Shown here one piece after another: positions 1 through 64,000 of a stretch of 64,000 bases of DNA. Within the stretch, counting starts at the first letter, position 1. The number at the start of each line of letters is the position of its first letter. Below the pieces are notes generated by a model, which worked only from the letters and a program-made list of their open reading frames with translations, was not told the origin of the DNA and did no database searches. The stretch is from NCBI RefSeq assembly GCF_963921235.1, contig NC_086097.1, forward strand, positions 162,132,001 to 162,196,000, given 5' to 3'. Origin of the DNA: Mobula hypostoma. Lineage: Eukaryota. A program made the translations under genes and the position numbers.

Positions 1-830
1 CATCTTTTCCTCCCCCCAACTTTCTGCTTTCCACAGGAATCTCTCCCTATGCAACTCTCTTGTCCATTTGTCCCTCTCCACTGGCACTTATCCTTGTAAG
101 TGGAACAAGTGCTTCATCTGCCCCTACACCTCCTCCCTCACTACCATTCAGGGCCCCAAAGAGGCGAGGCTACACTTCACCTGTGAGTCTGTTGAGGCCA
201 TATACTGTGTTCAGTGCTCCCAGTGTGGCTTCTTGGATATCAGTGAGATCCAACTTAGATCGGGAGACTGCTTCTCCGAGCATCTACGCTCTGTCCACTA
301 GAACAAGCAGGATCTCCCAGTGGCCACCCATTTTAATTCCACTTCCCATTCCAATTCCAATGTGTCCATCCATGGCCTCCTTCACTGTCAGGATAAGGCC
401 ACACTTATGTTGGAGGAACAGCACCTTATATTCCACTTGGGTAGCCTCCAACCTCATAGCATGAACATCAATTTCTCAAGCTTCCAGTAATGCCCCCCAC
501 TCCCACCACCTCCACCATTTCCCTTCCTGTTGTCCCTCCCTCATGTTAACTCCTTGCCCTGCCATTGCCTCCCCCCGGTGCTCCTCCCACCCTCCCCCCC
601 TTCTTTCTTCCATGGCCTTCTGTCTCTTTCACCAATCAGCTTCCTAGCTTTTTGCTTCATCCATTCCCCTCCAAGTTTCACCTATCGCCTCTCTCCCCTT
701 TCAATTCTACTCCTCAGCATCTTTTCTCTAGTCCTGCCGAAGGTTTTCATTCCGAAATTTCGACGGTACTTTTTTTTCCATAGATGCTGCCTGGTCTGCT
801 GAGTTCCTCCAGCATTTTGTGTGTGTTGCT
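1..830 (+). mobile_element. Penelope-like element, 3' part (decayed GIY-YIG endonuclease plus pseudo-LTR)
   Basis: ORF 68..301 GTYPCKWNKCFIC...IYCVQCSQCG...FSEH. Degenerate hammerhead near 730-765. Confidence 0.85.
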
Positions 831-1404
831 CAATATAGTTTAATGAACATTTGAGGTTTGCCTCGAAACAGGAATATTTAGATAGATGTTTGCTTGTAAT
901 TTCAATCACCAATCAGATGAAAGCAAGTTCAAAAGAATATATTATCAATATTTCCATTAAAAATGTGTGTAAGTCTGATCATAACAGACATTTTGGCTGT
1001 AAATGTCATCTGTAATTTGTTTCAGTACCATCGTTCATTTCAGCTCCACTGACTCTTCAGTTTGTTTTTCACTTCATTGTTACAGTGGCCATTCCTTGAT
1101 TAGGTCATATACTGCACTTCCTCCATAACTAGGGTTTTAACAATCAGTGTTAATGCCAGATTAAACAATACTAGCATCCTAAATCATACACATCCACTGC
1201 TATAATTTTACACCTTTTACCACTGTGCTACCTTCCGATGCTAACTCCATATCTCTTGATTCCCTTATGTCTTGAAATATTTAAATTAATGAACTTCCAT
1301 AGCCCTCTTGGGTATTGAATTACAAAGGTCCATCAACTTTTCTGTATGAAGAAATTTCCTCTCTGTCCTGAAATGGGGGACTGCTTTGTTGAGCCTGACG
1401 TAAA

Positions 1405-1925
1405 GTACGGGATTGTTTTGTTGAACACCTCTGCTCCATTTGCCAAAAGCGGAATTTCCTGGTGGCCAACCATTTGAATTCCTATCCCCATTTCAACATT
1501 TTGATCCATGGCTTCCTCGTTTGCCACAATGATGCCACTCTCAGAGTGGAGAAGCAACACCTCATATTTTGTCTAGGTAGCCTCCTACCTCTTCTCCTCG
1601 CCTGCCTATCACCTCCCCTTGATGCCCCTCCTTCCTCCCCATGATCCACTCTCCTGTCCTCTCCTCTCCTATCAGGCTCCATCTTTTTCAGCCCTTTACC
1701 TTTCCCATGCACATGGCTTCACCTTTCACCTTCTAGCTATCCTCCTTCCCCTCCCAGCCACTTTTTTATTCTGGCATCTTCCCCTTTCCTTTCCTGTCCT
1801 GGCAAAGGGTCTTGGCATAACATTGACTGATTATTCATTTCCATGGATGCTGCCTGACCTGAGGTCGTACAGCATTTTGTGTGTATTGCTCTGGATTTCC
1901 AGCATTTGCAGAATCTCTTATGTTT
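1405..1925 (+). mobile_element. Penelope-like element 3' fragment
   Basis: ANHLNS...HGFLVC...EKQHLIFCLGSL, followed by the same pyrimidine-rich 3' region and end motif as the other copies. Confidence 0.8.
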
Positions 1926-2157
1926 ATGATTTGTGATTTAAGTCGCCCATTGATGCATTCAGCAAATGAAGACACACTGATTTTCAGGTCATATCAGATT
2001 TAATTTAGGTAATTCAGTAGTCCTTGCTAGTGAAATCAGTACATCTTTTTAGATTTAGTTAAGGTGATTTGTGCAATCCTCCAAGTATTGTTTTAGAAAT
2101 TGAAGCTACATGGTTTAATATTTTTAAAATTATGGTATTCTATTTTTAATGTTTTAA

Positions 2158-2376
<219 letters not shown>

Positions 2377-2460
2377 TAGGAGGAATTATTGTTGTTATAC
2401 TTTAAAATGTGTATTCCAGTTCTGATTTGACTTTCTTTTTTTACCCGTAAGTAAACCTGG

Positions 2461-2630
2461 GGAGGCATGGTAGCGTAGCAGTTAGTGTAATGCTATAACA
2501 GCACCAGTGACCTGGGTTCAATCCCCACACTCATGTACGGAGTTTGCACCTTCACAACATGACCACATGAGTTTTCTCTCAGTGCTCCGGTTTCCTCCCA
2601 CGTTCCAAAGACGTTCAGGTTAGTAGGTGT
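2461..2630 (+). mobile_element. tRNA-derived SINE fragment
   Basis: A-box-like tggtagcgtagcagtt and B-box-like gggttcaatccc, then the ctccggtttcctccca core typical of vertebrate V-SINE-like families. Confidence 0.65.
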
Positions 2631-3038
2631 TATGTTTTGTAACTTCAAAACATTAAACTAATTAAAAAGAAAGCATGGAGAGTCTGAAAATGCAAGTCTC
2701 AGTTTGTCCTTTACGTTAAGTGTGTAGCGTGATAATGTATGTAATTCCTGGTTGTAGACGGGTCATATTCTGCATGGAGGTTGGTCACCGGTAGTGTGCC
2801 TCAGGGATCTGTTCTGGGACCCCTGCTCTTCATGATTTTTATAAATAACCTGGATGAAGGTGTGGAAGGATGGGTTAGTAAGTTTGCTGATGACGCAAAG
2901 GTTGCAGGTGTTGTGGATAGTGTGGAGGGCTGTCAGAGGTTACAGTGGGACATTGATAGGATGCAAACATGGGCTAAGAAGTGGCAAATGGAGTTCAACC
3001 CAGGTAAGTGTGAGGTGGTTCATTTTAGTAAGTTAATG

Positions 3039-3795
3039 ATGGAGAATTTCACCTGGTCCCTCAACACCAACTCCATAGCCAAGAATGCCCAGCAGCGTCT
3101 GTACTTCCTGCGAAGGCTGAGAAAAGTCCATCCCCCCCCATCCTCACCACATTCTGCAGAGGATGAACCGAGAGCATCGTGAGCAGCTACAACACTGCCT
3201 GGTTCAGGAATTGCACCGTCTTGGATCACAAGACCCTGCAGCGGATAGTGAGGTCTGCTGAGAAGATCATCCGGGTCTGTCTTCCCACTATTACAGACAT
3301 TTACACCACACGCTGCACCCGCAAAGCAAACAATATTATGAAGGACCCCATACACCCCTCACACAAACTCTTCTCCCTCCTGCCATCTGGCAAAAGGTAC
3401 TGAAGCATTCGGGCTCTCACGACCAAACTGTGCAACAGTTTCTTCCCCCAAGCCATCAGACTCCTCAATACTCAGAGTCTAGACTGACATCTACATCATT
3501 TATTATTATATTGTAATTTGTCCTCTACTGTGCCTATTGTCTTGTTTATTAATTATTGTACTGCCCTGCACTGTTTTGTGCACTTTATGTAGTCCTGTGC
3601 AGGTCTGTAGTCTCGTGCAGTTTTTATGTTGTTTTACGTAGTCTAGTGTAGCCTTGTGCTGTCTCACATAGTCTCGTATAGTTTTGTGTTGTTTCATGTA
3701 GTACCAGGGTCCTGGAGGAACGTTGTTTCATTTTTACTGTGTACTGTACCAGCAGCTTATGGTGGAAATGACAATAAACTTGACTTGACTTGACT
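3039..3795 (+). mobile_element. Rex1/Babar-like LINE 3' fragment nested in CR1
   Basis: SIAKNAQQRLYFLRRLRK...DPIHPSHKLFSLLPSGKRY. AATAAA followed by a (cttga)n tail at ~3773-3795. Confidence 0.75.
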
Positions 3796-3876
3796 CGACT
3801 CTTGGCAGTGTGGAGGATCAGAGGGATCTTGGGGTCTAAGTCCATAGGACACTCAAGGCTGCTGCGCAGGTTGACT

Positions 3877-4226
3877 CATAGTCATGGTCATAGTCATAGT
3901 CATACTTTATTGATCCCGGGGGAAATTGATTTTGGTTACAGTTGCACCATAAATAATAAATAGTAATAAAACCATAAATAGTTAAATAGTAATATGTAAA
4001 TTATGCCAGGAAATAAGTCCAGGACCAGCCTATTGTCTCAGGGTGTCTGACCCTCCAAGGGAGGAGTTGTAAAGTTTGATGGCCACAGGCAGGAATGACT
4101 TCCTATGACGCTCAGTGTTGCATCTCGGTGGAATGAGTCTCTGGCTAAATGTACTCCTGTGCCCAACCAGTACATTATGTAGTGGATGGGAGACATTGTC
4201 CAAGATGGCATGCAACTTGGACAGCA
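3877..4226 (-). mobile_element. Rex1/L2-like LINE 3' fragment nested in CR1
   Basis: ORF 4030..4227(-) ILDNVSHPLH...CNTERHRKSFLPVAIKLYN. (ctatga)n tail on the minus strand at 3877-3903. Confidence 0.75.
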
Positions 4227-4744
4227 TAAGAAAGCATACGGTGCATTGGGATTGAGTTTAGGAGCCGAGAGGTAATGTTGCAGCTAAATAGGACCCTGGT
4301 CAGACCCCACTTGGAGTATTGTGCTCAGTTCTGGTCGCCTCAGGAAGGATGTGGAAACCATAGAAAGGGTGCAGAGGAGATTTACAAGGATGTTGCCTGG
4401 ATTGGGGAGCATGCCTTATGAGAATAGGTTGAGTGAACTCGGCCTTTTTTCCTTGGAGCGACGGGGGGGTGAGAGGTGACCTGATAGGGGTGTACAAGAT
4501 GATGAGAGGCATTGATCGTGTGGATAGTCAAAGGCTTTTTCCCAGGGCTGAAATGGCCAGCACTAAGGTGCTTGGAAGTAGGTACAGAGGAGATATCAGG
4601 GGTAAGTTTTTTATGCAGAGAATGGTGAATGCGTGGAATGGGCTGCCAGTGACGGTGGTGGAGGTGGGTACGATAGGGTTTTGTAAGTGACTCCTGGACA
4701 GATATATGGAGCTCAGAAAAATAGAGAGCTATGAGTAACCCCTA

Positions 4745-5056
4745 TATGTGGGCATGTGGCCAAGTGGTTAAGGCATTGGACTAGCAACCTGAAGGTCATG
4801 AGTTTGAGCCCCAGCCAAGGCAACGTGTTGTGTCCTTGAGCAAGGCACTTAATCACACATTGCTCTGCAACGACACTGGTGCCAAGCTGTATGGGTCCTA
4901 ATGCCCTTCCCTAGAACATTGGTGTCGTGGAGGGGGGAGACTTGCAGCATGGGCAACTGCTGGTCTTCCATACAACCTTGCCCAGGCCTGCGCCCTGGAG
5001 AGTGAAGACTTTCCAGGTGCAAATCCGTGGTCTTGCAAGACTAATGGATGCCTTTG
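4745..5056 (+). mobile_element. tRNA-derived SINE with CORE-like domain, inserted in CR1 3' UTR
   Basis: tRNA-like head gtggccaagtggttaaggc...gagtttgagccc and core gtgtccttgagcaaggcacttaa. Imperfect TSD atgagtaaccccta (4731-4744) / atgggtaacccta (5057-5069). Confidence 0.8.
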
Positions 5057-5714
5057 ATGGGTAACCCTAGGTAATTTCTCAGGTAAGGACATGTTCGGCA
5101 CAGCTTTGTTGGCTGGAAGGACCTGTTACCATGCTGCATCTCTAAACAATGATAATAAATGTCTAAGTGAGAGTTGCAGGTGTAATGAAAGATAGTTCCC
5201 ATCTGCCTTTGCAAGTGAATACAGTACTTCTCGTAGCGGTAATTAAAGAGGAACAGGAATAGTTTCCTGGAGGTCTCTTGTATAATTTTCCCCCAGACTA
5301 CATAAATAAATGATGGACTTGCTATTTATCATTATACTGGTGTCTGTGTGAAAATTCTCTTCAACTGAAGTACATAATTAACTGCAACATTCAAAAATAA
5401 GAATGGGAATGTAGGAAATTTCCGTTAGCTCAGACTACATCTGTGCAGAAGTTGACAGAATTAGAAAACATGTTTAATTACTTTGAAGAGTAATAAGTGA
5501 AGAAGGAATACATTGTGTGTGCTTTGCAAAAGGCTAGGATGCAGTTACAGCAAATAATTGGGAAAGTGAATAATGTTAGCATTGTTGCTACAGGAAATGA
5601 ATTTAAAAGCTGGGAGTTTTTGCTTTACTGATATGGAAGTTAAGGGTTGTGTCCCAGAGGATTGCTAAAATTTTTAGATGGGAGACTGGGCACTCCTTAT
5701 ACAGAAAGGCATAA

Positions 5715-6720
5715 ACATGAGAAAGTCTGCAGATGCTGGAAACTAAAAAAAAAAGCACACATGAATCTGGAGGAACTCAGCAGGTCAGACAGCATCCTTG
5801 GAAATTAATAAACAGTCGATGTTTCAGGCCCCTCTTCAAGACTGGAAAGGAAGGGGGAAGATGTCGGAATAAAAAGATGGCAGGAGGGGAAGGAGGAGAG
5901 CTCAAAGGTGATAGGTGAAGCTAGTTGGGTGGGAAAGATAACGGGCTGAAGAAGAAGGGATCTGATAGGAGGGAACCAGAGGGGAAAGGGAAAGAGGAGG
6001 GTACCCAGGCAGAGGTGATAGAAGGTGATTGGCACAAGAAGAGGCTATGGACCAACATGTTGGAATGGGAATCGGAATTAAAACGTTTGGCCACTGGGAA
6101 GATCCGCTTTTGGCGGATGAAGCGGAGGTGTTCAGTGAAGTGGTCCCCTGATTCACGGTGGGCCTCACCAAAGTAGAGGAGGTGGCATCAGAAGCAGCAG
6201 ACACAACAGATGACCCCAGCAGATTTGCAGTCCTGAAAGAACTGTTTGGAGCCCTGCATGAATGTGAAGGAGGAGGTGAATGGACAGGTGTAGTGCTTGC
6301 AACAATAACTGCTGGGAGGGATATTACTGGGGAGGGACAAATGGACTAGGGAACCACAGAGTTGAGCAATCACTGCGGAAAGTGGGGTAGGGGAGGTAAA
6401 GCTATGTTTAGTGGTAGGATCCTTTTGGAGATGGCGGAAGTTGTGGTGGATGATGTGTTGGATGCAGAGGATCATGGGGTGGTAGATAAGGACGGGAGGA
6501 ACTCTATCACTGTTCAGGCAACGGGAGGATGTGGTGAGCTTGGATGTTCAGGAAATGGAGGAGATTCGGGTGAGGGCAGCAACAATGATGGAGGAAGGAA
6601 AACCTCTGTTCTTTGAAGAAGAGGAACATTTCTGATGTTCTCAAATGGAAAACTGCATCCCGGGAATAAATGCAACAGAGACAAAAGAACTAAGAAAAGG
6701 GAATAGTTTTACAGGGGACA
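5715..6720 (-). mobile_element. Penelope-like element 3' fragment (decayed)
   Basis: Minus-strand IQHIIHHNFRHLQKDPTTKH and GIY-YIG remnants. Degenerate hammerhead at ~5813-5845. Confidence 0.8.
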
Positions 6721-6944
6721 GAGTCACGATAAGAGTAAGAGTTCGGCACGGACTAGAAGGGCTGAGATGGCTTGTTTCCGTGCTGTAATTGTTATATGGT
6801 TATAACTGGAAATCAGTAGGTTTAGACAGGTATATGGAGGAATTTAAGGTGGGGGCTTATATGGGAGGCAGGGTTTGAGGGTTGGCTCAACATTGTGGGC
6901 CGAAGGGCCTGTACTGTGCTGTACTATTCTACCTATGTATATAG

Positions 6945-7400
6945 TGAAGAGTTGTCAAGTCAATTTCATGTTTATTGTTATCCGATTGTACAACTAAATG
7001 AAACAATGGTGCTCCATTACTATAAATAAGTTAATAAAATCTAATTCAAAATTAATCTAGTGCAGGTAAACAGTAAACAGTTCTCTGTTCGAGTGATAAG
7101 ACCTCAGTAGTTTCTGGGTATTCATTAGTCTCACAGCCTGAGAGAGGAAGCTCTTACCCAGTCTGACAGTCCTAGTCCTGATGCTTCTGTACCTCCTTCC
7201 TGATGGTAGTGGGTCAAAGAGATTGTGGGATAAGTAGTAGGCATCCTCAACAATGCTTTGGCCCCATCAAATATAAATATTACAAATGGGGGGAGGGAGA
7301 TCCCAGTAATCCTCATGCAGTTTTTATAATCCTCTATAGGGCCTTGTAGTCTAATTCCTTACAGGTTCCGTACCACACAATCATGCACCCAGACAGGACA
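6945..7400 (-). mobile_element. Rex1/Babar-like LINE 3' fragment
   Basis: Minus-strand similarity to the other Rex1-like copies (ctaccatcaggaaggaggtacagaagcatcaggact...). AATAAA and ttgacttga tail. Confidence 0.6.
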
Positions 7401-7585
7401 ACTTTCTACAGGAACACCATCGTCAGGACACTCAATGGATTGGTAGAGAGGTCCCCATGATAAAGGATCCACCAGGTGACATAAATTCTGGCCATAGGAA
7501 TGGAGCAGGGAACAGACTAGATCAGGCACTATCTGTATAAGATTGAGGGATGGCAACTGACTTGTTCTTTTCCTCATGTAGCATG

Positions 7586-9038
7586 ACTTTTAAAAAAGGA
7601 CGGAGAGAGAAACCGGGGAATTATAGACCGGTTAGCCTAGCGTTGGTGGTGGGGAAACTGCTGGAGTCAGTTATCAAAGATGTGATAACAGCACATTTGG
7701 AAAGCAGTGAAATGATCGGACAAAGTCAGCATGGATTTGTGAAAGGAAAATCATGTCTGACAAATCTCATAGAATTTTTTGAGGATGTAACTAGTAGAGT
7801 GGATAGGGGAGAACCAGTGGATGTGGTATATTTGGATTTTAAAAAGGCTTTTGACAAGGTCCCACACAGGAGATTAGTGTGCAAACTTAAAGCACATGGT
7901 ATTGGGGGTAAGGTATTGATGTGGATAGAGAATTGGTTAGCAGACAGGAAGCAAAGAGTGGGAATACACGGGACCTTTTCAGAATGGCAGGCAGTGACGA
8001 GTGGGGTACCGCAAGGCTCAGTGCTGGGACCCCAGTTGTTTACAATATATGTTAATGACTTGGATGAGGGAATTAAATGCAGCATCTCCAAGTTTGCGGA
8101 TAACACTAAGCTGGGCGGCAATGTTAGCTGTGAGGAGGATGCTAAGAGGATGCAGGGTGACTTGGATAGGTTGGGTGAGTGGGCAAAATCATGGCAGATG
8201 CAACTTAATGTGGATAAATGTGAAGTTATCCACTTTGGTGGCAAAAACAGGAAAACAGATTATTATCTGAATGGTGGCCGATTAGGAAAAGGGGAGGTGC
8301 AACGAGACCTGGGTGTCATTATACACCAGTCATTGAAAGTGGGCATGCAGGTACAGCAGGCGGTGAAAAAGGCGAATGGTATGCTGGCATTTATAGCGAG
8401 AGGATTCGAGTACAGGAGCAGGGAGGTACTACTGCAGTTGTACAAGGCCTTGGTGAGACCACACCTGGAGTATTGTGTGCAGTTTTGGTCCCCTAATCTG
8501 AGGAAAGACATCCTTGCCATAGAGGGTGTACAAAGAAGGTTCACCAGATTGATTCCTGGGATGGCAGGACTTTCATATGAAGAAAGACTGGATGAACTAG
8601 GCTTGTACTCATTGGAATTTAGAAGATTGAGGGGGGATCTGATTGAAACGTATAAAATCCTAAAGGGATTGGACAGGCTAGATGCAGGAAGATTGTTCCC
8701 GCTGTTGGGGAAGTCCAGAACGAGGGGTCACAGTTTGAGGATAAAGGGGAAGCCTTTTAGGACCGAGATGAGGAAAAACTTCTTCACACAGAGAATGGTG
8801 AATCTGTGGAATTCTCTGCCACAGGAAACAGTTGAGGCCAGTCCATTGGCTATATTTAAGAGGGAGTTAGATATGGCCCTTGTGGCTACGGGGATCGGGG
8901 GTATGGAGGGAAGGCTGGTGCAGGGTTCTGAGTTGGATGATCAGCCATGATCATAATAAATGGCGGTGCAGGCTCGAAGGGCCGAATGGCCTACTCCTGC
9001 ACCTATTTTCTATGTTTTTATGTTTCTATGTTTCTATG
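7586..9038 (+). mobile_element. 5'-truncated young CR1 LINE with an open RT reading frame
   Basis: ORF 7550..8950: NYRPVSL, QHGFVKGKSC, YLDFKKAFD, PQGSVLGP and FADN (catalytic DD changed to DN). (ttctatg)n-type tail. Confidence 0.95.
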
Positions 9039-9412
9039 ACAAAGGAGGATATTCTTAGTTCACTATTAATGTTTATCTCCTGGAAAGCTGTTTTTTTAGT
9101 TCTCCGATTAAACCAGGGAGGTTTTTTTTCTCATTGATAAAATTACTAATTATGATTGAGTACATGAGTAGACCGGTTTATGATTTTACTTTGCTCAGTC
9201 ATTTAAATTTATCCTCTTTGATATTTCAAGTAAGAGAGTGTTTCAAAGGTTAGTTTTGTTTTGTCACAGTCACACTGGAATTCACTGTTAATTTGATAAG
9301 AGTCATTCTGGAAGTGGACAACAGGAATTCTGCAGATGCTGGAAATTCAAGCAACACACATCAAAGTTGCTGGTGAACACAGCAGGCCAGGCAGCATCTC
9401 TAGGAAGAGGTA

Positions 9413-9450
9413 CAGTCGACGTTTCAGGCCGAGACCCTTCGTCAGGACTA
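9413..9450 (-). ncRNA. Minimal type I hammerhead ribozyme motif
   Basis: Reverse complement reads uaguc-CUGACGA-agg-gucucgg-ccu-GAAA-cg-UC-gacug. Stem I aguc/gacu, short stem II, palindromic minimal stem III. Confidence 0.8.
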
Positions 9451-9695
9451 ATTGAAGGAAGAGTTAGTAAGAGGGAAGAATTTACAGATGGGGAGCAGTG
9501 AGAGATGGTTTCACTGAACTCCCGTCAAAGAGAGGATCTAAACTTCTTCGGTGTAGGCATCACCGGAAGAGGCTTCGCAGTAGTGAATTTAAAAACGCAA
9601 ACAACAGGAATTCTGCAGATGCTGGAAATTCAAGCAACACACATCAAAGTTGCTGGTGAACGCAGCAGGCCAGGCAGCATCTCTAGGAAGAGGTA

Positions 9696-9733
9696 CAGTC
9701 GACGTTTCAGGCCAAGACCCTTCGTCAGGACTA
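9696..9733 (-). ncRNA. Minimal type I hammerhead ribozyme motif
   Basis: Same core as 9413-9450, 283 nt away on the same strand. Confidence 0.8.
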
Positions 9734-9779
9734 ACTGAAGGAAGAGTTAGTAAGAGCTCTTACTAACTCTTCCTTCAGT

Positions 9780-9817
9780 TAGTCCTGACGAAGGGTCTTG
9801 GCCTGAAACGTCGACTG
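9780..9817 (+). ncRNA. Minimal type I hammerhead ribozyme motif (sense to PTK2)
   Basis: tagtc CTGACGA agg gtcttgg cct GAAA cg TC gactg. Predicted cleavage after 9812. Confidence 0.8.
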
Positions 9818-10344
9818 TACCTCTTCCTAGAGATGCTGCCTGGCCTGCTGCGTTCACCAGCAACTTTGATGTGTGTTGCTATTCTGGAAGTGGGCTAGTT
9901 TAGACAAACAGACAAATTTAGACAAACAGATAAATTCCATTATGGATTCCTGCAAGGATGAGTTTTCTGGAAAGTGACAGCATAGTCAAGGATTTTGTAA
10001 AATAAAAAGGGTTAGAAATTATTTGCAAAGAAAGATTAAAGGTAATTTTTTTATTAAAAAGAGCCAATTGCAGATTTTCTGGACAATATACAAGGGATAA
10101 TTAAAATTAGCATGGATGCAGGTATTGAAAGGTGGCCAGTAGTTAGTAAAAAGAGTGTCAAATCTGCACATACAGAGATCTTGGAGGGCATAAGAGAAAG
10201 GAGAGTAGCTACTCTCCTTTAGCTAAAGAAAGAATTTGGCCAGGAAAGGGCTAGGTGGAGAGTTGAGTGAAGATCCATAAGAGCTTTTCTCAGTGGGTTA
10301 GTGATGAAAAATAAGTGGTATTAAATGACTAGATTTAATACTAC

Positions 10345-10760
10345 AAAATAAAAGCTGCAGAGGGTTGTAGACTCAGCCAGTTCTGTCATGGTCACTAGCC
10401 TTCTCACCATCAGGACATCTTCAAAAGGCAGTGCCACAAGAAGGCACCATCCATGATTAAAGACTGTCACCATCCAAGCCATCCCCTCATCTCATTTCCG
10501 CCATCAGAGAGGAAGTACAGGAGCCTGAAAAAGCACACTCAATGGTTCAAGAACAGCTTCTTCCCCTCTGCAATTAGATTTCTGAACCGTCTATGAACAC
10601 TACGTCACTACTTTGGTTTTTGTCAATATTTATTTGTTGTCTTTACATTTCTTACTTAAACCTGTAGAATTTTTTTTATGTATTGTACTGTACTGCTGCT
10701 GCAAAACAAAAAAAATTAATGACATGTGTCAATGATAAATAAACCAGATTCTCATTCTGA
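10345..10760 (+). mobile_element. Rex1/L2-like LINE 3' fragment (decayed)
   Basis: ccatcagagaggaagtacaggagcctg...aacagcttcttcccc, as in the other Rex1-like copies. AATAAA near 10737. Confidence 0.6.
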
Positions 10761-11081
10761 GAATTGGTTGAATATCTTGGCCTTCATGACAGAGATTGCC
10801 ATGAGTTCCATTTTCTTGTTGGAGTTGAGGGTGGAGATTTATATATGGTAGATTGGTTGAAGAAAATAGCTTACAGAAGAAGAAAGAAGCCAGGGATTAT
10901 TCCAGCATAATCTTAGAACAATGAATGTTTTTGGCTTGTCAGAGGGAGGTTTGAAAACAAAAATGTCGAAGTGACTGTAAAGCACTTAGCTGATGATGTG
11001 GAAATCAGTAATGAGGAATGAGGCATCTGCTCAGACCTCTGCTGTCAGAGTTTTAATTCAATTTTAAAGGAAATGTTGATA

Positions 11082-11430
11082 CAGGTGTCCCCTGCTTTTC
11101 AAACGTTCATTTTATGAAACCTCGCTGTTACGAAAGACCTACATTAGTTAGCTGTATTCGCTAACAGAAGGTGTTTTCACTGTTATGAAAAAAGGCAGCG
11201 CGTGCCCCGAGCAGCCAAGCTCCTCCCCCGGAACTGCATTCTAGCCGGCATTGCTTAAACACGTGCCTGTGAGCAGCCGTTAGCAAGATGAGTTCTAAGG
11301 TATCAGAAAAGCCTGAAAGAGCTCGTAAGGGTGTTACACTTAGCGTAAAACTAGACATAATTAAGCGTTTCAAGATAGAAGAAGATGACCTGCCTGCCCT
11401 GATGGAAACAGATGGCGATGAGATGACACC
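11082..11430 (+). mobile_element. Tigger/pogo-like DNA transposon left end
   Basis: TA|CAGGTGTCCCC terminus. ORF 11288 MSSKVSEKPERARKGVTLSVKLDIIKRF resembles the CENP-B/psq-type N-terminus of pogo transposases. Confidence 0.65.
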
Positions 11431-11589
11431 CCAGTGGTCCCAACCTCCGGGCCACGGACCGATACATTGCCACGGAGAATGCAGCGGTAGCCGGGACTCA
11501 CCCAGCACATCTTTAAGAAAAGAGCTGAAATAAACAAGCTAATTAATTAGGTGCCGCCCAGCACGTAAATGTCGGCCCAGATCAGTGGC

Positions 11590-12402
11590 GAAAAGGGGGA
11601 GGGGGGGAAAAACCCAGAGGATGGGCAAGGGGTATAGTCAGAGGGACAGAGGGAGAAAAAGGAGAGAGAGAGAAAGAATGTGTGTATATAAATAAATAAC
11701 GGATGGGGTACAAGGGGGAGGTGGGGCATTAGCGGGAGCTAGAGAAGTCAGTGTTCATGCCATCAGGTTGGAGGCTACCCAGACGGAATATAAGGTGTTG
11801 TTCCTCCAACCTGAGTGTGGCTTCAACTTTACAGTAGAGGAGGCCGTGGATAGACATATCAGAATGGAAATGGGATGTGGAACTAAAATGTGTGGCCCAC
11901 TGGGAGATCCTGCTTTCTCTGGCGGACAGAGCATAGGTGTTCAGCAAAACGATCTCCCAGTCTGCGTTGGGTCTGGCCAATATATAGAAGGCCACATCGG
12001 GAACACCGGACGCAGTATATCACTCCAGCCAACTCACAAGTGAAGTGTCGCCTCACCTGGAAGGTCTGTCTGGGGCCCTGAATGGTGGTAAGGGAGGAAG
12101 TGAGCAATAAAGAGATCCAGAGCAGGCAGAAGACCAGAGTGGGGTGTCCATGAAGAGGAGGAGGGTTGAAGACGGGAGAAGGGGTCATCGGTGGGGGTGG
12201 AAGAGTCCTGTAGCAATAAAGAGATCCAGAGCAGGCAGAATAGCAATCTCCTATCATTTTGGATCTCCCCCTCCCCCTCCCACTTTCAAATCTCTTACTA
12301 GCTCTTCCTTCAGTTAGTCCTGACGAAGCGTCTTGGCCCAAATCGTCGACTGCACCTCTTCCTAGAGATGCTGCGTTCACCAGCAACTTGGATGTGTGTT
12401 GC
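11590..12402. mobile_element. Penelope-like element with inverted arms (minus 11590-12102, plus ~12247-12402)
   Basis: Minus-strand GIY-YIG VIYCVRCSRCGLLYIGQTQRRLGDRFAEH. Plus-strand pseudo-LTR piece with degenerate hammerhead at ~12315-12352. Confidence 0.85.
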
Positions 12403-12462
12403 ATCTATCTAAATATCCCTGTTTTGAGGCAAACCACAAATGTTCACTGAACTTTGTTGAGG

Positions 12463-13025
12463 AACACACACAAAATGCTGGAGGAAGGAACTCAGCAGGC
12501 CACGCAGCATCTATGGGAAGAATCAACGATTCGAGCCAAAACTCTTGATTACGTCTGGAAAGGATGGGGAAAAAACTCAGTATTCGAAGCTGCAAGGAGG
12601 GGAAGGAGAACAATCTAGAAGGTGATAGGTGATGTCAGGTGAGTGGGAGAGAGGGGATTGAATTGAGAAGCTGGGAGGTGATAGGTGGAAAAGGTAAAAG
12701 GCTAACAAAGGTGGAATCTGATAGGAGAGGAAAGTGGACCATAGGAGAAAGGGAGAGAGGAGGAGCACCAGGGGTAGGTGATAGGCGGATGAGGAGAAGA
12801 TAAGAGGGAAACCAGAGTGGGGAACGGGGGATGGGGAAAAAATTACGAGGAAGATAGAGAGATCAATGGTCATGCCGTCAGGCTGGAGTCTACCCAGGTG
12901 GAATATGAGGTATTGCTCCTTCAACCTGAGTGGCTTCATATGGCAATAGAGGAGACCATGGACCAACGTGTTGAAATTGCAATGGGGATTGGATATAAAT
13001 GGTTGGCTACTGGAAAATCCTGCTT
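12463..13025 (-). mobile_element. Penelope-like element 3' fragment (older subfamily)
   Basis: ORF 12577..12966(-) VHGLLYC...EQYLIFHLGRLQPDGM. Confidence 0.8.
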
Positions 13026-13059
13026 ATTGACCATCTGCAGAATCTCTTCTGTTTAATGC

Positions 13060-16000
13060 ATAGTGGTTGTGTCTGCATTTTGTTTATAACCATTTCTTCA
13101 GGTGAATCCTGATGTGCAATAAATTATTCATTTTGATGTTATTGTCTCTCTGCCAGGCACTCCACCATGCATATATATTAAAGAAAGAATGCTAATGAAA
13201 GGAATTTAGTTTGTATTTCAGACTGCACAAGTGGTGGCTTATTATTTGGCCAACTAGCATTTTCTGTGTGTCATTGCTTCTGAAATGTTACTCATAGAAC
13301 AATCATGTTTGTGGATTTGAGTATGATATATTCACTTCTTCATAGCAGCAGTTAACAGTCATCCTGATCACCGGGGAGTTAGCTACTATGAATTAACAAA
13401 CCATGAAGTAGCAGGACAGCATATTGTTATGTAATGCACTATGGTTTGTGGTCAAAATTTGAACATGTATATGATTTCCAAATTCCTTATCGTGACATAC
13501 AGTATTGAAGCCAATGTATCACTCTATGTAATTCTATTGAAAACATAATAGGAAACATTAGCATGTGGAAGGCAAAAAAAATGCAGAAATAGGAAATTCA
13601 TTAGTTTAAATTAATTTCTTAATTAAATTAATCATTAATCAAAGTACTGTACTTCTAGGAGCAAAATCCAAACTGGCTTTGTTTAAATAATTGTTAAATT
13701 CCACTGTGCATGCATTGGCATAGTACAGTCAGTTATCTGACAAGTAAATGAGTTTCATAGACATTTAACTTCACGTCAGGGCATGCAAAGAACTGCTCCC
13801 AGTTTGCGTCATGTATATCCATCTGCAAACGATTTAGCAGTAGCTTCATATCAATAAAATATGATTTACCTGTTGCCCATAGCATATATTTTTGTTAAGG
13901 AAGCTAGTCATATCACAGGTATTAAGCATGAAATGATACGGTAGTAGCTTATTTCCATGATCTTGTACGTACTGAATTTGCATCTCATTCACTTTACCGT
14001 TCGTTTTTTTTCTCTTAAGTTGTAACTGCTGTAACAATTCCTGGGTATTAGTCTTGGAAAGTGGAAAGTCAGTAGAAAGCAAAAATAGTCAATGGGTTCT
14101 CAGTCTTCCATAAAAGGCCATCAAGAATAAAGTCTTAACATATTACCTCTGTGAAGGATGACAAAGAATATGTTTCAGTTCAGTCACTATTTAAGCCAGG
14201 TTATTCTGCAACTTATTGGAACTTAGAAAAGAATGTGTTCCAATTAGATAGGCTGATTTCAAAAAAGGGTGCTAATTTTAAAAATTTTGGTTAATTTGTT
14301 ATCCCCTTCACTTAGATTTGATTCTCAGTGGATTACTGAAAGAGAAGCTTGAAACTGTTTCATTGATGTCTCTGGTATTAAAATACCAGCAAGTATGTTA
14401 AACCATTCAAATCCCACAGTTAATTTTCTTTCACAATTGATTTTGACTTTGTTCTATCAAAAGTATTGAATGCCCTAAAAATGTTTAAAAAAGCAAAAAT
14501 TTTGGAACAGCAAGGGGAAAGCTTTCACTTGCTTACAAAAACACTATTACTAATGGTATGAAATGGACATTTGATGAGAGGTCTGATCATCTAGCAAACA
14601 CTCCAGTTTTTATTGAAAGTTAGTTTTCACTTTCTCAGAGTTTGAGTTGTAATGATTCTTCAGTTTCAAAATTGTGTGAGAGTAAATGCTGGTCTCCAAT
14701 TTCCTTTTCTCCATGCTCCACCCTTCTGAAGAAATGCCTCCTGTACTACCTCTTACCTTACTGAAATCATTAAATACCTCTTCTGATGCATCTTCACTAC
14801 ATACTTGCTGATATTGTTATATCAAGTAAACATATGAGAGGACATTGTTTCTTCTGTCGATCCAAAGCATCCTAGCTGTGACGCAAAATGTTGCACACCA
14901 AGCTTCTGTTTGTTACTATTTTGTCTGTGAGTACTTTTTGAAAACTTGCATTCTCTCCAAAGTTAAATTTTGTTTTACAAATGACTTGTACTAATTCAAA
15001 ATTGTGATTTCTCTGTAATCTAGATAAAGAGCTAATTAAATTAAAAAGTTTGGAAAGATTTTTACAAGGAGCAGAAAAGCTGGCAGAGGCCAGTGGGCAT
15101 CTTGGCTCGTTTCTGTGCTGTAGGCTCCTTATAATTAGTAGAATTTTGCAATTGCTTTCACATTGACAGAGGGAAAAATATTAAGCACAAACACTTTGAA
15201 AACCCAGTTACTTAGGAATTCCTTGTATTTTACAGTGTAAAAGTGCATTAATATTCCTTACAGTAGCTCATCTTCCTTGAAACTGAAAACTTGCATACCT
15301 TTAAATCATTTTTTTGCTTAAATGACTCATTCTGCCAGGACTCATGCTACCACATCCTGTTTCATCATAATGGATTTGGTAGTTAATAAGACATGTTACT
15401 ATCTTTCTACTGCTTCCCAGGTTTTCTTTGCCCTCAGCATTAATTGTGCAGCGGTACAAAAGGCTTTCTCACAAATATGTTTCAAGTGAGAGAATTAATT
15501 CCCTAATTATATGTATTCCAAAGCAGTTTAATTCAGACCATTGTTTACCCACATTAGTTTGCAGCTTTAGAGAAAAATTGTGACTCATTTTCAGAAATGC
15601 TAACGATAAAGTGGAAACGTAAATTTAAACAGCTTTTTGATAACTCTGAAGTACAGCTCACCAACTATCAGTAAGTATATTTTATTGCCTTTTGTTCTAA
15701 CATTCTAAAGTCTTTAATGTGATTTACTGTGCTTGTGGCATTATGTTTCAGAATTAATGACAGTGTTCTTTTATTTTGGGACACCGAGTAAACAAATGCA
15801 TGTTTCAAATGGGTGTGTTCAGCGCCATTTCTAAGTTGCGAGAAATATTTTACTGTTCAGCTTCATAAAGATTATATATTTCTTATTGGAGCAGTGCTAA
15901 TGATTCAGGTTTAGGCATGTAATTACGGTGATCCAGCAACTACATCAGCCATTTCAGTGACCACATTATCATATTTATTGTGCTCTCTCAATCTATGTTG

Positions 16001-16270
16001 TTCAGGAGAAGGGTATTTCAGAGAGGAAAAAGTCACAAAGTAATGATACATTGTACTGAAATTAGAAACTGTGTTGAACTTTATAATTTCAATACTATAT
16101 GAATTTGATGTTGTGTAATGACAGGTTTACATGGAGGAAATAAAGGAGAGCTATTGCTCAGTATAAGGGTCATCTGTGTAAATATTTGGGTATACTGTAC
16201 AGGAGAGTTGTGAGGACAAACTTATTTACTTAGAATAGGACCTGAAATACTCACCTTTCAAATGCAGTGA
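13060..16270 (+). promoter_or_regulatory. TE-free intronic island, candidate FRNK promoter/enhancer and non-coding leader exon
   Basis: About 3.2 kb with no recognisable repeat. Perfect CArG CCATAAAAGG 14108-14117, MEF2-type CTAATTTTAA 14272-14281, AP-1 TGACTCA 15323 and 15581, ETS ACATCCTGT 15352, FOX TTGTTTAC 15541, donor CA|GTAAGT at 15671. Confidence 0.45.
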
Positions 16271-16277
16271 GACCTCA

Positions 16278-16535
16278 CAATAGTGTATGGTTAGCACAAC
16301 GTCATTACAGCTCCAAGCATCTGAGTTTGGTGTTCATTTCCAGTGCTGTCTGGAAGAAGTTTGTACATCTTTCCTGTGAATGTGTGGGTTTCCTACTGGT
16401 CAGTAGGTTAATTGGTCATTGTAAATTATCCTGTGATTAGGCTAGGGTTAAATACGTGGGTTGCTGGGTGGTATAGTTCTTTGGGTCAGAAAGGCCTGTT
16501 TCACACTGTATCTCCAAATAAAAATAAAAACAAAA
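16278..16535 (+). mobile_element. Decayed tRNA-derived SINE
   Basis: tRNA-like head, gtgtgggtttcc core, CR1-like 3' tail gggtcagaaggcctgtttcac, A-rich end. Confidence 0.6.
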
Positions 16536-17304
16536 AGAATCAGTTAGTACCTGAGAGGGAAATATCCACGGGGAGAAGAGCAGGACAATGGAATTGATGG
16601 GGGTGCTTTAATTGATGGACTAAATGGGTTAAAAAAGACTATTGCCAGTTGCATGTACAGCAATTGCATGAAAGTGAAGGGAAGAGATTTGCTCAAAATG
16701 AGTGTCAGGCAATATTTTCACCAAGGTTGGGTTCTCAAACTGAGAACATCTGGACATAGTTTTTTGATGAACAAATATAATTTATTTGCTATTAGTGTTC
16801 ACTTCTGTGCTAGCATCATTCACAATTCCAGCTGTGGAAAACTTACTGGCACCCATTTGGGCCTTTTGTAATGCTTCTGAATTACAAATTATAGTCACTT
16901 TCTTGATGGATTTGGTATCTTTGTTTTGAACCATGATACACAATTGAAATATTATTATTTTACTGGAAATCATCGAATATTTTTGTGAAATTATTTTCAA
17001 AATGAAAAAGGAAACAAATATAAATAAAAACAAATTTCACTAATGCTTTCCTCACTTCAGAATAATTAGACTAAAAGAAAATGGCAATGATGACCATGTG
17101 AATCTAACATAAAAGTAGATGAAAATTTGAAATAAGATGTAAATGGTCACCTGTTGTTGATCTAAAATAGTTTTTCTGCAATTGCTGCCTGGCCTATTAA
17201 CTTTTTCCAAGGTTTTTTATTTTAATTTGGTTAACTTGTTTGCCTACAAAGACTTGAACCTGCTCTACTATTGAACAACATTATGACTGATCTTGTGCCT
17301 CAGT

Positions 17305-19603
17305 ATACCTTGCACATGATTTGGTATTGGGAAATGAACCTGGTCAGGTGTCAAATCTCTCAGTGGGAGAGCATTTTGGGGATAGTGATCATAATTCTAT
17401 CTCCTTTACAATAGCATTGGAGAGAGATAGGAACAGACAAGTTAGAAAAGCATTTAATTGGAATAAGAGGAATTATGAGCCTATCAGGCAGGAACTTGGA
17501 AGCTTAAATTGGGAACAGATGTTCTCAGGGAAAGGTGCAGAAGGAATGTGGCAAATGTTCAGGGGATATTCGTGTGGAGTTCTACATAGGTACATTCCAA
17601 TGAGACAGGGAAGTTATGGTTGGGTACAGGAACCGTGGTGTACAAAGACTGTAGTAAATCTAGTCAAGAAGAAAAGAAAAGCTTACGAAAGGTTCAGAGA
17701 GCTAGGTAATGTTAGAGATCTAGAAGATTATAAGGCTAACAGGATTAGGAAGGAAATTAAGAGAGCCAGAAGGGGCCATGAGAAGGCCTTGGCGGGCAGG
17801 ATTAAGAAAAACCCCAGGGCATTCCACAAGAACATGAAGAGCAAGAGGGTAAGACATGAAAGAATAAGACCTATCATGTGTGAAAATGGGAAGTGTGTAT
17901 GGAACCGGAAGAAATAGCAGAGGTACCTAATGAATACTTTACTTCAGTACTCACTATGGAAAAAGATGTTGGTGACTGTAGTAATGATTTGCAGCAGACT
18001 GAAAAGCTTGAGCATGTAGATATTAAGAAAGAGGATCTGCTGGAGCTTTTGGAAAGCATCAAGTCAGATAAGTCGCCGGTACCAGAAGAGATGTACCACA
18101 GGCTACTGTGGGAGGTGAGGCAGAAGATTGCTGAGCCTCTGCAGATGATCTTCATATCATCAATGGGGATGGGAGAGGTTCCGAAGGATTGGAGGGTTGC
18201 AGGTGCTGTTCCCTTATTCAAGAAAGGGAGTAGAGATAGCCCAAGAAATTATAGACCAGTGAGTCTTACTTCTGTGGTTGGTAAGTTGATGGGGAAGATG
18301 CCAAGAGGCAGGATTTATGAACATTTGGAGAGGCATAATATGATTAGGAATAGTCAGCATGGCTTTGTCAAGGGCAGGTCATGCCTTACAAGCCTGACTG
18401 AATTTTTTGAGGATGTGACTAAACACATTAATGAAGGAAGAGCAGTAGATGTAGTGTATATGGATTTCAGCAAGGCATTTGATAAGTTACTCCATGTAAG
18501 ACTTATTGAGAAAGTAAGGAGGCATAGGCTCCAAGGGGACATTGCTTTGTGGATCCAGAACTGGCTTGTCCGCAGAAGGCAAAGAGTGATTATAGACGGG
18601 TCGTATTCTGCATGGAGGTTGGTGACCAGTGGTATGCCTCAGGGATCTGTTCTTGGACCCTTACTCTTCGTGATTTTTATAAGTGATCTGGATAAGGAAG
18701 TGGAGGGATGGGTTAGTAAGTTTGCTGATGACACAAAGGTTGGGGGTGTTGTGGATAGTGTGGAGGGAAGTCAGAGATTACAGCAGGACATTGATAGGAT
18801 GCAAAACTGGGCTGAGAAGTGGCAGATGGAGTTCAACCCAAATAAGTGTGAAGTGGTTCATTTTGGTATGTCAAATATGATGGCAGAATGTAGTATTAAT
18901 GGTAAGACTCTTGGTAGTGTGGAGGATCAGAGGGGTCTTGGGGTCCGAGTCCATAGGACGCTCAAAGCAGCTACGCAGGTTGACTCTGGTTAAGAAGACA
19001 TATGGTGTATTGGCCAACATCAATCATGGAATTGAATTCAGGAGCCGAGAGGTAATGTTGCAGCTATATAGGATCCCACTTGGAGTACTGTGCTCAGTTC
19101 TGATCGCTTCACTATAGGAAGGATGTGGAAACCATAGAAAGGGTGCAGAAGAGATTTACAAGGATGTTGCCTGGATTGGGGAGGATGCCTTAAGAAAACA
19201 GGTTGAGTGAATTCGGCCTTTTCTCCTTGGAGCAACGAAAGATGAGGGGTGACCTGATAGAGGTGCATAAGATGATGAGAGGCATTGATCCTGTGGATAG
19301 TCAGAGGCTCTTTTCCAGGGCTGACATGGCTGCCACAAGAGGGCACCAGTTTAAGGTGCTGGGGAGTAGGTACAGAGGAGATGTAACGGTTAAGTTTTTT
19401 ACACAGAGAGTGGTGAGTGCGTGGAATGGGCTGCCAGCAGCGGTGGTGGATAGGGTCTTTTAAGAGACTTTGGATAGGTACATGGAGCTCGGAAAAATAG
19501 AGGGCTATGGGTAACCCTAGAAATTTCTAAGGTAGGGACATGTTCGGCACAACTTTGTGGGCCGAAGGGCCTGTATTGTGCCGTAGGTTTTCTATGTTTC
19601 TAT
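17305..19603 (+). mobile_element. CR1 LINE (end of endonuclease, RT, 3' UTR), frameshifted
   Basis: ORFs 17321 (GDSDHN), 17893 (NYRPVSLTS, QHGF, PQGSVLGP, FADD) and 19203. tttctatg tail. Confidence 0.95.
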
Positions 19604-20254
19604 CATTTTCTTGCATTTTCCCTTATCTCTTCAATCCTCTAATATGCAAAAACCTATCAAACTCGGTTTGGAATGCAGTGAATGATTGAGCCTCCATTGC
19701 TCTCCAAAATAGTAAATTCTAAAGCAAAAATACATGGACTTTGTAACTCTAAAATAAAAAAAAAACATGTTTGCAATACTGAGCAGGTCACACAACACTG
19801 GAAGAGGGAAAAAAAGAGTTACTGCTTCAGTTTGATATCCCAACAGAACATAAGGAATCATCCATAAAAAAGTTTCCCATTTGTTGACCCCAGCAGTTTC
19901 TGTTTGTTTTATAACAGAGAACTTCAAAGATCTATTATCTCCTGAATGAAAACAAATCCTCCCGTTTTCCTATTTTACTCCTGAATGGCTTGTGACTCCC
20001 TACACTTCGGTTCTCCTCTGCCAGGAAAATATTCTCCATGCACCTGAACAGTCAAGTCTTCTAAGACCTGCAATAAACTGTAAAGAATAGGCCCGCCATT
20101 GCTAGGAACCAGACTGGTAAATTTTTTTTATATTCCTTTAAGAAGGGAGGGAGGCAAAAGACAGGAAATTATAGTCCAGTTAGCCCAACTTCAGTGGTTG
20201 GGAAGATGTTGGAGTCCATTATTAAGGGAAGAGGTTTTTGGGGTACTTGGGAGT

Positions 20255-23200
20255 AAACCATAGAAACCACAGCACAGAAACAGGCCTTTTGGCCCTTCTT
20301 GGCTGTGCTGAACCATTTTCTGCCTAGTCCCACTGACCTGCACACGGACCATATCCCTCCATACACCTCCCATCCATGTAGATTAGATGTCCAATTTATT
20401 CTTAAATGTTAAAAAAGAACCCGCATTTACCACCTCATCTGGCAGCTCATTCCATACTCCCACCACTCTCTGTGTGAAGAAGCCCCCCTAATGTTCCCTT
20501 TAAACTTTTCCCCCCTCACCCTTAACCCATGTCCTCTGGTTTTTTTTTTCTCCCCTTGCCTCAGTGGAAAAAGCCTGCTTGCATTCACTCTATCTATACC
20601 CATCATAATTTTATATACCTCTATCAAATCTCCCCTCACTCTTCTACGCTCCAGGGAATAAAGTCCTAACCTATTCAACCTTTCTCTGTAACTGAGTTTC
20701 TCAAGTCCCGGCAACATCCTTGTAAACCTTCTCCGCACTCTTTCAACCTTATTTATATCCTTCCTGTAATTTGGTGACCAAAACTGAACACAATACTCCA
20801 GATTCGGCCTCACCAATGCCTTATACAACCTCATCATAACATTCCAGCTCTTATACGCAATACTTTGATTAATAAAGGCCAATGTCTAATCCAATTTACC
20901 ACCTCTCCATGTATACCTTGTGACTGAATTTTCCTAACTAACCTCACAAGCAGGACCTTGTCAAAGACCTTACTGAAGTCCATGTAGACAATATCCTTTG
21001 CCTTCCCTTCATCCACTTTCCTGGTAACCTCCTCGAAAAACTCCAATAGATTGGTCAAACATGACCTACCACGCACAAAGCCATGTTGACTCTCCCTAAT
21101 AAGTCCCTGTCTATCCAAATGCTTGTAGATTCTGTCTCTTAGTACTCCCTCCAATAACTTACCTACTACCGACGTTAAATTTACCGGCCTATAATTTCCC
21201 GGATTACTTTTCGATCCTTTTTTAAACAACGGAACAACATGAGCCACTCTCCAATCCTCCGGCACCTCACCTGTAGACAGCAACATTTTAAATATATCTG
21301 CCAGGGCCCCTGCAATTTCAACACTAGTCTCCTTCGAGGTCCGAGGGAACACCCTGTCAGATCCCGGGGATTTATCCACTTTAATTTTCCTCAAGACAGC
21401 AAGGACCTCCTCCTTTTCGATCTGTACAGTTTCCATGATCTCACTACTTGTTTCCCTTAATTCCATAGACGTCATGCCAGTTTCCTCAGTAAATACAGAC
21501 GCAAAAAACCTATTTAAGATCTCCCCCATTTCCTTTGGTTGCGCACATAGCTGACCACTCTGGTCTTCAAGAGGACCAATTTTATCCCTTACAATCCTTT
21601 TGCTCTTAATATACCTGTAAAAGCTCTTTGGATTATCCTTCACTTTGACTGCCAAGGCAACCTCATGTCTTCTTTTAGCCCTCCTGATTTCTTTCTTAAG
21701 TAGTTTCTTGCACTTCTTATACTCCTCAAGCACCTTATTTACTCCCTGCTTCCTATACATGTCATACAACTCCCTCTTCTTCTTTATCAGAGTTGCAATA
21801 TCCCTTGAGAACCAAGGTTCCTTATTCCTATTCACTTTGCCTTTAATCCTGACAGGAACATACAAATTCTGCACTCTCAAAATTTCTCCTTTGAAGGTTT
21901 CCCACCTACCGATCACATCCTTCCCAGAGAACAACCTGTCCCAATCCACGCTTTTTAGATCCTTTCTCATTTCTTCAAATTTGGCCTTCTTCCAGTTCAG
22001 AACCTCAACCCTAGGACCAGATCTATCCTTGTCCATAATCAAGTTGAAACTAATGGTGTTATGATCACTGGAACCAAAGTGCTCCCCTACACAGACTTCT
22101 GTCACTTGTCCTAACTCGTTTCCTAACAGGAGATCCAATATTGCATCCCCTCTAGTTGGTCCCTCTATATATTGATTTAGAAAACTTTCCTGAACACATT
22201 TTACAAACTCTAAACCATCTAGACCCCTAACAGTATGGGAGTCCCAATCAATATATGGAAAATTAAAATCCCCTACCACCACAACTTTATGTTTCCTGCA
22301 GTTGCCTGCTATTCCAATTCTCGTTGACTATTGGGTGGTCTGTAATACAATCCCACTAATGTCGCCATACCTTTCCTGTTTCTCAGCTCCACCCATAAGG
22401 ACTCAGTAGACAAGCCCTCTAATCTGTCCTGCCTGAGCACTGCTGTAATATTTTCCCTAACAAGCAATGCTACTCCCCCACCTTTCATTCCTCTGCCTCG
22501 ATCACATCTGAAACATCGGAACCCTGGAATATTAAGCTGCCAGTCCTGCCCTTCCTGTAGCCAATTTTCACTAATTGCTATAACGTCATAATTCCACGTG
22601 TCAATCCACGCCCTCAACTCATCCACCTTCCCTGCAATACTCCTAGCATTGAAATATATACACCTCAGAAGATTTTTACCACCACTCACAACCTTTCTAT
22701 TAGTGAATTTGCTTGAACTTTTAACATCATTTATTTTCACCCCAGCCACATTGTCAGCTCTGACACTCTGGTTCCCATCCCCCTGCAAATCTAGTTTAAA
22801 ACCTCCTCAATAGCATTAAGAAACCTCCCTGAAAGGATATTGGTCCCCCTGTTGTTCAAGTGTAACCCGCCTCTCTTGTACAGGTCCCACCTGCCCCAGA
22901 AGAGGTCCCAATTATCCTGAAATCTGAAACCCTGCGCCCTACACCAGTTCCTCAGCCACTTGTTCATCCTCCAGAGCATCCTATTCCTACCCTCACTGGC
23001 ATGTAGCACAGGAAGCAATCCTGAGATTACCACCCTCGAGGTCCTGCTTTTCAACTTCCTACCAAGCTCTCTATACTCACTCTCCAGGACCTCCTCACTC
23101 TTCCTTGCTATGTCATTGGTACCGATGTGCACCACGACATCTGGCTGGTCACCCTCCCACTTCAGAATGTCATGCAAGCGATCAGAGGCATCCTTGACCC

Positions 23201-23324
23201 TGGCACCCGGGAGGCAACAAACCATCCTGGATTCTCTGTCACGACCACAGAACCTCCTATCTGCACCTCTAACTATTGAGTCCCCTATCACTACTGCTCT
23301 CCTCTTTTCCCCCCTCCCTTCTGA
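20255..23324 (-). mobile_element. CR1 LINE with ORF1 SGNH-esterase domain, APE endonuclease and internally deleted RT
   Basis: ORF 22791(-) IGDSIVRG...VHIGTND...GLHLN (SGNH). ORF 22309(-) YFNARS...GGGVALLV (APE). ORF 20834(-) VGDFN...SDHN...NYRPV...QHGF. ORF 20427(-) is the RT C-terminus. Confidence 0.95.
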
Positions 23325-23576
23325 CCTCCTATTTTATCTTCCCATGCTGAGCATCAATTGTCACTCAAATAAATCCTCCTTCCTTTGTCTGTGTAAGAAA
23401 TACACTAGCATGCCATGTCCTTGAAGGAAGTATAAACAACCTGTGAGCAGTCTTCATCTCTCTCTCTCTTTTAAAAACAAGTTGTTAGTGTTAAATAACT
23501 CTCTCTCTCTCTTTTCAAAAGCACAGTTAATATGGGTAAACGAGCACAGTTCATAGGGGTAATTCAGGACCCCATC

Positions 23577-24020
23577 ACAAATGGAATTGATGACTTTGTA
23601 GCCATGTTTGCAGATGATATGAAGATAGGTGGAGGTGCAGGTAGTGTTGAGGAAACAGGGAGTCTGCAGAGGGATTTAGACAAATTGGAAGAATGGGCAA
23701 AGAAATGGCAGGTGGGAATACAGTTTAGGGAAGTGCCTGCTCATGCACTTTGGTGTAAGGAATGAAGGCATAGACTACTGTTTTCTAAATGGGAAACAAA
23801 TTCAGAAATTACATGTGCAAAGGTACTTGGGAGTCCTCATGCAGGATTCCCTAAATGTGAGCTTGCAGGTTGAGTTGGTGGTACATAAGTGCACTGTTAG
23901 AATTCATTTTGAGAGGACTAGAATATAAAAGCAAGGGTGTAATGCTGAGGCTTTATAAGACATTGGTCAGACTGCACTTGTAATATTGTAAGCAATTTTA
24001 GGCCCCTTATCTATGGGAAA
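23577..24020 (+). mobile_element. Decayed CR1 RT fragment
   Basis: FADDMKIGG...LQRDLDKLEEWAKKWQ. Confidence 0.75.
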
Positions 24021-24224
24021 AAATAGTGCTGGTGATTATCGGCAACGTTTTGTGGGCTGCAGACAGTTGTTTGAAATGGTCTTTTAAATATGCCCATATT
24101 GAATTACTGTCACTGAAATCAGCAGCAAGTAATATCCCCCTAAGCAATATACTTTTAAATCAACCTAATGATCTTCAGATCTCAAGATCATCTGAAGGAC
24201 TATTGGACTAGGTAGGCACAACAC

Positions 24225-26300
24225 CTTTAAGAGGATGAAGGTTCTTCACCATGGCCAGAAGTGAGGCAGAAGGTGGGAAGGAACTACAAGCCAGGCTGAA
24301 ATGCAGAGGTTTGAGGCCTCCTCTCCCCAGCATCTTGTTGCCAAATGTGCAGTAACTGGAGAACAGAATTGAGAACCTGAGGGCAAACTACTGTATCAGA
24401 GAGAAATGAAATTCTGTTGTATTCTATATCTGTCCTAGACGTAGCTTTCTCCAGGCACACCAGATACAGAGATCAGACCGAAAGGCTTCTTGATTTACAG
24501 TAACAGATCCACAACAGATCTCATCTTATTGGCTCTTCACTCAACCCTGGAACATCTGGACAGCATAGATGCATCAGGATGTTCTTTATTGACTACAATG
24601 CCATCATCCCTTCAAAACTAATCAGTAAGCTCCTTGGCCTCAATACCTCCTTGTGCAATTGGATCTTCGATTTCCTCACTCGTAGACCCAAGTCAGTTTG
24701 GATTGGTAACAACATCTCAGTGATCTCCATCAGCACAGGTGCAACTCAAGTCTGTGTGCTTAGCCCCCTGCTTAAGATTGTATGGCTTAGTACAGCTCCA
24801 ATGCCATATTCAAGTTTGCTGATGGTGCCACTGTCATAGGCCAAATGAAATGTGATGAATCAGCTTATCGGAGGGAGACTGGAAATCTGGCTGAGTGGTA
24901 TCATAACAACAAGCTGTCACTCTGTCAACAAGACCAAGGAGCTGATTATAGACTTCAGGAGAAGTCAGGAGGAGGACATGAGCCAGTCCTCGTTGGAGGA
25001 TCAGTGGTGAAGGTTAGAAACTTTAAATTCTTCAGTGTGATTATTTCAGAGGACCTGTTCTGGGCCCAGCATGTAAGTGCAATTCCGAAGAAAGCATGGC
25101 AGTGCCTCTACTTAGGAGTTTGTGAAGATTCAGCATGACCTCTAAGACATTGTCTAATTTGTATAGATGTGTAGTGGATAAGTATTTTGACTGGCTGCAG
25201 TACAGGCTGATATGGAAGCAGCAATGCCTTGTACAGAAAATCCTACAAAAGGTAGTGGATACACCCCAGATGATCAAGGGTAAAGCCCTCCCAGCCATTG
25301 AGCACATATACATGAAACACTGTCGCAGGAAAGCAGCATCCATCATCAGCTGCCAGCAGGAAGAAGGTACAAAAGCCTCAGGGCTTGCACCACCAGGTTC
25401 AGAAACAGTTACTACCCCTCAGCCATCAGGCTCTTGAACCAAACGGGATAACATCACTCAACTTCACTTGTCCCATCACTGAAATGCCCCCAAAATCAAT
25501 GAACTCACTTTCAAGGACTCTTCATCCCATGTTTTCAATAATTATTGTTTGTTTGTTTATTTATTTATTTCTTCTTTTTGCATTTACATTGCTTGTTGTC
25601 GTCTGCACTCTGGTTGAAAGCCCTAGTTGGTCTGTGTGGATTGGTGATAATATCTCCTTCTTGCTGATGATCAACCTCAGGGGTCTGTGCTTAGCCCACT
25701 GCTCCACTCTCTCTATAGCCTTGACTGTGTGGCTAGGCATAGCTCAAATATCATCTATAAATTTGCTAATGACACAACCATTGTTGGTAGAAACCCAGAT
25801 GGAGGCAAAAGGGTGTATAGGAGCGAGATGTACCAACTAGTGGAGTGGTGTCGCAACAACAACCTTGCACTCAATATCAGAATGACAAAAGAGCTGATTG
25901 TGGACTTCAGGAACAGCAAGACGAAGGAAACCATACCAATCCTCATAGAGGGATCAGAAGTGGAGAGAAGTGAGCAGTCTGCATCACTGTTTGTTTTTTT
26001 TGGAGGGGCTACTGCACAGGACCAAAAGAAGCTACCGAGGCTTATAAATTTAGTTGGCTCCATCTTGGGTACTAACCTACAAAGTACCCAGGACATCTTC
26101 AAGGAGCAGTGTCTCAGAAAGGCAGTGTCCATTGTTAAGGACCCCCAGCACCCAGGCGCATGATCTTTTCTCATTGTTACCATCAGGTTGGAGGTACAGA
26201 TGCCTTAAGGCACGCACTCAGTGATTCAGGGATAGCTTCTTCCCTTCTGCCATCTGATTCCTAAATGGACATTAAACCATGAACACTACTTCACTTCTTT
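24225..26300 (+). mobile_element. Two decayed Rex1/Babar-like LINE remnants
   Basis: FIDYN...[10 protein letters not shown] and LSPLLHSLYSLDC...KFANDTTIVG...TKELIVDFR. Confidence 0.75.
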
Positions 26301-26466
26301 TCGAACAAAAAAGATAGAACGTAGAAATCTACAGCACATTACAGGCCCTTCGGCCAAAATGTTGTGCCGACCATGTAACCTACTCTAGAAATTCATTAAC
26401 ACAGATGGCTGTAGAGGCCAAGTCATTTGATAAATTTAAGGCAGGGGATGATAGGTTCTTGATTAG

Positions 26467-26737
26467 TCATCATCATCATTATTATGTGTTGTGTCCTATG
26501 ACGTGGATGATTTGATTGTTCTTGGCAAATTTTGATTGTCTACCTTGTGTCGGTGGTTGTATATCCAGGACTTATGACATTCACCAGCTGTTCATAAGAC
26601 CATCCACTGCTGCTTCCATGGCTTCCATGGCTTCACGTGACTCTGAATGGGGGGGCTAATCAGATGCTACACCTTATCCAAGGGTGACCTGCAGGTTAGT
26701 GGAGGGAAGGAAGTGCCTTGCACTCCTTAATAAGATA
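26467..26737 (-). mobile_element. SINE-like retroposon with (ATG)n tail
   Basis: 9-bp TSD cttgattag at 26458-26466 and 26738-26746. (cat)n at the left end resembles the (gat)n tail of the RTE in this window. Confidence 0.55.
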
Positions 26738-27659
26738 CTTGATTAGGAAGGGCATCAAAGGATGTGGAGAGAAGGCAGGAGAATGGAGTTGAACAGGATA
26801 ATAAATCATCTGAGATGGAATAGTGGACCAAATGGCCTGATTCTTCTCCTATTTCTTATGATCTTATGGTCTCTCTATATATGACATGTATGAAAGCAGA
26901 ATTCATGAATGTTCCCGGTGTGACGTATAGAATCTGTTTTTTGTCATTCAGAAATGAAAGTGTGTGGGAGAGGATCACAGAAACAGCTGTAACACACGTA
27001 AAAGTTGCTGGTGAATGCAGCAGGCCAGGCAGCATCTCTAGGAAGAGGTACAGTCGACATTTCGGGCTGAGACCCTTCATCAGGAATAACTGAAAGAAGA
27101 GCTAGTAAGAGATTTGAAAGTGGGAGGGGGAGGGGGAGATCTGAAATGATAGGAGAAGACAGGGTGGGGAGGGGGGATGGAGCCAAGAGCTGGACAGTTG
27201 ATTAGCAAAAGGGATATGAGAGGGTCATGGGACAGGAGGCCTAGGGAGAAAGAAAGGGGGAGAGGGGAAGCCCAGAGGATGGGCAAGGAGTACAGTGAGA
27301 GGGACAGAGGGAGAAAAAGGAGAGAGAGAAAAAGAATACGTACATATATAAATAAATAACGGATGGGGTACGAGAGGGAGGTGGGACATTAACAGAAGTT
27401 CAGGAAGTCAATGTTCATGCCATCAGGTTGGAGGCTACCCAAGCGGAATATAAGGTGTTGTTCCTCCAACCTGAATGTGGCTTCATCTTTACAGTAGAGG
27501 AGGCCATGGATAGACATATCAAATGGGAATGGGATGTGGAATTAAAATGTACGGCCACTGGAAGATTCTGCTTTCTCTGGTGGACAGAGTATAGGTCCAA
27601 CTTCCCCTCGTACCCCATCCATTATTTATTTATTTATTTGTTCTATCTATCTATATATA

Positions 27660-29711
27660 CACCCTATCCTCGTTGTATGCGAGAGATACGTTCCTCGAAG
27701 TTGACGCATAATGTGAAATCGCATAATGTGAATAATTATTTAAATGGAGAAAATAGGGATGCATTCCACAGGGCTTCCTAAATATGTTTTATCTGTAATT
27801 TATTCACATTTTTATACCAATACGACACAAAAGCAGTACTACAAGACAACATTTGTATTATATTTAATTAATTTAAGTTAATATTCAATGTAATAAATCA
27901 TAGAAAGTTAACATCCTCTGGAGTGCAGTACTCACCAACAGTGGCAGGTGTGTTCGCTCCGGGAGATGAGTGGTTGTTGTGGTGTCGGGCAGCTTTACAT
28001 GGATAAGGTGGATGGTTGTGGTCGTCAGGATCGTATCAAGCACAGCAAGGGGTGAAGGAAGAATCACAGAACTCTTAGAACCGTCGGCAGCAGAAGATTA
28101 CAGCGATTTGCATAAAGTGGTGACGGTTGTTTGCTTGGCAGCATTTTGTTTTTCAGTATAAATTTGCTTGTAGGGAAGAAGGGTTAATGGCAGGGAACGA
28201 CTGAAATGCTGACTCCGTTCTAAACTTGGGTCCATGTCTGTCGCCATTTGTGCCAAGTGTTCCGATTTCCACCATTCCCTCACCATTGGTAAACTCCCGG
28301 GATTTTCAATATCGTCTGTTGCTTGCAGCATCTGAGAGATAGTTCGCTGTAAAAAAAAATACGCCTTGAATGTGAATCACACCGGTCAAGTGGTTGAATC
28401 AGCGATGTTGTGTTCAGCAGCGGGAAACGCGCTGTTATGTTAGGATGAATGCTGTCCAAATGTTTAGGATGGGCTGGCGCAATGTCAACCAACAAAAGAA
28501 CTTTAAAGGCAAGATTCTGTTTCCAGCAGTAGCGTCCCAGAGCTGTGTTACCTTCAGCTGATGCCACGCTGTTTATAATTTCCAACTTTTTTTCAAGTGT
28601 TAAAGCGGTTCTCTGCCACTCGGCTGACGGCACAAGACACGACATCGGATGCTTAGGAGGCATAATTAAATATTTCAAGCACAAAATCACGGCACCATAG
28701 GTAAAACCAACAAAAGTTTAAGATCGCGCATCCACAGCTTGCCAAAACCAATGCGAGAGTAGCGGGAATGAAATAGTGAGGCACGCGCACCTGACTGGTA
28801 TTGGCGGGAAAGCGGTGCTTCTCGTCCCAACAGTGAGACTATGAGGCATGTGCACGTGACTTGTATTGGCGCGAAAGCAGTGCTCCTTGCATTACTGTGA
28901 ATTTTGGACACATATAACGAGACGTTGGTATAAATAGGTTCCTGGCATAACTGTGAATCCGCATAGTCTGAAGATGCATATAATGAAGGTAGGGCAGAGG
29001 TCTCCAAGCCCCGGGCCACGGTCCGGTACCGGGCCGTAAAGCATGTGCTTACCACGCCGCGAGGAAACAATATGAGTCAGCTGCACCTTTCCTCATTCCC
29101 GGTCACGTACTGTTGAACTTGAACATAGGGTTGCCAACTGTCCCGTATTTGCCGGGACATCCCATATATTGGGCTAACTTGGTTTGTCCCATATGGGATC
29201 GCCCTTGTCCTGTATTTCCCCCGCTAAGGAGTGTTCCCATGAAACCTTTCGTGCTGAAATGGCGCAAAGTGAAGAAGCAATTACCATTAATTTATATGGG
29301 AAAAATTTTTGAGCATTCCCAGACCCAGAAAATAACCTACCAAATCATGCCAAATAACACACAAAACCTAAAATAACACTAACATATAGTAAAAGCAGGA
29401 GTGATATGCTAAGTACACAGCCTATATGAAGTCAAAATAATGTATGTATAGTGTAGTTTCACTGAACAGAATTGCCAAAAACGATTTGTAGAAAGAAATC
29501 GGCGCGTACATGCATGCGCACACAGGTGCCCACACAAGGCTTCATGGTCATGGTAGTCTTTCTCGGGGTAAACGCAACGTATTTGACTGCTACTCTTGAC
29601 CATTGGCAACCCTACCCGCCCTCCCACCCCGGTCAGCCGGTCCGCAAGAATATTGTCAATATTAAACTGGTCCGCGGTGCAAAAAAGGTTGGGGACCTCT
29701 GGGATAGGGTG
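27660..29711 (-). mobile_element. Tigger/pogo DNA transposon, internally deleted
   Basis: TA|CACCCTATCC...GGATAGGGTG|TA termini. ORF 28280..28690(-) fuses the N-terminal LTLEKKLEII to the DDE_1 part KVLLLVDIAPAHP...NTTSLIQPLD. Confidence 0.85.
28995..29701. mobile_element. hAT (Charlie-like) non-autonomous element inserted in the Tigger TIR
   Basis: TIRs CAGAGGTCTCCAA / TTGGGGACCTCTG. 8-bp imperfect TSD aggtaggg/ggataggg. Internal TAGGGTTGCCAA...TTGGCAACCCTA pair spans 29126-29614. Confidence 0.75.
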
Positions 29712-31765
29712 TATATGTATTCTTTTTATCTCTCTCCTTTTTCTCCCTCGGTCCCCCTCACTATACTCCTTGCCCATCCTCTGAGCTTCCCCCTTCCCCC
29801 TTTCTTTCTCCCTAGGCCTCCTGTCCCATGATCCTCTCATATCCCTTTTGCCAATTAACTTTCCAGCTCTTGGCTCCATTCCTCCCCCCCCCCCCCCGCC
29901 GTCTTCTCCTATCATTTCGGATCTCCCCCTCCCCCTCCCACTTTCAAATCCCTTACTAGCTCTTCTTTCAGTTAATCCTGAGGAAGGGTCTCAGCCCGAA
30001 ACATCAACTGTACTTCTTCCTAGAGATGCTGTCTGGCCTGCTGCGTTCATCAGCAACTTTTATGTGTGTTGCTTGAAATTCCAGCATCTGCAGATTTCCT
30101 CGTGTTTACAGAAACAGCTGTGATGTAAGGGCGAGCAGTGAGGGAATGTGTCCACCAGTCCACCTCACTTACTCTGTGAGTGAGCGAGTGAGTCTGCTCA
30201 GTGCTTCCATCTCTGCTTGGCTCGACTCAGCCCCAGATTGTTATAGTTTGGGAGTGTGTGAGAAGCAAGGTTTGGGGAGTGAAGGCATGTGGAATTCTCC
30301 ATTTCCTCCCAGCACATGTAGCTGCAGCCCCACAGTAGGCAGCAAATCTATCCCAGTGATGTCCTAAACACACATTTGTATATTCAGGCTGTAACAATCG
30401 GCTGTTCATAACCTGAAGACCTGTTTCTTCAGTTCAATTCATAATTGAAACTCACTAGTGAACATTTTGCTGAAATTAAACTTTGTATAATGCTTATAAC
30501 TGTCTGAAATGATTTTTTTTATTCCAACACAAATCAAATCTGTAGACACGAAGGAAATTGATAAATTCGTATGTATTCCTAGCTCCTGATACGATGAATT
30601 AAGAAGGAACAGGGCTGAGTGAACACTGTGGTTGGCCTCTTTCTTTCCAGTCTTGGCAAAGTGTCTCGGCCCAAAAGGTCAGCTGCTCATTTTCCTCCAT
30701 TGGTGCTGCCTGGCCTGGCATGTTCCTCCATCATTTTGTGTGGGTTGCTCAATGTTTCTAGCATCTGCAGAATTTCTCTAGTCTGCACTTGTCTACATAA
30801 TGTGTTGCTAATGTTGGAAAGTCAGTGTATTGTTGTATCGTCTGGCTTATTAGGGCATGCCCAGCAGTCCAGACTATCAAATGAAAGAAAAAACATTAAC
30901 TTGCTCTTTCTGCTTCTGTCAATTTTTTAATCATATTTTGCTTGGTATCCCTTCATAGATTTCAAAGTCTAGAAATAGAATCTGTTGAAGGTGATAGCAA
31001 TCATGTAGAAATGAAATTTAACTCTCTGAAGGATACCTTGGTAGAATCAGCAAAGTCAGTGATTCCTAAAAAAGGAAAAAGCACAAAGAATAAATAGATG
31101 ACAGATGAAATCAAAAATCTAATGGAAGAATGAAGATGGAAGAAAGCAAATCCTATAGAATGTAAGTCCTTAGATAAAAAAAAGTTAAAAGATGTCAAAA
31201 AGCCAAACAAGAATGGTTAAACCAGGAATGTGAGCAAATAGAAAGAATCCCTATTACTGATCTAAGAAGGTTACACCAACAAATCAGGAATATCACTGGT
31301 AAAAAGCCCCTGTGTTCTTCAGATGGATGTTTGAAAGCAAAGGACAGTACCATTGTCATGGAAAAAGATGAGATTATGAACAGATGGACTGAGTATATTC
31401 AGGAATTGTTTGAAGACGATCGAGGTGAAAAACCATAAATTAAGAAAAACATTGAAGGTCCAGTATTTTAAAATCTGAAGTTCATAATGCAATAAATAAG
31501 ATGAAGAGAGGAAAGGCAGCAGGTCCTGATGAATTAGTAATAAAACAAATTATCGCCCTTGAAGATTATGAAATTGAAAAACTTAGTGATTTAATCAATG
31601 ACATTTATGAGACTGGAATAATAGCAGAAGAGATGAAAAAATCAGTATTTATCACTCTTCCTAAGAAACCTGGAGCAATAGAATGTGAATTACACAGAAC
31701 CATAAGTTTAATGAATCATATCACCAAGATACTTCTAAGAATTTTTATGACAGGAGCTAAAAGTA

Positions 31766-33765
31766 CAAACCCCATTTCCAGAAAAGTTGGGATATTTTCC
31801 AAAATGCAATAAAGACAAAAATCTGTGATATGTTAATATATGTGAACATTTATCTAACTGACAAAAGTACAAAGAAAAGGTTTTCAATAGTTTTACTGAC
31901 CAACTTAATTGTATTTTGTAAATATACACAAATTTAGAATTTGATGACTGCACACTCAACAAAAGTTGGGACAGAGTTAAAATAAGATTGAAAAGTGCAC
32001 AGAATATTCAAGTAACACCGGTTTGGAAGACTCCACATTAAGCAGGCTAATTGGTAGCAGGTGAGGTATCATGACTGAGTATAAAAGTAGCGTCCATCAA
32101 AGGCTCAGTCTTTGCAAGCAAGGATGGGTCGTGGCTCACCTCTTTGTGCCAAAATTCGTCAGAGAATTGTTAGTCAGTTCAAAAGGAACATTTCTCAATG
32201 CAAGATTGCAGAGAATTTAGGTCTTTCAATATCTACAGTACTTAATATTGTGAAAAGATTCAGAGACATCTGAGTGCGTAAAGGGTAAGGTCGGAAACCA
32301 CTGTTGAATGCGTGTGATCTTCGAGCCCTCAGGTGGCACTGCCTAAGAAACAGTCATGCTACTGTGACAATTATAGCCACCTGGACTCGGGAGTACTTCG
32401 GAAAACCATTGTCGCTCAACACAGTCCGTTGCTGCATCCAGAAATGCAACTTGAAACTGTATTACACAAGGAGGAAGCCATACATCAACTCTGCAGAAAC
32501 GCCGGCGAGTTCCCTGGGCCAGAGCTCATCTCAGATGGACCAAAAGACTGTGGAACCGTGTGCTGTGGTCAGATGAGTCCACATTTCAACTAGTTTTTGA
32601 AAAAAATGGGCGTCGAGTTCTCCGTGCCAAAGATGAAAACGACCATCCAGATTGTTATCAGCGAAAGTTGCAAAAGCCAGCATCTGTGATGGTATGAGGG
32701 TGCATCAGTGCCCATGGCATGAGTGAATTGCATGTATGTGAAGGTACCATTGACTCTGAGGTGTATATTAGGATTTTAGAGAGACATATGTTGCCACCAA
32801 GGCAACGTCTCTTCCCGGGACGTCCATGCTTATTTCAGCAGGACAATGCCAGACCACATTCTGCACGGGCTACAACAGCGTGGCTTTGTAGACACAGAGT
32901 GCATGTGCTTGACTGGTCTGCTGCCAGTCCAGATCTATCTCCTATTGAAAATGTATGGTACATCACGAAGAGGAGAATCGGACAACGGAGACCATGGACT
33001 GTTGAGCAGCTGAAGTCTTATATCAAGCAAGAATGGACAAAATTTCCAATTGCAAATCTACTACAATTAATATCCTCAGTTCCAAAATGATTACAAAGTG
33101 TTATTAAAAGGGAAGGTGATGTAACACAATGGTAAACATGCCTCTGTCCCAGCTTTTGTTGAGTGTGTTGCAGCCATCAAATTCTAAATTTGTGTATATT
33201 TACAAAATACAATTAACTTGGTCAGTAAAACTGTTGAAAATCTTTTCTTTGTACTTTTGTCATTAAATAAAGGTTCACAAGATCACAAGATCACAAGACA
33301 AAGGAGCAGAAGTAGGCCATTCGGCCCATCGAGTCTGCTCCGCAACTCCCCCATGAACTAAAATATTCTCCCATCTTGTTCCAATTTCCGGCTTTTTCCC
33401 CATATCCCTTGATACCCTGACTAATTAGATACCTGTCAATCTCCTCCTTAAACACCCTCAGTGATCGGGCCTCCACAGCTGTATGTGGCAACGAATTCCA
33501 TAAATCCACGACTCTCTTGCTAAAAAAATTTCTCCTCATCTCTGCTGTAACTGGGTACCCTCTAATTCTAAGATTATGGCCTCTTGTCCTGGACTCACCC
33601 ACCAAGGGAAACAACCTTTCCACATCTACTCTGTCCAACCCTTTCAACATTCGAAATGTTTCTATGAGACCTCCTCTCATTCTTCACGTGAATTAACATA
33701 TATGACAGATTTTTGTTTTTATTGCATCTTGGAAAATATCCCAACTCTTCTGGAAGTGGGGTTTG
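31766..33765 (+). mobile_element. Tc1 DNA transposon with long TIRs and TA TSD; transposase pseudogene
   Basis: TA|CAAACCCCATTTCCAGAAAAGTTGGGA...TCCCAACTCTTCTGGAAGTGGGGTTTG|TA. DD34E motifs WSDE, FQQDNARPH, SPDLSPIENVW. Confidence 0.93.
33279..33682 (-). mobile_element. Short CR1 3' end inserted in the right TIR of the Tc1
   Basis: ORF 33291(-) RGGLIETFRMLKGLD...LWNSLP. (tcttgtga)n tail; ttcac flanks both sides. Confidence 0.85.
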
Positions 33766-35049
33766 TAAGATATAAGCTGAAATAGGTAAAGAACAATGTG
33801 GTTTTGTGAAAGACAAAGGTACAAGAAACTCAATGTTGATGTTAAGGATACTATCAGAACGAGTTATCCAAGTGCAAAAAGATTTGTTTATTTTATCGAC
33901 TACACAAAACCATTTGATAAAGTGAAAGCACAGTAAGTTATTTGAAATATTACAGAAAACTCTAGATCTAGATTTGAAAGACCTCCACCTAATCAGAAAT
34001 CTGTACTGGGAACAAACTGCCGCTGTAAGAATAGATGGTGAAGTGAGTCAGTTTACGAAACTCAAGGGTTAGACAAGCGTTAGACAAGGGTGTGTTTTCT
34101 CCCCTGATTTATTTGATGTGTACAGTGAAACAATATTACAAAAAATAAGAGAAATCTTGGGAATCAAAGTTGGCAGTGAACACATCAATAATTTCAGATA
34201 TGCAGATGACACTGTGTTAATTGTAAGTACGGTGGAAGAACTACAAAACTTAATTGATATAATTGGTGAAGAAAGTGCAAAAATGGGTCTATCTATCAAT
34301 TGCAAAAAGACAGAATGTGTGGTGATATCCAAAAAGAACGAGAATCCTATCTGCAGGCTGAGAATAAATGGAGAAGACATAAAACAAGTACAAAACTTTT
34401 GCTACTTAGGAAGCTGGGTGACATCAGATGGCAGGTGCGACATGGACATCAAAAGAAGAACAGGGATGGCAAAAGACACCTTTACGAGAATGAAGAGTCT
34501 TCTGACCAGTACTATACTAGGCATGACAACTGCCTCAGAGTACTGAAATGTTATGTTTATTCAGTTATGTTATATGGCTCAGAATGTTGGACAATATCTA
34601 GTAACATGAGGAAATGAATTGGAGCAGCAGAGATGTGGTTTTTGAGGAGGATGCAAAGAATATCATGGATGAAACGAATATCTAACGAGGATGTCATAAA
34701 CAGAGCAAACACAAAAAGAGAAACAATGTATGTGATCATGAAAAGGCAACGTAACTTCATTGGACTTGTGATTAGGAAAGAGGGGTTAGAATGCACGGTA
34801 ATTATGAGAAAGATTGAAAGGAAGAAAGCAGCCAGAGAACTGGAAATGAATACCAATGAATTGATCCACTTGACCTGAAACAGGAGTGTGTGGGCCATGG
34901 CAGTCAAAGCTCAAACTGGGCATGACACCTGATGATGATGATGATCCCTTTATTCCTTTATTCCTTTTTTCCTTTTTTCCTTTTTTTCCTTCTTTTCCTT
35001 CCTTGGTTCAGTCTGGCCTGCTGAAATGTGTATAGTACACCAAACTGTT

Positions 35050-35700
35050 TGGTTTATTATTGTCACATGTACCAAGGTACAGTGAAGAACTTGTCTTGCA
35101 GGTAGTTCATGCAGATGAATTTATTACACAGTGCTTTGAAGTAGGACAAGGTAAAACAATAACAAAATGCAAAATAAAGTGTAACAGCTCCAGAGAAAAT
35201 GTCCTGCAGGTGGACTGTAAAGTGCATGGTCATAATGAAGTAGATTGTGATGTCAAGAGTCCATCTGGAGAACTATTCAATAATCTTCTAATTGTGGAGT
35301 AGACACTATCGTTGAGTCTAGTAGTACATGCTTTCAAACTTGTATCTTTTGGCCAACGGGAGACAGTCAGAGAAAACTCCCAGGGTGGTTGATTATGCTG
35401 GCTGCCTTACTGAGGCAGCAAGAAGTTTAGACAGTTCATGGAGTGGACGTGCTGAGCCCTGTCCACAATTCTCTGCAGTTTCTTGAGGTCGTGGGCAGAG
35501 CAGTTGCCATACCAAGCTATAATGCAACCAGAAAGGATGCCTTCTATGGTACATTGGTATGAATTGTTAAGAGCCATTGAGGTCATGTCAAATTTCTTTA
35601 GCCTCCTGAGAGAGTAGAGGTGTTGGTGAGCTTATTCAGCTATAGGGAGTTGAGGATGCAGCCTTTGGAGCACTCATGTTGAGAATAGTCATGACAGGGA
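35050..35700 (-). mobile_element. Decayed Rex1/L2-like LINE fragment
   Basis: Minus-strand similarity to Rex1-like C-terminal coding (cacctctactctctcaggaggctaaagaaatttgacatg). Confidence 0.55.
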
Positions 35701-37724
35701 ATGAGGCCCATCTTTATAGTGTGATATGACATTACACTGCTCCTTCATGGCCACATTATTTAGCCCTATGAGAGATAACAGTTTACTGACCTCAATAAAA
35801 ATCATTACTTAAGGAAATGTTAATCTTAACCTTTTGTGCAGGTCTTTTACTTATTGAAAACCAATGTTGTGTATAAGGTTTATCCATTTTTAATGTTTTT
35901 GTACCTTTAATATCTGAATTCTTTCTTTTTACTTTACTGATATTGGCTATCAATTAAAAGCCACCAAATAGTTTATTTTAAGAAAAGAATTAATTTATTT
36001 TATGTTAAGAAATCACTTTATACAGGTTTTTTCTCTTGATTTTTAAACAATTTTTAAATACATTTTTCTTCCACCCACTGTTTAAAAAAAAATGGAAAAA
36101 TGTCTGTATTCCATTTCCTCATCATAATTATAAACTTCTTAAATCAGCATATCCAAATATTTTAAATTTTAATTTAATTTAAGCCTGTTATAAAGAGGAT
36201 GTTTTGTAATTGCAGCGTTTCAAATATTTTTATGGTTTGTAAGTTGCCTTGGAAAATTATTACTCAGAGGATTAAGTAAAATCTACTCCCTTTTGTTATA
36301 GTTCGACCTTTATTCTAAATAACTAGTCACTGTATACATTTTATCTCACCCTGTCTTGTCATGATAATTTGTCAACCTCTTTCCTACCCATAACTTTATA
36401 CTTCCCTGTTTCCCTCAGGTCTTCTAATTTGCAAGGTCCTTTTATTCTTTGTCAAGATTACTTATGGGCACTCTTCCTCTTTCTTTATCTCTTATATACT
36501 ATGAATATTGTGTGCAGGTCTGATTGCCACGCTACAGGAAATATGTGATTAAGCTAGAGAGGGTACAGAATAGTTCCTGCTTTACAGGCCTTGACTTATC
36601 AGACTAAGTCATCTTCCCCTGAACTGAAGGAACTTGAGCGGAAACATGATAGTGGTATGTAAGCTTATGAAGGGTTTTAATATAAATAGACAACCAATAT
36701 TTTTTTCCCGTAGTAGGGATGTCAAAAACAAAAGGCATAGATTTAAGTTGTGACAGTAAGTTTAAAGCAAATCTGAGGGGTACATTTTTCACACAGTAGT
36801 TGGTATCTGGAATGAGCTGCCAGAGAATATAGTGGAGGCAAAAACATAAGCAACATTTAAGAGGCATCTGGGCAAGTAATTAATGAGCAATGTATAAAGG
36901 AATATGGAATTAATGAGGGCAAGAGGGTTAGTGCAGAGGGGCATGATGGTTGGCATGGACTTGCTAGCTGAAAGACTGGTCAGCTGCAAACTCTTTTTAA
37001 CGTTCTTTAACATAGGTTTTAAATCTTATTATGTGATTGGCCTCTTCCAATAAGCTGCTCTCCCTGAAGGTTGAGATAAATATTCATACTTTACCTGCAT
37101 TTATATTTTCTTTACTGCTGCGTCTCAATATCTTGCACCTTTTTACCTTGAGCTACTCCATAACCCTTTCCATTACATCTGAGCTATGACCACTTTGAGT
37201 ATGAAGTTTTCACTGTACATCACAAAATCAGAAATATTGTCTAAGATTGTTGATTAGATTGTTAATGTTCATGATACACTGTCCCACATTTAAAAACTTT
37301 TCATGCAACAAACACATAGAAATGTCTTGGTGTTGCTAAAACCATGCTTCATGATGCAAATTGGAGACCTTTTCTTCAAATCCTTTCTCAGCTCCAAAAT
37401 TTTGTTTTATTTATCTTTCTGTTACAACTGCACGTGGAGTACTGACTTGGCTGATTTCTCAGTGGAAATATGTGCTAAGTTATTTCAGTGATGCTGTTTC
37501 TCCTATAGCTGAATATTGTTTTCAAAGGTTACTATGCTGTCTTAGTATCGTGTCACCAGTCGTTTGTATTCTTTTCTTCTGTTAAATGTGTTCTGCTGCA
37601 ACAATGACAAAGGGATTTGAGGTTATTCATTGCTCCACAATTCAGTAAAGCATTTCCCATTTGAATGCATTAATTTTCATTCTTATCACAATTTAAAAAA
37701 TGGGACTTGTGTAGACCGTGAATT

Positions 37725-40205
37725 ATGTAGCTTCCAGGCCAAGACATTTCCCACTACTGCTGGACCCCTTGGCTCCCCTTCCCCACCACTACTCCCCAAC
37801 CCTGAGTCTCTCAGGCACCTCTATCAACTCTTGGATCTTCAGAGCTTCCATCTTCCTCACACTCTACCTTTCCTGAACACCTTGACCCTCCTCTCCCTAA
37901 TGCCACCAACTCTTTCCCCCCTCTGATCCCAGCCCTAATCCCTGCCTTGTCTTCACCATTCCCTCCGACCTTCCCCTCTGAGGCAGAATGTTCTGTCCTC
38001 AGCAGGGGCCTTACTTTTGTCTCCCTTTGCCCACACCTTTGTGAGTTCAGTGTCTGCCACAATGCTGAGCTCCTCTTCCATCACCTCTGTCTCCGAGCCC
38101 ACTTCTTCGGCAAGAATTTCCCACCCTGCACTCTCTCTGCACCAATTCCAGCCTCACCATCAAAACCCACAGACAAAGGGGCTACTGTTATAGTATGGTG
38201 GACTGACCTCTACCTTCACCAACCTCATCAAGTCTGGAGATCTCCCATCCACAACCACCAGACTCATTGTTCCCTTACCCTGCTCTGCTCATCTCTTTCT
38301 CCTATCCAAGATCAACAAACTTCACTGTCCAGGTAGGACTATTGTTTCTGCCTGTTCCTGCCACACTGAACTCTTGTCCACATACTTTAACTTCATTTTA
38401 TCCCCCTTGGTTCAGTCCCTTACTACCTATGTCTAAGACACTTCTCATGCTCTTGATCTCCTCAACAACTTGCAGTTCCCTGGCTCTGATTGCCTCATTT
38501 TCACCATGGTTGTCCAGTCTCTATACACTTCTAACCCTCATCAAAAAGACCTCCAGCCTCTCCGTTTCTTTCTTGACAACAGACCTGACCAGTTCTCCAC
38601 CACTACCACCCTCTTCCAACTGGCAGAACTGGTTCTCGCCCTCAACAATTTCTCTTTCAGCTCCTCCCACTTTCTCCAAACTTAAGATGTAGCCATGGGC
38701 ACCCAGATGAGTTCCAGCTATGCTCACTGTTTCATTGGCTATGTAGAACAGTGCATGTTCCAAACCTTCCGTGGTAATGCTCCCCAACTTTTTCTGCTAT
38801 ACATTGATGACTGCATTGGTGCTGTTTCATGTACTTATGTTGAGCTTGTCAATTTCATCCACTTTGCCTCTAACTTTCCCACCGTGTATTCTTTGCTGCC
38901 CTTAAATTCACGTTATCCATTTCTGACACCTCTCTCTCCTTTCTCGATCTGTTTGTTTACATCACTGAAGACAAGCTGTCTCTTGATGTCTTTTATAAGC
39001 CCACCAATTCCCATAGGTACCTTAACTGTATCTCTTTCCACCCTGTCCTTTTTCTTAGTGCCTTTATCTCCATCGTATCTTTTCCCAGGATGAGGCTTTT
39101 CTTTCCTCTTTATTCAAAGAATAGGATTTCCCTTCCTCCAGTATTGATGCTGCCCTCACCCGTATCTCCTCCATTTCCCAGATTTTTGTGCTCACCCCAT
39201 CTTCCCACTGCCCTAACCGGGATAGAGTTCCTCTCGTCCTCACCTACCACCCCAGAAGCTTCTGCATCCAACACAACATTTACTGCAGCTTCAATCATCT
39301 TCAGCAGCACCCTGCCACCAAACACATCTTTACCTCTCTCCTGCACCCCACCCCCCCCCCCCGCATCCCCACACTCCGCCTTCTGCGGGGATTGCTCCAA
39401 TCGTGATTCCATTGTCCATTCATCTCTCCTCACTAATTTCCCTCCTGGCACTTATCCCAGAAAGCGGAAAAAGTGCTACAGCTGCCCATTCACATCCTCG
39501 TTCACCTCCATTCAGAGTCCCAAACAGTCCTTTCAGGTGAGGCAACACTTCACATGCAAACCTTTTGAGATTGTCTATTGTATCTGGTGCTCCCAGTTCG
39601 TCCTTCTCCACATTGGTGAAACCCAACATAGGTTAGGATTCCACCTTGTCGAGCACCTCGGCTCCACCCGCAAAAAGTGGAATTGCCTGGTGGCCAACCA
39701 TTTCAATTCCTATCTCCATTCCCATTCCAACATGTCAGCCCATGGCCTCCTCTTCTGCTACGATGAGGCCACTCTCAGGCAGGAGGAGCAACATCTCATA
39801 TTCTGTCTAGTAAGCCTCCAATCTGATGGCATAAACATCGTTTTCTCCAACTTCTAGTAATTTTTTCCCTTCCTCTTCCCTTTTCTTCATATCCCCACTC
39901 TGGCCCCTTACCTCTTCTCACTTCCCTTTCTCCCATGATCCAATCAGATTCCTTATTCTCCAGCCCTTTGTCCTTTCCACTTATCACCTCTCGCGCCCCC
40001 CCCCCCCAGCTTGTCCACCCACCTGGTTTCACCTATCACCTTCGAGCTTGTCCTCCTGCTCCTACTCCCCTAACCTTCTTATTCTGGCTTCTTCCCCTTC
40101 CTTTCCAGTCCTAATGCAGGGTCTCACTGGAAACATCAACTGTTTATTCATTTCCACAGAAGCTGAATGACCTGCTGAGTTCCTCCAGCATTTTGAGTGT
40201 GTTGA
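37725..40205 (+). mobile_element. Penelope-like element, largest copy (RT plus GIY-YIG), heavily decayed
   Basis: LSRGLTF, PTDKG, MVVQSLYT, LALNNFSF, AMGT, YIDD, then GTYP...IVYCIWC...IGETQHRL...EH. Confidence 0.9.
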
Positions 40206-40774
40206 TCTTGAGTAGAACTTGCAGAGTTAACTGCCAAACTGCTGTACAATATGACAGCAAATTTCATTTTTTGCAGCAATTAACTAAACAACTAATGGTT
40301 AAGATTCCCAAGTCCATTATGTCTTATAGTTATAATAACCTGATATATTTTAATAGATGGAGTTGGAGCATTTGTAACTACTAAACTTTTTAGTTTATTA
40401 CTTTGCATTGTAGCTTTCAACTTGGCTGAAAGAAATGAACATAAAAATAGGGACTTGTGTTGTGTACGTGGCCATTTACACAACAATATCGTTAATAAAA
40501 ATGCTTGAGGCTGGAGCAAAGTTAACAGGGGCTTTTACTTACGGAACCCGAACTGAACACATATATACAGATCAATACGCGCCTAATAGCGCATGCTCAA
40601 TAACGTGTTACTACGACATAAAATAGTCCCATATTGTACAGTAGGCTATATGGTACACTTCTCCCCTTTTATTTTAAAAGTGTGTCAATTTTTTTTTAGG
40701 GGCACTACGCTAAACAAATACAGTACAGTATATGTACCCTTAATATACAAACGCCTTCAAACGCCTGGCATTCA

Positions 40775-41376
40775 TAGCAAGAGGATTTGAGTACAGGAGC
40801 AGGGAGGTACTACTGCAGTTGACAAGGCCTTGGTGAGATCACACCTGGAGTATTGTGTGCAGTTTTGGTCCCCAAATCTGAGGAAAGACATCCTTGCCAT
40901 AGAGGGAGTACAAAGAAGGTTCACCAGATTGTTTCCTGGGATGGTAGGACTTTCATATGATGAAAGACTGGATCGACTAGGCTTATACTCGTTGGAATTT
41001 AGAAGATTGAGGGGGGATCTTATTGAAACATATAAAATCCTAAAGGGATTGGACAGGCTAGATGCAGGAAGATTGTTCCCAATGTTGGGGAAGTCCAGAA
41101 CGAGGGGTCACAGTTTGAGGATAAAGGGGAAGCCTTTTAGGACCGAGATGAGGAAAAACTTCTTCACACAGAGAGTGGTGAATCTGTGGAATTCTCTGCC
41201 ACAGGAAACAGTTGAGGCCAGTCCATTGGCTATATTTAAGAAGGAGTTAGATATGACCCTTGTGGCTAAAGGGATCAGGGGGTATGGGGGGAAGGCTGGT
41301 ACAGGGTTCTGAGTTGGATGATCAGGCTTGAAGGGCCGAATGGCCTAGTCCTGCACCTATTTTCTATGTTTCTATG
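40775..41376 (+). mobile_element. Young CR1 3' fragment inserted in the Gypsy element
   Basis: ORF 40830 is nearly identical to the C-terminus of the CR1 at 7586-9038. tttctatg tail. Confidence 0.9.
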
Positions 41377-44300
41377 CCCACCAACTGTTTAATTAGTAAC
41401 TTAATAATATGAAATTATAACAAAGTAAATAATAATTATTGTAATAATTACAACTGAAGTCTCAGGGTGCGGGACGGGGGGCTTTCCCTGCCTCTCTGGG
41501 TAATGTCTGCCCTGCAACGTTTGATTTGGGGATGAGTTTCCACAGGTACATCAGGTGGGTCCTCAGCACCGATGACAGGCTTATCTGTGGGCGAGGCTGA
41601 TGTGGTCACATCAGGAGTGTTTGCTTCTATGTCCGGGGAGTCAGGGCAAGATATTGTTGTATTTTTCACCTGACCATTCAGGATTTGATCCACATGACGT
41701 GCTTCTATGTCATGGGAGTCCAGGCAAGGCGGTGTTGAGTTTTTCACCTGAGCATCCAGGATTTGATCCACATGATGTCTCCATACATTCTCTCCCACCT
41801 GTAATCTATACATCAGTGGCCCACCTATGGCGGAAGTTACACCCGGCTGCCACTTTTCAGTCCAGTAATCCTGTGCAAGAACTGACTGTCCCACATTGAA
41901 GCTCTGTGTTGACTTAGCATTCAAGTGTTTGAACAGTCTGTTCTCTACGTTCCACTGTACATTTGGCTTGAGAAGTTCCATGCGGGACCTCAGGTTCCTG
42001 TTCAGAAACATCATCGCTGGAGTCTGGTTAGTGGTTGCATGTACTGCATTACGATAGGCAAGGAGGAAGCTGTCTACCTTGTGTTGTAGTGGTTGATTTT
42101 CACTGTCCCTTGCCTTGAGACCTTTCTTGAATGTCTGTTCAAATCTTTCTGCCAAGCCATTTGCGGATGGATGGTAAGAAGCTGATGTAAAGTGCTTGAT
42201 TCCATTGTTCTTCACAAAACTTTCGAATTCTTCAGACACAAATTGTCATCCATTGTCTGTGCAGATTTGCTGTGGTATGCCATTCCTGACGAACATGGTC
42301 CTCAGCACTGTAATAACCTTTTCCGATGTGGTTGTCTTCATTTTGATGAGCTCTGGCCGTTTGGAATGTGCATCAACGGCGATTAAAAAGATAAGAGTCC
42401 ATGAATGGTCCAGCAAAGTCAATGTGCACTCGCTGCCATGGTGATGAGGGCCACACCCACGGATGGAGAGGGGCTTGTGGTGGTGTGTTCTGGATCTTTT
42501 GACATCCAGAGCAGTTCTTGGTCACGTCCTCAATTTGTTTATCGATTCCTGGCCACCACACATAGGCATGGCAAGACCTTTCATCTTCACTGTACCCAGG
42601 TGCCCCTTGTGCAGTTCCTCCAGCACTCTGGTGCGTAGCTTGGGAGGAATCACAACTCGTGAACCACACATTAGTGTTCCCCGACACACTGACAACTGCT
42701 CCTTCTTGGCTGAGAAGGCTGGAAACAACAGTGTGTTACCCCACACTGGCCACCCCTTTACCGTGATGTCATACACTTTTGACAATGTAGGGTCATTGCG
42801 TGTTTCTCTTTCAATGAGGCTGTTTGTTACTGGTAATTGTTCAACTATTGTTGTGTGAAAGACCTCTGCAGAATCCATTTGCGTAGTTACCTCGGAAGTG
42901 GGCAGTGGTAAACATGACAAACCATCTGTGTTGCCCTGTTGCTTGGTCACCTTGTGTTCGATGTTGTACCTGTGACCTCCTAAGAAAAGGGACCATCTCT
43001 GTAGCCTTTGTGCTATCATCACTGGAACGCCTTTTCTTGGATTGAAGATTGACATGACCGGCTGATGGTCAGTCAACAGAGTGAACTTTTGGCCATACAG
43101 GTAGTGACTAAATTTCTTGACTCCCCACACAAGGCTTAGGGCCTCTCTGTCAATCCTTGCATAGTTGCGTTCAGCTGAAGTTAGCATTCTTGAGCAAAGG
43201 CTATTGGTCTTTCAGAGCCATCAGGAAACTTGTGCAGTAACACAGCTCCTATCCCATGGGGCGAGGCATCACAAACTAGTCGGATAGGTAAGGAGGAGTC
43301 AAAGTACACGAGCACTCCATCTGAAGTTATGAGTCTTTTAGTTTCTTGAAACACTTTCTCACAGCTCTCAGTCCACTTCCATTGTGTCCCTGCCTGTTAA
43401 TAATGCATTTAGTGGGTGTAGGACTGTGGATAGGTTAGGCAAGAACTTATGGTGGTAGTTCACTAGACCAAGACATGCTCTCAGCTGAGACACATTTTCA
43501 GGTGGTGGTGCCTTAAGCACCACTTCTATCTTGTCTTGAGACATGTGTAAGCCATCCTTGTTGATCACATGCCCACAGTATGAAATTTCCTTTTTGAAAA
43601 ACTCACATTTCTGTCGATTAGCTCTGGGCCCATATTCTCATAACCTGGTGAGCACTTGTTTTAGGTTAGAAAGAAGTTCGTCGTCATCTTTGCCAGTGAC
43701 AATGATGTCATCCAGGTAACTGAGTCCCTGGAATCCCCTGAAGAACCTGGTCCATTGCAGGCGCTGGTGCTATCCCAAACACCAACCTGTTGTACTGGTA
43801 AAGTCCTTTGTGTGTTTTTATTGTCAGGTATTTCTTCGATGCTTCCTCGATTTCCATTTGAAGGTAAGCCTGGGTCAAATCAATTTTTGAATAAAGTTTC
43901 CCTCCTGATAGGGAAGCAAAAATGTCCTCAATACGAGGTAGAGGATACTGTACTGTGCGGAGAACTGGGTTAACAGTCACTGTAAAGTCACCACATAAGC
44001 ACACCTTGCTTGGTTTTCCTGCTTTTGTGCTGGAGGTTTTCTTCATCACCGGAACAATAGGCGTGGCCCATTCACTCCAATCCACCTTTAACAGGACCCC
44101 AGTCTGCTCCAGATTTTTCAGCTCTGCCTCTACTGTAGGATGGATTGCATATGGCACTGGCCTGGCTTTGTGAAATTTTGGACATGCATTTTCCTCAATC
44201 TTAATCTTTGCTTTCATGCCCCGAAGTGTTCCTGTTCCTTTCATGAACACTTCCTCAGAATCAGCAAGTATTTGCAACAGTCTCTTAGATGTAGCTTTGC

Positions 44301-45336
44301 TGCCCTCCTTTGCTGACACATTTAGTGCCTTGATGGTGTGCCAATCCAACTGAATTTTCCTGAGCCATTCACGTTCCAGCAACGGTGGTCCTCCATTTTT
44401 CAGTACATAGAGGTTCAGTTGCTGTGTTTTACCTCCGTGGGTCACTGTCACTTTCATTTTGCCTTCGGTATGCACTTTCTGTCCTGTGTAAGTCTTTAGC
44501 AGTAGTTTAGTTCGTTTCAGAGGTATGTGTGAAAACAGTGGTTTTTAGTCGCTTACAGAGATTACTGTTAAGGTTGAACCTGTGCCCAACTCCATTTTCA
44601 GTTTCACGCCTGCCACTTGTGGAGTGATCCATATTACTCTTCGATCATCTGTCTCTTCCACACTGTGGAGTGGCAGACAAGACAATTCACTTTTGTCTGA
44701 GTCATTTTCATCAGAATTGCTTTCTTTCATTTTGTGCACATTGTTGTACTTTCCTTTCTGGGGTTTCTTGTTTCTCTGTATTTTGCCCTTTTCCAGCTTG
44801 CCAGTGTGGCCCTGTTTAGCACAGTTTCGGCATCCTTTATCTTTAAACCAACAACCACCAGGGTCATGTTACCTGTTCCCACAACGGTAACATTTCTTTC
44901 CTTTATTTCTGCACAGTGACATTTTATTCGTAGCATATTCCAGAGATTTTTGTTGTATCTCTGAAGCACCTCATGTGGCTGTTTCTAATGATATTGAGAT
45001 GTTTAGTGCTTTCTCAAATGTAAAGCCTTTTTCACACAGGAGCTTCTTTTGTGTAGTTTCACAGTACATACCGCACACTAACCTATCCCTCAATGTGCCT
45101 GATCGACCGGCTCCAAATTGACAATGTTCTGATAATTAGCGCAATTCAGCACAATATTCAGAAATGCTTTCATTTTTGCTCTGATTCCGTTTATGGAATT
45201 TAAATCTTTCAGCAATGACCAACGGTTTGGGGTTTAAATGCTGTTGGAGAGAGTCTACTATTTGTCCGCTGGCTTTTCAGGAGTTAACAAACTCCGTTAT
45301 TGAGCATGCGGTATATTTTTGTGCCCGTTACACTAA

Positions 45337-46110
45337 GGCTACATCCACACCAGACCAGATAAATCTGTAACCGAAACTTTTTCTTTTCATTTTGACCCTC
45401 CGTCCACACTGAAACGGCGTTTTCCTCCCCCGAAAACGGAGCTTTTCTAAAACGCTCTCCAGAGTGTTTAAATCTGAAAACGCCGGTTGGCCGTTGTAGT
45501 GTGTACGGGGTAACCGGCTAATTTTAAAACCTCTGTCATGACGTGTCAGAACAAATGGTGGCGGCAGCACGGCATTTCATTGTTTTCTTGAACACAACCT
45601 CCAACACCACAACAACAATATCTGACAATAGATGTGTAACATCCTATCGTAACATTGTATGGAAATACAAGATAACACTGATGCAGACATGTTTTATACA
45701 TTTAACAAGGTGCTTTATTAACGTATTGCTTATGCAAACATTCAATAGATGCAATTTTCACTTTTGCCCAGTAACAAGCCTTATCGCATTTAGTTGTAGC
45801 TGTCATCCCTTTCATCGGTGAAGAGACTATGGCTGTAGGAAATGTTTCTGGACAAACGCGCACCAAGTCTTTCGTTTGGCAATTTCCTTTTAAGTTTTTC
45901 TAGTCTGTAACTGGACAAACGCACACCAAGTATACCGTTCCCTGTTTGCTTGTTTTCTGTGTGTCCTGCGCATGCCCAGTAGGAGGAGATTCGCCCAAAT
46001 ATCCATTTAACGTGGACAGAGGTATTTTCAAAAACGCCTAGTGTGGACGCCTGTCGTTTTTACGCGAAACCGGCGTTTTCAAAATTATCCTGGCTAGTGT
46101 GAACGTAGCC
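45337..46110. mobile_element. PIF/Harbinger-like non-autonomous DNA transposon inserted in Gypsy gag
   Basis: TIRs GGCTACATCCACACCAG / CTAGTGTGAACGTAGCC, flanked by TAA/TTA. Repeated internal tccacact/agtgtgga motifs; CpG-rich. Confidence 0.7.
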
Positions 46111-47812
46111 TTAGGCTGACTTTCTTTTCTGCGTTTAAGGTCGTTAGCATCATAAGGTAATTCTGTTCTTTCACTATAATTTGCCCAGTCTTCAATGCCA
46201 TTATCAGATGCTATAATGGTTCCAATTAACTCCATCCTTGTTGTGTTAATTTATCCTTGTTATGTAAATTTAGCCCCAGTCCCTTGTTTTCCTTTTGACT
46301 CACGTGACCTTTTTTTTGCTAGGGTCACGAGCGTACTCTGGCTAGATGTGTGCGTCGCTCCTTTTTTTTTATCCCCCTTCTGAGGCAGGCAGCCCCTCAG
46401 CCCTGGGGTTCAGCGCCAGCTGTGGTCTCACTTGGACGCACCACGGCTCCGACTGTGTCTTTTAGTCTCCCGATGTTCCCGACTCCGGCTGAACTCCTGC
46501 TGCTTTTCGGACTCGCGACCTTGCTCTCTTCTTCTGATGTCGTTATCACTTATAACATGGCATTCATTAACCTCGTTGCCAATTTGTTGTGTATGTGGCT
46601 GTTTACACAACAATAATAAAAACACTAGAGACTGGAGCTAAGTTAACAGGAGCTTTTACTTACGGAACCCAAACTGAACACGCATATACCGATCAATATG
46701 CGCCTAATAGCGCATGCTCAATAACGTGTTACTACAAGATAAAATAGTCCCATATTATACAGTAGGCTATATGGTACACCTTGGTATCAAGGCTTCCATT
46801 CCAGATTTGGGTTCCAAGGTAGCCAGTGAGAAATGTTGGAACAGTTGGGGGTCCGAGAGAAGGAACAGGTGAAGCCTGACTGGGTTGGTGCTTGGTCTTA
46901 AAGATGGTGCTCCTAACATTTTAATGTGCTCCCAGTAGATGGACTTGAAGTTCTTAATACTATACCACCCTCAAAGCTCCTGCTGCATTTTGAGCAGTCA
47001 CTGACTATGAATTCCAGCCTTTTATGAGCAATGAAAATCCACATACATAATATGTTGTCAGTGATAGCACACCCATTGGGAAATCTTCCATATTCGGGCA
47101 ATAAAGTCTGTGACAAAAGCTTGCATCCACTTCAGTAAGCACATTTTCAAGGTCAAAATCTATCAGTGAATCTTTTTAAAAAGAGTATGGATGAAGCCTA
47201 ATTTGAACAAAAAGAACTATGGGAGTTTTCAGGAGATGCATAATAAATGGCTGATAGAGCAAATACTGATGCAGTGATATTGAAACCCTTGCCCACAGTC
47301 TGAATTCTTTTTCTAATTTTTCCTCCTTTGAAGTGCTCTAAAACTTCCTTTCATTTCTTGTGACATTACCTTGATTTGGGGCCCCATTTTTATCTTCTGA
47401 CAGTTTTGTGAAAGGATTTAGGTATTTTTTGAATGCACAGTGGTGCAGCAAGTAGAACTGCTGCCACACAGCTCCAGCAACCCACATCTCAATAATATGT
47501 TGCTAATGTAATTTATTGTATCCAATTAACCTTAATGAAGCTAGGTATAGAGAAATCAGAAGAAGAGGCATGTGAGAGAGTGTTTTGCTGGGAAGTAGTA
47601 GGGGGAATGGGGTTGATGGGTGGTAAGATTGCTCTGAATGGCCACCTTTGGTGGACTTCGGCCACTTTGGTCTGTCAAACCCCATTGCTCTATACATGTT
47701 TGAAAGAAGACATGTTTTGAACTGTTGGCATTTTCCTCAGTTATTGATATCAAGTTATTGTTAAAAGCAGTTTGTTTTTCTGATTATAGTTGAAATACAT
47801 TTTCCCTTTCAG

Positions 47813-47924
47813 TACAATATTGGAAGAAGAGAAAATGCAGCAAGAAGAACGAATGAGAATGGAGCAGAGGCGGCAGATCACAGTTTCCTGGGATTCTGGT
47901 GGATCAGATGAAGCCCCGCCAAAG
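47813..47924 (+). CDS. PTK2: PTK2/FAK coding exon after the kinase domain, containing the FRNK-equivalent start Met
   Basis: tttccctttcag| acceptor. In phase with the previous exon (AG+T=Ser). Encodes (S)TILEEEKMQQEERMRMEQRRQITVSWDSGGSDEAPPK (human STILEEEKAQQEERMRMESRRQATVSWDSGGSDEAPPK). Donor aag|gtacag. Not in the ORF track. Confidence 0.97.
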
Positions 47925-48479
47925 GTACAGGCTTGGCTATTTTAAAATACCTGATCAGTATTGTGTACCAGTATTCTGGTATTGTTTAATTCCAGGTTTA
48001 ACATAGTGCAGCTTTTCAAATACAGTGGTCTCTATGGCTGTATGACTATGACTCCTATTAACTGTTTTGATGTATAAACATGAAATAATTTAAATGTAAA
48101 TTTGTATGTGCTACTATTTCACATATAATTTTTGCAATACTAGTGACTTCAGGTTTGGTTATGTGCATAATTTTGAATGATTCAGTTGTATATCTCACAT
48201 GCTGTTTGCTTAGGTTTGGATTGAGAACAGTGGCTAAGAGATGTGTATTGTATTCAACATAATGAAATTTCCCCAGGTATCAATCAGATTATCAAACAAA
48301 TTTGACCTAAAGCCCTGATGTTAACGTAGGTGGCTTAAAGATTTGATTAAATGAATACGTTTGATGGAGTATTTTAAAAGTGAGAAGAGAAGTCAGAGAA
48401 TTCATGGGGCAGGCTCTAGAGCTAAGGACTTTGATAGCAAAGGAAGGCACCTTTAAGCTATTAAACACCTTTAATAGCT

Positions 48480-49128
48480 AATGGCATGCTGGCTTTCATA
48501 ACAAGGGGAATTGAGTATAAGAGCAAAGAGGTCCTTCTGCAGCTGTACAGGGCCCTGGTGAGACCATACCTGGAATACTGTGTGCAGTTTTGGTCTCCAA
48601 ATTTGAGGAAGGACATTCTTGCTATTGAGGGAGTGCAGCGTAGGTTCACAAGGTTAATTCCCGGGATGGTGGGACTGTCATATGTCGAAAGATTGGAGCG
48701 ACTGGGCTTGTATACTCTGGAATTTAGAAGGCTGAGAGGGGATCTTACTGAAACATATAAGATTATTAAGGGATTGGACACGCTGGAGGCAGGAAGCATG
48801 TTCCCGCTGATGGGTGAGTCCAGAACCAGAGGCCACAGTTTAAGAATTAGGGATAGGCCATTTAGAACGGAGTTGAGGAAAAACTTTTTCACCCAGAGAG
48901 TAGTGGGTATATGGAATGCTCTGCCCCAGAAGGCTGTGGAGGCCAAGTCTCTGGATGCTTTCAAGAAAGAGATGGATAGAGCTCTTAAAGATAGCGGAAT
49001 CAAAGGTTATGGGGATAAGGCAGGAACTGGATACTGATTGTGGATGATCAGCCATGAACACAGTGAATGGCAGTGCTGGCTCAAAGGACCGAATGGCCTA
49101 CTCCTGCACCTATTGTGTATTGTCTATT
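48480..49128 (+). mobile_element. CR1 3' fragment
   Basis: ORF 48486 MLAFITRGIEYKSKEV...LEYCVQFWSP...WNALP. (tattgtc)n-like tail. Confidence 0.9.
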
Positions 49129-49228
49129 TACTAATCATTAACTGAATAAACTGGGGTATGTGAAAGGCAACATACATCAAAGTTGCTGGTGAACGCAGCA
49201 GGCCAAGCAGCATCTATAGGAAGAGGCG

Positions 49229-49266
49229 CAGTCGACGTTTCAGGCCGAGACCCTTCGTCAGGACTA
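49229..49266 (-). ncRNA. Minimal type I hammerhead ribozyme motif
   Basis: Reverse complement tagtc CTGACGA agg gtctcgg cct GAAA cg TC gactg. Confidence 0.8.
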
Positions 49267-50779
49267 ACTGAAGGAAGAGTGAGTAAGGGATTTGAAAGCT
49301 GGAGGGGGAGGGGGAGATGCAAAATGATAGGAGAAGACAGGAGGGGGAGGGATAGAGCCGAGAGCTGGACAGGTGATAGGCAAAAGGGGATACGAGAGGA
49401 TCATGGGACAGGAGGCCTAGGGAGAAAGACGGGGGGGGGGGTGACCCAGAGGATGGGCAAGAGATATATTCAGAGGGACAGAGGGAGAAAAAGGAGAGTG
49501 AGAGAAAGAATGTGTGCATAAAAATGAGTAACAGCTGGGGTACGAGGGGGAGGTGGGGCCTAGCGGAAGTTAGAGAAGTCAATGTTCATGCCATCAGGTT
49601 GGAGGCTACCCAGACGGAATATAAGGTGTTGTTCCTCCAACCTGAGTGTGGCTTCATCTTTACAGCAGAGGAGGCCGTGGATAGACATGTCAGAATGGGA
49701 ATGGGATGTGGAATTAAAATGTGTGGCCACTGGGAGATCCTGCTTTCTCTGGCGGACAGAGCGTAGATGTTCAGCAAAGCGGTATCCCAGTCTGCGTCGG
49801 GTCTCACCAATATATAAAAGGCCACATCGGGAGCACCGGACGCAGTATATCACCCCAGTCGACTCACAGGTGAAGTGATGCCTCACCTGGAAGGACTGTT
49901 TGGGGCCCTGAATGGTGGTAAGGGAGGAAGTGTAAGGGCATGTGTAGCACTTGTTCCGCTTACACGGATAAGTGCCAGGAGGGAGATCAGTAGGGAGGGA
50001 TGGGGGGGACGAATGGACAAACTCCCTTGTCCATTCGTCCCCCCCATCCCTCCCTACTGATCTCCCTCCTGGCACTTATCCGTGTAAGCGGAACAAGTGC
50101 TACACATGCCCTTACACTTCCTCCCTTACCACCATTCAGGGCCCCAAACAGTCCTTCCAGGTGAGGCATCACTTCACCTGTGAGTCGACTGGGGTGATAT
50201 ACTGCGTCCGGTGCTCCCGATGTGGCCTTTTATATATTGGTGAGACCCGACGCAGACTGGGAGACCGCTTTGCTGAACATCTACGCTCTGTCCGCCAGAG
50301 AAAGCAGGATCTCCCAGTGGCCACACATTTTAATTCCACATCCCATTCCCATTCTGACATGTCTATCCACGGCCTCCTCTACTGTAAAGATGAAGCCACA
50401 CTCAGGTTGGAGGAACAACACCTTATATTCCGTCTGGGTAGCCTCCAACCTGATGGCATGAACATTGACTTCTCTAACTTCCGCTAGGCCCCACCTCCCC
50501 CTCGTACCCCAGCTGTTACTCATTTTTATGCACACATTCTTTCTCTCACTCTCCTTTTTCTCCCTCTGTCCCTCTGAATATACCTCTTGCCCATCCTCTG
50601 GGTCACCCCCCCCCCGTCTTTCTCCCTAGGCCTCCTGTCCCATGATCCTCTCGTATCCCCTTTTGCCTATCACCTGTCCAGCTCTCGGCTCTATCCCTCC
50701 CCCTCCTGTCTTCTCCTATCATTTTGCATCTCCCCCTCCCCCTCCAGCTTTCAAATCCCTTACTCACTCTTCCTTCAGT

Positions 50780-50817
50780 TAGTCCTGACGAAGGGTCTCG
50801 GCCTGAAACGTCGACTG
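50780..50817 (+). ncRNA. Minimal type I hammerhead ribozyme motif (sense to PTK2)
   Basis: tagtc CTGACGA agg gtctcgg cct GAAA cg TC gactg. Confidence 0.8.
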
Positions 50818-51037
50818 CGCCTCTTCCTATAGATGCTGCTTGGCCTGCTGCGTTCACCAGCAACTTTGATGTATGTTGCTTGAATTTCCAGCATCTGCAG
50901 AATTCCTGTTGTTATGTGAAAGGCAAAATGTGTATAGATCATGGAAGATTGAAAAACAGTAAGTCCTAGACATTCAGCCCAGAAACAAGACATTTTGCCT
51001 ACCATGCTCCTATTGATCATCGTGTATTCACCTATAC

Positions 51038-51116
51038 TGGGGATTTCCAGCCTGGGGTCCACGGACCCTTTGGTTCATGGTCAGGGTCCGTTGCATAATA
51101 AAGGTTAGAAACTCCT
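51038..51116. mobile_element. Small decayed hAT-type MITE
   Basis: Degenerate CAGGGGTTTCCAACCT-like TIRs and ggggtccacggaccc core. Imperfect 8-bp TSD acctatac/gtctatac. Confidence 0.45.
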
Positions 51117-51469
51117 GGTCTATACCGATCTAATTTTCAGCACATGGCCCTTAGGCTTCTTTATCTTTAGTGCTCATATAAATACAGATCCTCCCCAGGG
51201 TTCAATTCCTGTAAGCAGTATGAAACCTAAACAATTTGGAACCGGGTTCCCACTTAATAAAAAAAATGCCTGCAGCCTCACAGTGGCTGGCAGGTTCAAC
51301 CACCATTCTCCCAAATGCACAAGCATATGTACAAATTGTGCATTAGCTAAGGGAGGACCTGTACAACCCCTCAGGTGGTATCATTCCATAAAGACCTTCA
51401 GATTGGTAACATTGAGGCTCATGAACTTAAAAGATAACCTGCAGCATGAATAGAAAATTGATATATATA

Positions 51470-52446
51470 CAGTGGCATGCAAAAGTTTGGGCACCCCTGG
51501 TCAAAATTTCTGTTACTGTGGATAGTTAAGCGAGTAAAAGATGAACTGATTTCCAAAACGCATGAAGTTAAAGATGACATATTTCTTTAGTATTTTAAAG
51601 CAAGAAAACTTTTTTGATTTCCATCTTTTACAGTTTGAAAATAACAAAAAAGAAAAAGGGCCTGAAGCAAAAGTTTGGGCACCCTGCATGGCAGTACTTA
51701 GTAACACCCCCATGGCAAGTATCACAACTTGTTTTTTGTAGCCAGCTAAGAGTCTTTCAATTCTTGTTTGGGAGCTTCTCGTCCATTCTTCCTTGCAAAA
51801 GGCTTCTAGTTCTGTGAGATTCTTGGGCCGTCTTGCTCTTTTGAGGTCTATCCACAGATTCTCGATGATGATTAGGTCAGGGGACTGTGAGGGCCATGGC
51901 AAAACCTTCAGCTTGCACCTCTTGAGGTAGTCCATTGTGGACTTTGAGGTGTGTTTAGGTTTGTTATCCTGTTGTAGAAGCCATCTTCTTTTCATCTTCA
52001 GCTTTTTTACAGACGGTGTGATGTTTGCTTCCAGAATTTGCTGGTATTTAATTGAATTCATTCTTACCTCTACCAGTGAAATGTTCCCCGTGCCACTGGC
52101 TGCAGCACAAGCCCAAAGCATGATTGATCCAACCCCGTGCTTAACAGCTGGAGAGGGGTTCTTCTCATGAAATTCTACACCCTTTTTTCTCCAAACATAC
52201 CTTTGCTCATTGCGGCCCAAAAGTTTTATTTTAACTTCATCAGTTCACAGGACTTGTTTCCAAAATGCATCAGGCTTGTTTAGATGTTCCTTTGAACCTT
52301 CTGAATAGAACAAGAATTGAAAGACTCTTAGCTGTCTACAAAAAGCGTTCACAAGCTGTGATACTTGCCAAAGGTGGTGTTACTAAGTACTGCCATGCAG
52401 GGTGCCCAAACTTTTGCTTCGGGCCCTTTTGCTTTTTTGTTATTTT
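51470..52446 (-). mobile_element. Tc1 (IR/DR type) transposon fragment with partial transposase
   Basis: TA|CAGTGGCATGCAAAAGTTTGGGCACCC end, with the internal DR repeated at ~51669. ORF 51513..52220(-) VKHGVGSIMLW, QQDNKPKHTS, WPSQSPDL..IENLW. Confidence 0.9.
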
Positions 52447-53319
52447 ATTTATATAGCAAATAGAGAGCTACTTTGTCCTTGTTCTAGTGATTTAGACATG
52501 GATCGGCAGAATAACATTCTCATGTTTGTGGATAACATAAAACATGAAAATGCAATAATGGACTGCAAGAAGACATGCACTTGTTGAATAGACAGACAAG
52601 AGATAGGTAAAATTTAAAATGAGTGTGAGTGAAACAATGTTTCAGAAATAACAGAGTACAAGAAGACTAAATATCATTGTACCTGTACATCCTATAGAAC
52701 TGGGCGACCAGGGTGTGCATGTGCCTAATTCCTTGAAAGTGGAAGGACTTGTTGATAGGTGTTTGTGAATAAATCCAAAGAGACATTTCAGATTTTTTTT
52801 GCATGTTTTATGTATTAAATCTTCATGACTGGCTTGTTTGGGCAGAAATGAGGTCATTCCGTTAGATCAGAATTTGGAGTATTTGATAGATAATGTAATT
52901 TCAGATTATGCAACCAAAGTGCCCAATTCAAATCAGGTGAGCTTGATATTACCTTCACACAGCAATATTTCATTAGCTGCAGTAAAGCCAGTATTAGTTT
53001 TAGATTTATTTGCATTGTCTTCTGATGTAATAGTAAAACCATTTATTGAACAAAAATTCTAAACTGAACTAACAGATAAATGCAACTACAAGTTCATCAC
53101 ACATCTATCTGTGCTTTTACTTATACAAAGCAAGATAATTTTAATGCAGTTCCAATGTGGCAAAGTCACTAGCGTTTCAATGGGTATATCTTTTATAGAC
53201 CTGGGTGGTTGTGATTTTTCTGTGATTGTAATTTGCAGTTTTATGTATTGAAAAGCTTAGCATTTTATCATCAGAGTAAGAAAATGTGACACATGATGTG
53301 GATGTGAAGGTGAAGTGCA

Positions 53320-55720
53320 GGCCCTTCTATTTACTGAGGGAGTTCACTGATATTGTGATTGTGGCTGCATACCCTTCGCTAATGCCGGGGACGTGATGTG
53401 TGAGCTCTACAGCACCATCAGTGATTTGCAAACCACACACCTCAATGGTTTCTTCGTTGTTGCTAGCGATTTCAACCATGCTAACTTAATAACAGTCCTG
53501 CCTAAGTTCTCTCAGCATGTTGAGATGAAAGCACATTAGACCTAGTTTATATCAGCATCCCTGGTGCATACAAAATGCTCCCAGTCCTCACTTTGGACCA
53601 CTTATCTGTGATGCTAATTCATGTACACCAACCATTGATTAAATGAGTTAAACCAGATCAAAGGGAGATGAAAATCTGGCCAGAAGGAGCAACCTCAGCA
53701 TTGTGGGACTGCTTTGAAAACACAGGCTGGAGCATGTTAAGGGGGCAACTAGCCACAACCAGCACATTAACATCAATGAATTTGTGAGATCTGTGACAGT
53801 TACATAGAGCAGTGTATTGAGGACGTCACTATTATTCAACACATCCATGTCAGGGCATATCTGAAGCCATGGCTGACAGCAGAGGTCCAGGCACTGCTGA
53901 GATATCGAGATGCTGCCTTCACATTGGAGGCTAGAACAGCTCTCAAGTCAGCAAGAGCTGCACTTTCCCATGCCAACAGGAAGGCAAAATGGGATTATAC
54001 AAGGAGAATATACAGCTGTTTCTGTGACACCAGAGTCGTGGACGCATGTAGCAGGGCATTCAGACCATAAAGGACCACAAGTCCTCCCTGAGCATCAATA
54101 ACAGTGATGCCTCCCTTCCCGATAGGCTGAATGTCTTTTACGCTCGGTTTGAGGCCAGAACTATGAGCTGGTGAGGAATGGCACTCTATCTGGCTGAAGT
54201 TGCTGTGAGGAAGACCCTAGCCAGGATCAACCCTCGTAAAGCTGCAGGGCCTAGTAATGTACCTAGACAGGTGCTGAGGGACTGTGCAGCCCAGTTAACA
54301 GACATCTTCAACAGCTCTCTGGAACCATCCACTGCCCCACAGGCTTCAAGGCGGCCACCATCGTTCCGATGCCCAAGAGGACAACAGTAACTAGCCTCAA
54401 CGTCTACCATCTAGTGGCGCTGACCTCAACAATAATGAAGTGCTTTGACTGGCTGGTTATGGAGCAGATTAAATCCCACTTTTCCTGCTACATTGTGCCC
54501 TTTCCAGTTCTCTTATTGCTTAACTCAATCTATCAATGATGCCATAACCTCTGGACTTCAATCCATCCTGTCTGACCTGGAAAATCGTGTCTCATATGCC
54601 TGGATGCTGTTTACTGACTTCAGCTCAGCATTTAATATAATCATCCCTCAGAAACTGGTGGGTAAACTATCTTCATTGGGTCTCAACTCCTTTCTCTGTA
54701 ACTGGATCCCCAGACAGAAAGGCCACAGTCAGTCCATGTTGACAGAAGCTTCTCTCACTCCATCACGCTGAATATTGGCTCTCCCCAAGCTGTGTGCTCA
54801 ATTTGCCACTGTTCATGGACTGTCGCATGACTATACTGCTAGATCCAGTACATACTGAATTATCAAGTGTGCAAATGACACAACATTGCCTGGCCTCATC
54901 AACAATGACAATGAAATGCCATACTGGCAGGAGGTGGAGAAGGTGATAGAGATGATTGTTGACCTTAGAAAGGTGCAGGCTGACCATTCCTCATTGCACA
55001 TACACCGCTTCTCCATGAAGAGAGTTAGGAGCATCAAGACTCTTGAAGTGCACATAATGGACATTCTTACCTGCTCCCTCAACATCACCTCTTTGGTCAA
55101 GAAAGCACAGCAGCATCTCCACTTCCTGAAAAGACTGGGCAAGAGAGGCTCCCCACGCCCCATTCTAAGCAATTTTTAAAGGAGCACCATCAAGAGTGTC
55201 CTGACCAGATGCTTCACTGTCTGATATGAGAATTGCAAGGCACCTGACTGCAAGTCCCTAGAAAGGATTGCAAGGACTGCTGAGAGGGTCATCAAGGTCT
55301 CTCTTCCAACCGTCAGTGATATTTATCAAGAGTGCTGCGTACACAAGGCCTTTAGTGTTGTCAATGATCCCACCCATCCATCAAACAATCTCTTGCCCCC
55401 CGACCCACCAGATATCATAGCATTAGGACAAGAACTGTTAGGATGGGAAACAGCTTCTTCCCCCAGGCCATAAGACAACTGAACTCCCTGCAACCACCCA
55501 GGTCTCATCATGCATAAATTACCAGTAGTGTTATATTGTTTACTCCTTTAACATGCCATAAATACACCTTATTATTTTTTTAAATTATAGGTGGTAATAT
55601 TACTTAGTGTTATGTGTCTGAGTTTAGTTACAGTATATGGACTGTGTTGTGCACCTTAGTCTGAGGAACGTAGCTTCATTTGGCAGTGTATAATTGAATG
55701 ACAATAAACTGAACTTGAAC
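53320..55720 (+). mobile_element. Rex1/Babar-like LINE, decayed (endonuclease remnant plus RT)
   Basis: INPRKAAGP, LFTDFSSAFNII, KKAQQHLHFLKRL. AATAAA and gaactt-repeat tail. Confidence 0.85.
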
Positions 55721-55794
55721 ATTGTGTTAATTTCGTCCAGAATTGTATAGTTTAAATATGATTTGAAAATCAGAAGTAACAACTCAAGTAAAAA

Positions 55795-56752
55795 TGTAAA
55801 CAGAAGAAATTCTGCAGATGCTAATCCAAACCAACACACGCAAGATGCTGGAGGGACTCGGCCGGTCAGACAGTATCCACGGAAATGAACAAACAGTCAG
55901 CATTTCAAACCGAATCTCTTCTTTAGGACTAGAAAGGAAGGGGAAGCTGCCAGAATAAAAAGTTGTGGGGAGGGAAAGAAGGATAGCTATAAGATAATAG
56001 GTAAAGTGGGTGGGGAAGTAAGTTAAAGGGCTGGAGAGGAAGGAATCTGATAGGAGAGGAGAGTGAACCATAAGAGAAAGGACAGGAGGAGGGGCATTGG
56101 GGGGAGGTAATAAGCAAGTGAAAAAAGGTAAGAGGTCAGGGAGGAATAGAAGAAGTGTGGGGGGGGATTTTTTTTACCAGAAGGAGAAATCAATATTCAT
56201 GCCATCAGGTTGGAGGCAGCTATGGACCCAACATATAATGGAAATGGGAATTAAAATGTTAGGCCACAGGGAAATTTCGCTTTTGGTGGATGGAGTGGAG
56301 GTGCTCGACAAAGCGGTCCCCCAATTTATGGTGGGGCTTGCCTATGGAGAGGAGGTCCCTTCAGGAGCACTGAGCACAATAGATAACGCCAGCAGATTTG
56401 CAGGTGAAGTGTGGAAAGATTGTTTGGGGCCCTGGATGGAGATGAACGATCAGGGGTAGCACTTCTACTTGCAGGAATAAGTGCTGGGGGGGAGATTAGT
56501 GGGGAGAGATGAATGGACAATGGAATCCCTGCAGAAAGCGGTGTGAAAGGCAGAGGTAAAGATTTTTTTGGTGGTAAGATGCTTTTGGAAATGGCGGAAG
56601 TTGCAGAGAATGATGTGTTGGATGCAGAGGTTGATGAGGTAGTATGTAAGGACAAGAGAACTCTATCACTGTTAAAGTGGCGGGAAGATGGGTTGAGCAC
56701 TGTTATCCAAGAAATGGAGGAGATGCAGGTGAGGGCAGTATTAATGGTGGAA
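55795..56752 (-). mobile_element. Penelope-like element 3' fragment (decayed)
   Basis: Minus-strand similarity to the PLE copies at 37725-40205 and 5715-6720. Confidence 0.8.
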
Positions 56753-59029
56753 GCTCAGGTAAAAATTGAGTAAGCTGTTTATAAATTTCATACTGGGTGT
56801 CTAGGATCTCATTTGCAATTTCATTAGTCATTGGTAAAGATTGTAAGAGTAATGCATTTTTACTTTACTAATTTATGCTGTTCTGCTACTTTAATCTGCT
56901 TTGTGTGTCTGTCTGCAGTTAGCCCCTTGGCCATCTTTGCAACACAGTTTTAGCTTGGACAGTCTTTCCTTTCCTGATTTCTCCCAGCACAACACCAAGT
57001 TTTGCTTAAGTCTAGAACAGACATCAGTTTATAAGCATCCATTCTGTGCATCAACGTCAGATAGGTATTTTACTATACAACCTCAGCCCAGGCCTTCTGT
57101 GCCCCCTTCAGTTTATGGACTAGGGGCATGTACCTTTCCATTTTGACAGGCTGAACATAAATCTGTAGTGATAACTGATGTCTGAAGAATGGAGAAGAGA
57201 CCAAGTAGAAATAATGTTTAGGAATCTTTGTACAAAGGAATATAGCATCTTTTTTGTCATAAAGTTCATAATGAATATCAATTAACAAAATGGTGAAAGA
57301 CAGTTGATAATTTATGAAGTATTTTAAATTTTACATCAGCCATATTAGGTAGGAATAATGTTTTTGATTATCTTTATAATTCAATGCTACTAGTTCAAGA
57401 AAAGTCACCATTTGTGTTTACTTTTCTCTTTTAACTGAGAAAACAGGTGTATATGCAGAGGTGAGAATAATTAAATTCCTACTATTATAGACCTATCACT
57501 AACTTTACTAATTTAACCTCTCTATACTACTTACATCAGCTACTTTTTTTTAACTGGTACATTGTACTGGCTTACTTTCACCTCAGAAAACCAATTTTCC
57601 TTCACCACTTTTTATGAGGTAGTATTTTTGTTGGTGTTAATTGGTGATCTGAAATCAGGAGCTTACCATGTCAGGAAATTGAGAGCAAGTTCATTTTATA
57701 ACACTCTGACACAATACTATCAGAACACCCTTTTTTTTACTGGTAGAGTTCTCTTAAAAATATATTACAGCTACAACTTTAAGGCAGGATTTGTGTCAAT
57801 CCCTGATTAACATGTGGATCTCCTCTGTTGACCACATTATTTGTTCATTATTTGAAATTATTTTAGTAGTGTTAGTGGTAATTATCACTCACATAACTAC
57901 AGCAAAGTAACCACAATTGTTGGATGCTAAATTTAGAAATCACAAAACGTTGGTGTGAAAAGTGTTAAAGTATTGCACTTTACAGAAGCTGGTGAGGAGG
58001 CAAACTGTTTTAACACCAAAAAAAAGTCTTAATTGTAATTAATTTTTGTACATAGAATCTGTTAATACTCAAAGGGGATCACCAATGTTTTCATTTGTGA
58101 TATTGCTGTAGAAAGTTTAACCACTTGATAAATTTGCCTTAAATTGTCTTTCTTTGAGTAACATCTTTTTCTTTGAGTGAAATGGAGGAACTAATGTTTA
58201 ATATAACCTAGCATTTCAGTTATGGTGCTCCCTTTGACACAGAATTTGTTACTTTTCATTCATCATTTAGTTTATTTTGTATTATAGATCTATCAGGTTC
58301 CTGTTTGAAGAAATCATGTTTTAATATGTGCAATTTCATGATTTTCTTACCAGTATCAAAGCTACTAATGGAATATAAAATTGGCCCTGCTTTACTGTAA
58401 AAAGCATGTGTAGCATATAGAGAAAAAAAGCTCTATTATACCATATATAGTATGAATACTGACTGTAGTTCATGATTGTGTGATTTTTATCTGAAAGCAT
58501 CATAAATACATATATGAATATTTTAAAGGAAAAGTTGAGCATTGCAATCTCTGCTCTTAAATTCCATTAGCAAAAATTTCTTTTATTTTTAAACATTGCC
58601 CTCAACCTGTATATGTTATCAGTGAATGTAGCCTGTGTAGAATCAACTGATTTTAGCTAAGAGACTATTATGCTATTGGAATTGACCTTTGTAGCTCTTG
58701 CTCAAGGAATTTAGAGGGATGGAAATCAGTTAAATTTCCTATCCGATGTTCTTTACAGTATGGTGCAGTGTGAGAAGGATGGACCCTGCCATGATTACCC
58801 ATTATCAAGTTCCCTGTCATGATTGAGCCATTTTGTGGTTTACGTCAAAGTTGTATCAAAAATACTTCTGAATTTTATTACTAAAGACTGAAGCAGTAGA
58901 AGACTGATGAGAAAACCGTGCGAATTTTGTCTAAAAGCCAACAGTCTAATCAAAAATTCCCAAGTTCCCAGAAAAAAAATACTGACCAAAATCAGATCTC
59001 CAAAGGACTATCTATTCAAACATAACTGC

Positions 59030-59560
59030 TGTTTAAAATTGTAGTAAGACTATATTTGGAGTATTGCATGCAGTTCTGTTCATTGCATTTTAGGAAGGTT
59101 GTTAAGGCTTTGGCAAGGGTGCAGAAGAGGTTCACCAAGATGTGAAAGTTGTGACCTGTATAGCAATAAGGAGAGGTTGAATAAAGTTGGAATACTTTCT
59201 CTAGAGCTGATGGGGACAACGTGATCAAAGTATATAAAACTATGAGGGATAGATAGGGTAAGTAATCAGTCTTCCTGACTTAGAGTAGAAATGTCAAATA
59301 CTGAAGCCATAGCATTGAGGTGCAGGGGAGAGTGTTTAAAGGAGATTAATAAGGCAGGTCTCTTTACCCAGAGTGGAATCTGCTGCAGTGGGAGGTGGTG
59401 GGAGCAGTACAACAGTAATTTTATTGCAAAGGGTATTTGGATGGGTATATGGACAGGGAGGGAATAGAAGGATATGGACCTTGTGCAGGCAGGTCGAATT
59501 GGTTAGATTAGCATGGTTAGCACAGACATGGTTGGCCAAAGGTCTGTTCCTGTACTGTTA
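59030..59560 (+). mobile_element. Old CR1 3' fragment
   Basis: gagtattgcatgcagttctg...gtgcagaagaggttcaccaagatg and CR1-type 3' UTR. Confidence 0.6.
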
Positions 59561-60633
59561 CATGTAAGTGGCTTTTTAATAACTTTGAGGCCGACAACAC
59601 AAAAATAGGCCCTTTTGCCAAACAAGTCTGTGCTGATCATTAAACATTCATCTGAGCCTATGCTAATCTAATTTTATTCTCCAATCTATTCCAAACACTT
59701 TGTTTTGTTGAAAATCCAGATCTATCTAATTGGAGCTGAGAAGGTTAAGGGATTATTGATAAAGATGTTAAAATCAAGGATTGTTGAGGTCAAATGGCTA
59801 AAGGGAAATTTCATGTCAAAAGTACTAGCAACTATGACACAGAAGAACCAACGCAAAGGTGGCAAGCAAATTCTGTAATAACTTCAAAGATGAATTATAT
59901 AAGTACTTGAAGGGGAAAAAGAGAAGTGAAATTTATTGGAAAGGTCCTTCAAAGACCTTTCTTTTAAAAGGAGGGGCCAAGTGCTACTGTATCAATCTGT
60001 TAACCAACATTTTTTTAGGTAGAGAAAAGAAATGCTATTCAGGAAAGCTACTTGTAATATGTCTTGGTTTCATGGTATATCAAAATATACCTTGTTAGAT
60101 TGAGTAGCAATGCATTCTTAAGCTTGCCAAAAGAAACTACCATCATGTGCATGACTTTAAAACATATAATTATTTTATTAAATTTGCTTTAAACAGATTG
60201 CATGTTTTCCTTTTTATGCTTCAGGAGAGTCCAAATATAACACTTGAAAAGGTTTTTTTTTAATGAACAATGAATTATTACTGCATTTCATAGAATTAAA
60301 TATACTTTATTTGCTAATTAATTGCAGAGATTGGCATCTCAATTTTTGCTCTTATCGCTTAACTGTCATGAATGAAAAATTGACATAAATAATGCATCAT
60401 TTTAAAGTTGTACAGATGTTATTTATACAACTTAACATGAAGCCATGTAAGCCAAGCAGTACAATATTCAAACTGGATATATCAAAATCTATGTCCTGTC
60501 TGCATTACTGAGATAAACAATTTTCTTTCATACTTTGTGCACACATCTGTACAGTACAGTTACTTAGCCCTACAATTATTGATATTATTTGCGGTGTATT
60601 CCAACTGATGTTTGTTCATTTCTTCTACAATAG

Positions 60634-60720
60634 CCCAGTCGACCTGGCTACCCAAGCCCAAGGTCCAGTGATGGGATTTTCCCCAGTCCTCAGCATATGG
60701 TGCAACACAATCATTATCAG
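60634..60720 (+). CDS. PTK2: PTK2/FAK coding exon, proline/serine-rich region
   Basis: ttctacaatag| acceptor, phase 0. Encodes PSRPGYPSPRSSDGIFPSPQHMVQHNHYQ (human PSRPGYPSPRSSEGFYPSPQHMVQTNHYQ). Donor cag|gtaaat. Confidence 0.96.
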
Positions 60721-61001
60721 GTAAATAACAGATGTCATAAATTATTTCAAATGCAAGATAACTCATGTCAAATAGAACAATACTGAATTTGAAACTTGTC
60801 CCTCTCAGTTAATTAACTCATTATTGCAAAACATCATTACTGCCCTACACCCTGGACTGTTTTCAGTGAGAGTGAAGATGACCAAACTAAACGAATTGAA
60901 GATTGCATAGTCTCAATATCAGTTATATTGTGGAAATACATGAAAAGGAATTCTAGATTTCCCCAAAATTTATATCACTGAACTGAACACAGGCTATTAC
61001 A

Positions 61002-61055
61002 AAAACAACAGGAATTCTGCAGATGCTGGAAATTCAAGCAACTTTGATGTATGTT
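61002..61055. mobile_element. 54-bp Penelope remnant (both ends of a fold-back insertion) between TSDs
   Basis: acaacaggaattctgcagatgctggaaattcaAGCAACtttgatgtatgtt, flanked by acaggctattaca (60989-61001) / acaggttattaca (61056-61068). Confidence 0.8.
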
Positions 61056-61244
61056 ACAGGTTATTACAGTAGTATTTCTTTTTCTATTAGTTGTTCTGGT
61101 ATATTAACTTTGACCCTGAGCCCAGAGAATAAGGAACAGGTAGATTTTCCATGTGTGTTACATTCTCTTTCCATGTGCTTATATTTATATCGTGATTTTC
61201 TTGCAGCCGAGTAAACGTTAGAACATTGCTATTAAGTTCTATAA

Positions 61245-62015
61245 TTGCTTCCTCCGTGATTCCCTTATCTTTCGTCCCTCTTCACTAATCTCCCTCCCAC
61301 CACTTAACCTTGAAAGCAGCCCAAATACTACACCTGCCCATTCACCTCCTCCTTCACCTCATTCTAGGCCCCAAACAATGCTTCCAGGTGAAGAAGCATT
61401 TCACCTGCAAATCTTCTGGGGTTGTCTATTGTGTCCAGTTTTCCCGATGCGGCCTTCTCTACATTGGTAAGTCCAATCGTGAATTGGAGGACCCCTTCGT
61501 CAAGCACCTCCGCTCCATCTGCCAAATGCAGAACTTCCCAGAGGCCAAACATTTTAATTCTGATTCACATTCCAGTTCCAACATGTCAGTCCATGGCCTC
61601 CTCTTGTGCCACATTGAGGCCACTCTCAGGGTGGAGGAGCAACACCTTATATTCCATCTAGGTAGCCTCCAACCTGATGGCATGAATATCAACATAGCAG
61701 TAAAAAATGTTTTCCCAAACACTTTTCTTCTATTCCCCACTCTGGCCTCTTACCTCTTCTTACCTATCACCTTCCTGTGGATCCTCACCTCCTTCCCTTT
61801 CTCCTATGGTTCACTCTCCTCTTTAGCAGATTCCTTCCTCTCCAGCCCTTTTACCTTTCCTGCCCACCTCACTTCACCTATCACCTTCTAGCTATCCTCC
61901 TCCCCCCTCCCCTCACCTTTTCATTCTGGTGTCTTCTCCCTTCCTTTCCAGTCCTGAAGAAGGATCTCAGCCTGAAACATTGACGGTTATTCATTTGCAT
62001 CAATGTTCCCTGACC
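61245..62015 (+). mobile_element. Penelope-like element 3' part (GIY-YIG)
   Basis: ORF 61310 VVYCVQFSRCGLLYIGKS...EEQHLIFHLGSLQPDGMNI. Degenerate hammerhead ~61950-61986. Confidence 0.88.
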
Positions 62016-62069
62016 TTAAAAATTTGAAATAAAGACAAAGTGCTAGAAATACACTATAGATCAAGTGTT

Positions 62070-63850
62070 AGGTCTCTCAGTGGGTGAGCATTTCACCCAC
62101 AGTGAGGTGGGGGGTGGTTATTATGATGTTATTAAGCAGGAACTTGAGAGCATAACTCAAGAACAGATGTTCTCATGAAAATACACAACAGAGATGTGGA
62201 GGTTGTTTAGGGAGTACTTACATGGGGTTCTGGATATATTTGTCCTATTGAGGTAGGGAAAGGATGGTAGGGTGAGGGAACTAATAGTTGAACTAAGAGC
62301 ATCTTGTGAAATGACAGAAAAAAATTTCTAAAGGTTTAGGAAGCAAGGTAGGTCATATCTTAGGTGCCTGATAGAGCTCTTTGATAATTAGACAAAGCAC
62401 ATCGATGAAGGTAGAGCAGTGGATGTGGTGAATATGGATTTTGGTAAAGCATTTGATGAAGGTTCCCCACGTTAAGCTCAATCAGAAAGTCAGGAGGCAT
62501 GGGATCCAGGGAAACTTGGCTGTATGGATTCAGAATTGGCTTGCCTACAGAAGACAGAAGGTGGTGTAGATGGAGGGTTTACTGCGTGGAGGTCAGTGAC
62601 ATTTTCTGGGATTCCTGATCTTTGTGGTTTTTATAAATGGCTTGGATAATGAAGCAGAAGGGTGAGTTAATAAGTTTGCAGATGACACGAAGGTTGATGA
62701 TGTTGTGGATAGTTTCGAAGATTCCCGTAGCTTGCAACAGGATATTGACAAGATGCAAAGCTGGGCTGAGAAGTGGCAAATAGAGTTCAACCTGAAAAGT
62801 TGTGAAGTGATTCACTTGGGAAGGTCAAATTTGACGGTAGAATTCAAGTTCAAGTTTAATTTTCCATTCAACCATAAACAGGTACACAGCTAAACGAAAT
62901 AATATTCCTCCTAGTCCAAGGTGCAAAGCCCAGAACATACAATCACACACAGCAGAGATATTTACAATAGCATATACTGTCTCAAAATAATATTAGCAGA
63001 AGTTTCTGAGTGACATGGCCTGAAGATTGATTCATCCTGGAACAAGCACACAGCAGTCCCTCATCCTGCGCTGAGTCAACCACAGATGAAGGCAATCCAG
63101 CTTGTCTACAAGGGAGCAAACACCGAAGGGTAGCACTGACGGGAGAGCGGCTTAATACATGGTTAATGGCAGAATTCTTAGTGGTGTGAAGGAACAGCTG
63201 GATCTTGGCTATGTGACCATAGAGCCCTTAAAGTTGCCACAGAAGTTAATATGGTGGCTAAGAAGGTACATGGTGTTGGCCTTCATTTTTCGGGCGATTG
63301 AGTTCAAGAGACATGAGGTAATGTTGCAGCTCCATAAAACCCTGGTTAGACCACGCTTGGAGTATTGTGTTCAATTGTAATCACCTCATAGGAAGAATGT
63401 GGATGCTTTAGAGAGGATGCAGAGGAGATTTCCACGATGCTGTCTGGATTATAGAGCATGTCTTGTGACAATAGGTTGAATGAGCTAGGGCTGTTTGGGG
63501 AGCAAAGAAGAATGAGAAGTGACTTGATAGAGGTGTACAAGATGATAAGAGACATAGATCGAGTGGACAGTCAGAGACCTTTTACCAAGGCGGAAATTTC
63601 TAACATGTGAGGGCGTAATTTAATGGTGCTTGGAGGAAAAGTATAGGGGGGATGTCAGAGTTAAGATTTTATACAGAGAGTGGTGGTTGCATGGAAAGCG
63701 CTGCCACGAGTGGTGGTGGAGACAGATATGTTACAAGTATGTAAGAGACTCTTTGACAGCCACATGGAGGGCAATGATATTGATCTTAGAGTTGGTTGAA
63801 AGGCCAGCACAATACTGTGAGTGGAAGAGTCAACTTTGCTGTAGTGTTCT
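62070..63850 (+). mobile_element. Decayed CR1 LINE with deletions and an insertion at ~62841-63155
   Basis: MDFGKAFD, KFADDTKV, LQQDIDKMQSWAEKWQ, LVRPRLEYCVQ remnants. Confidence 0.8.
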
Positions 63851-64000
63851 ATCCAGGTCAAGCAACATCCATAGAGAGAAAGCAGTTCATTTTACAGAAT
63901 TAGCTGTTGAATGGTATGCTAAGTAGTCATTGTTTAGAAATTGTTCTCTTTGCCCCTTTTACATTTCATTATTCTAAGTATGTTTTGTAGCAGGTTTCTG

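Follow-up and report, generated by a model that had tools for sequence, protein, structure and literature searches.

A bounded, gutted Penelope insertion with tandem hammerhead motifs in the genome of the ray Mobula hypostoma

The layout of Penelope insertions, the type of ribozyme that they carry and the derivation of retrozymes from Penelope-like elements (PLEs) are all already published, and several described systems come close to the locus analyzed here. In Adineta vaga, Pen2a_Av consists of two direct pseudo-LTRs (pLTRs) next to a shorter inverted pLTR, with a 31-bp tail on one side and flanked by a TSD; a Pen2 derivative on scaffold-304 shows this form with an internal microhomology-mediated deletion (Arkhipova et al. 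2013, PMC3846280). The layout of Penelope is also given in the legend to Fig. 2 of Craig 2021 (PMC8557442), where the way in which Penelope elements form tandem and inverted ends is called undefined. For PAc, a Poseidon element of the green anole, the study by Frangieh et al. 2024 (PMC11167929) describes an enzyme that cuts and extends both target strands and two adjacent internal RT start sites that define the tail; the hammerhead of this element depends on the protein that PAc encodes, and insertion in vitro proceeds without it. Minimal PLE hammerheads are described as cleaving weakly even in dimeric form, one of nine Xenopus dimers is reported to have cleaved, and the origin of retrozymes from Penelope elements has been proposed, not traced.

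We analyzed a 64-kb window (64,000 nucleotides of contig NC_086097.1 in assembly GCF_963921235.1) for which the original prediction, made from the DNA letters, had placed a retrozyme-like unit with two hammerheads 283 nt apart at 9318..9756. The repeats and hammerheads of that unit are there, but the description was too short, with an inverted arm, a third hammerhead and a TSD missed (Table 1). The 13-bp TSD (13/13 bp matching and flush with both outer ends; chance about 2e-6 with 6 bases of slop allowed per end), together with the inverted arm, indicates that the real object is a single insertion of 563 bp, 9318-9880, made up of an inverted tail-less pLTR, a pLTR with its tail, a 127-bp body remnant and another tailed pLTR, in this order. 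The predicted 156-bp direct repeats with a common end point are genuine: they are identical at 153 of the 156 positions and, at an offset of 283, extend over 1.55 units of 283 nt. The inverted arm adjoins the neighboring pLTR copy with zero spacer, and a 32-nt tail is found at one outer end only. The locus thus displays partially tandem pLTRs next to an inverted copy that is truncated at its 5' end, a one-sided tail in the 30-40 bp range, a TSD and a hammerhead motif in the pLTR, all of which characterize EN+ Penelope-like insertions; the GIY-YIG domain that completes this set is contributed by sister copies, not by 9318-9880 itself, which lacks a GIY-YIG ORF and is therefore non-autonomous. 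In short, 9318-9880 is a real, young-looking, well-bounded, gutted Penelope insertion of known layout.

Table 1 Features of the insertion and its flanks (window positions)
Feature	Position	Strand	Remarks
TSD, tailed end	9305..9317	.	same 13 bp as 9881-9893, directly next to the element
3' pseudo-LTR with 32-nt tail (tail 9318-9349)	9318..9473	-	3/156 bases differ from the other copies
Minimal type-I hammerhead 2, cleavage predicted at 9418/9417	9413..9450	-	anatomy as in PMC4209133
127-bp remnant, supported as parent body, natively following the tail	9474..9600	-	loose ends 9318/9323 and 9475; pLTR junction 9474/9473
Upstream pseudo-LTR with tail (tail 9601-9632), begins at the palindrome center	9601..9756	-	
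Minimal type-I hammerhead 1, cleavage predicted at 9701/9700	9696..9733	-	
Inverted tail-less pseudo-LTR arm, no spacer	9757..9880	+	124/124 identity to the neighboring copy
Minimal type-I hammerhead 3, on the inverted arm	9780..9817	+	
TSD, tail-less end	9881..9893	.	13 bp

The outer layout of 9318-9880 is that described for Pen2a_Av and its derivative. Unlike the rotifer element, the ray insertion retains only 127 bp of the body, its palindrome has neither overlap nor spacer, the deletion or jump ends on the start base of the other two pLTR copies, and the parent is a Neptune-like, very abundant family in a ray host. With PAc, the insertion shares two adjacent end sites bounding the tail, the pLTR hammerhead and the extension of both target strands; its tail and tail-less ends match the two internal RT start sites of PAc. 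Published work on Pen2a_Av and PAc accounts for the outer form. PAc, however, belongs to another clade by motif and was studied in vitro as an intact element, and the available part of that report mentions no template jumps back into the ORF start.

The sister copies in the window are 84-95% identical to the insertion over the pLTR, and those at 94-95% carry GIY-YIG upstream, in a region that comprises a pyrimidine-rich 3' region and the GIY-YIG endonuclease (Pfam E 4e-5). In protein P0001, a C-x4-C-x2-C motif precedes GIY-YIG, and homologues unite RT motifs with GIY-YIG; the closest named protein comes from Mobula hypostoma itself (95%), followed by Hypanus (77-89% over most of the query). 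A Zn-finger-like motif between RT and EN, together with RT phylogeny, marks the Neptune clade (Craig 2021, PMC8557442). The parent appears to be a Neptune-like, abundant Penelope element of the ray, with the clade assigned by motif, not by tree. The Penelope origin proposed at the outset is supported by the GIY-YIG-bearing sister copies and by the layout of pLTR, tail and TSD.

Two other insertions of the same family likewise have one arm tail-less and the other tailed. The first, at 49167-50913, is a 1.7-kb near-perfect palindrome (arms 99.5% identical, TSD 10-14 bp) with GIY-YIG on both arms and 6 unpaired bases at the center, where a nearly symmetrical turn occurs at an unrelated point. The second, at 26991-30107, is flanked by a 14-bp TSD and has arms that are 91% identical and separated by other DNA; the arms open the pLTR with different variants, possibly reflecting two templates. 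This insertion is older, and the approximately 2 kb between its arms, without a Pfam match, reads like a decayed DNA-transposon ORF, possibly Tigger/pogo-like. The family is further represented by a rearranged copy at 11592-12402, in which a 500-bp minus-strand endonuclease/3' piece is followed by a 34-bp local duplication and, at the end, by a plus-strand tail-less pLTR carrying a 12-bp deletion. A decayed longer Penelope-like copy of an older subfamily, at 37621-40170, has RT-like and GIY-YIG-like frames, is about 74% identical to the young family and shows no match to the 127-bp spacer.

Both minus-strand hammerhead cores of the original prediction are present as intact minimal type-I motifs, a call that is based on motif anatomy as described by Cervera and de la Pena 2014 (PMC4209133). 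Each core has the form UAGUC / CUGACGA / A + GGGU-loop-GCCU / GAAACGUC / GACUG, with the palindrome ACGU, as had been noted, where stem III would be, and with a G-U pair closing stem II. In common with the metazoan PLE minimal hammerheads of that source, the ray motifs lack loop 3, are palindromic at positions 15-16 (ACGU), have an unpaired base before stem II and are dispersed in high number. They differ in the 4-bp stem II with G-U closure instead of the conserved G10.1-C11.1 and in the occurrence of three hammerhead copies in one short insertion. The Rfam scan of window positions 1-24000 produced zero hammerhead family matches; four of its six rows were sub-threshold miRNA matches, which are due to the palindrome.

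The interpretation put forward originally, a true non-LTR retrozyme in which dimeric hammerheads would excise a 283-nt monomer (9700-9418) that circularizes, with the insertion then copied from the circle, now seems very improbable. Two intact minimal hammerheads do lie in tandem, the unit size falls within the retrozyme range, and a chondrichthyan genome with such PLE pLTR-derived repeats, with a mean consensus of 363 bp, has been described. Like the non-LTR retrozymes of PMC7229834 and 10.64898/2026.07.22.740005, the locus is PLE-derived, has a GC content of 47% and repeats a unit of about 300 bp head to tail, type-I hammerheads included; unlike them, it comprises fewer than two full units, with a minimal ribozyme and an arm that is predicted to block it. 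Tandem Repeats Finder called no 283-period array among its 4 rows, and a 1.55-unit repeat without such a call falls outside the working definition of 10.64898/2026.07.22.740005. Non-LTR retrozymes are expected to consist of at least two consecutive units, detected by that program, with complete hammerheads; the two hammerheads are present here, but the second full unit is not. They are further expected to carry a canonical type-I hammerhead that is free to fold, and the ray motif is minimal. The two-hammerhead repeat, in a canonical TSD-flanked Penelope insertion, is therefore probably not a retrozyme. Copying of a circle would also have to stop exactly at the unit junction, a chance of about 1 in 283, and the ends of the insertion are tail sites, not ribozyme cuts.

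Folding predictions likewise disfavor release of a 283-nt unit by a dimeric ribozyme. Under crude constraints, without co-transcriptional folding or protein help, the dimeric hammerhead forced in the 9756-9318 RNA lies about 27 kcal/mol above the minimum-energy fold, and about 93-97 kcal/mol above it when the inverted arm is transcribed, because hammerhead 1 then sits inside a 124-bp hairpin. The pairing probability of stem II was at most 0.03 in all three RNAs folded. In any read-through RNA, hammerhead 1 is predicted to be fully paired with the inverted arm, so that the motif would stay free solely in transcripts whose start lies between 9756 and 9733. The circular 283-nt monomer folds slightly better than shuffled sequences (z -1.5, with 9 of 150 equally good), a marginal point in favor of the circle. 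A ribozyme cut was also considered as the source of the start shared by the pLTR copies and was rejected, since 55 bases separate this start from the predicted cut downstream of it.

The minus-strand frame of the 127-bp spacer reads as claimed in the original prediction, where it was interpreted as plausibly the start of the PLE ORF. Positions 9080-9600 were compared with public ray sequencing runs, three of which gave data. At the tail, the loose ends with the best support (9318, 9323) read into the start of the spacer in each of these three runs, which implies that the link from tail to spacer is native to the parent; loose ends at 9473 continue into the native pyrimidine-rich 3' region. Run X5 adds a loose end at 9475 (14 contigs) with 30 further bases over which the frame, read by hand, stays open. 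The stop in the spacer frame, at 9527, is a minority letter, the other letter accounting for 83% of the depth in run X1 and 97% in X5. Taken at the level of sequence, the loose ends that run from tail to spacer and the in-frame continuation support the view that the parent's body begins with the spacer. Protein comparisons speak against the more specific assignment as an ORF start: the 49-residue frame gave zero candidates in a word-indexed protein search, a single repetitive spurious match among 1.84 billion protein representatives and no match to 23 endonuclease homologues. The window contains no second copy of the spacer. Summed contig depth reached 9e6 (X1) and 1.2e7 (X5) for the pLTR and 5e4 (X1) and 1.6e5 (X5) for the spacer, against 4-16 (X1) for the unique flank, which gives a rough ordering of pLTR over spacer over flank and not copy numbers.

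A single X1 contig spans 9080-9341 and so runs from flank to tail; it deviates by 2 letters and 1 gap, indicating that the X1 sample has this end of the insertion too; the interior is outside its span. An assembly artefact, also considered, is an unlikely origin of the 563-bp form, given the intact TSD, an arm that stops at the usual tail-less site of the family and an independent X1 contig that crosses from flank to tail, the support from outside records being confined to that end.

Whether the 283-nt arrangement belongs to a repeat family can be approached through the junction. In the best eight DNA runs, 13 of the 20 sampled words of 9400-9632 were present; 53 of the 203 possible words in this interval overlap the junction or one private base, so that about 5 of 20 would be expected to do so (the identity of the missing words was unspecified). 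Among the 24 pieces listed (134,158 others lay beyond the listing), no contig bridged 9473/9474, and no run on record as RNA was found among the listed runs sharing words of 9400-9632; run X9, which may be RNA, was left out as evidence of expression. Three pattern scans of metagenome and viral contigs, for the junction and for the spacer, returned 0 matches, a result that is uninformative for an animal repeat. On these word and contig data, the evidence leans towards a rare junction. This bears on the proposal of a small non-autonomous mini-Penelope family, in which a 439-nt master (pLTR-127-pLTR) would be transcribed into a linear RNA and mobilized by the parent enzyme, with the arm rebuilt at each landing. 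The insertion keeps all the cis parts that such a family would need, namely pLTR, tail and body start, and the anole protein is described as needing just the first 172 nt of the ORF region (PMC11167929); nevertheless, the word counts, the unbridged junction and the minority allele at the spacer stop make such a family rather unlikely.

The feature that any account of the locus has to accommodate is that all three pLTR copies (at 9473, 9756 and the 9757 side) begin on an identical base, which is used by 0/6 other close-family segments in the window. For this pattern, one linked cause is more economical than coincidence. No other copy in the window starts there, so the base is not a family-wide hotspot within it, which counts against the account preferred below. 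Two of the three shared starts follow from fold-back; the third, at the junction, is the coincidence. The simplest single cause that we infer is a single template boundary reached twice with a jump in between, an alternative already entertained in the original prediction and the one that best accounts for the common start base. The 3' copy differs at 3 of its 156 bases from the other two, which are identical to each other; two of these differences are private when compared with five of five outside copies, and at the third the 3' copy agrees with four of the five. The identity of the arms and the differences in the 3' copy fit two templates. Ageing alone would produce this 3-versus-0 pattern with P about 0.09, and ageing or gene conversion in the palindrome could also explain it.

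On balance, we favor, with confidence slightly above even, a rare or one-off non-coding insertion made in a single integration by the abundant Neptune-like Penelope element. The element's endonuclease would have made a cut with a 13-bp stagger, after which reverse transcription would have started internally, at the tail site, and copied 156 nt up to a template boundary, either the RNA 5' end or a turn in the source locus. A jump to a second RNA, landing 127 nt past its tail, would have been followed by copying back to the identical boundary, and the inverted arm would have arisen either through fold-back or because the other cut strand primed synthesis at the tail-less site. The tandem hammerheads would then be a by-product of the element's end having been copied twice. 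The CTCTT of the native continuation in X5, described below together with its one-base misfit, counts in favor of this account as well.

A possible but less probable origin is that the same insertion was gutted or rebuilt at the DNA level, either when a full-length copy lost its body in a microhomology-mediated deletion or through a break at the palindrome center that was repaired from another copy and rejoined at the center base. There is a precedent in the Pen2 derivative, which is described as having the identical layout with an internal microhomology-mediated deletion (PMC3846280), and the native continuation in X5 has CTCTT two bases beyond the junction, the same 5-mer as the pLTR opening. 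The microhomology fit is off by one base, however, with one letter that matches neither side, and the two 3' regions of the family that were inspected contain CTCTT 3 times (in 891 bp) and 4 times (in 599 bp); moreover, a plain deletion leaves unexplained why the end point coincides with the palindrome center. Later repair would fit the identical arms beside a diverged 3' copy, at the price of two template switches.

A literature search yielded no paper on a Penelope copy whose three pLTRs share a single start base, which is a narrow gap. It is conceivable, although we would treat the idea as speculative, that the locus records a Penelope "strong-stop" intermediate, in which RT would start inside the 5' pLTR, reach a defined RNA 5' end at 9756/9473, run off there and jump to another RNA. 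If so, pLTR tandems would be built, and cargo captured, at the strong-stop jump, and a jump landing just past the tail would generate a head-to-tail double-hammerhead unit, a seed for the expansion of a retrozyme array. A fixed RNA 5' end combined with template jumps could then underlie both the building of Penelope ends and the origin of retrozymes. As it stands, 9318-9880 neatly exemplifies an insertion layout that is already known, and its value is as a lead on the origins of tandem ends and of retrozymes.

The window also contains relics of other mobile elements. In a LINE relic on the minus strand at 20837-23333, endonuclease and RT frames are preceded by a GDSL esterase frame, and more RT relics are found at 7547-8950, at 17884-18993 and elsewhere in the window. 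At 41451-44544, also on the minus strand, lies the relic of an LTR retrotransposon, whose broken frames match RT, RNase H and, weakly, integrase. DDE_3 transposase relics are located at 32698-33090 and 51513-52244, and a pair of 26-nt inverted repeats (85%) 400 bp apart, at 14373-14824, possibly delimits a small non-autonomous DNA transposon.

Follow-up and report, generated by a model that had tools for sequence, protein, structure and literature searches.

Head-to-head insertions of a Neptune-type Penelope-like element in Mobula hypostoma: a probable origin by priming from both ends of the target

Five young insertions (numbered 1 to 5) of one family were found in a 64,000-nt stretch of the Mobula hypostoma genome, hereafter the window. 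They are head-to-head, 5′-truncated copies of what is almost certainly, judging from its coding and ribozyme sequences, a young Neptune-type Penelope-like element (PLE) of a batoid. The best explanation overall, and in our view a probable one, is that they were made by two-ended target priming. The two-armed layout itself is ordinary and already published for the PLE class, so the architecture is not new; the window adds only small mechanistic clues. The origin of the tandem and inverted ends of PLEs is still called open in both PMC8557442 and PMC11167929.

Layout, target site duplications and fixed ends

Published EN+ PLEs have direct pseudo-LTRs (pLTRs), an adjacent inverted and 5′-truncated pLTR, palindromes at the inverted junction and one target site duplication (TSD) (PMC3846280, PMC8557442 Fig. 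2), with a tail of 30-40 bp at one end only (PMC3846280, PMC8557442). The corresponding features found here are partial tandem pLTRs, an inverted 5′-truncated copy, a tail at one end and, in four of the five insertions, a TSD. The coordinates bear out the plan that the first-pass annotation had proposed for insertions 1 to 4, namely that one flank carries the tailed 3′ end, the opposite flank an inverted arm without a tail, and a TSD of 13-14 bp encloses the whole. The TSD is exact in three of them (13 bp, 9305-9317/9881-9893, insertion 1; 14 bp, 26977-26990/30108-30121, insertion 2; 14 bp, 49157-49170/50913-50926, insertion 3) and 12/13 identical in insertion 4 (60989-61001/61056-61068, by eye; a scripted search gave the exact 7-bp part only). 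When 20,000 random pairs of window positions were searched for a matching 13-mer with at most one mismatch and 5 bases of slack, a single pair matched. The fifth inverted pair (11590-12402), described earlier as having no visible TSD, yielded none when 9900-12300 was searched. No target motif common to the four TSDs is evident by eye, and all four are ordinary sequence, without microsatellite bias; the microsatellite preference of Neptune is a tendency in the literature and not a strict criterion.

The tail-less arms of insertions 1 to 5 end, in that order, at −32, −35, −33 to −37, −35 and −33/−34, counted from the base at 50912. All five ends thus lie within one 6-base stretch, close to the 30-35 nt short of the 3′ end that had been estimated, and this stretch falls inside the 3′ strand of the AGCAAC/GTTGCT hairpin near which the arm had been said to stop. 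In a post hoc test, five uniform points would span six positions or fewer with P=9e-6 if 155 positions are considered and P=7e-4 if 50 are. About 32-39 nt separate the tailed from the tail-less outer end, both of which are fixed. Microhomology of more than one base at the tail-less end was absent in four of the five young insertions. The centre is a near-symmetric palindrome in two of the five only (9318-9880 and 49167-50912).

Insertion 1 (9305-9893) has the order pLTR, 127-nt read-through, pLTR and inverted pLTR. The left TSD copy (9305-9317) is followed, on the minus strand, by a distal pLTR with tail (9318-9473; hammerhead core 9419-9445), a read-through past the tail (9474-9600) and a proximal pLTR with tail (9601-9756; core 9702-9728), and then, on the plus strand, by the inverted tail-less arm (9757-9880, −155 to −32; core 9785-9811) and the right TSD copy (9881-9893, from the TSD search and the empty site). 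All three pLTR copies start at the same base (−155). The inverted arm is identical to the proximal pLTR at 124/124 positions with no spacer between them and no native self-complementarity at the centre, and these two share a derived letter that the distal pLTR does not have. The read-through probably stems from the 5′ portion of the coding region; it is single-copy in the window, yet a high-depth repeat in all 4 runs, and it gave no match to a profile of 44 distant full-length proteins. A check for empty sites, carried out for this insertion, confirmed the 13-bp TSD in another organism: in an organism C contig (run X12, record 9), 9304 is joined to 9881 and the TSD is left once. A second empty site, with a small local loss, was present in X14. 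The empty sites, and the TSDs of four of the five insertions, speak for integration in a single event.

Insertion 2 (26977-30121) consists of a left TSD copy (26977-26990), an inverted tail-less arm on the minus strand (26991-27596, ending at −35), a tailed arm on the plus strand (27597-30107) and a right TSD copy (30108-30121), both TSD copies coming from the TSD search. The tailed arm is split into two pieces (27597-27659 and 29712-30107) by a later nested element (27660-29711), which has 10-bp terminal inverted repeats with TA on both sides, makes up about 2.05 kb of 26991-30107, and is DNA-transposon-like and foreign to the Penelope event. Neither this element nor the one to the left of 11590 had a Pfam match, and a comparison of two frames of the nested element showed nothing; both may be Tigger-like. 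On the 5′ side the tail-less arm exceeds the tailed one by about 205 nt, and the arms differ at 27/352 positions.

Insertion 3 (49157-50926) comprises a left TSD copy (49157-49170), an inverted tail-less arm on the minus strand (49171-50020; hammerhead core 49235-49261), a tailed arm on the plus strand (50021-50912), which is 6 nt longer at the centre and whose tail runs to 50912, and a right TSD copy (50913-50926, TSD search). The plus-strand arm carries the coding end of the GIY-YIG endonuclease (50026-50487, from Pfam and translation), a hammerhead core (50785-50811, motif search) and the AGCAAC/GTTGCT hairpin (50859-50880, from sequence and folding). Over 853 aligned bases the arms differ by 3 substitutions and 1 gap. 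In the span previously given, 49167-50912, the first four arm letters are also the last four of the TSD, so that the arm may start at 49171.

Insertion 4 has a body of only 54 bp (61002-61055) between its TSD copies (left, 60989-61001, 13 bp with one mismatch to the right copy; right, 61056-61068; both by eye). A minus-strand tail (61003-61042), 38/38 identical to that of the youngest copy, shares an AGCAAC (61037-61042) with the short arm that it adjoins, which lies on the plus strand and stops at −35, and this tail-less arm carries the hairpin loop, which is absent from the tailed arm. In insertion 5, a left arm on the minus strand (11590-12102, about −797 to −298), missing its 3′ end, tail and TSD copy, is followed by a minus-strand centre (12103-12240) and a plus-strand tail-less arm (12247-12402, −200 to −33). 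The centre, bounded by a 29-nt direct repeat (12103-12131 and 12212-12240), comes from a part of the element's own reading frame that lies upstream of the reverse transcriptase (RT). It matches positions 222-254 of 892 in the protein profile (score 15.8; best control 3.5), with a pairwise E of 5e-8, and is a template-jump product.

With its tandem pLTR and read-through, 9318-9880 is no simple fold-back. The several stages of decay that had been suggested are not supported for most copies: the size differences stem from primary truncation, a template jump and the nested 2-kb element, and decay may be the cause only where the copy is 54 bp long and where 11590-12402 is missing its left end.

Probable priming from both target ends, and competing explanations

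According to the explanation that we prefer, the element protein would cut the two strands of the target at points 13-14 bases from each other, and either of the ends so made would prime one cDNA on the element RNA. One cDNA would start at the far edge of the tail and the other at its near edge, and the two would then be joined at their inner ends. By inference, the two start sites served opposite target strands in one event, the 13-14 base stagger goes back to a dimer of the protein, and end joining produced the centre. Taken on its own, the two-ended priming step is somewhat likelier to be right than wrong. According to PMC11167929, PAc, a Poseidon element of Anolis carolinensis, cuts and extends both target strands in vitro, with the same start sites on both and a predicted dimer; the two internal start sites bracket the tail, like the two ends here, the hammerhead lies upstream of them, and the RNA continues past the tail. 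The PAc start site is described as an AC-rich stem-loop, whereas the ray site, read on the sense strand, is U/G-rich and has a weak hairpin.

Both nicked strands priming on the template had been one of two options put forward by the first-pass annotation, and it fits best; the other, snap-back, needs extra later deletions in two of the five insertions. According to that second explanation, which we consider rather unlikely, the tail-primed cDNA folds back and the RT recopies it, and a sequence-specific stop, an endonuclease cut or second-end capture sets the end of the copy at the tail's near edge. Each arm of insertions 2 and 4 holds sequence that is missing from the other. As the tailed arm lacks the 5′ sequence of the tail-less arm, snap-back of a tail-primed cDNA cannot have copied it. 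The two cDNA ends of insertion 4 would pair with each other along 6 bases, and at the tail-less end of insertion 3 the target top strand ends in 4 bases that agree with the template. In insertion 1 the inverted arm goes no further than the first tail boundary, at 124 nt, and does not run on to the neighbourhood of the target junction, at about 405 nt; its end is thus set by sequence. The centre of this insertion, with neither spacer nor native self-complementarity, and the common start base of its three copies also favour priming from both ends. Where insertions 1, 2 and 3 have their centres, microhomology that could have primed snap-back does not go beyond 1-2 bases, and the fixed end is already accounted for by the second start site seen in vitro (PMC11167929).

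Other observations are as snap-back predicts and count against two-ended priming: the centre of insertion 1 departs from perfect symmetry by 0 nt and that of insertion 3 by 6 nt, and the longer arm of insertion 5 is on the (lost) tail side. The absence of microhomology at four of the five tail-less ends, and the different make-up of the start site in the Poseidon element studied in vitro, also weigh against two-ended priming. PMC8557442 also suggests that the tail arises from endonuclease resolution of an intermediate. The 124/124 identity and shared derived letter in insertion 1 speak for snap-back too, although the letter fits copying from adjacent DNA, later conversion or a tandem template. 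Longer symmetric palindromes with later asymmetric deletion, a course established for palindromes generally, could likewise give insertions 2 and 4. With only five insertions in one window, the clues favour priming from both ends over simple snap-back, short of proof.

A symmetric, fixed-stagger form of the two-ended reaction, in which insertion 1 would be a single 283-nt RNA copied three times, is a tentative extension. The first pass would run from the tail start to the 5′ end, an end-to-end jump would begin a second full pass, and the third, launched from the opposite strand of the target, would begin at the tail's near edge and run off at the same 5′ base. If true, each of the in vitro start sites would belong to a different target strand, and one reaction would explain tandem pLTRs, a one-sided tail and perfect palindromes.

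Self-priming on an antisense RNA template, before or during integration, was put forward in PMC3846280 for head-to-head palindromes, and we regard it as improbable for this family. In PMC11167929, PAc copies sense RNA from internal start sites coinciding with its genomic ends; the sense read-through of insertion 1 and the upstream-frame jump of insertion 5 are also simple on a sense template. It is more improbable still that all five began as long symmetric palindromes and differ now through later decay. The 54-bp copy is the product expected from deletion between two AGCAAC direct repeats within a longer palindrome, and insertion 5 has lost its left end; but the tandem of insertion 1 is in exact register, insertion 5 holds a templated piece of distant reading frame, the length of insertion 2 is due to the nested element, and the tail of the 54-bp copy matches the youngest copy throughout. 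That the palindromes are assembly or read fold-back artefacts is hardly credible. In a comparison with contigs, which covered insertion 1, none of the 32 contig pieces listed crosses its centre, and those at its outer junctions cross by only 23-25 letters against a 31-letter bridging rule. But X1 contigs reproduce both outer junctions with 0 differences, the element being in opposite orientations at the two, and organism B has the left junction as well; the empty site lacks precisely the insertion plus one TSD copy, the arms of insertions 2 and 3 differ in sequence, and artefacts do not create TSDs.

Family identity, known systems and older copies

A Penelope-like family with a GIY-YIG endonuclease and minimal hammerheads had been proposed, and a Pfam match and five hammerhead cores agree with it. 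The endonuclease matches PF01541 at 24.1 bits (cut-off 22.6) and is 95% identical to a Mobula protein and 89% to a Hypanus protein; its translation contains VIYCVRCSRCGLLYIG, an endonuclease of GIY-YIG type at the C terminus, in which cysteines lie between GIY and YIG. It is preceded by the linker CKRNKCYTC (CX4CxxC), and a CX2-5CxxC motif occurs in 44/44 full-length RT-EN relatives examined. This linker defines Neptune, is common to Nematis and is absent from Penelope/Poseidon (PMC8557442), so that the ray family differs from Poseidon in having it; a preprint found only Neptune and Poseidon among vertebrates. In the close relatives P0001 and P0007 the RT is joined to the same type of endonuclease, and none of the young window copies reaches the RT. 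The putative minimal hammerhead core (motif as defined in PMC4209133) matched five times on the coding strand of the pLTR and never in 100 shuffles. No Rfam hammerhead was among the 30 matches, all of which were palindrome-driven miRNA/UTR models below gathering scores. The hairpin at 50859-50880 is weak, as 11/200 shuffles fold equally well, and around the two ends there were no consensus pairs across 10 copies and single-fold z-scores of +0.4 to −1.8. An exact-pattern scan for further copies found 0 stretches in viral, metagenome and prokaryote genome contigs.

The earlier inference of a stereotyped mechanism keeps its basis in the narrow TSD length and the fixed end of the inverted arm, but was overstated, since the layout is already the published standard for the class and the fixed tail-less end matches the second PAc start site. 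Pen2a_Av/Pen2_Av of the rotifer Adineta vaga (PMC3846280) show the same unit, and insertion 1 is a miniature of Pen2a_Av. The rotifer TSDs are 8-10 bp, compared with 13-14 bp here, and the ray family differs further in its cartilaginous fish host and non-microsatellite targets. PLE TSD length is variable (PMC8557442); PMC9977147 contains nothing on it. Animal non-LTR retrozymes (10.64898/2026.07.22.740005) consist of short units in tandem whose type I hammerheads derive from PLE termini. Insertion 1, with two hammerheads 283 nt apart, has a unit of this form, but there are only about one and a half units, the second being partial, together with an inverted arm and a TSD, and the junction between units (9473/9474) is crossed by none of the 32 contig pieces listed. 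The second primer of LINE-1 lands upstream on the RNA, so that the arms do not overlap, whereas both arms of the ray family start at the 3′ module and give overlapping mirror arms. LINE-1 twin priming likewise involves second target priming and the joining of two cDNAs by microhomology (PMC10760644).

None of eight older copies has an inverted partner within 3 kb, and inversion is not obligatory for the clade in this window. One older copy retains RT and then EN remnants in order (about 37800-39850). When 7 older ends were scanned for TSDs, a repeat at 38054/40231 was rejected because it falls inside the reading-frame remnant, and a single credible one emerged, of 13-15 bp (55781-55795/56752-56766; 12/13 or 13/15 identical), which flanks a non-inverted relative on the minus strand (55781-56766).

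Being young and abundant, with clean targets outside microsatellites and with close relatives that keep empty sites, the family is well suited to settling by counts how PLEs make their tandem and inverted ends. Its insertions seed near-perfect palindromes of up to about 0.85 kb per arm, and such palindromes may act as fragile sites.

Target duplications, arm ends and family of the insertions

It is well supported that the five young Penelope-like (PLE) insertions in the window are real: insertion 1 (9318-9880), insertion 2 (26991-30107), insertion 3 (49167-50912), insertion 4 (61002-61055) and insertion 5 (11590-12402). When the tailed arm of insertion 3 (50024-50912), carrying the element 3' tail, was used as a BLAST query against the window, every arm listed in the first-pass annotation was recovered. 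The target site duplications (TSDs) of 13-14 bp claimed there for four insertions are exact in insertions 1, 2 and 3 (13, 14 and 14 bp, respectively), and reading of the sequence gave a 13-bp flanking repeat with one mismatch for insertion 4. A flanking repeat was also sought at insertion 5 and none was found, in agreement with the earlier reading. Among 20,000 random position pairs, one yielded a comparable repeat.

Counting back from position 50912 (register 0), the tailed ends lie at registers 0, +2, 0/+1 and +2, and the ends of the inverted, tail-less arms at -32, -35, -33 to -37, -35 and -33/-34. All of the tail-less ends fall within the 3' strand of a hairpin (50859-50880), bearing out the proposal that the inverted arm has a fixed end point. 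Five uniformly placed points would cluster this tightly over 155 positions with a probability of 9e-6, the test having been chosen after the data were seen.

The tailed arm of insertion 3 codes for a GIY-YIG domain. Its product shares 95% identity with a protein of Mobula and 89% with one of Hypanus, which places the host among the batoids. It contains the linker CKRNKCYTC, a motif kept in 44/44 aligned full-length relatives (the best 46 of 85 matches, minus two with foreign domains); according to PMC8557442, such a linker marks Neptune and Nematis. The minimal hammerhead core, a motif treated in PMC4209133, occurs five times in the window on the coding strand and in none of 100 shuffles; an Rfam search did not detect the hammerhead of the insertions.

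The insertions follow an already known layout, of which they are ordinary examples. PMC8557442 gives an adjacent inverted truncated copy with a one-sided tail of 30-40 bp as typical and PLE TSD length as variable, and PMC8969392 repeats this layout as curation guidance. In the elements of PMC3846280, two direct pseudo-LTRs (pLTRs) are accompanied by an inverted one, a 31-bp tail may be present, palindromes are common at the junctions, and TSDs measure 8-10 bp. Among other sources, PMC10760644 treats LINE-1 twin priming, the preprint 10.64898/2026.07.22.740005 treats retrozymes, and PMC9977147 offered nothing informative for comparison. Titles and abstract openings, in a search outside which lay most subscription journals and Repbase, yielded no treatment of two-ended priming in PLEs or of TSD length in cartilaginous fish. 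In the parts of the literature compared, only the narrow TSD range and, in insertion 1, the shared first base of three pLTR copies (see below) are without a match.

Insertion 1 in four sequencing runs

Contigs of four runs (X1, X5, X12 and X14, from organisms A, B, C and E, respectively) were aligned to 8960-10370, a region containing insertion 1 alone among the five. Record 9 of X12 matches 9035-9304 and 9881-10363 with zero letters between, and is the empty site of insertion 1 with the 13-bp TSD present once. Insertion 1 is also absent from record 16 of X14, which has 9 letters in place of the expected 27. Contigs of X1, perhaps the source sample, are identical to the window over both the left and right junctions, entering the insertion by 23 and 25 letters, respectively, in opposite element orientations, and in X5 the left junction is crossed by 24 letters. 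These X1 and X5 crossings (23-25 letters) fall below the bridging rule of 31 letters, and the centre of insertion 1 is crossed by none among the 32 contig pieces listed. As an empty site and junction contigs of opposite orientation were both found, reads support both the TSD and the inverted layout of insertion 1, the insertion that the aligned region covers. Insertion 1 (9305-9893) appears common to organisms A and B and missing from C and E, and could therefore be used as a presence/absence phylogenetic marker.

Anatomy of the insertions and their proposed priming

In element sense, insertion 1 consists of the inverted tail-less arm, a pLTR, a 127-nt read-through and a pLTR with the tail. 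The read-through has one copy in the window, yet each of the four runs contains it as a high-depth repeat; its longest frame has a stop codon absent from most copies in the runs. Register -155 is the first base of all three pLTR copies; if copying of a tandem template stopped at random, such a shared start would, by simple arithmetic, be a coincidence of ~1 in 283. The inverted arm, which stops where it meets the first tail boundary, shows 0/124 differences from the adjacent pLTR, and the distal pLTR differs at 3/156 positions.

Insertion 2 measures ~1.06 kb after exclusion of a nested 2.05-kb element (27660-29711; 10-bp terminal inverted repeats, TA flanks), and the 5' reach of its tail-less arm exceeds that of its tailed arm by ~205 nt. 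Within the nested element, the right part (~28995-29701) resembles a further element inserted at the right terminal repeat; it has a short match to 11432-11465. The arms of insertion 3 differ by 3 substitutions and 1 gap, its centre is 6 nt, and the final four TSD bases match the element too. In insertion 4, the tail is joined to a short inverted piece via a common AGCAAC. Insertion 5 has lost its left end; at its centre, bounded by a 29-nt repeat, lies a segment of reading frame that the element itself carries upstream of RT (profile score 15.8 vs 3.5 for the best control). The seven bases directly before its tail-less arm (12241-12247) repeat 12211-12217 and may be likened to a short templated filler at the junction.

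The simplest reading of the window, and one that we hold to be somewhat more probable than not, is two-ended priming, with both cut target ends priming cDNA on the element RNA. Each nicked target end would prime at one of two RNA start sites, and the two cDNAs would then be joined. For a lizard Poseidon element, PMC11167929 shows cutting and extension of both strands and reverse transcription beginning at two sites inside the RNA, one on either side of the tail; the protein is predicted to be a dimer. Two-ended priming is favoured because: each arm of insertions 2 and 4 holds sequence that the other is without; the inverted-arm end of insertion 1 is set by sequence rather than by distance to the target; and the centres give little homology for priming. 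Against it, snap-back, in which one cDNA folds back and is recopied, also fits insertions 1, 3 and 5, and the private sequence in insertions 2 and 4 could stem from later asymmetric deletions; we regard snap-back as unlikely. Also counting against two-ended priming, the hairpin at 50859-50880 is weak, a search for a conserved fold found none, and the insertions number only five.

Older relatives and neighbouring repeats

A profile search gave 17 pLTR-like matches in the window, nine within the five insertions and eight older. An inverted partner within 3 kb was found for 0/8 older regions (one region is at the edge of the window, and decay may have erased old partners), and thus inversion marks the young subfamily in the window (5/5), not every copy. 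One of the eight has a 13-15 bp flanking repeat, the second copy of which adjoins the 5' end of its own reading-frame remnant, so this TSD length is common to a non-inverted relative. Two older Penelope-like copies (820-888 and 12402-12470) have in common a different tail and ~30 further bases, at 88% identity; as the right end of insertion 5 is exactly where this match breaks off, the insertion lies in or against the end of an older relative. In the longest older Penelope-like remnant (~37800-40228, + strand), an N-terminal piece is followed by RT and then GIY-YIG pieces, with several frame breaks.

Other putative repeats lie in the window. Long frames at 7547-8950, 17291-18993, 20427-22806, 40791-41312 and 48465-49037 resemble CR1/L2-type LINE RT remnants, and a broken frame run at 41448-44868 (- strand) has the look of a Gypsy-type LTR retrotransposon polyprotein. 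Frames at 32289-33090 (+ strand) and 51513-52244 (- strand) look similar to Tc1-type transposase remnants.
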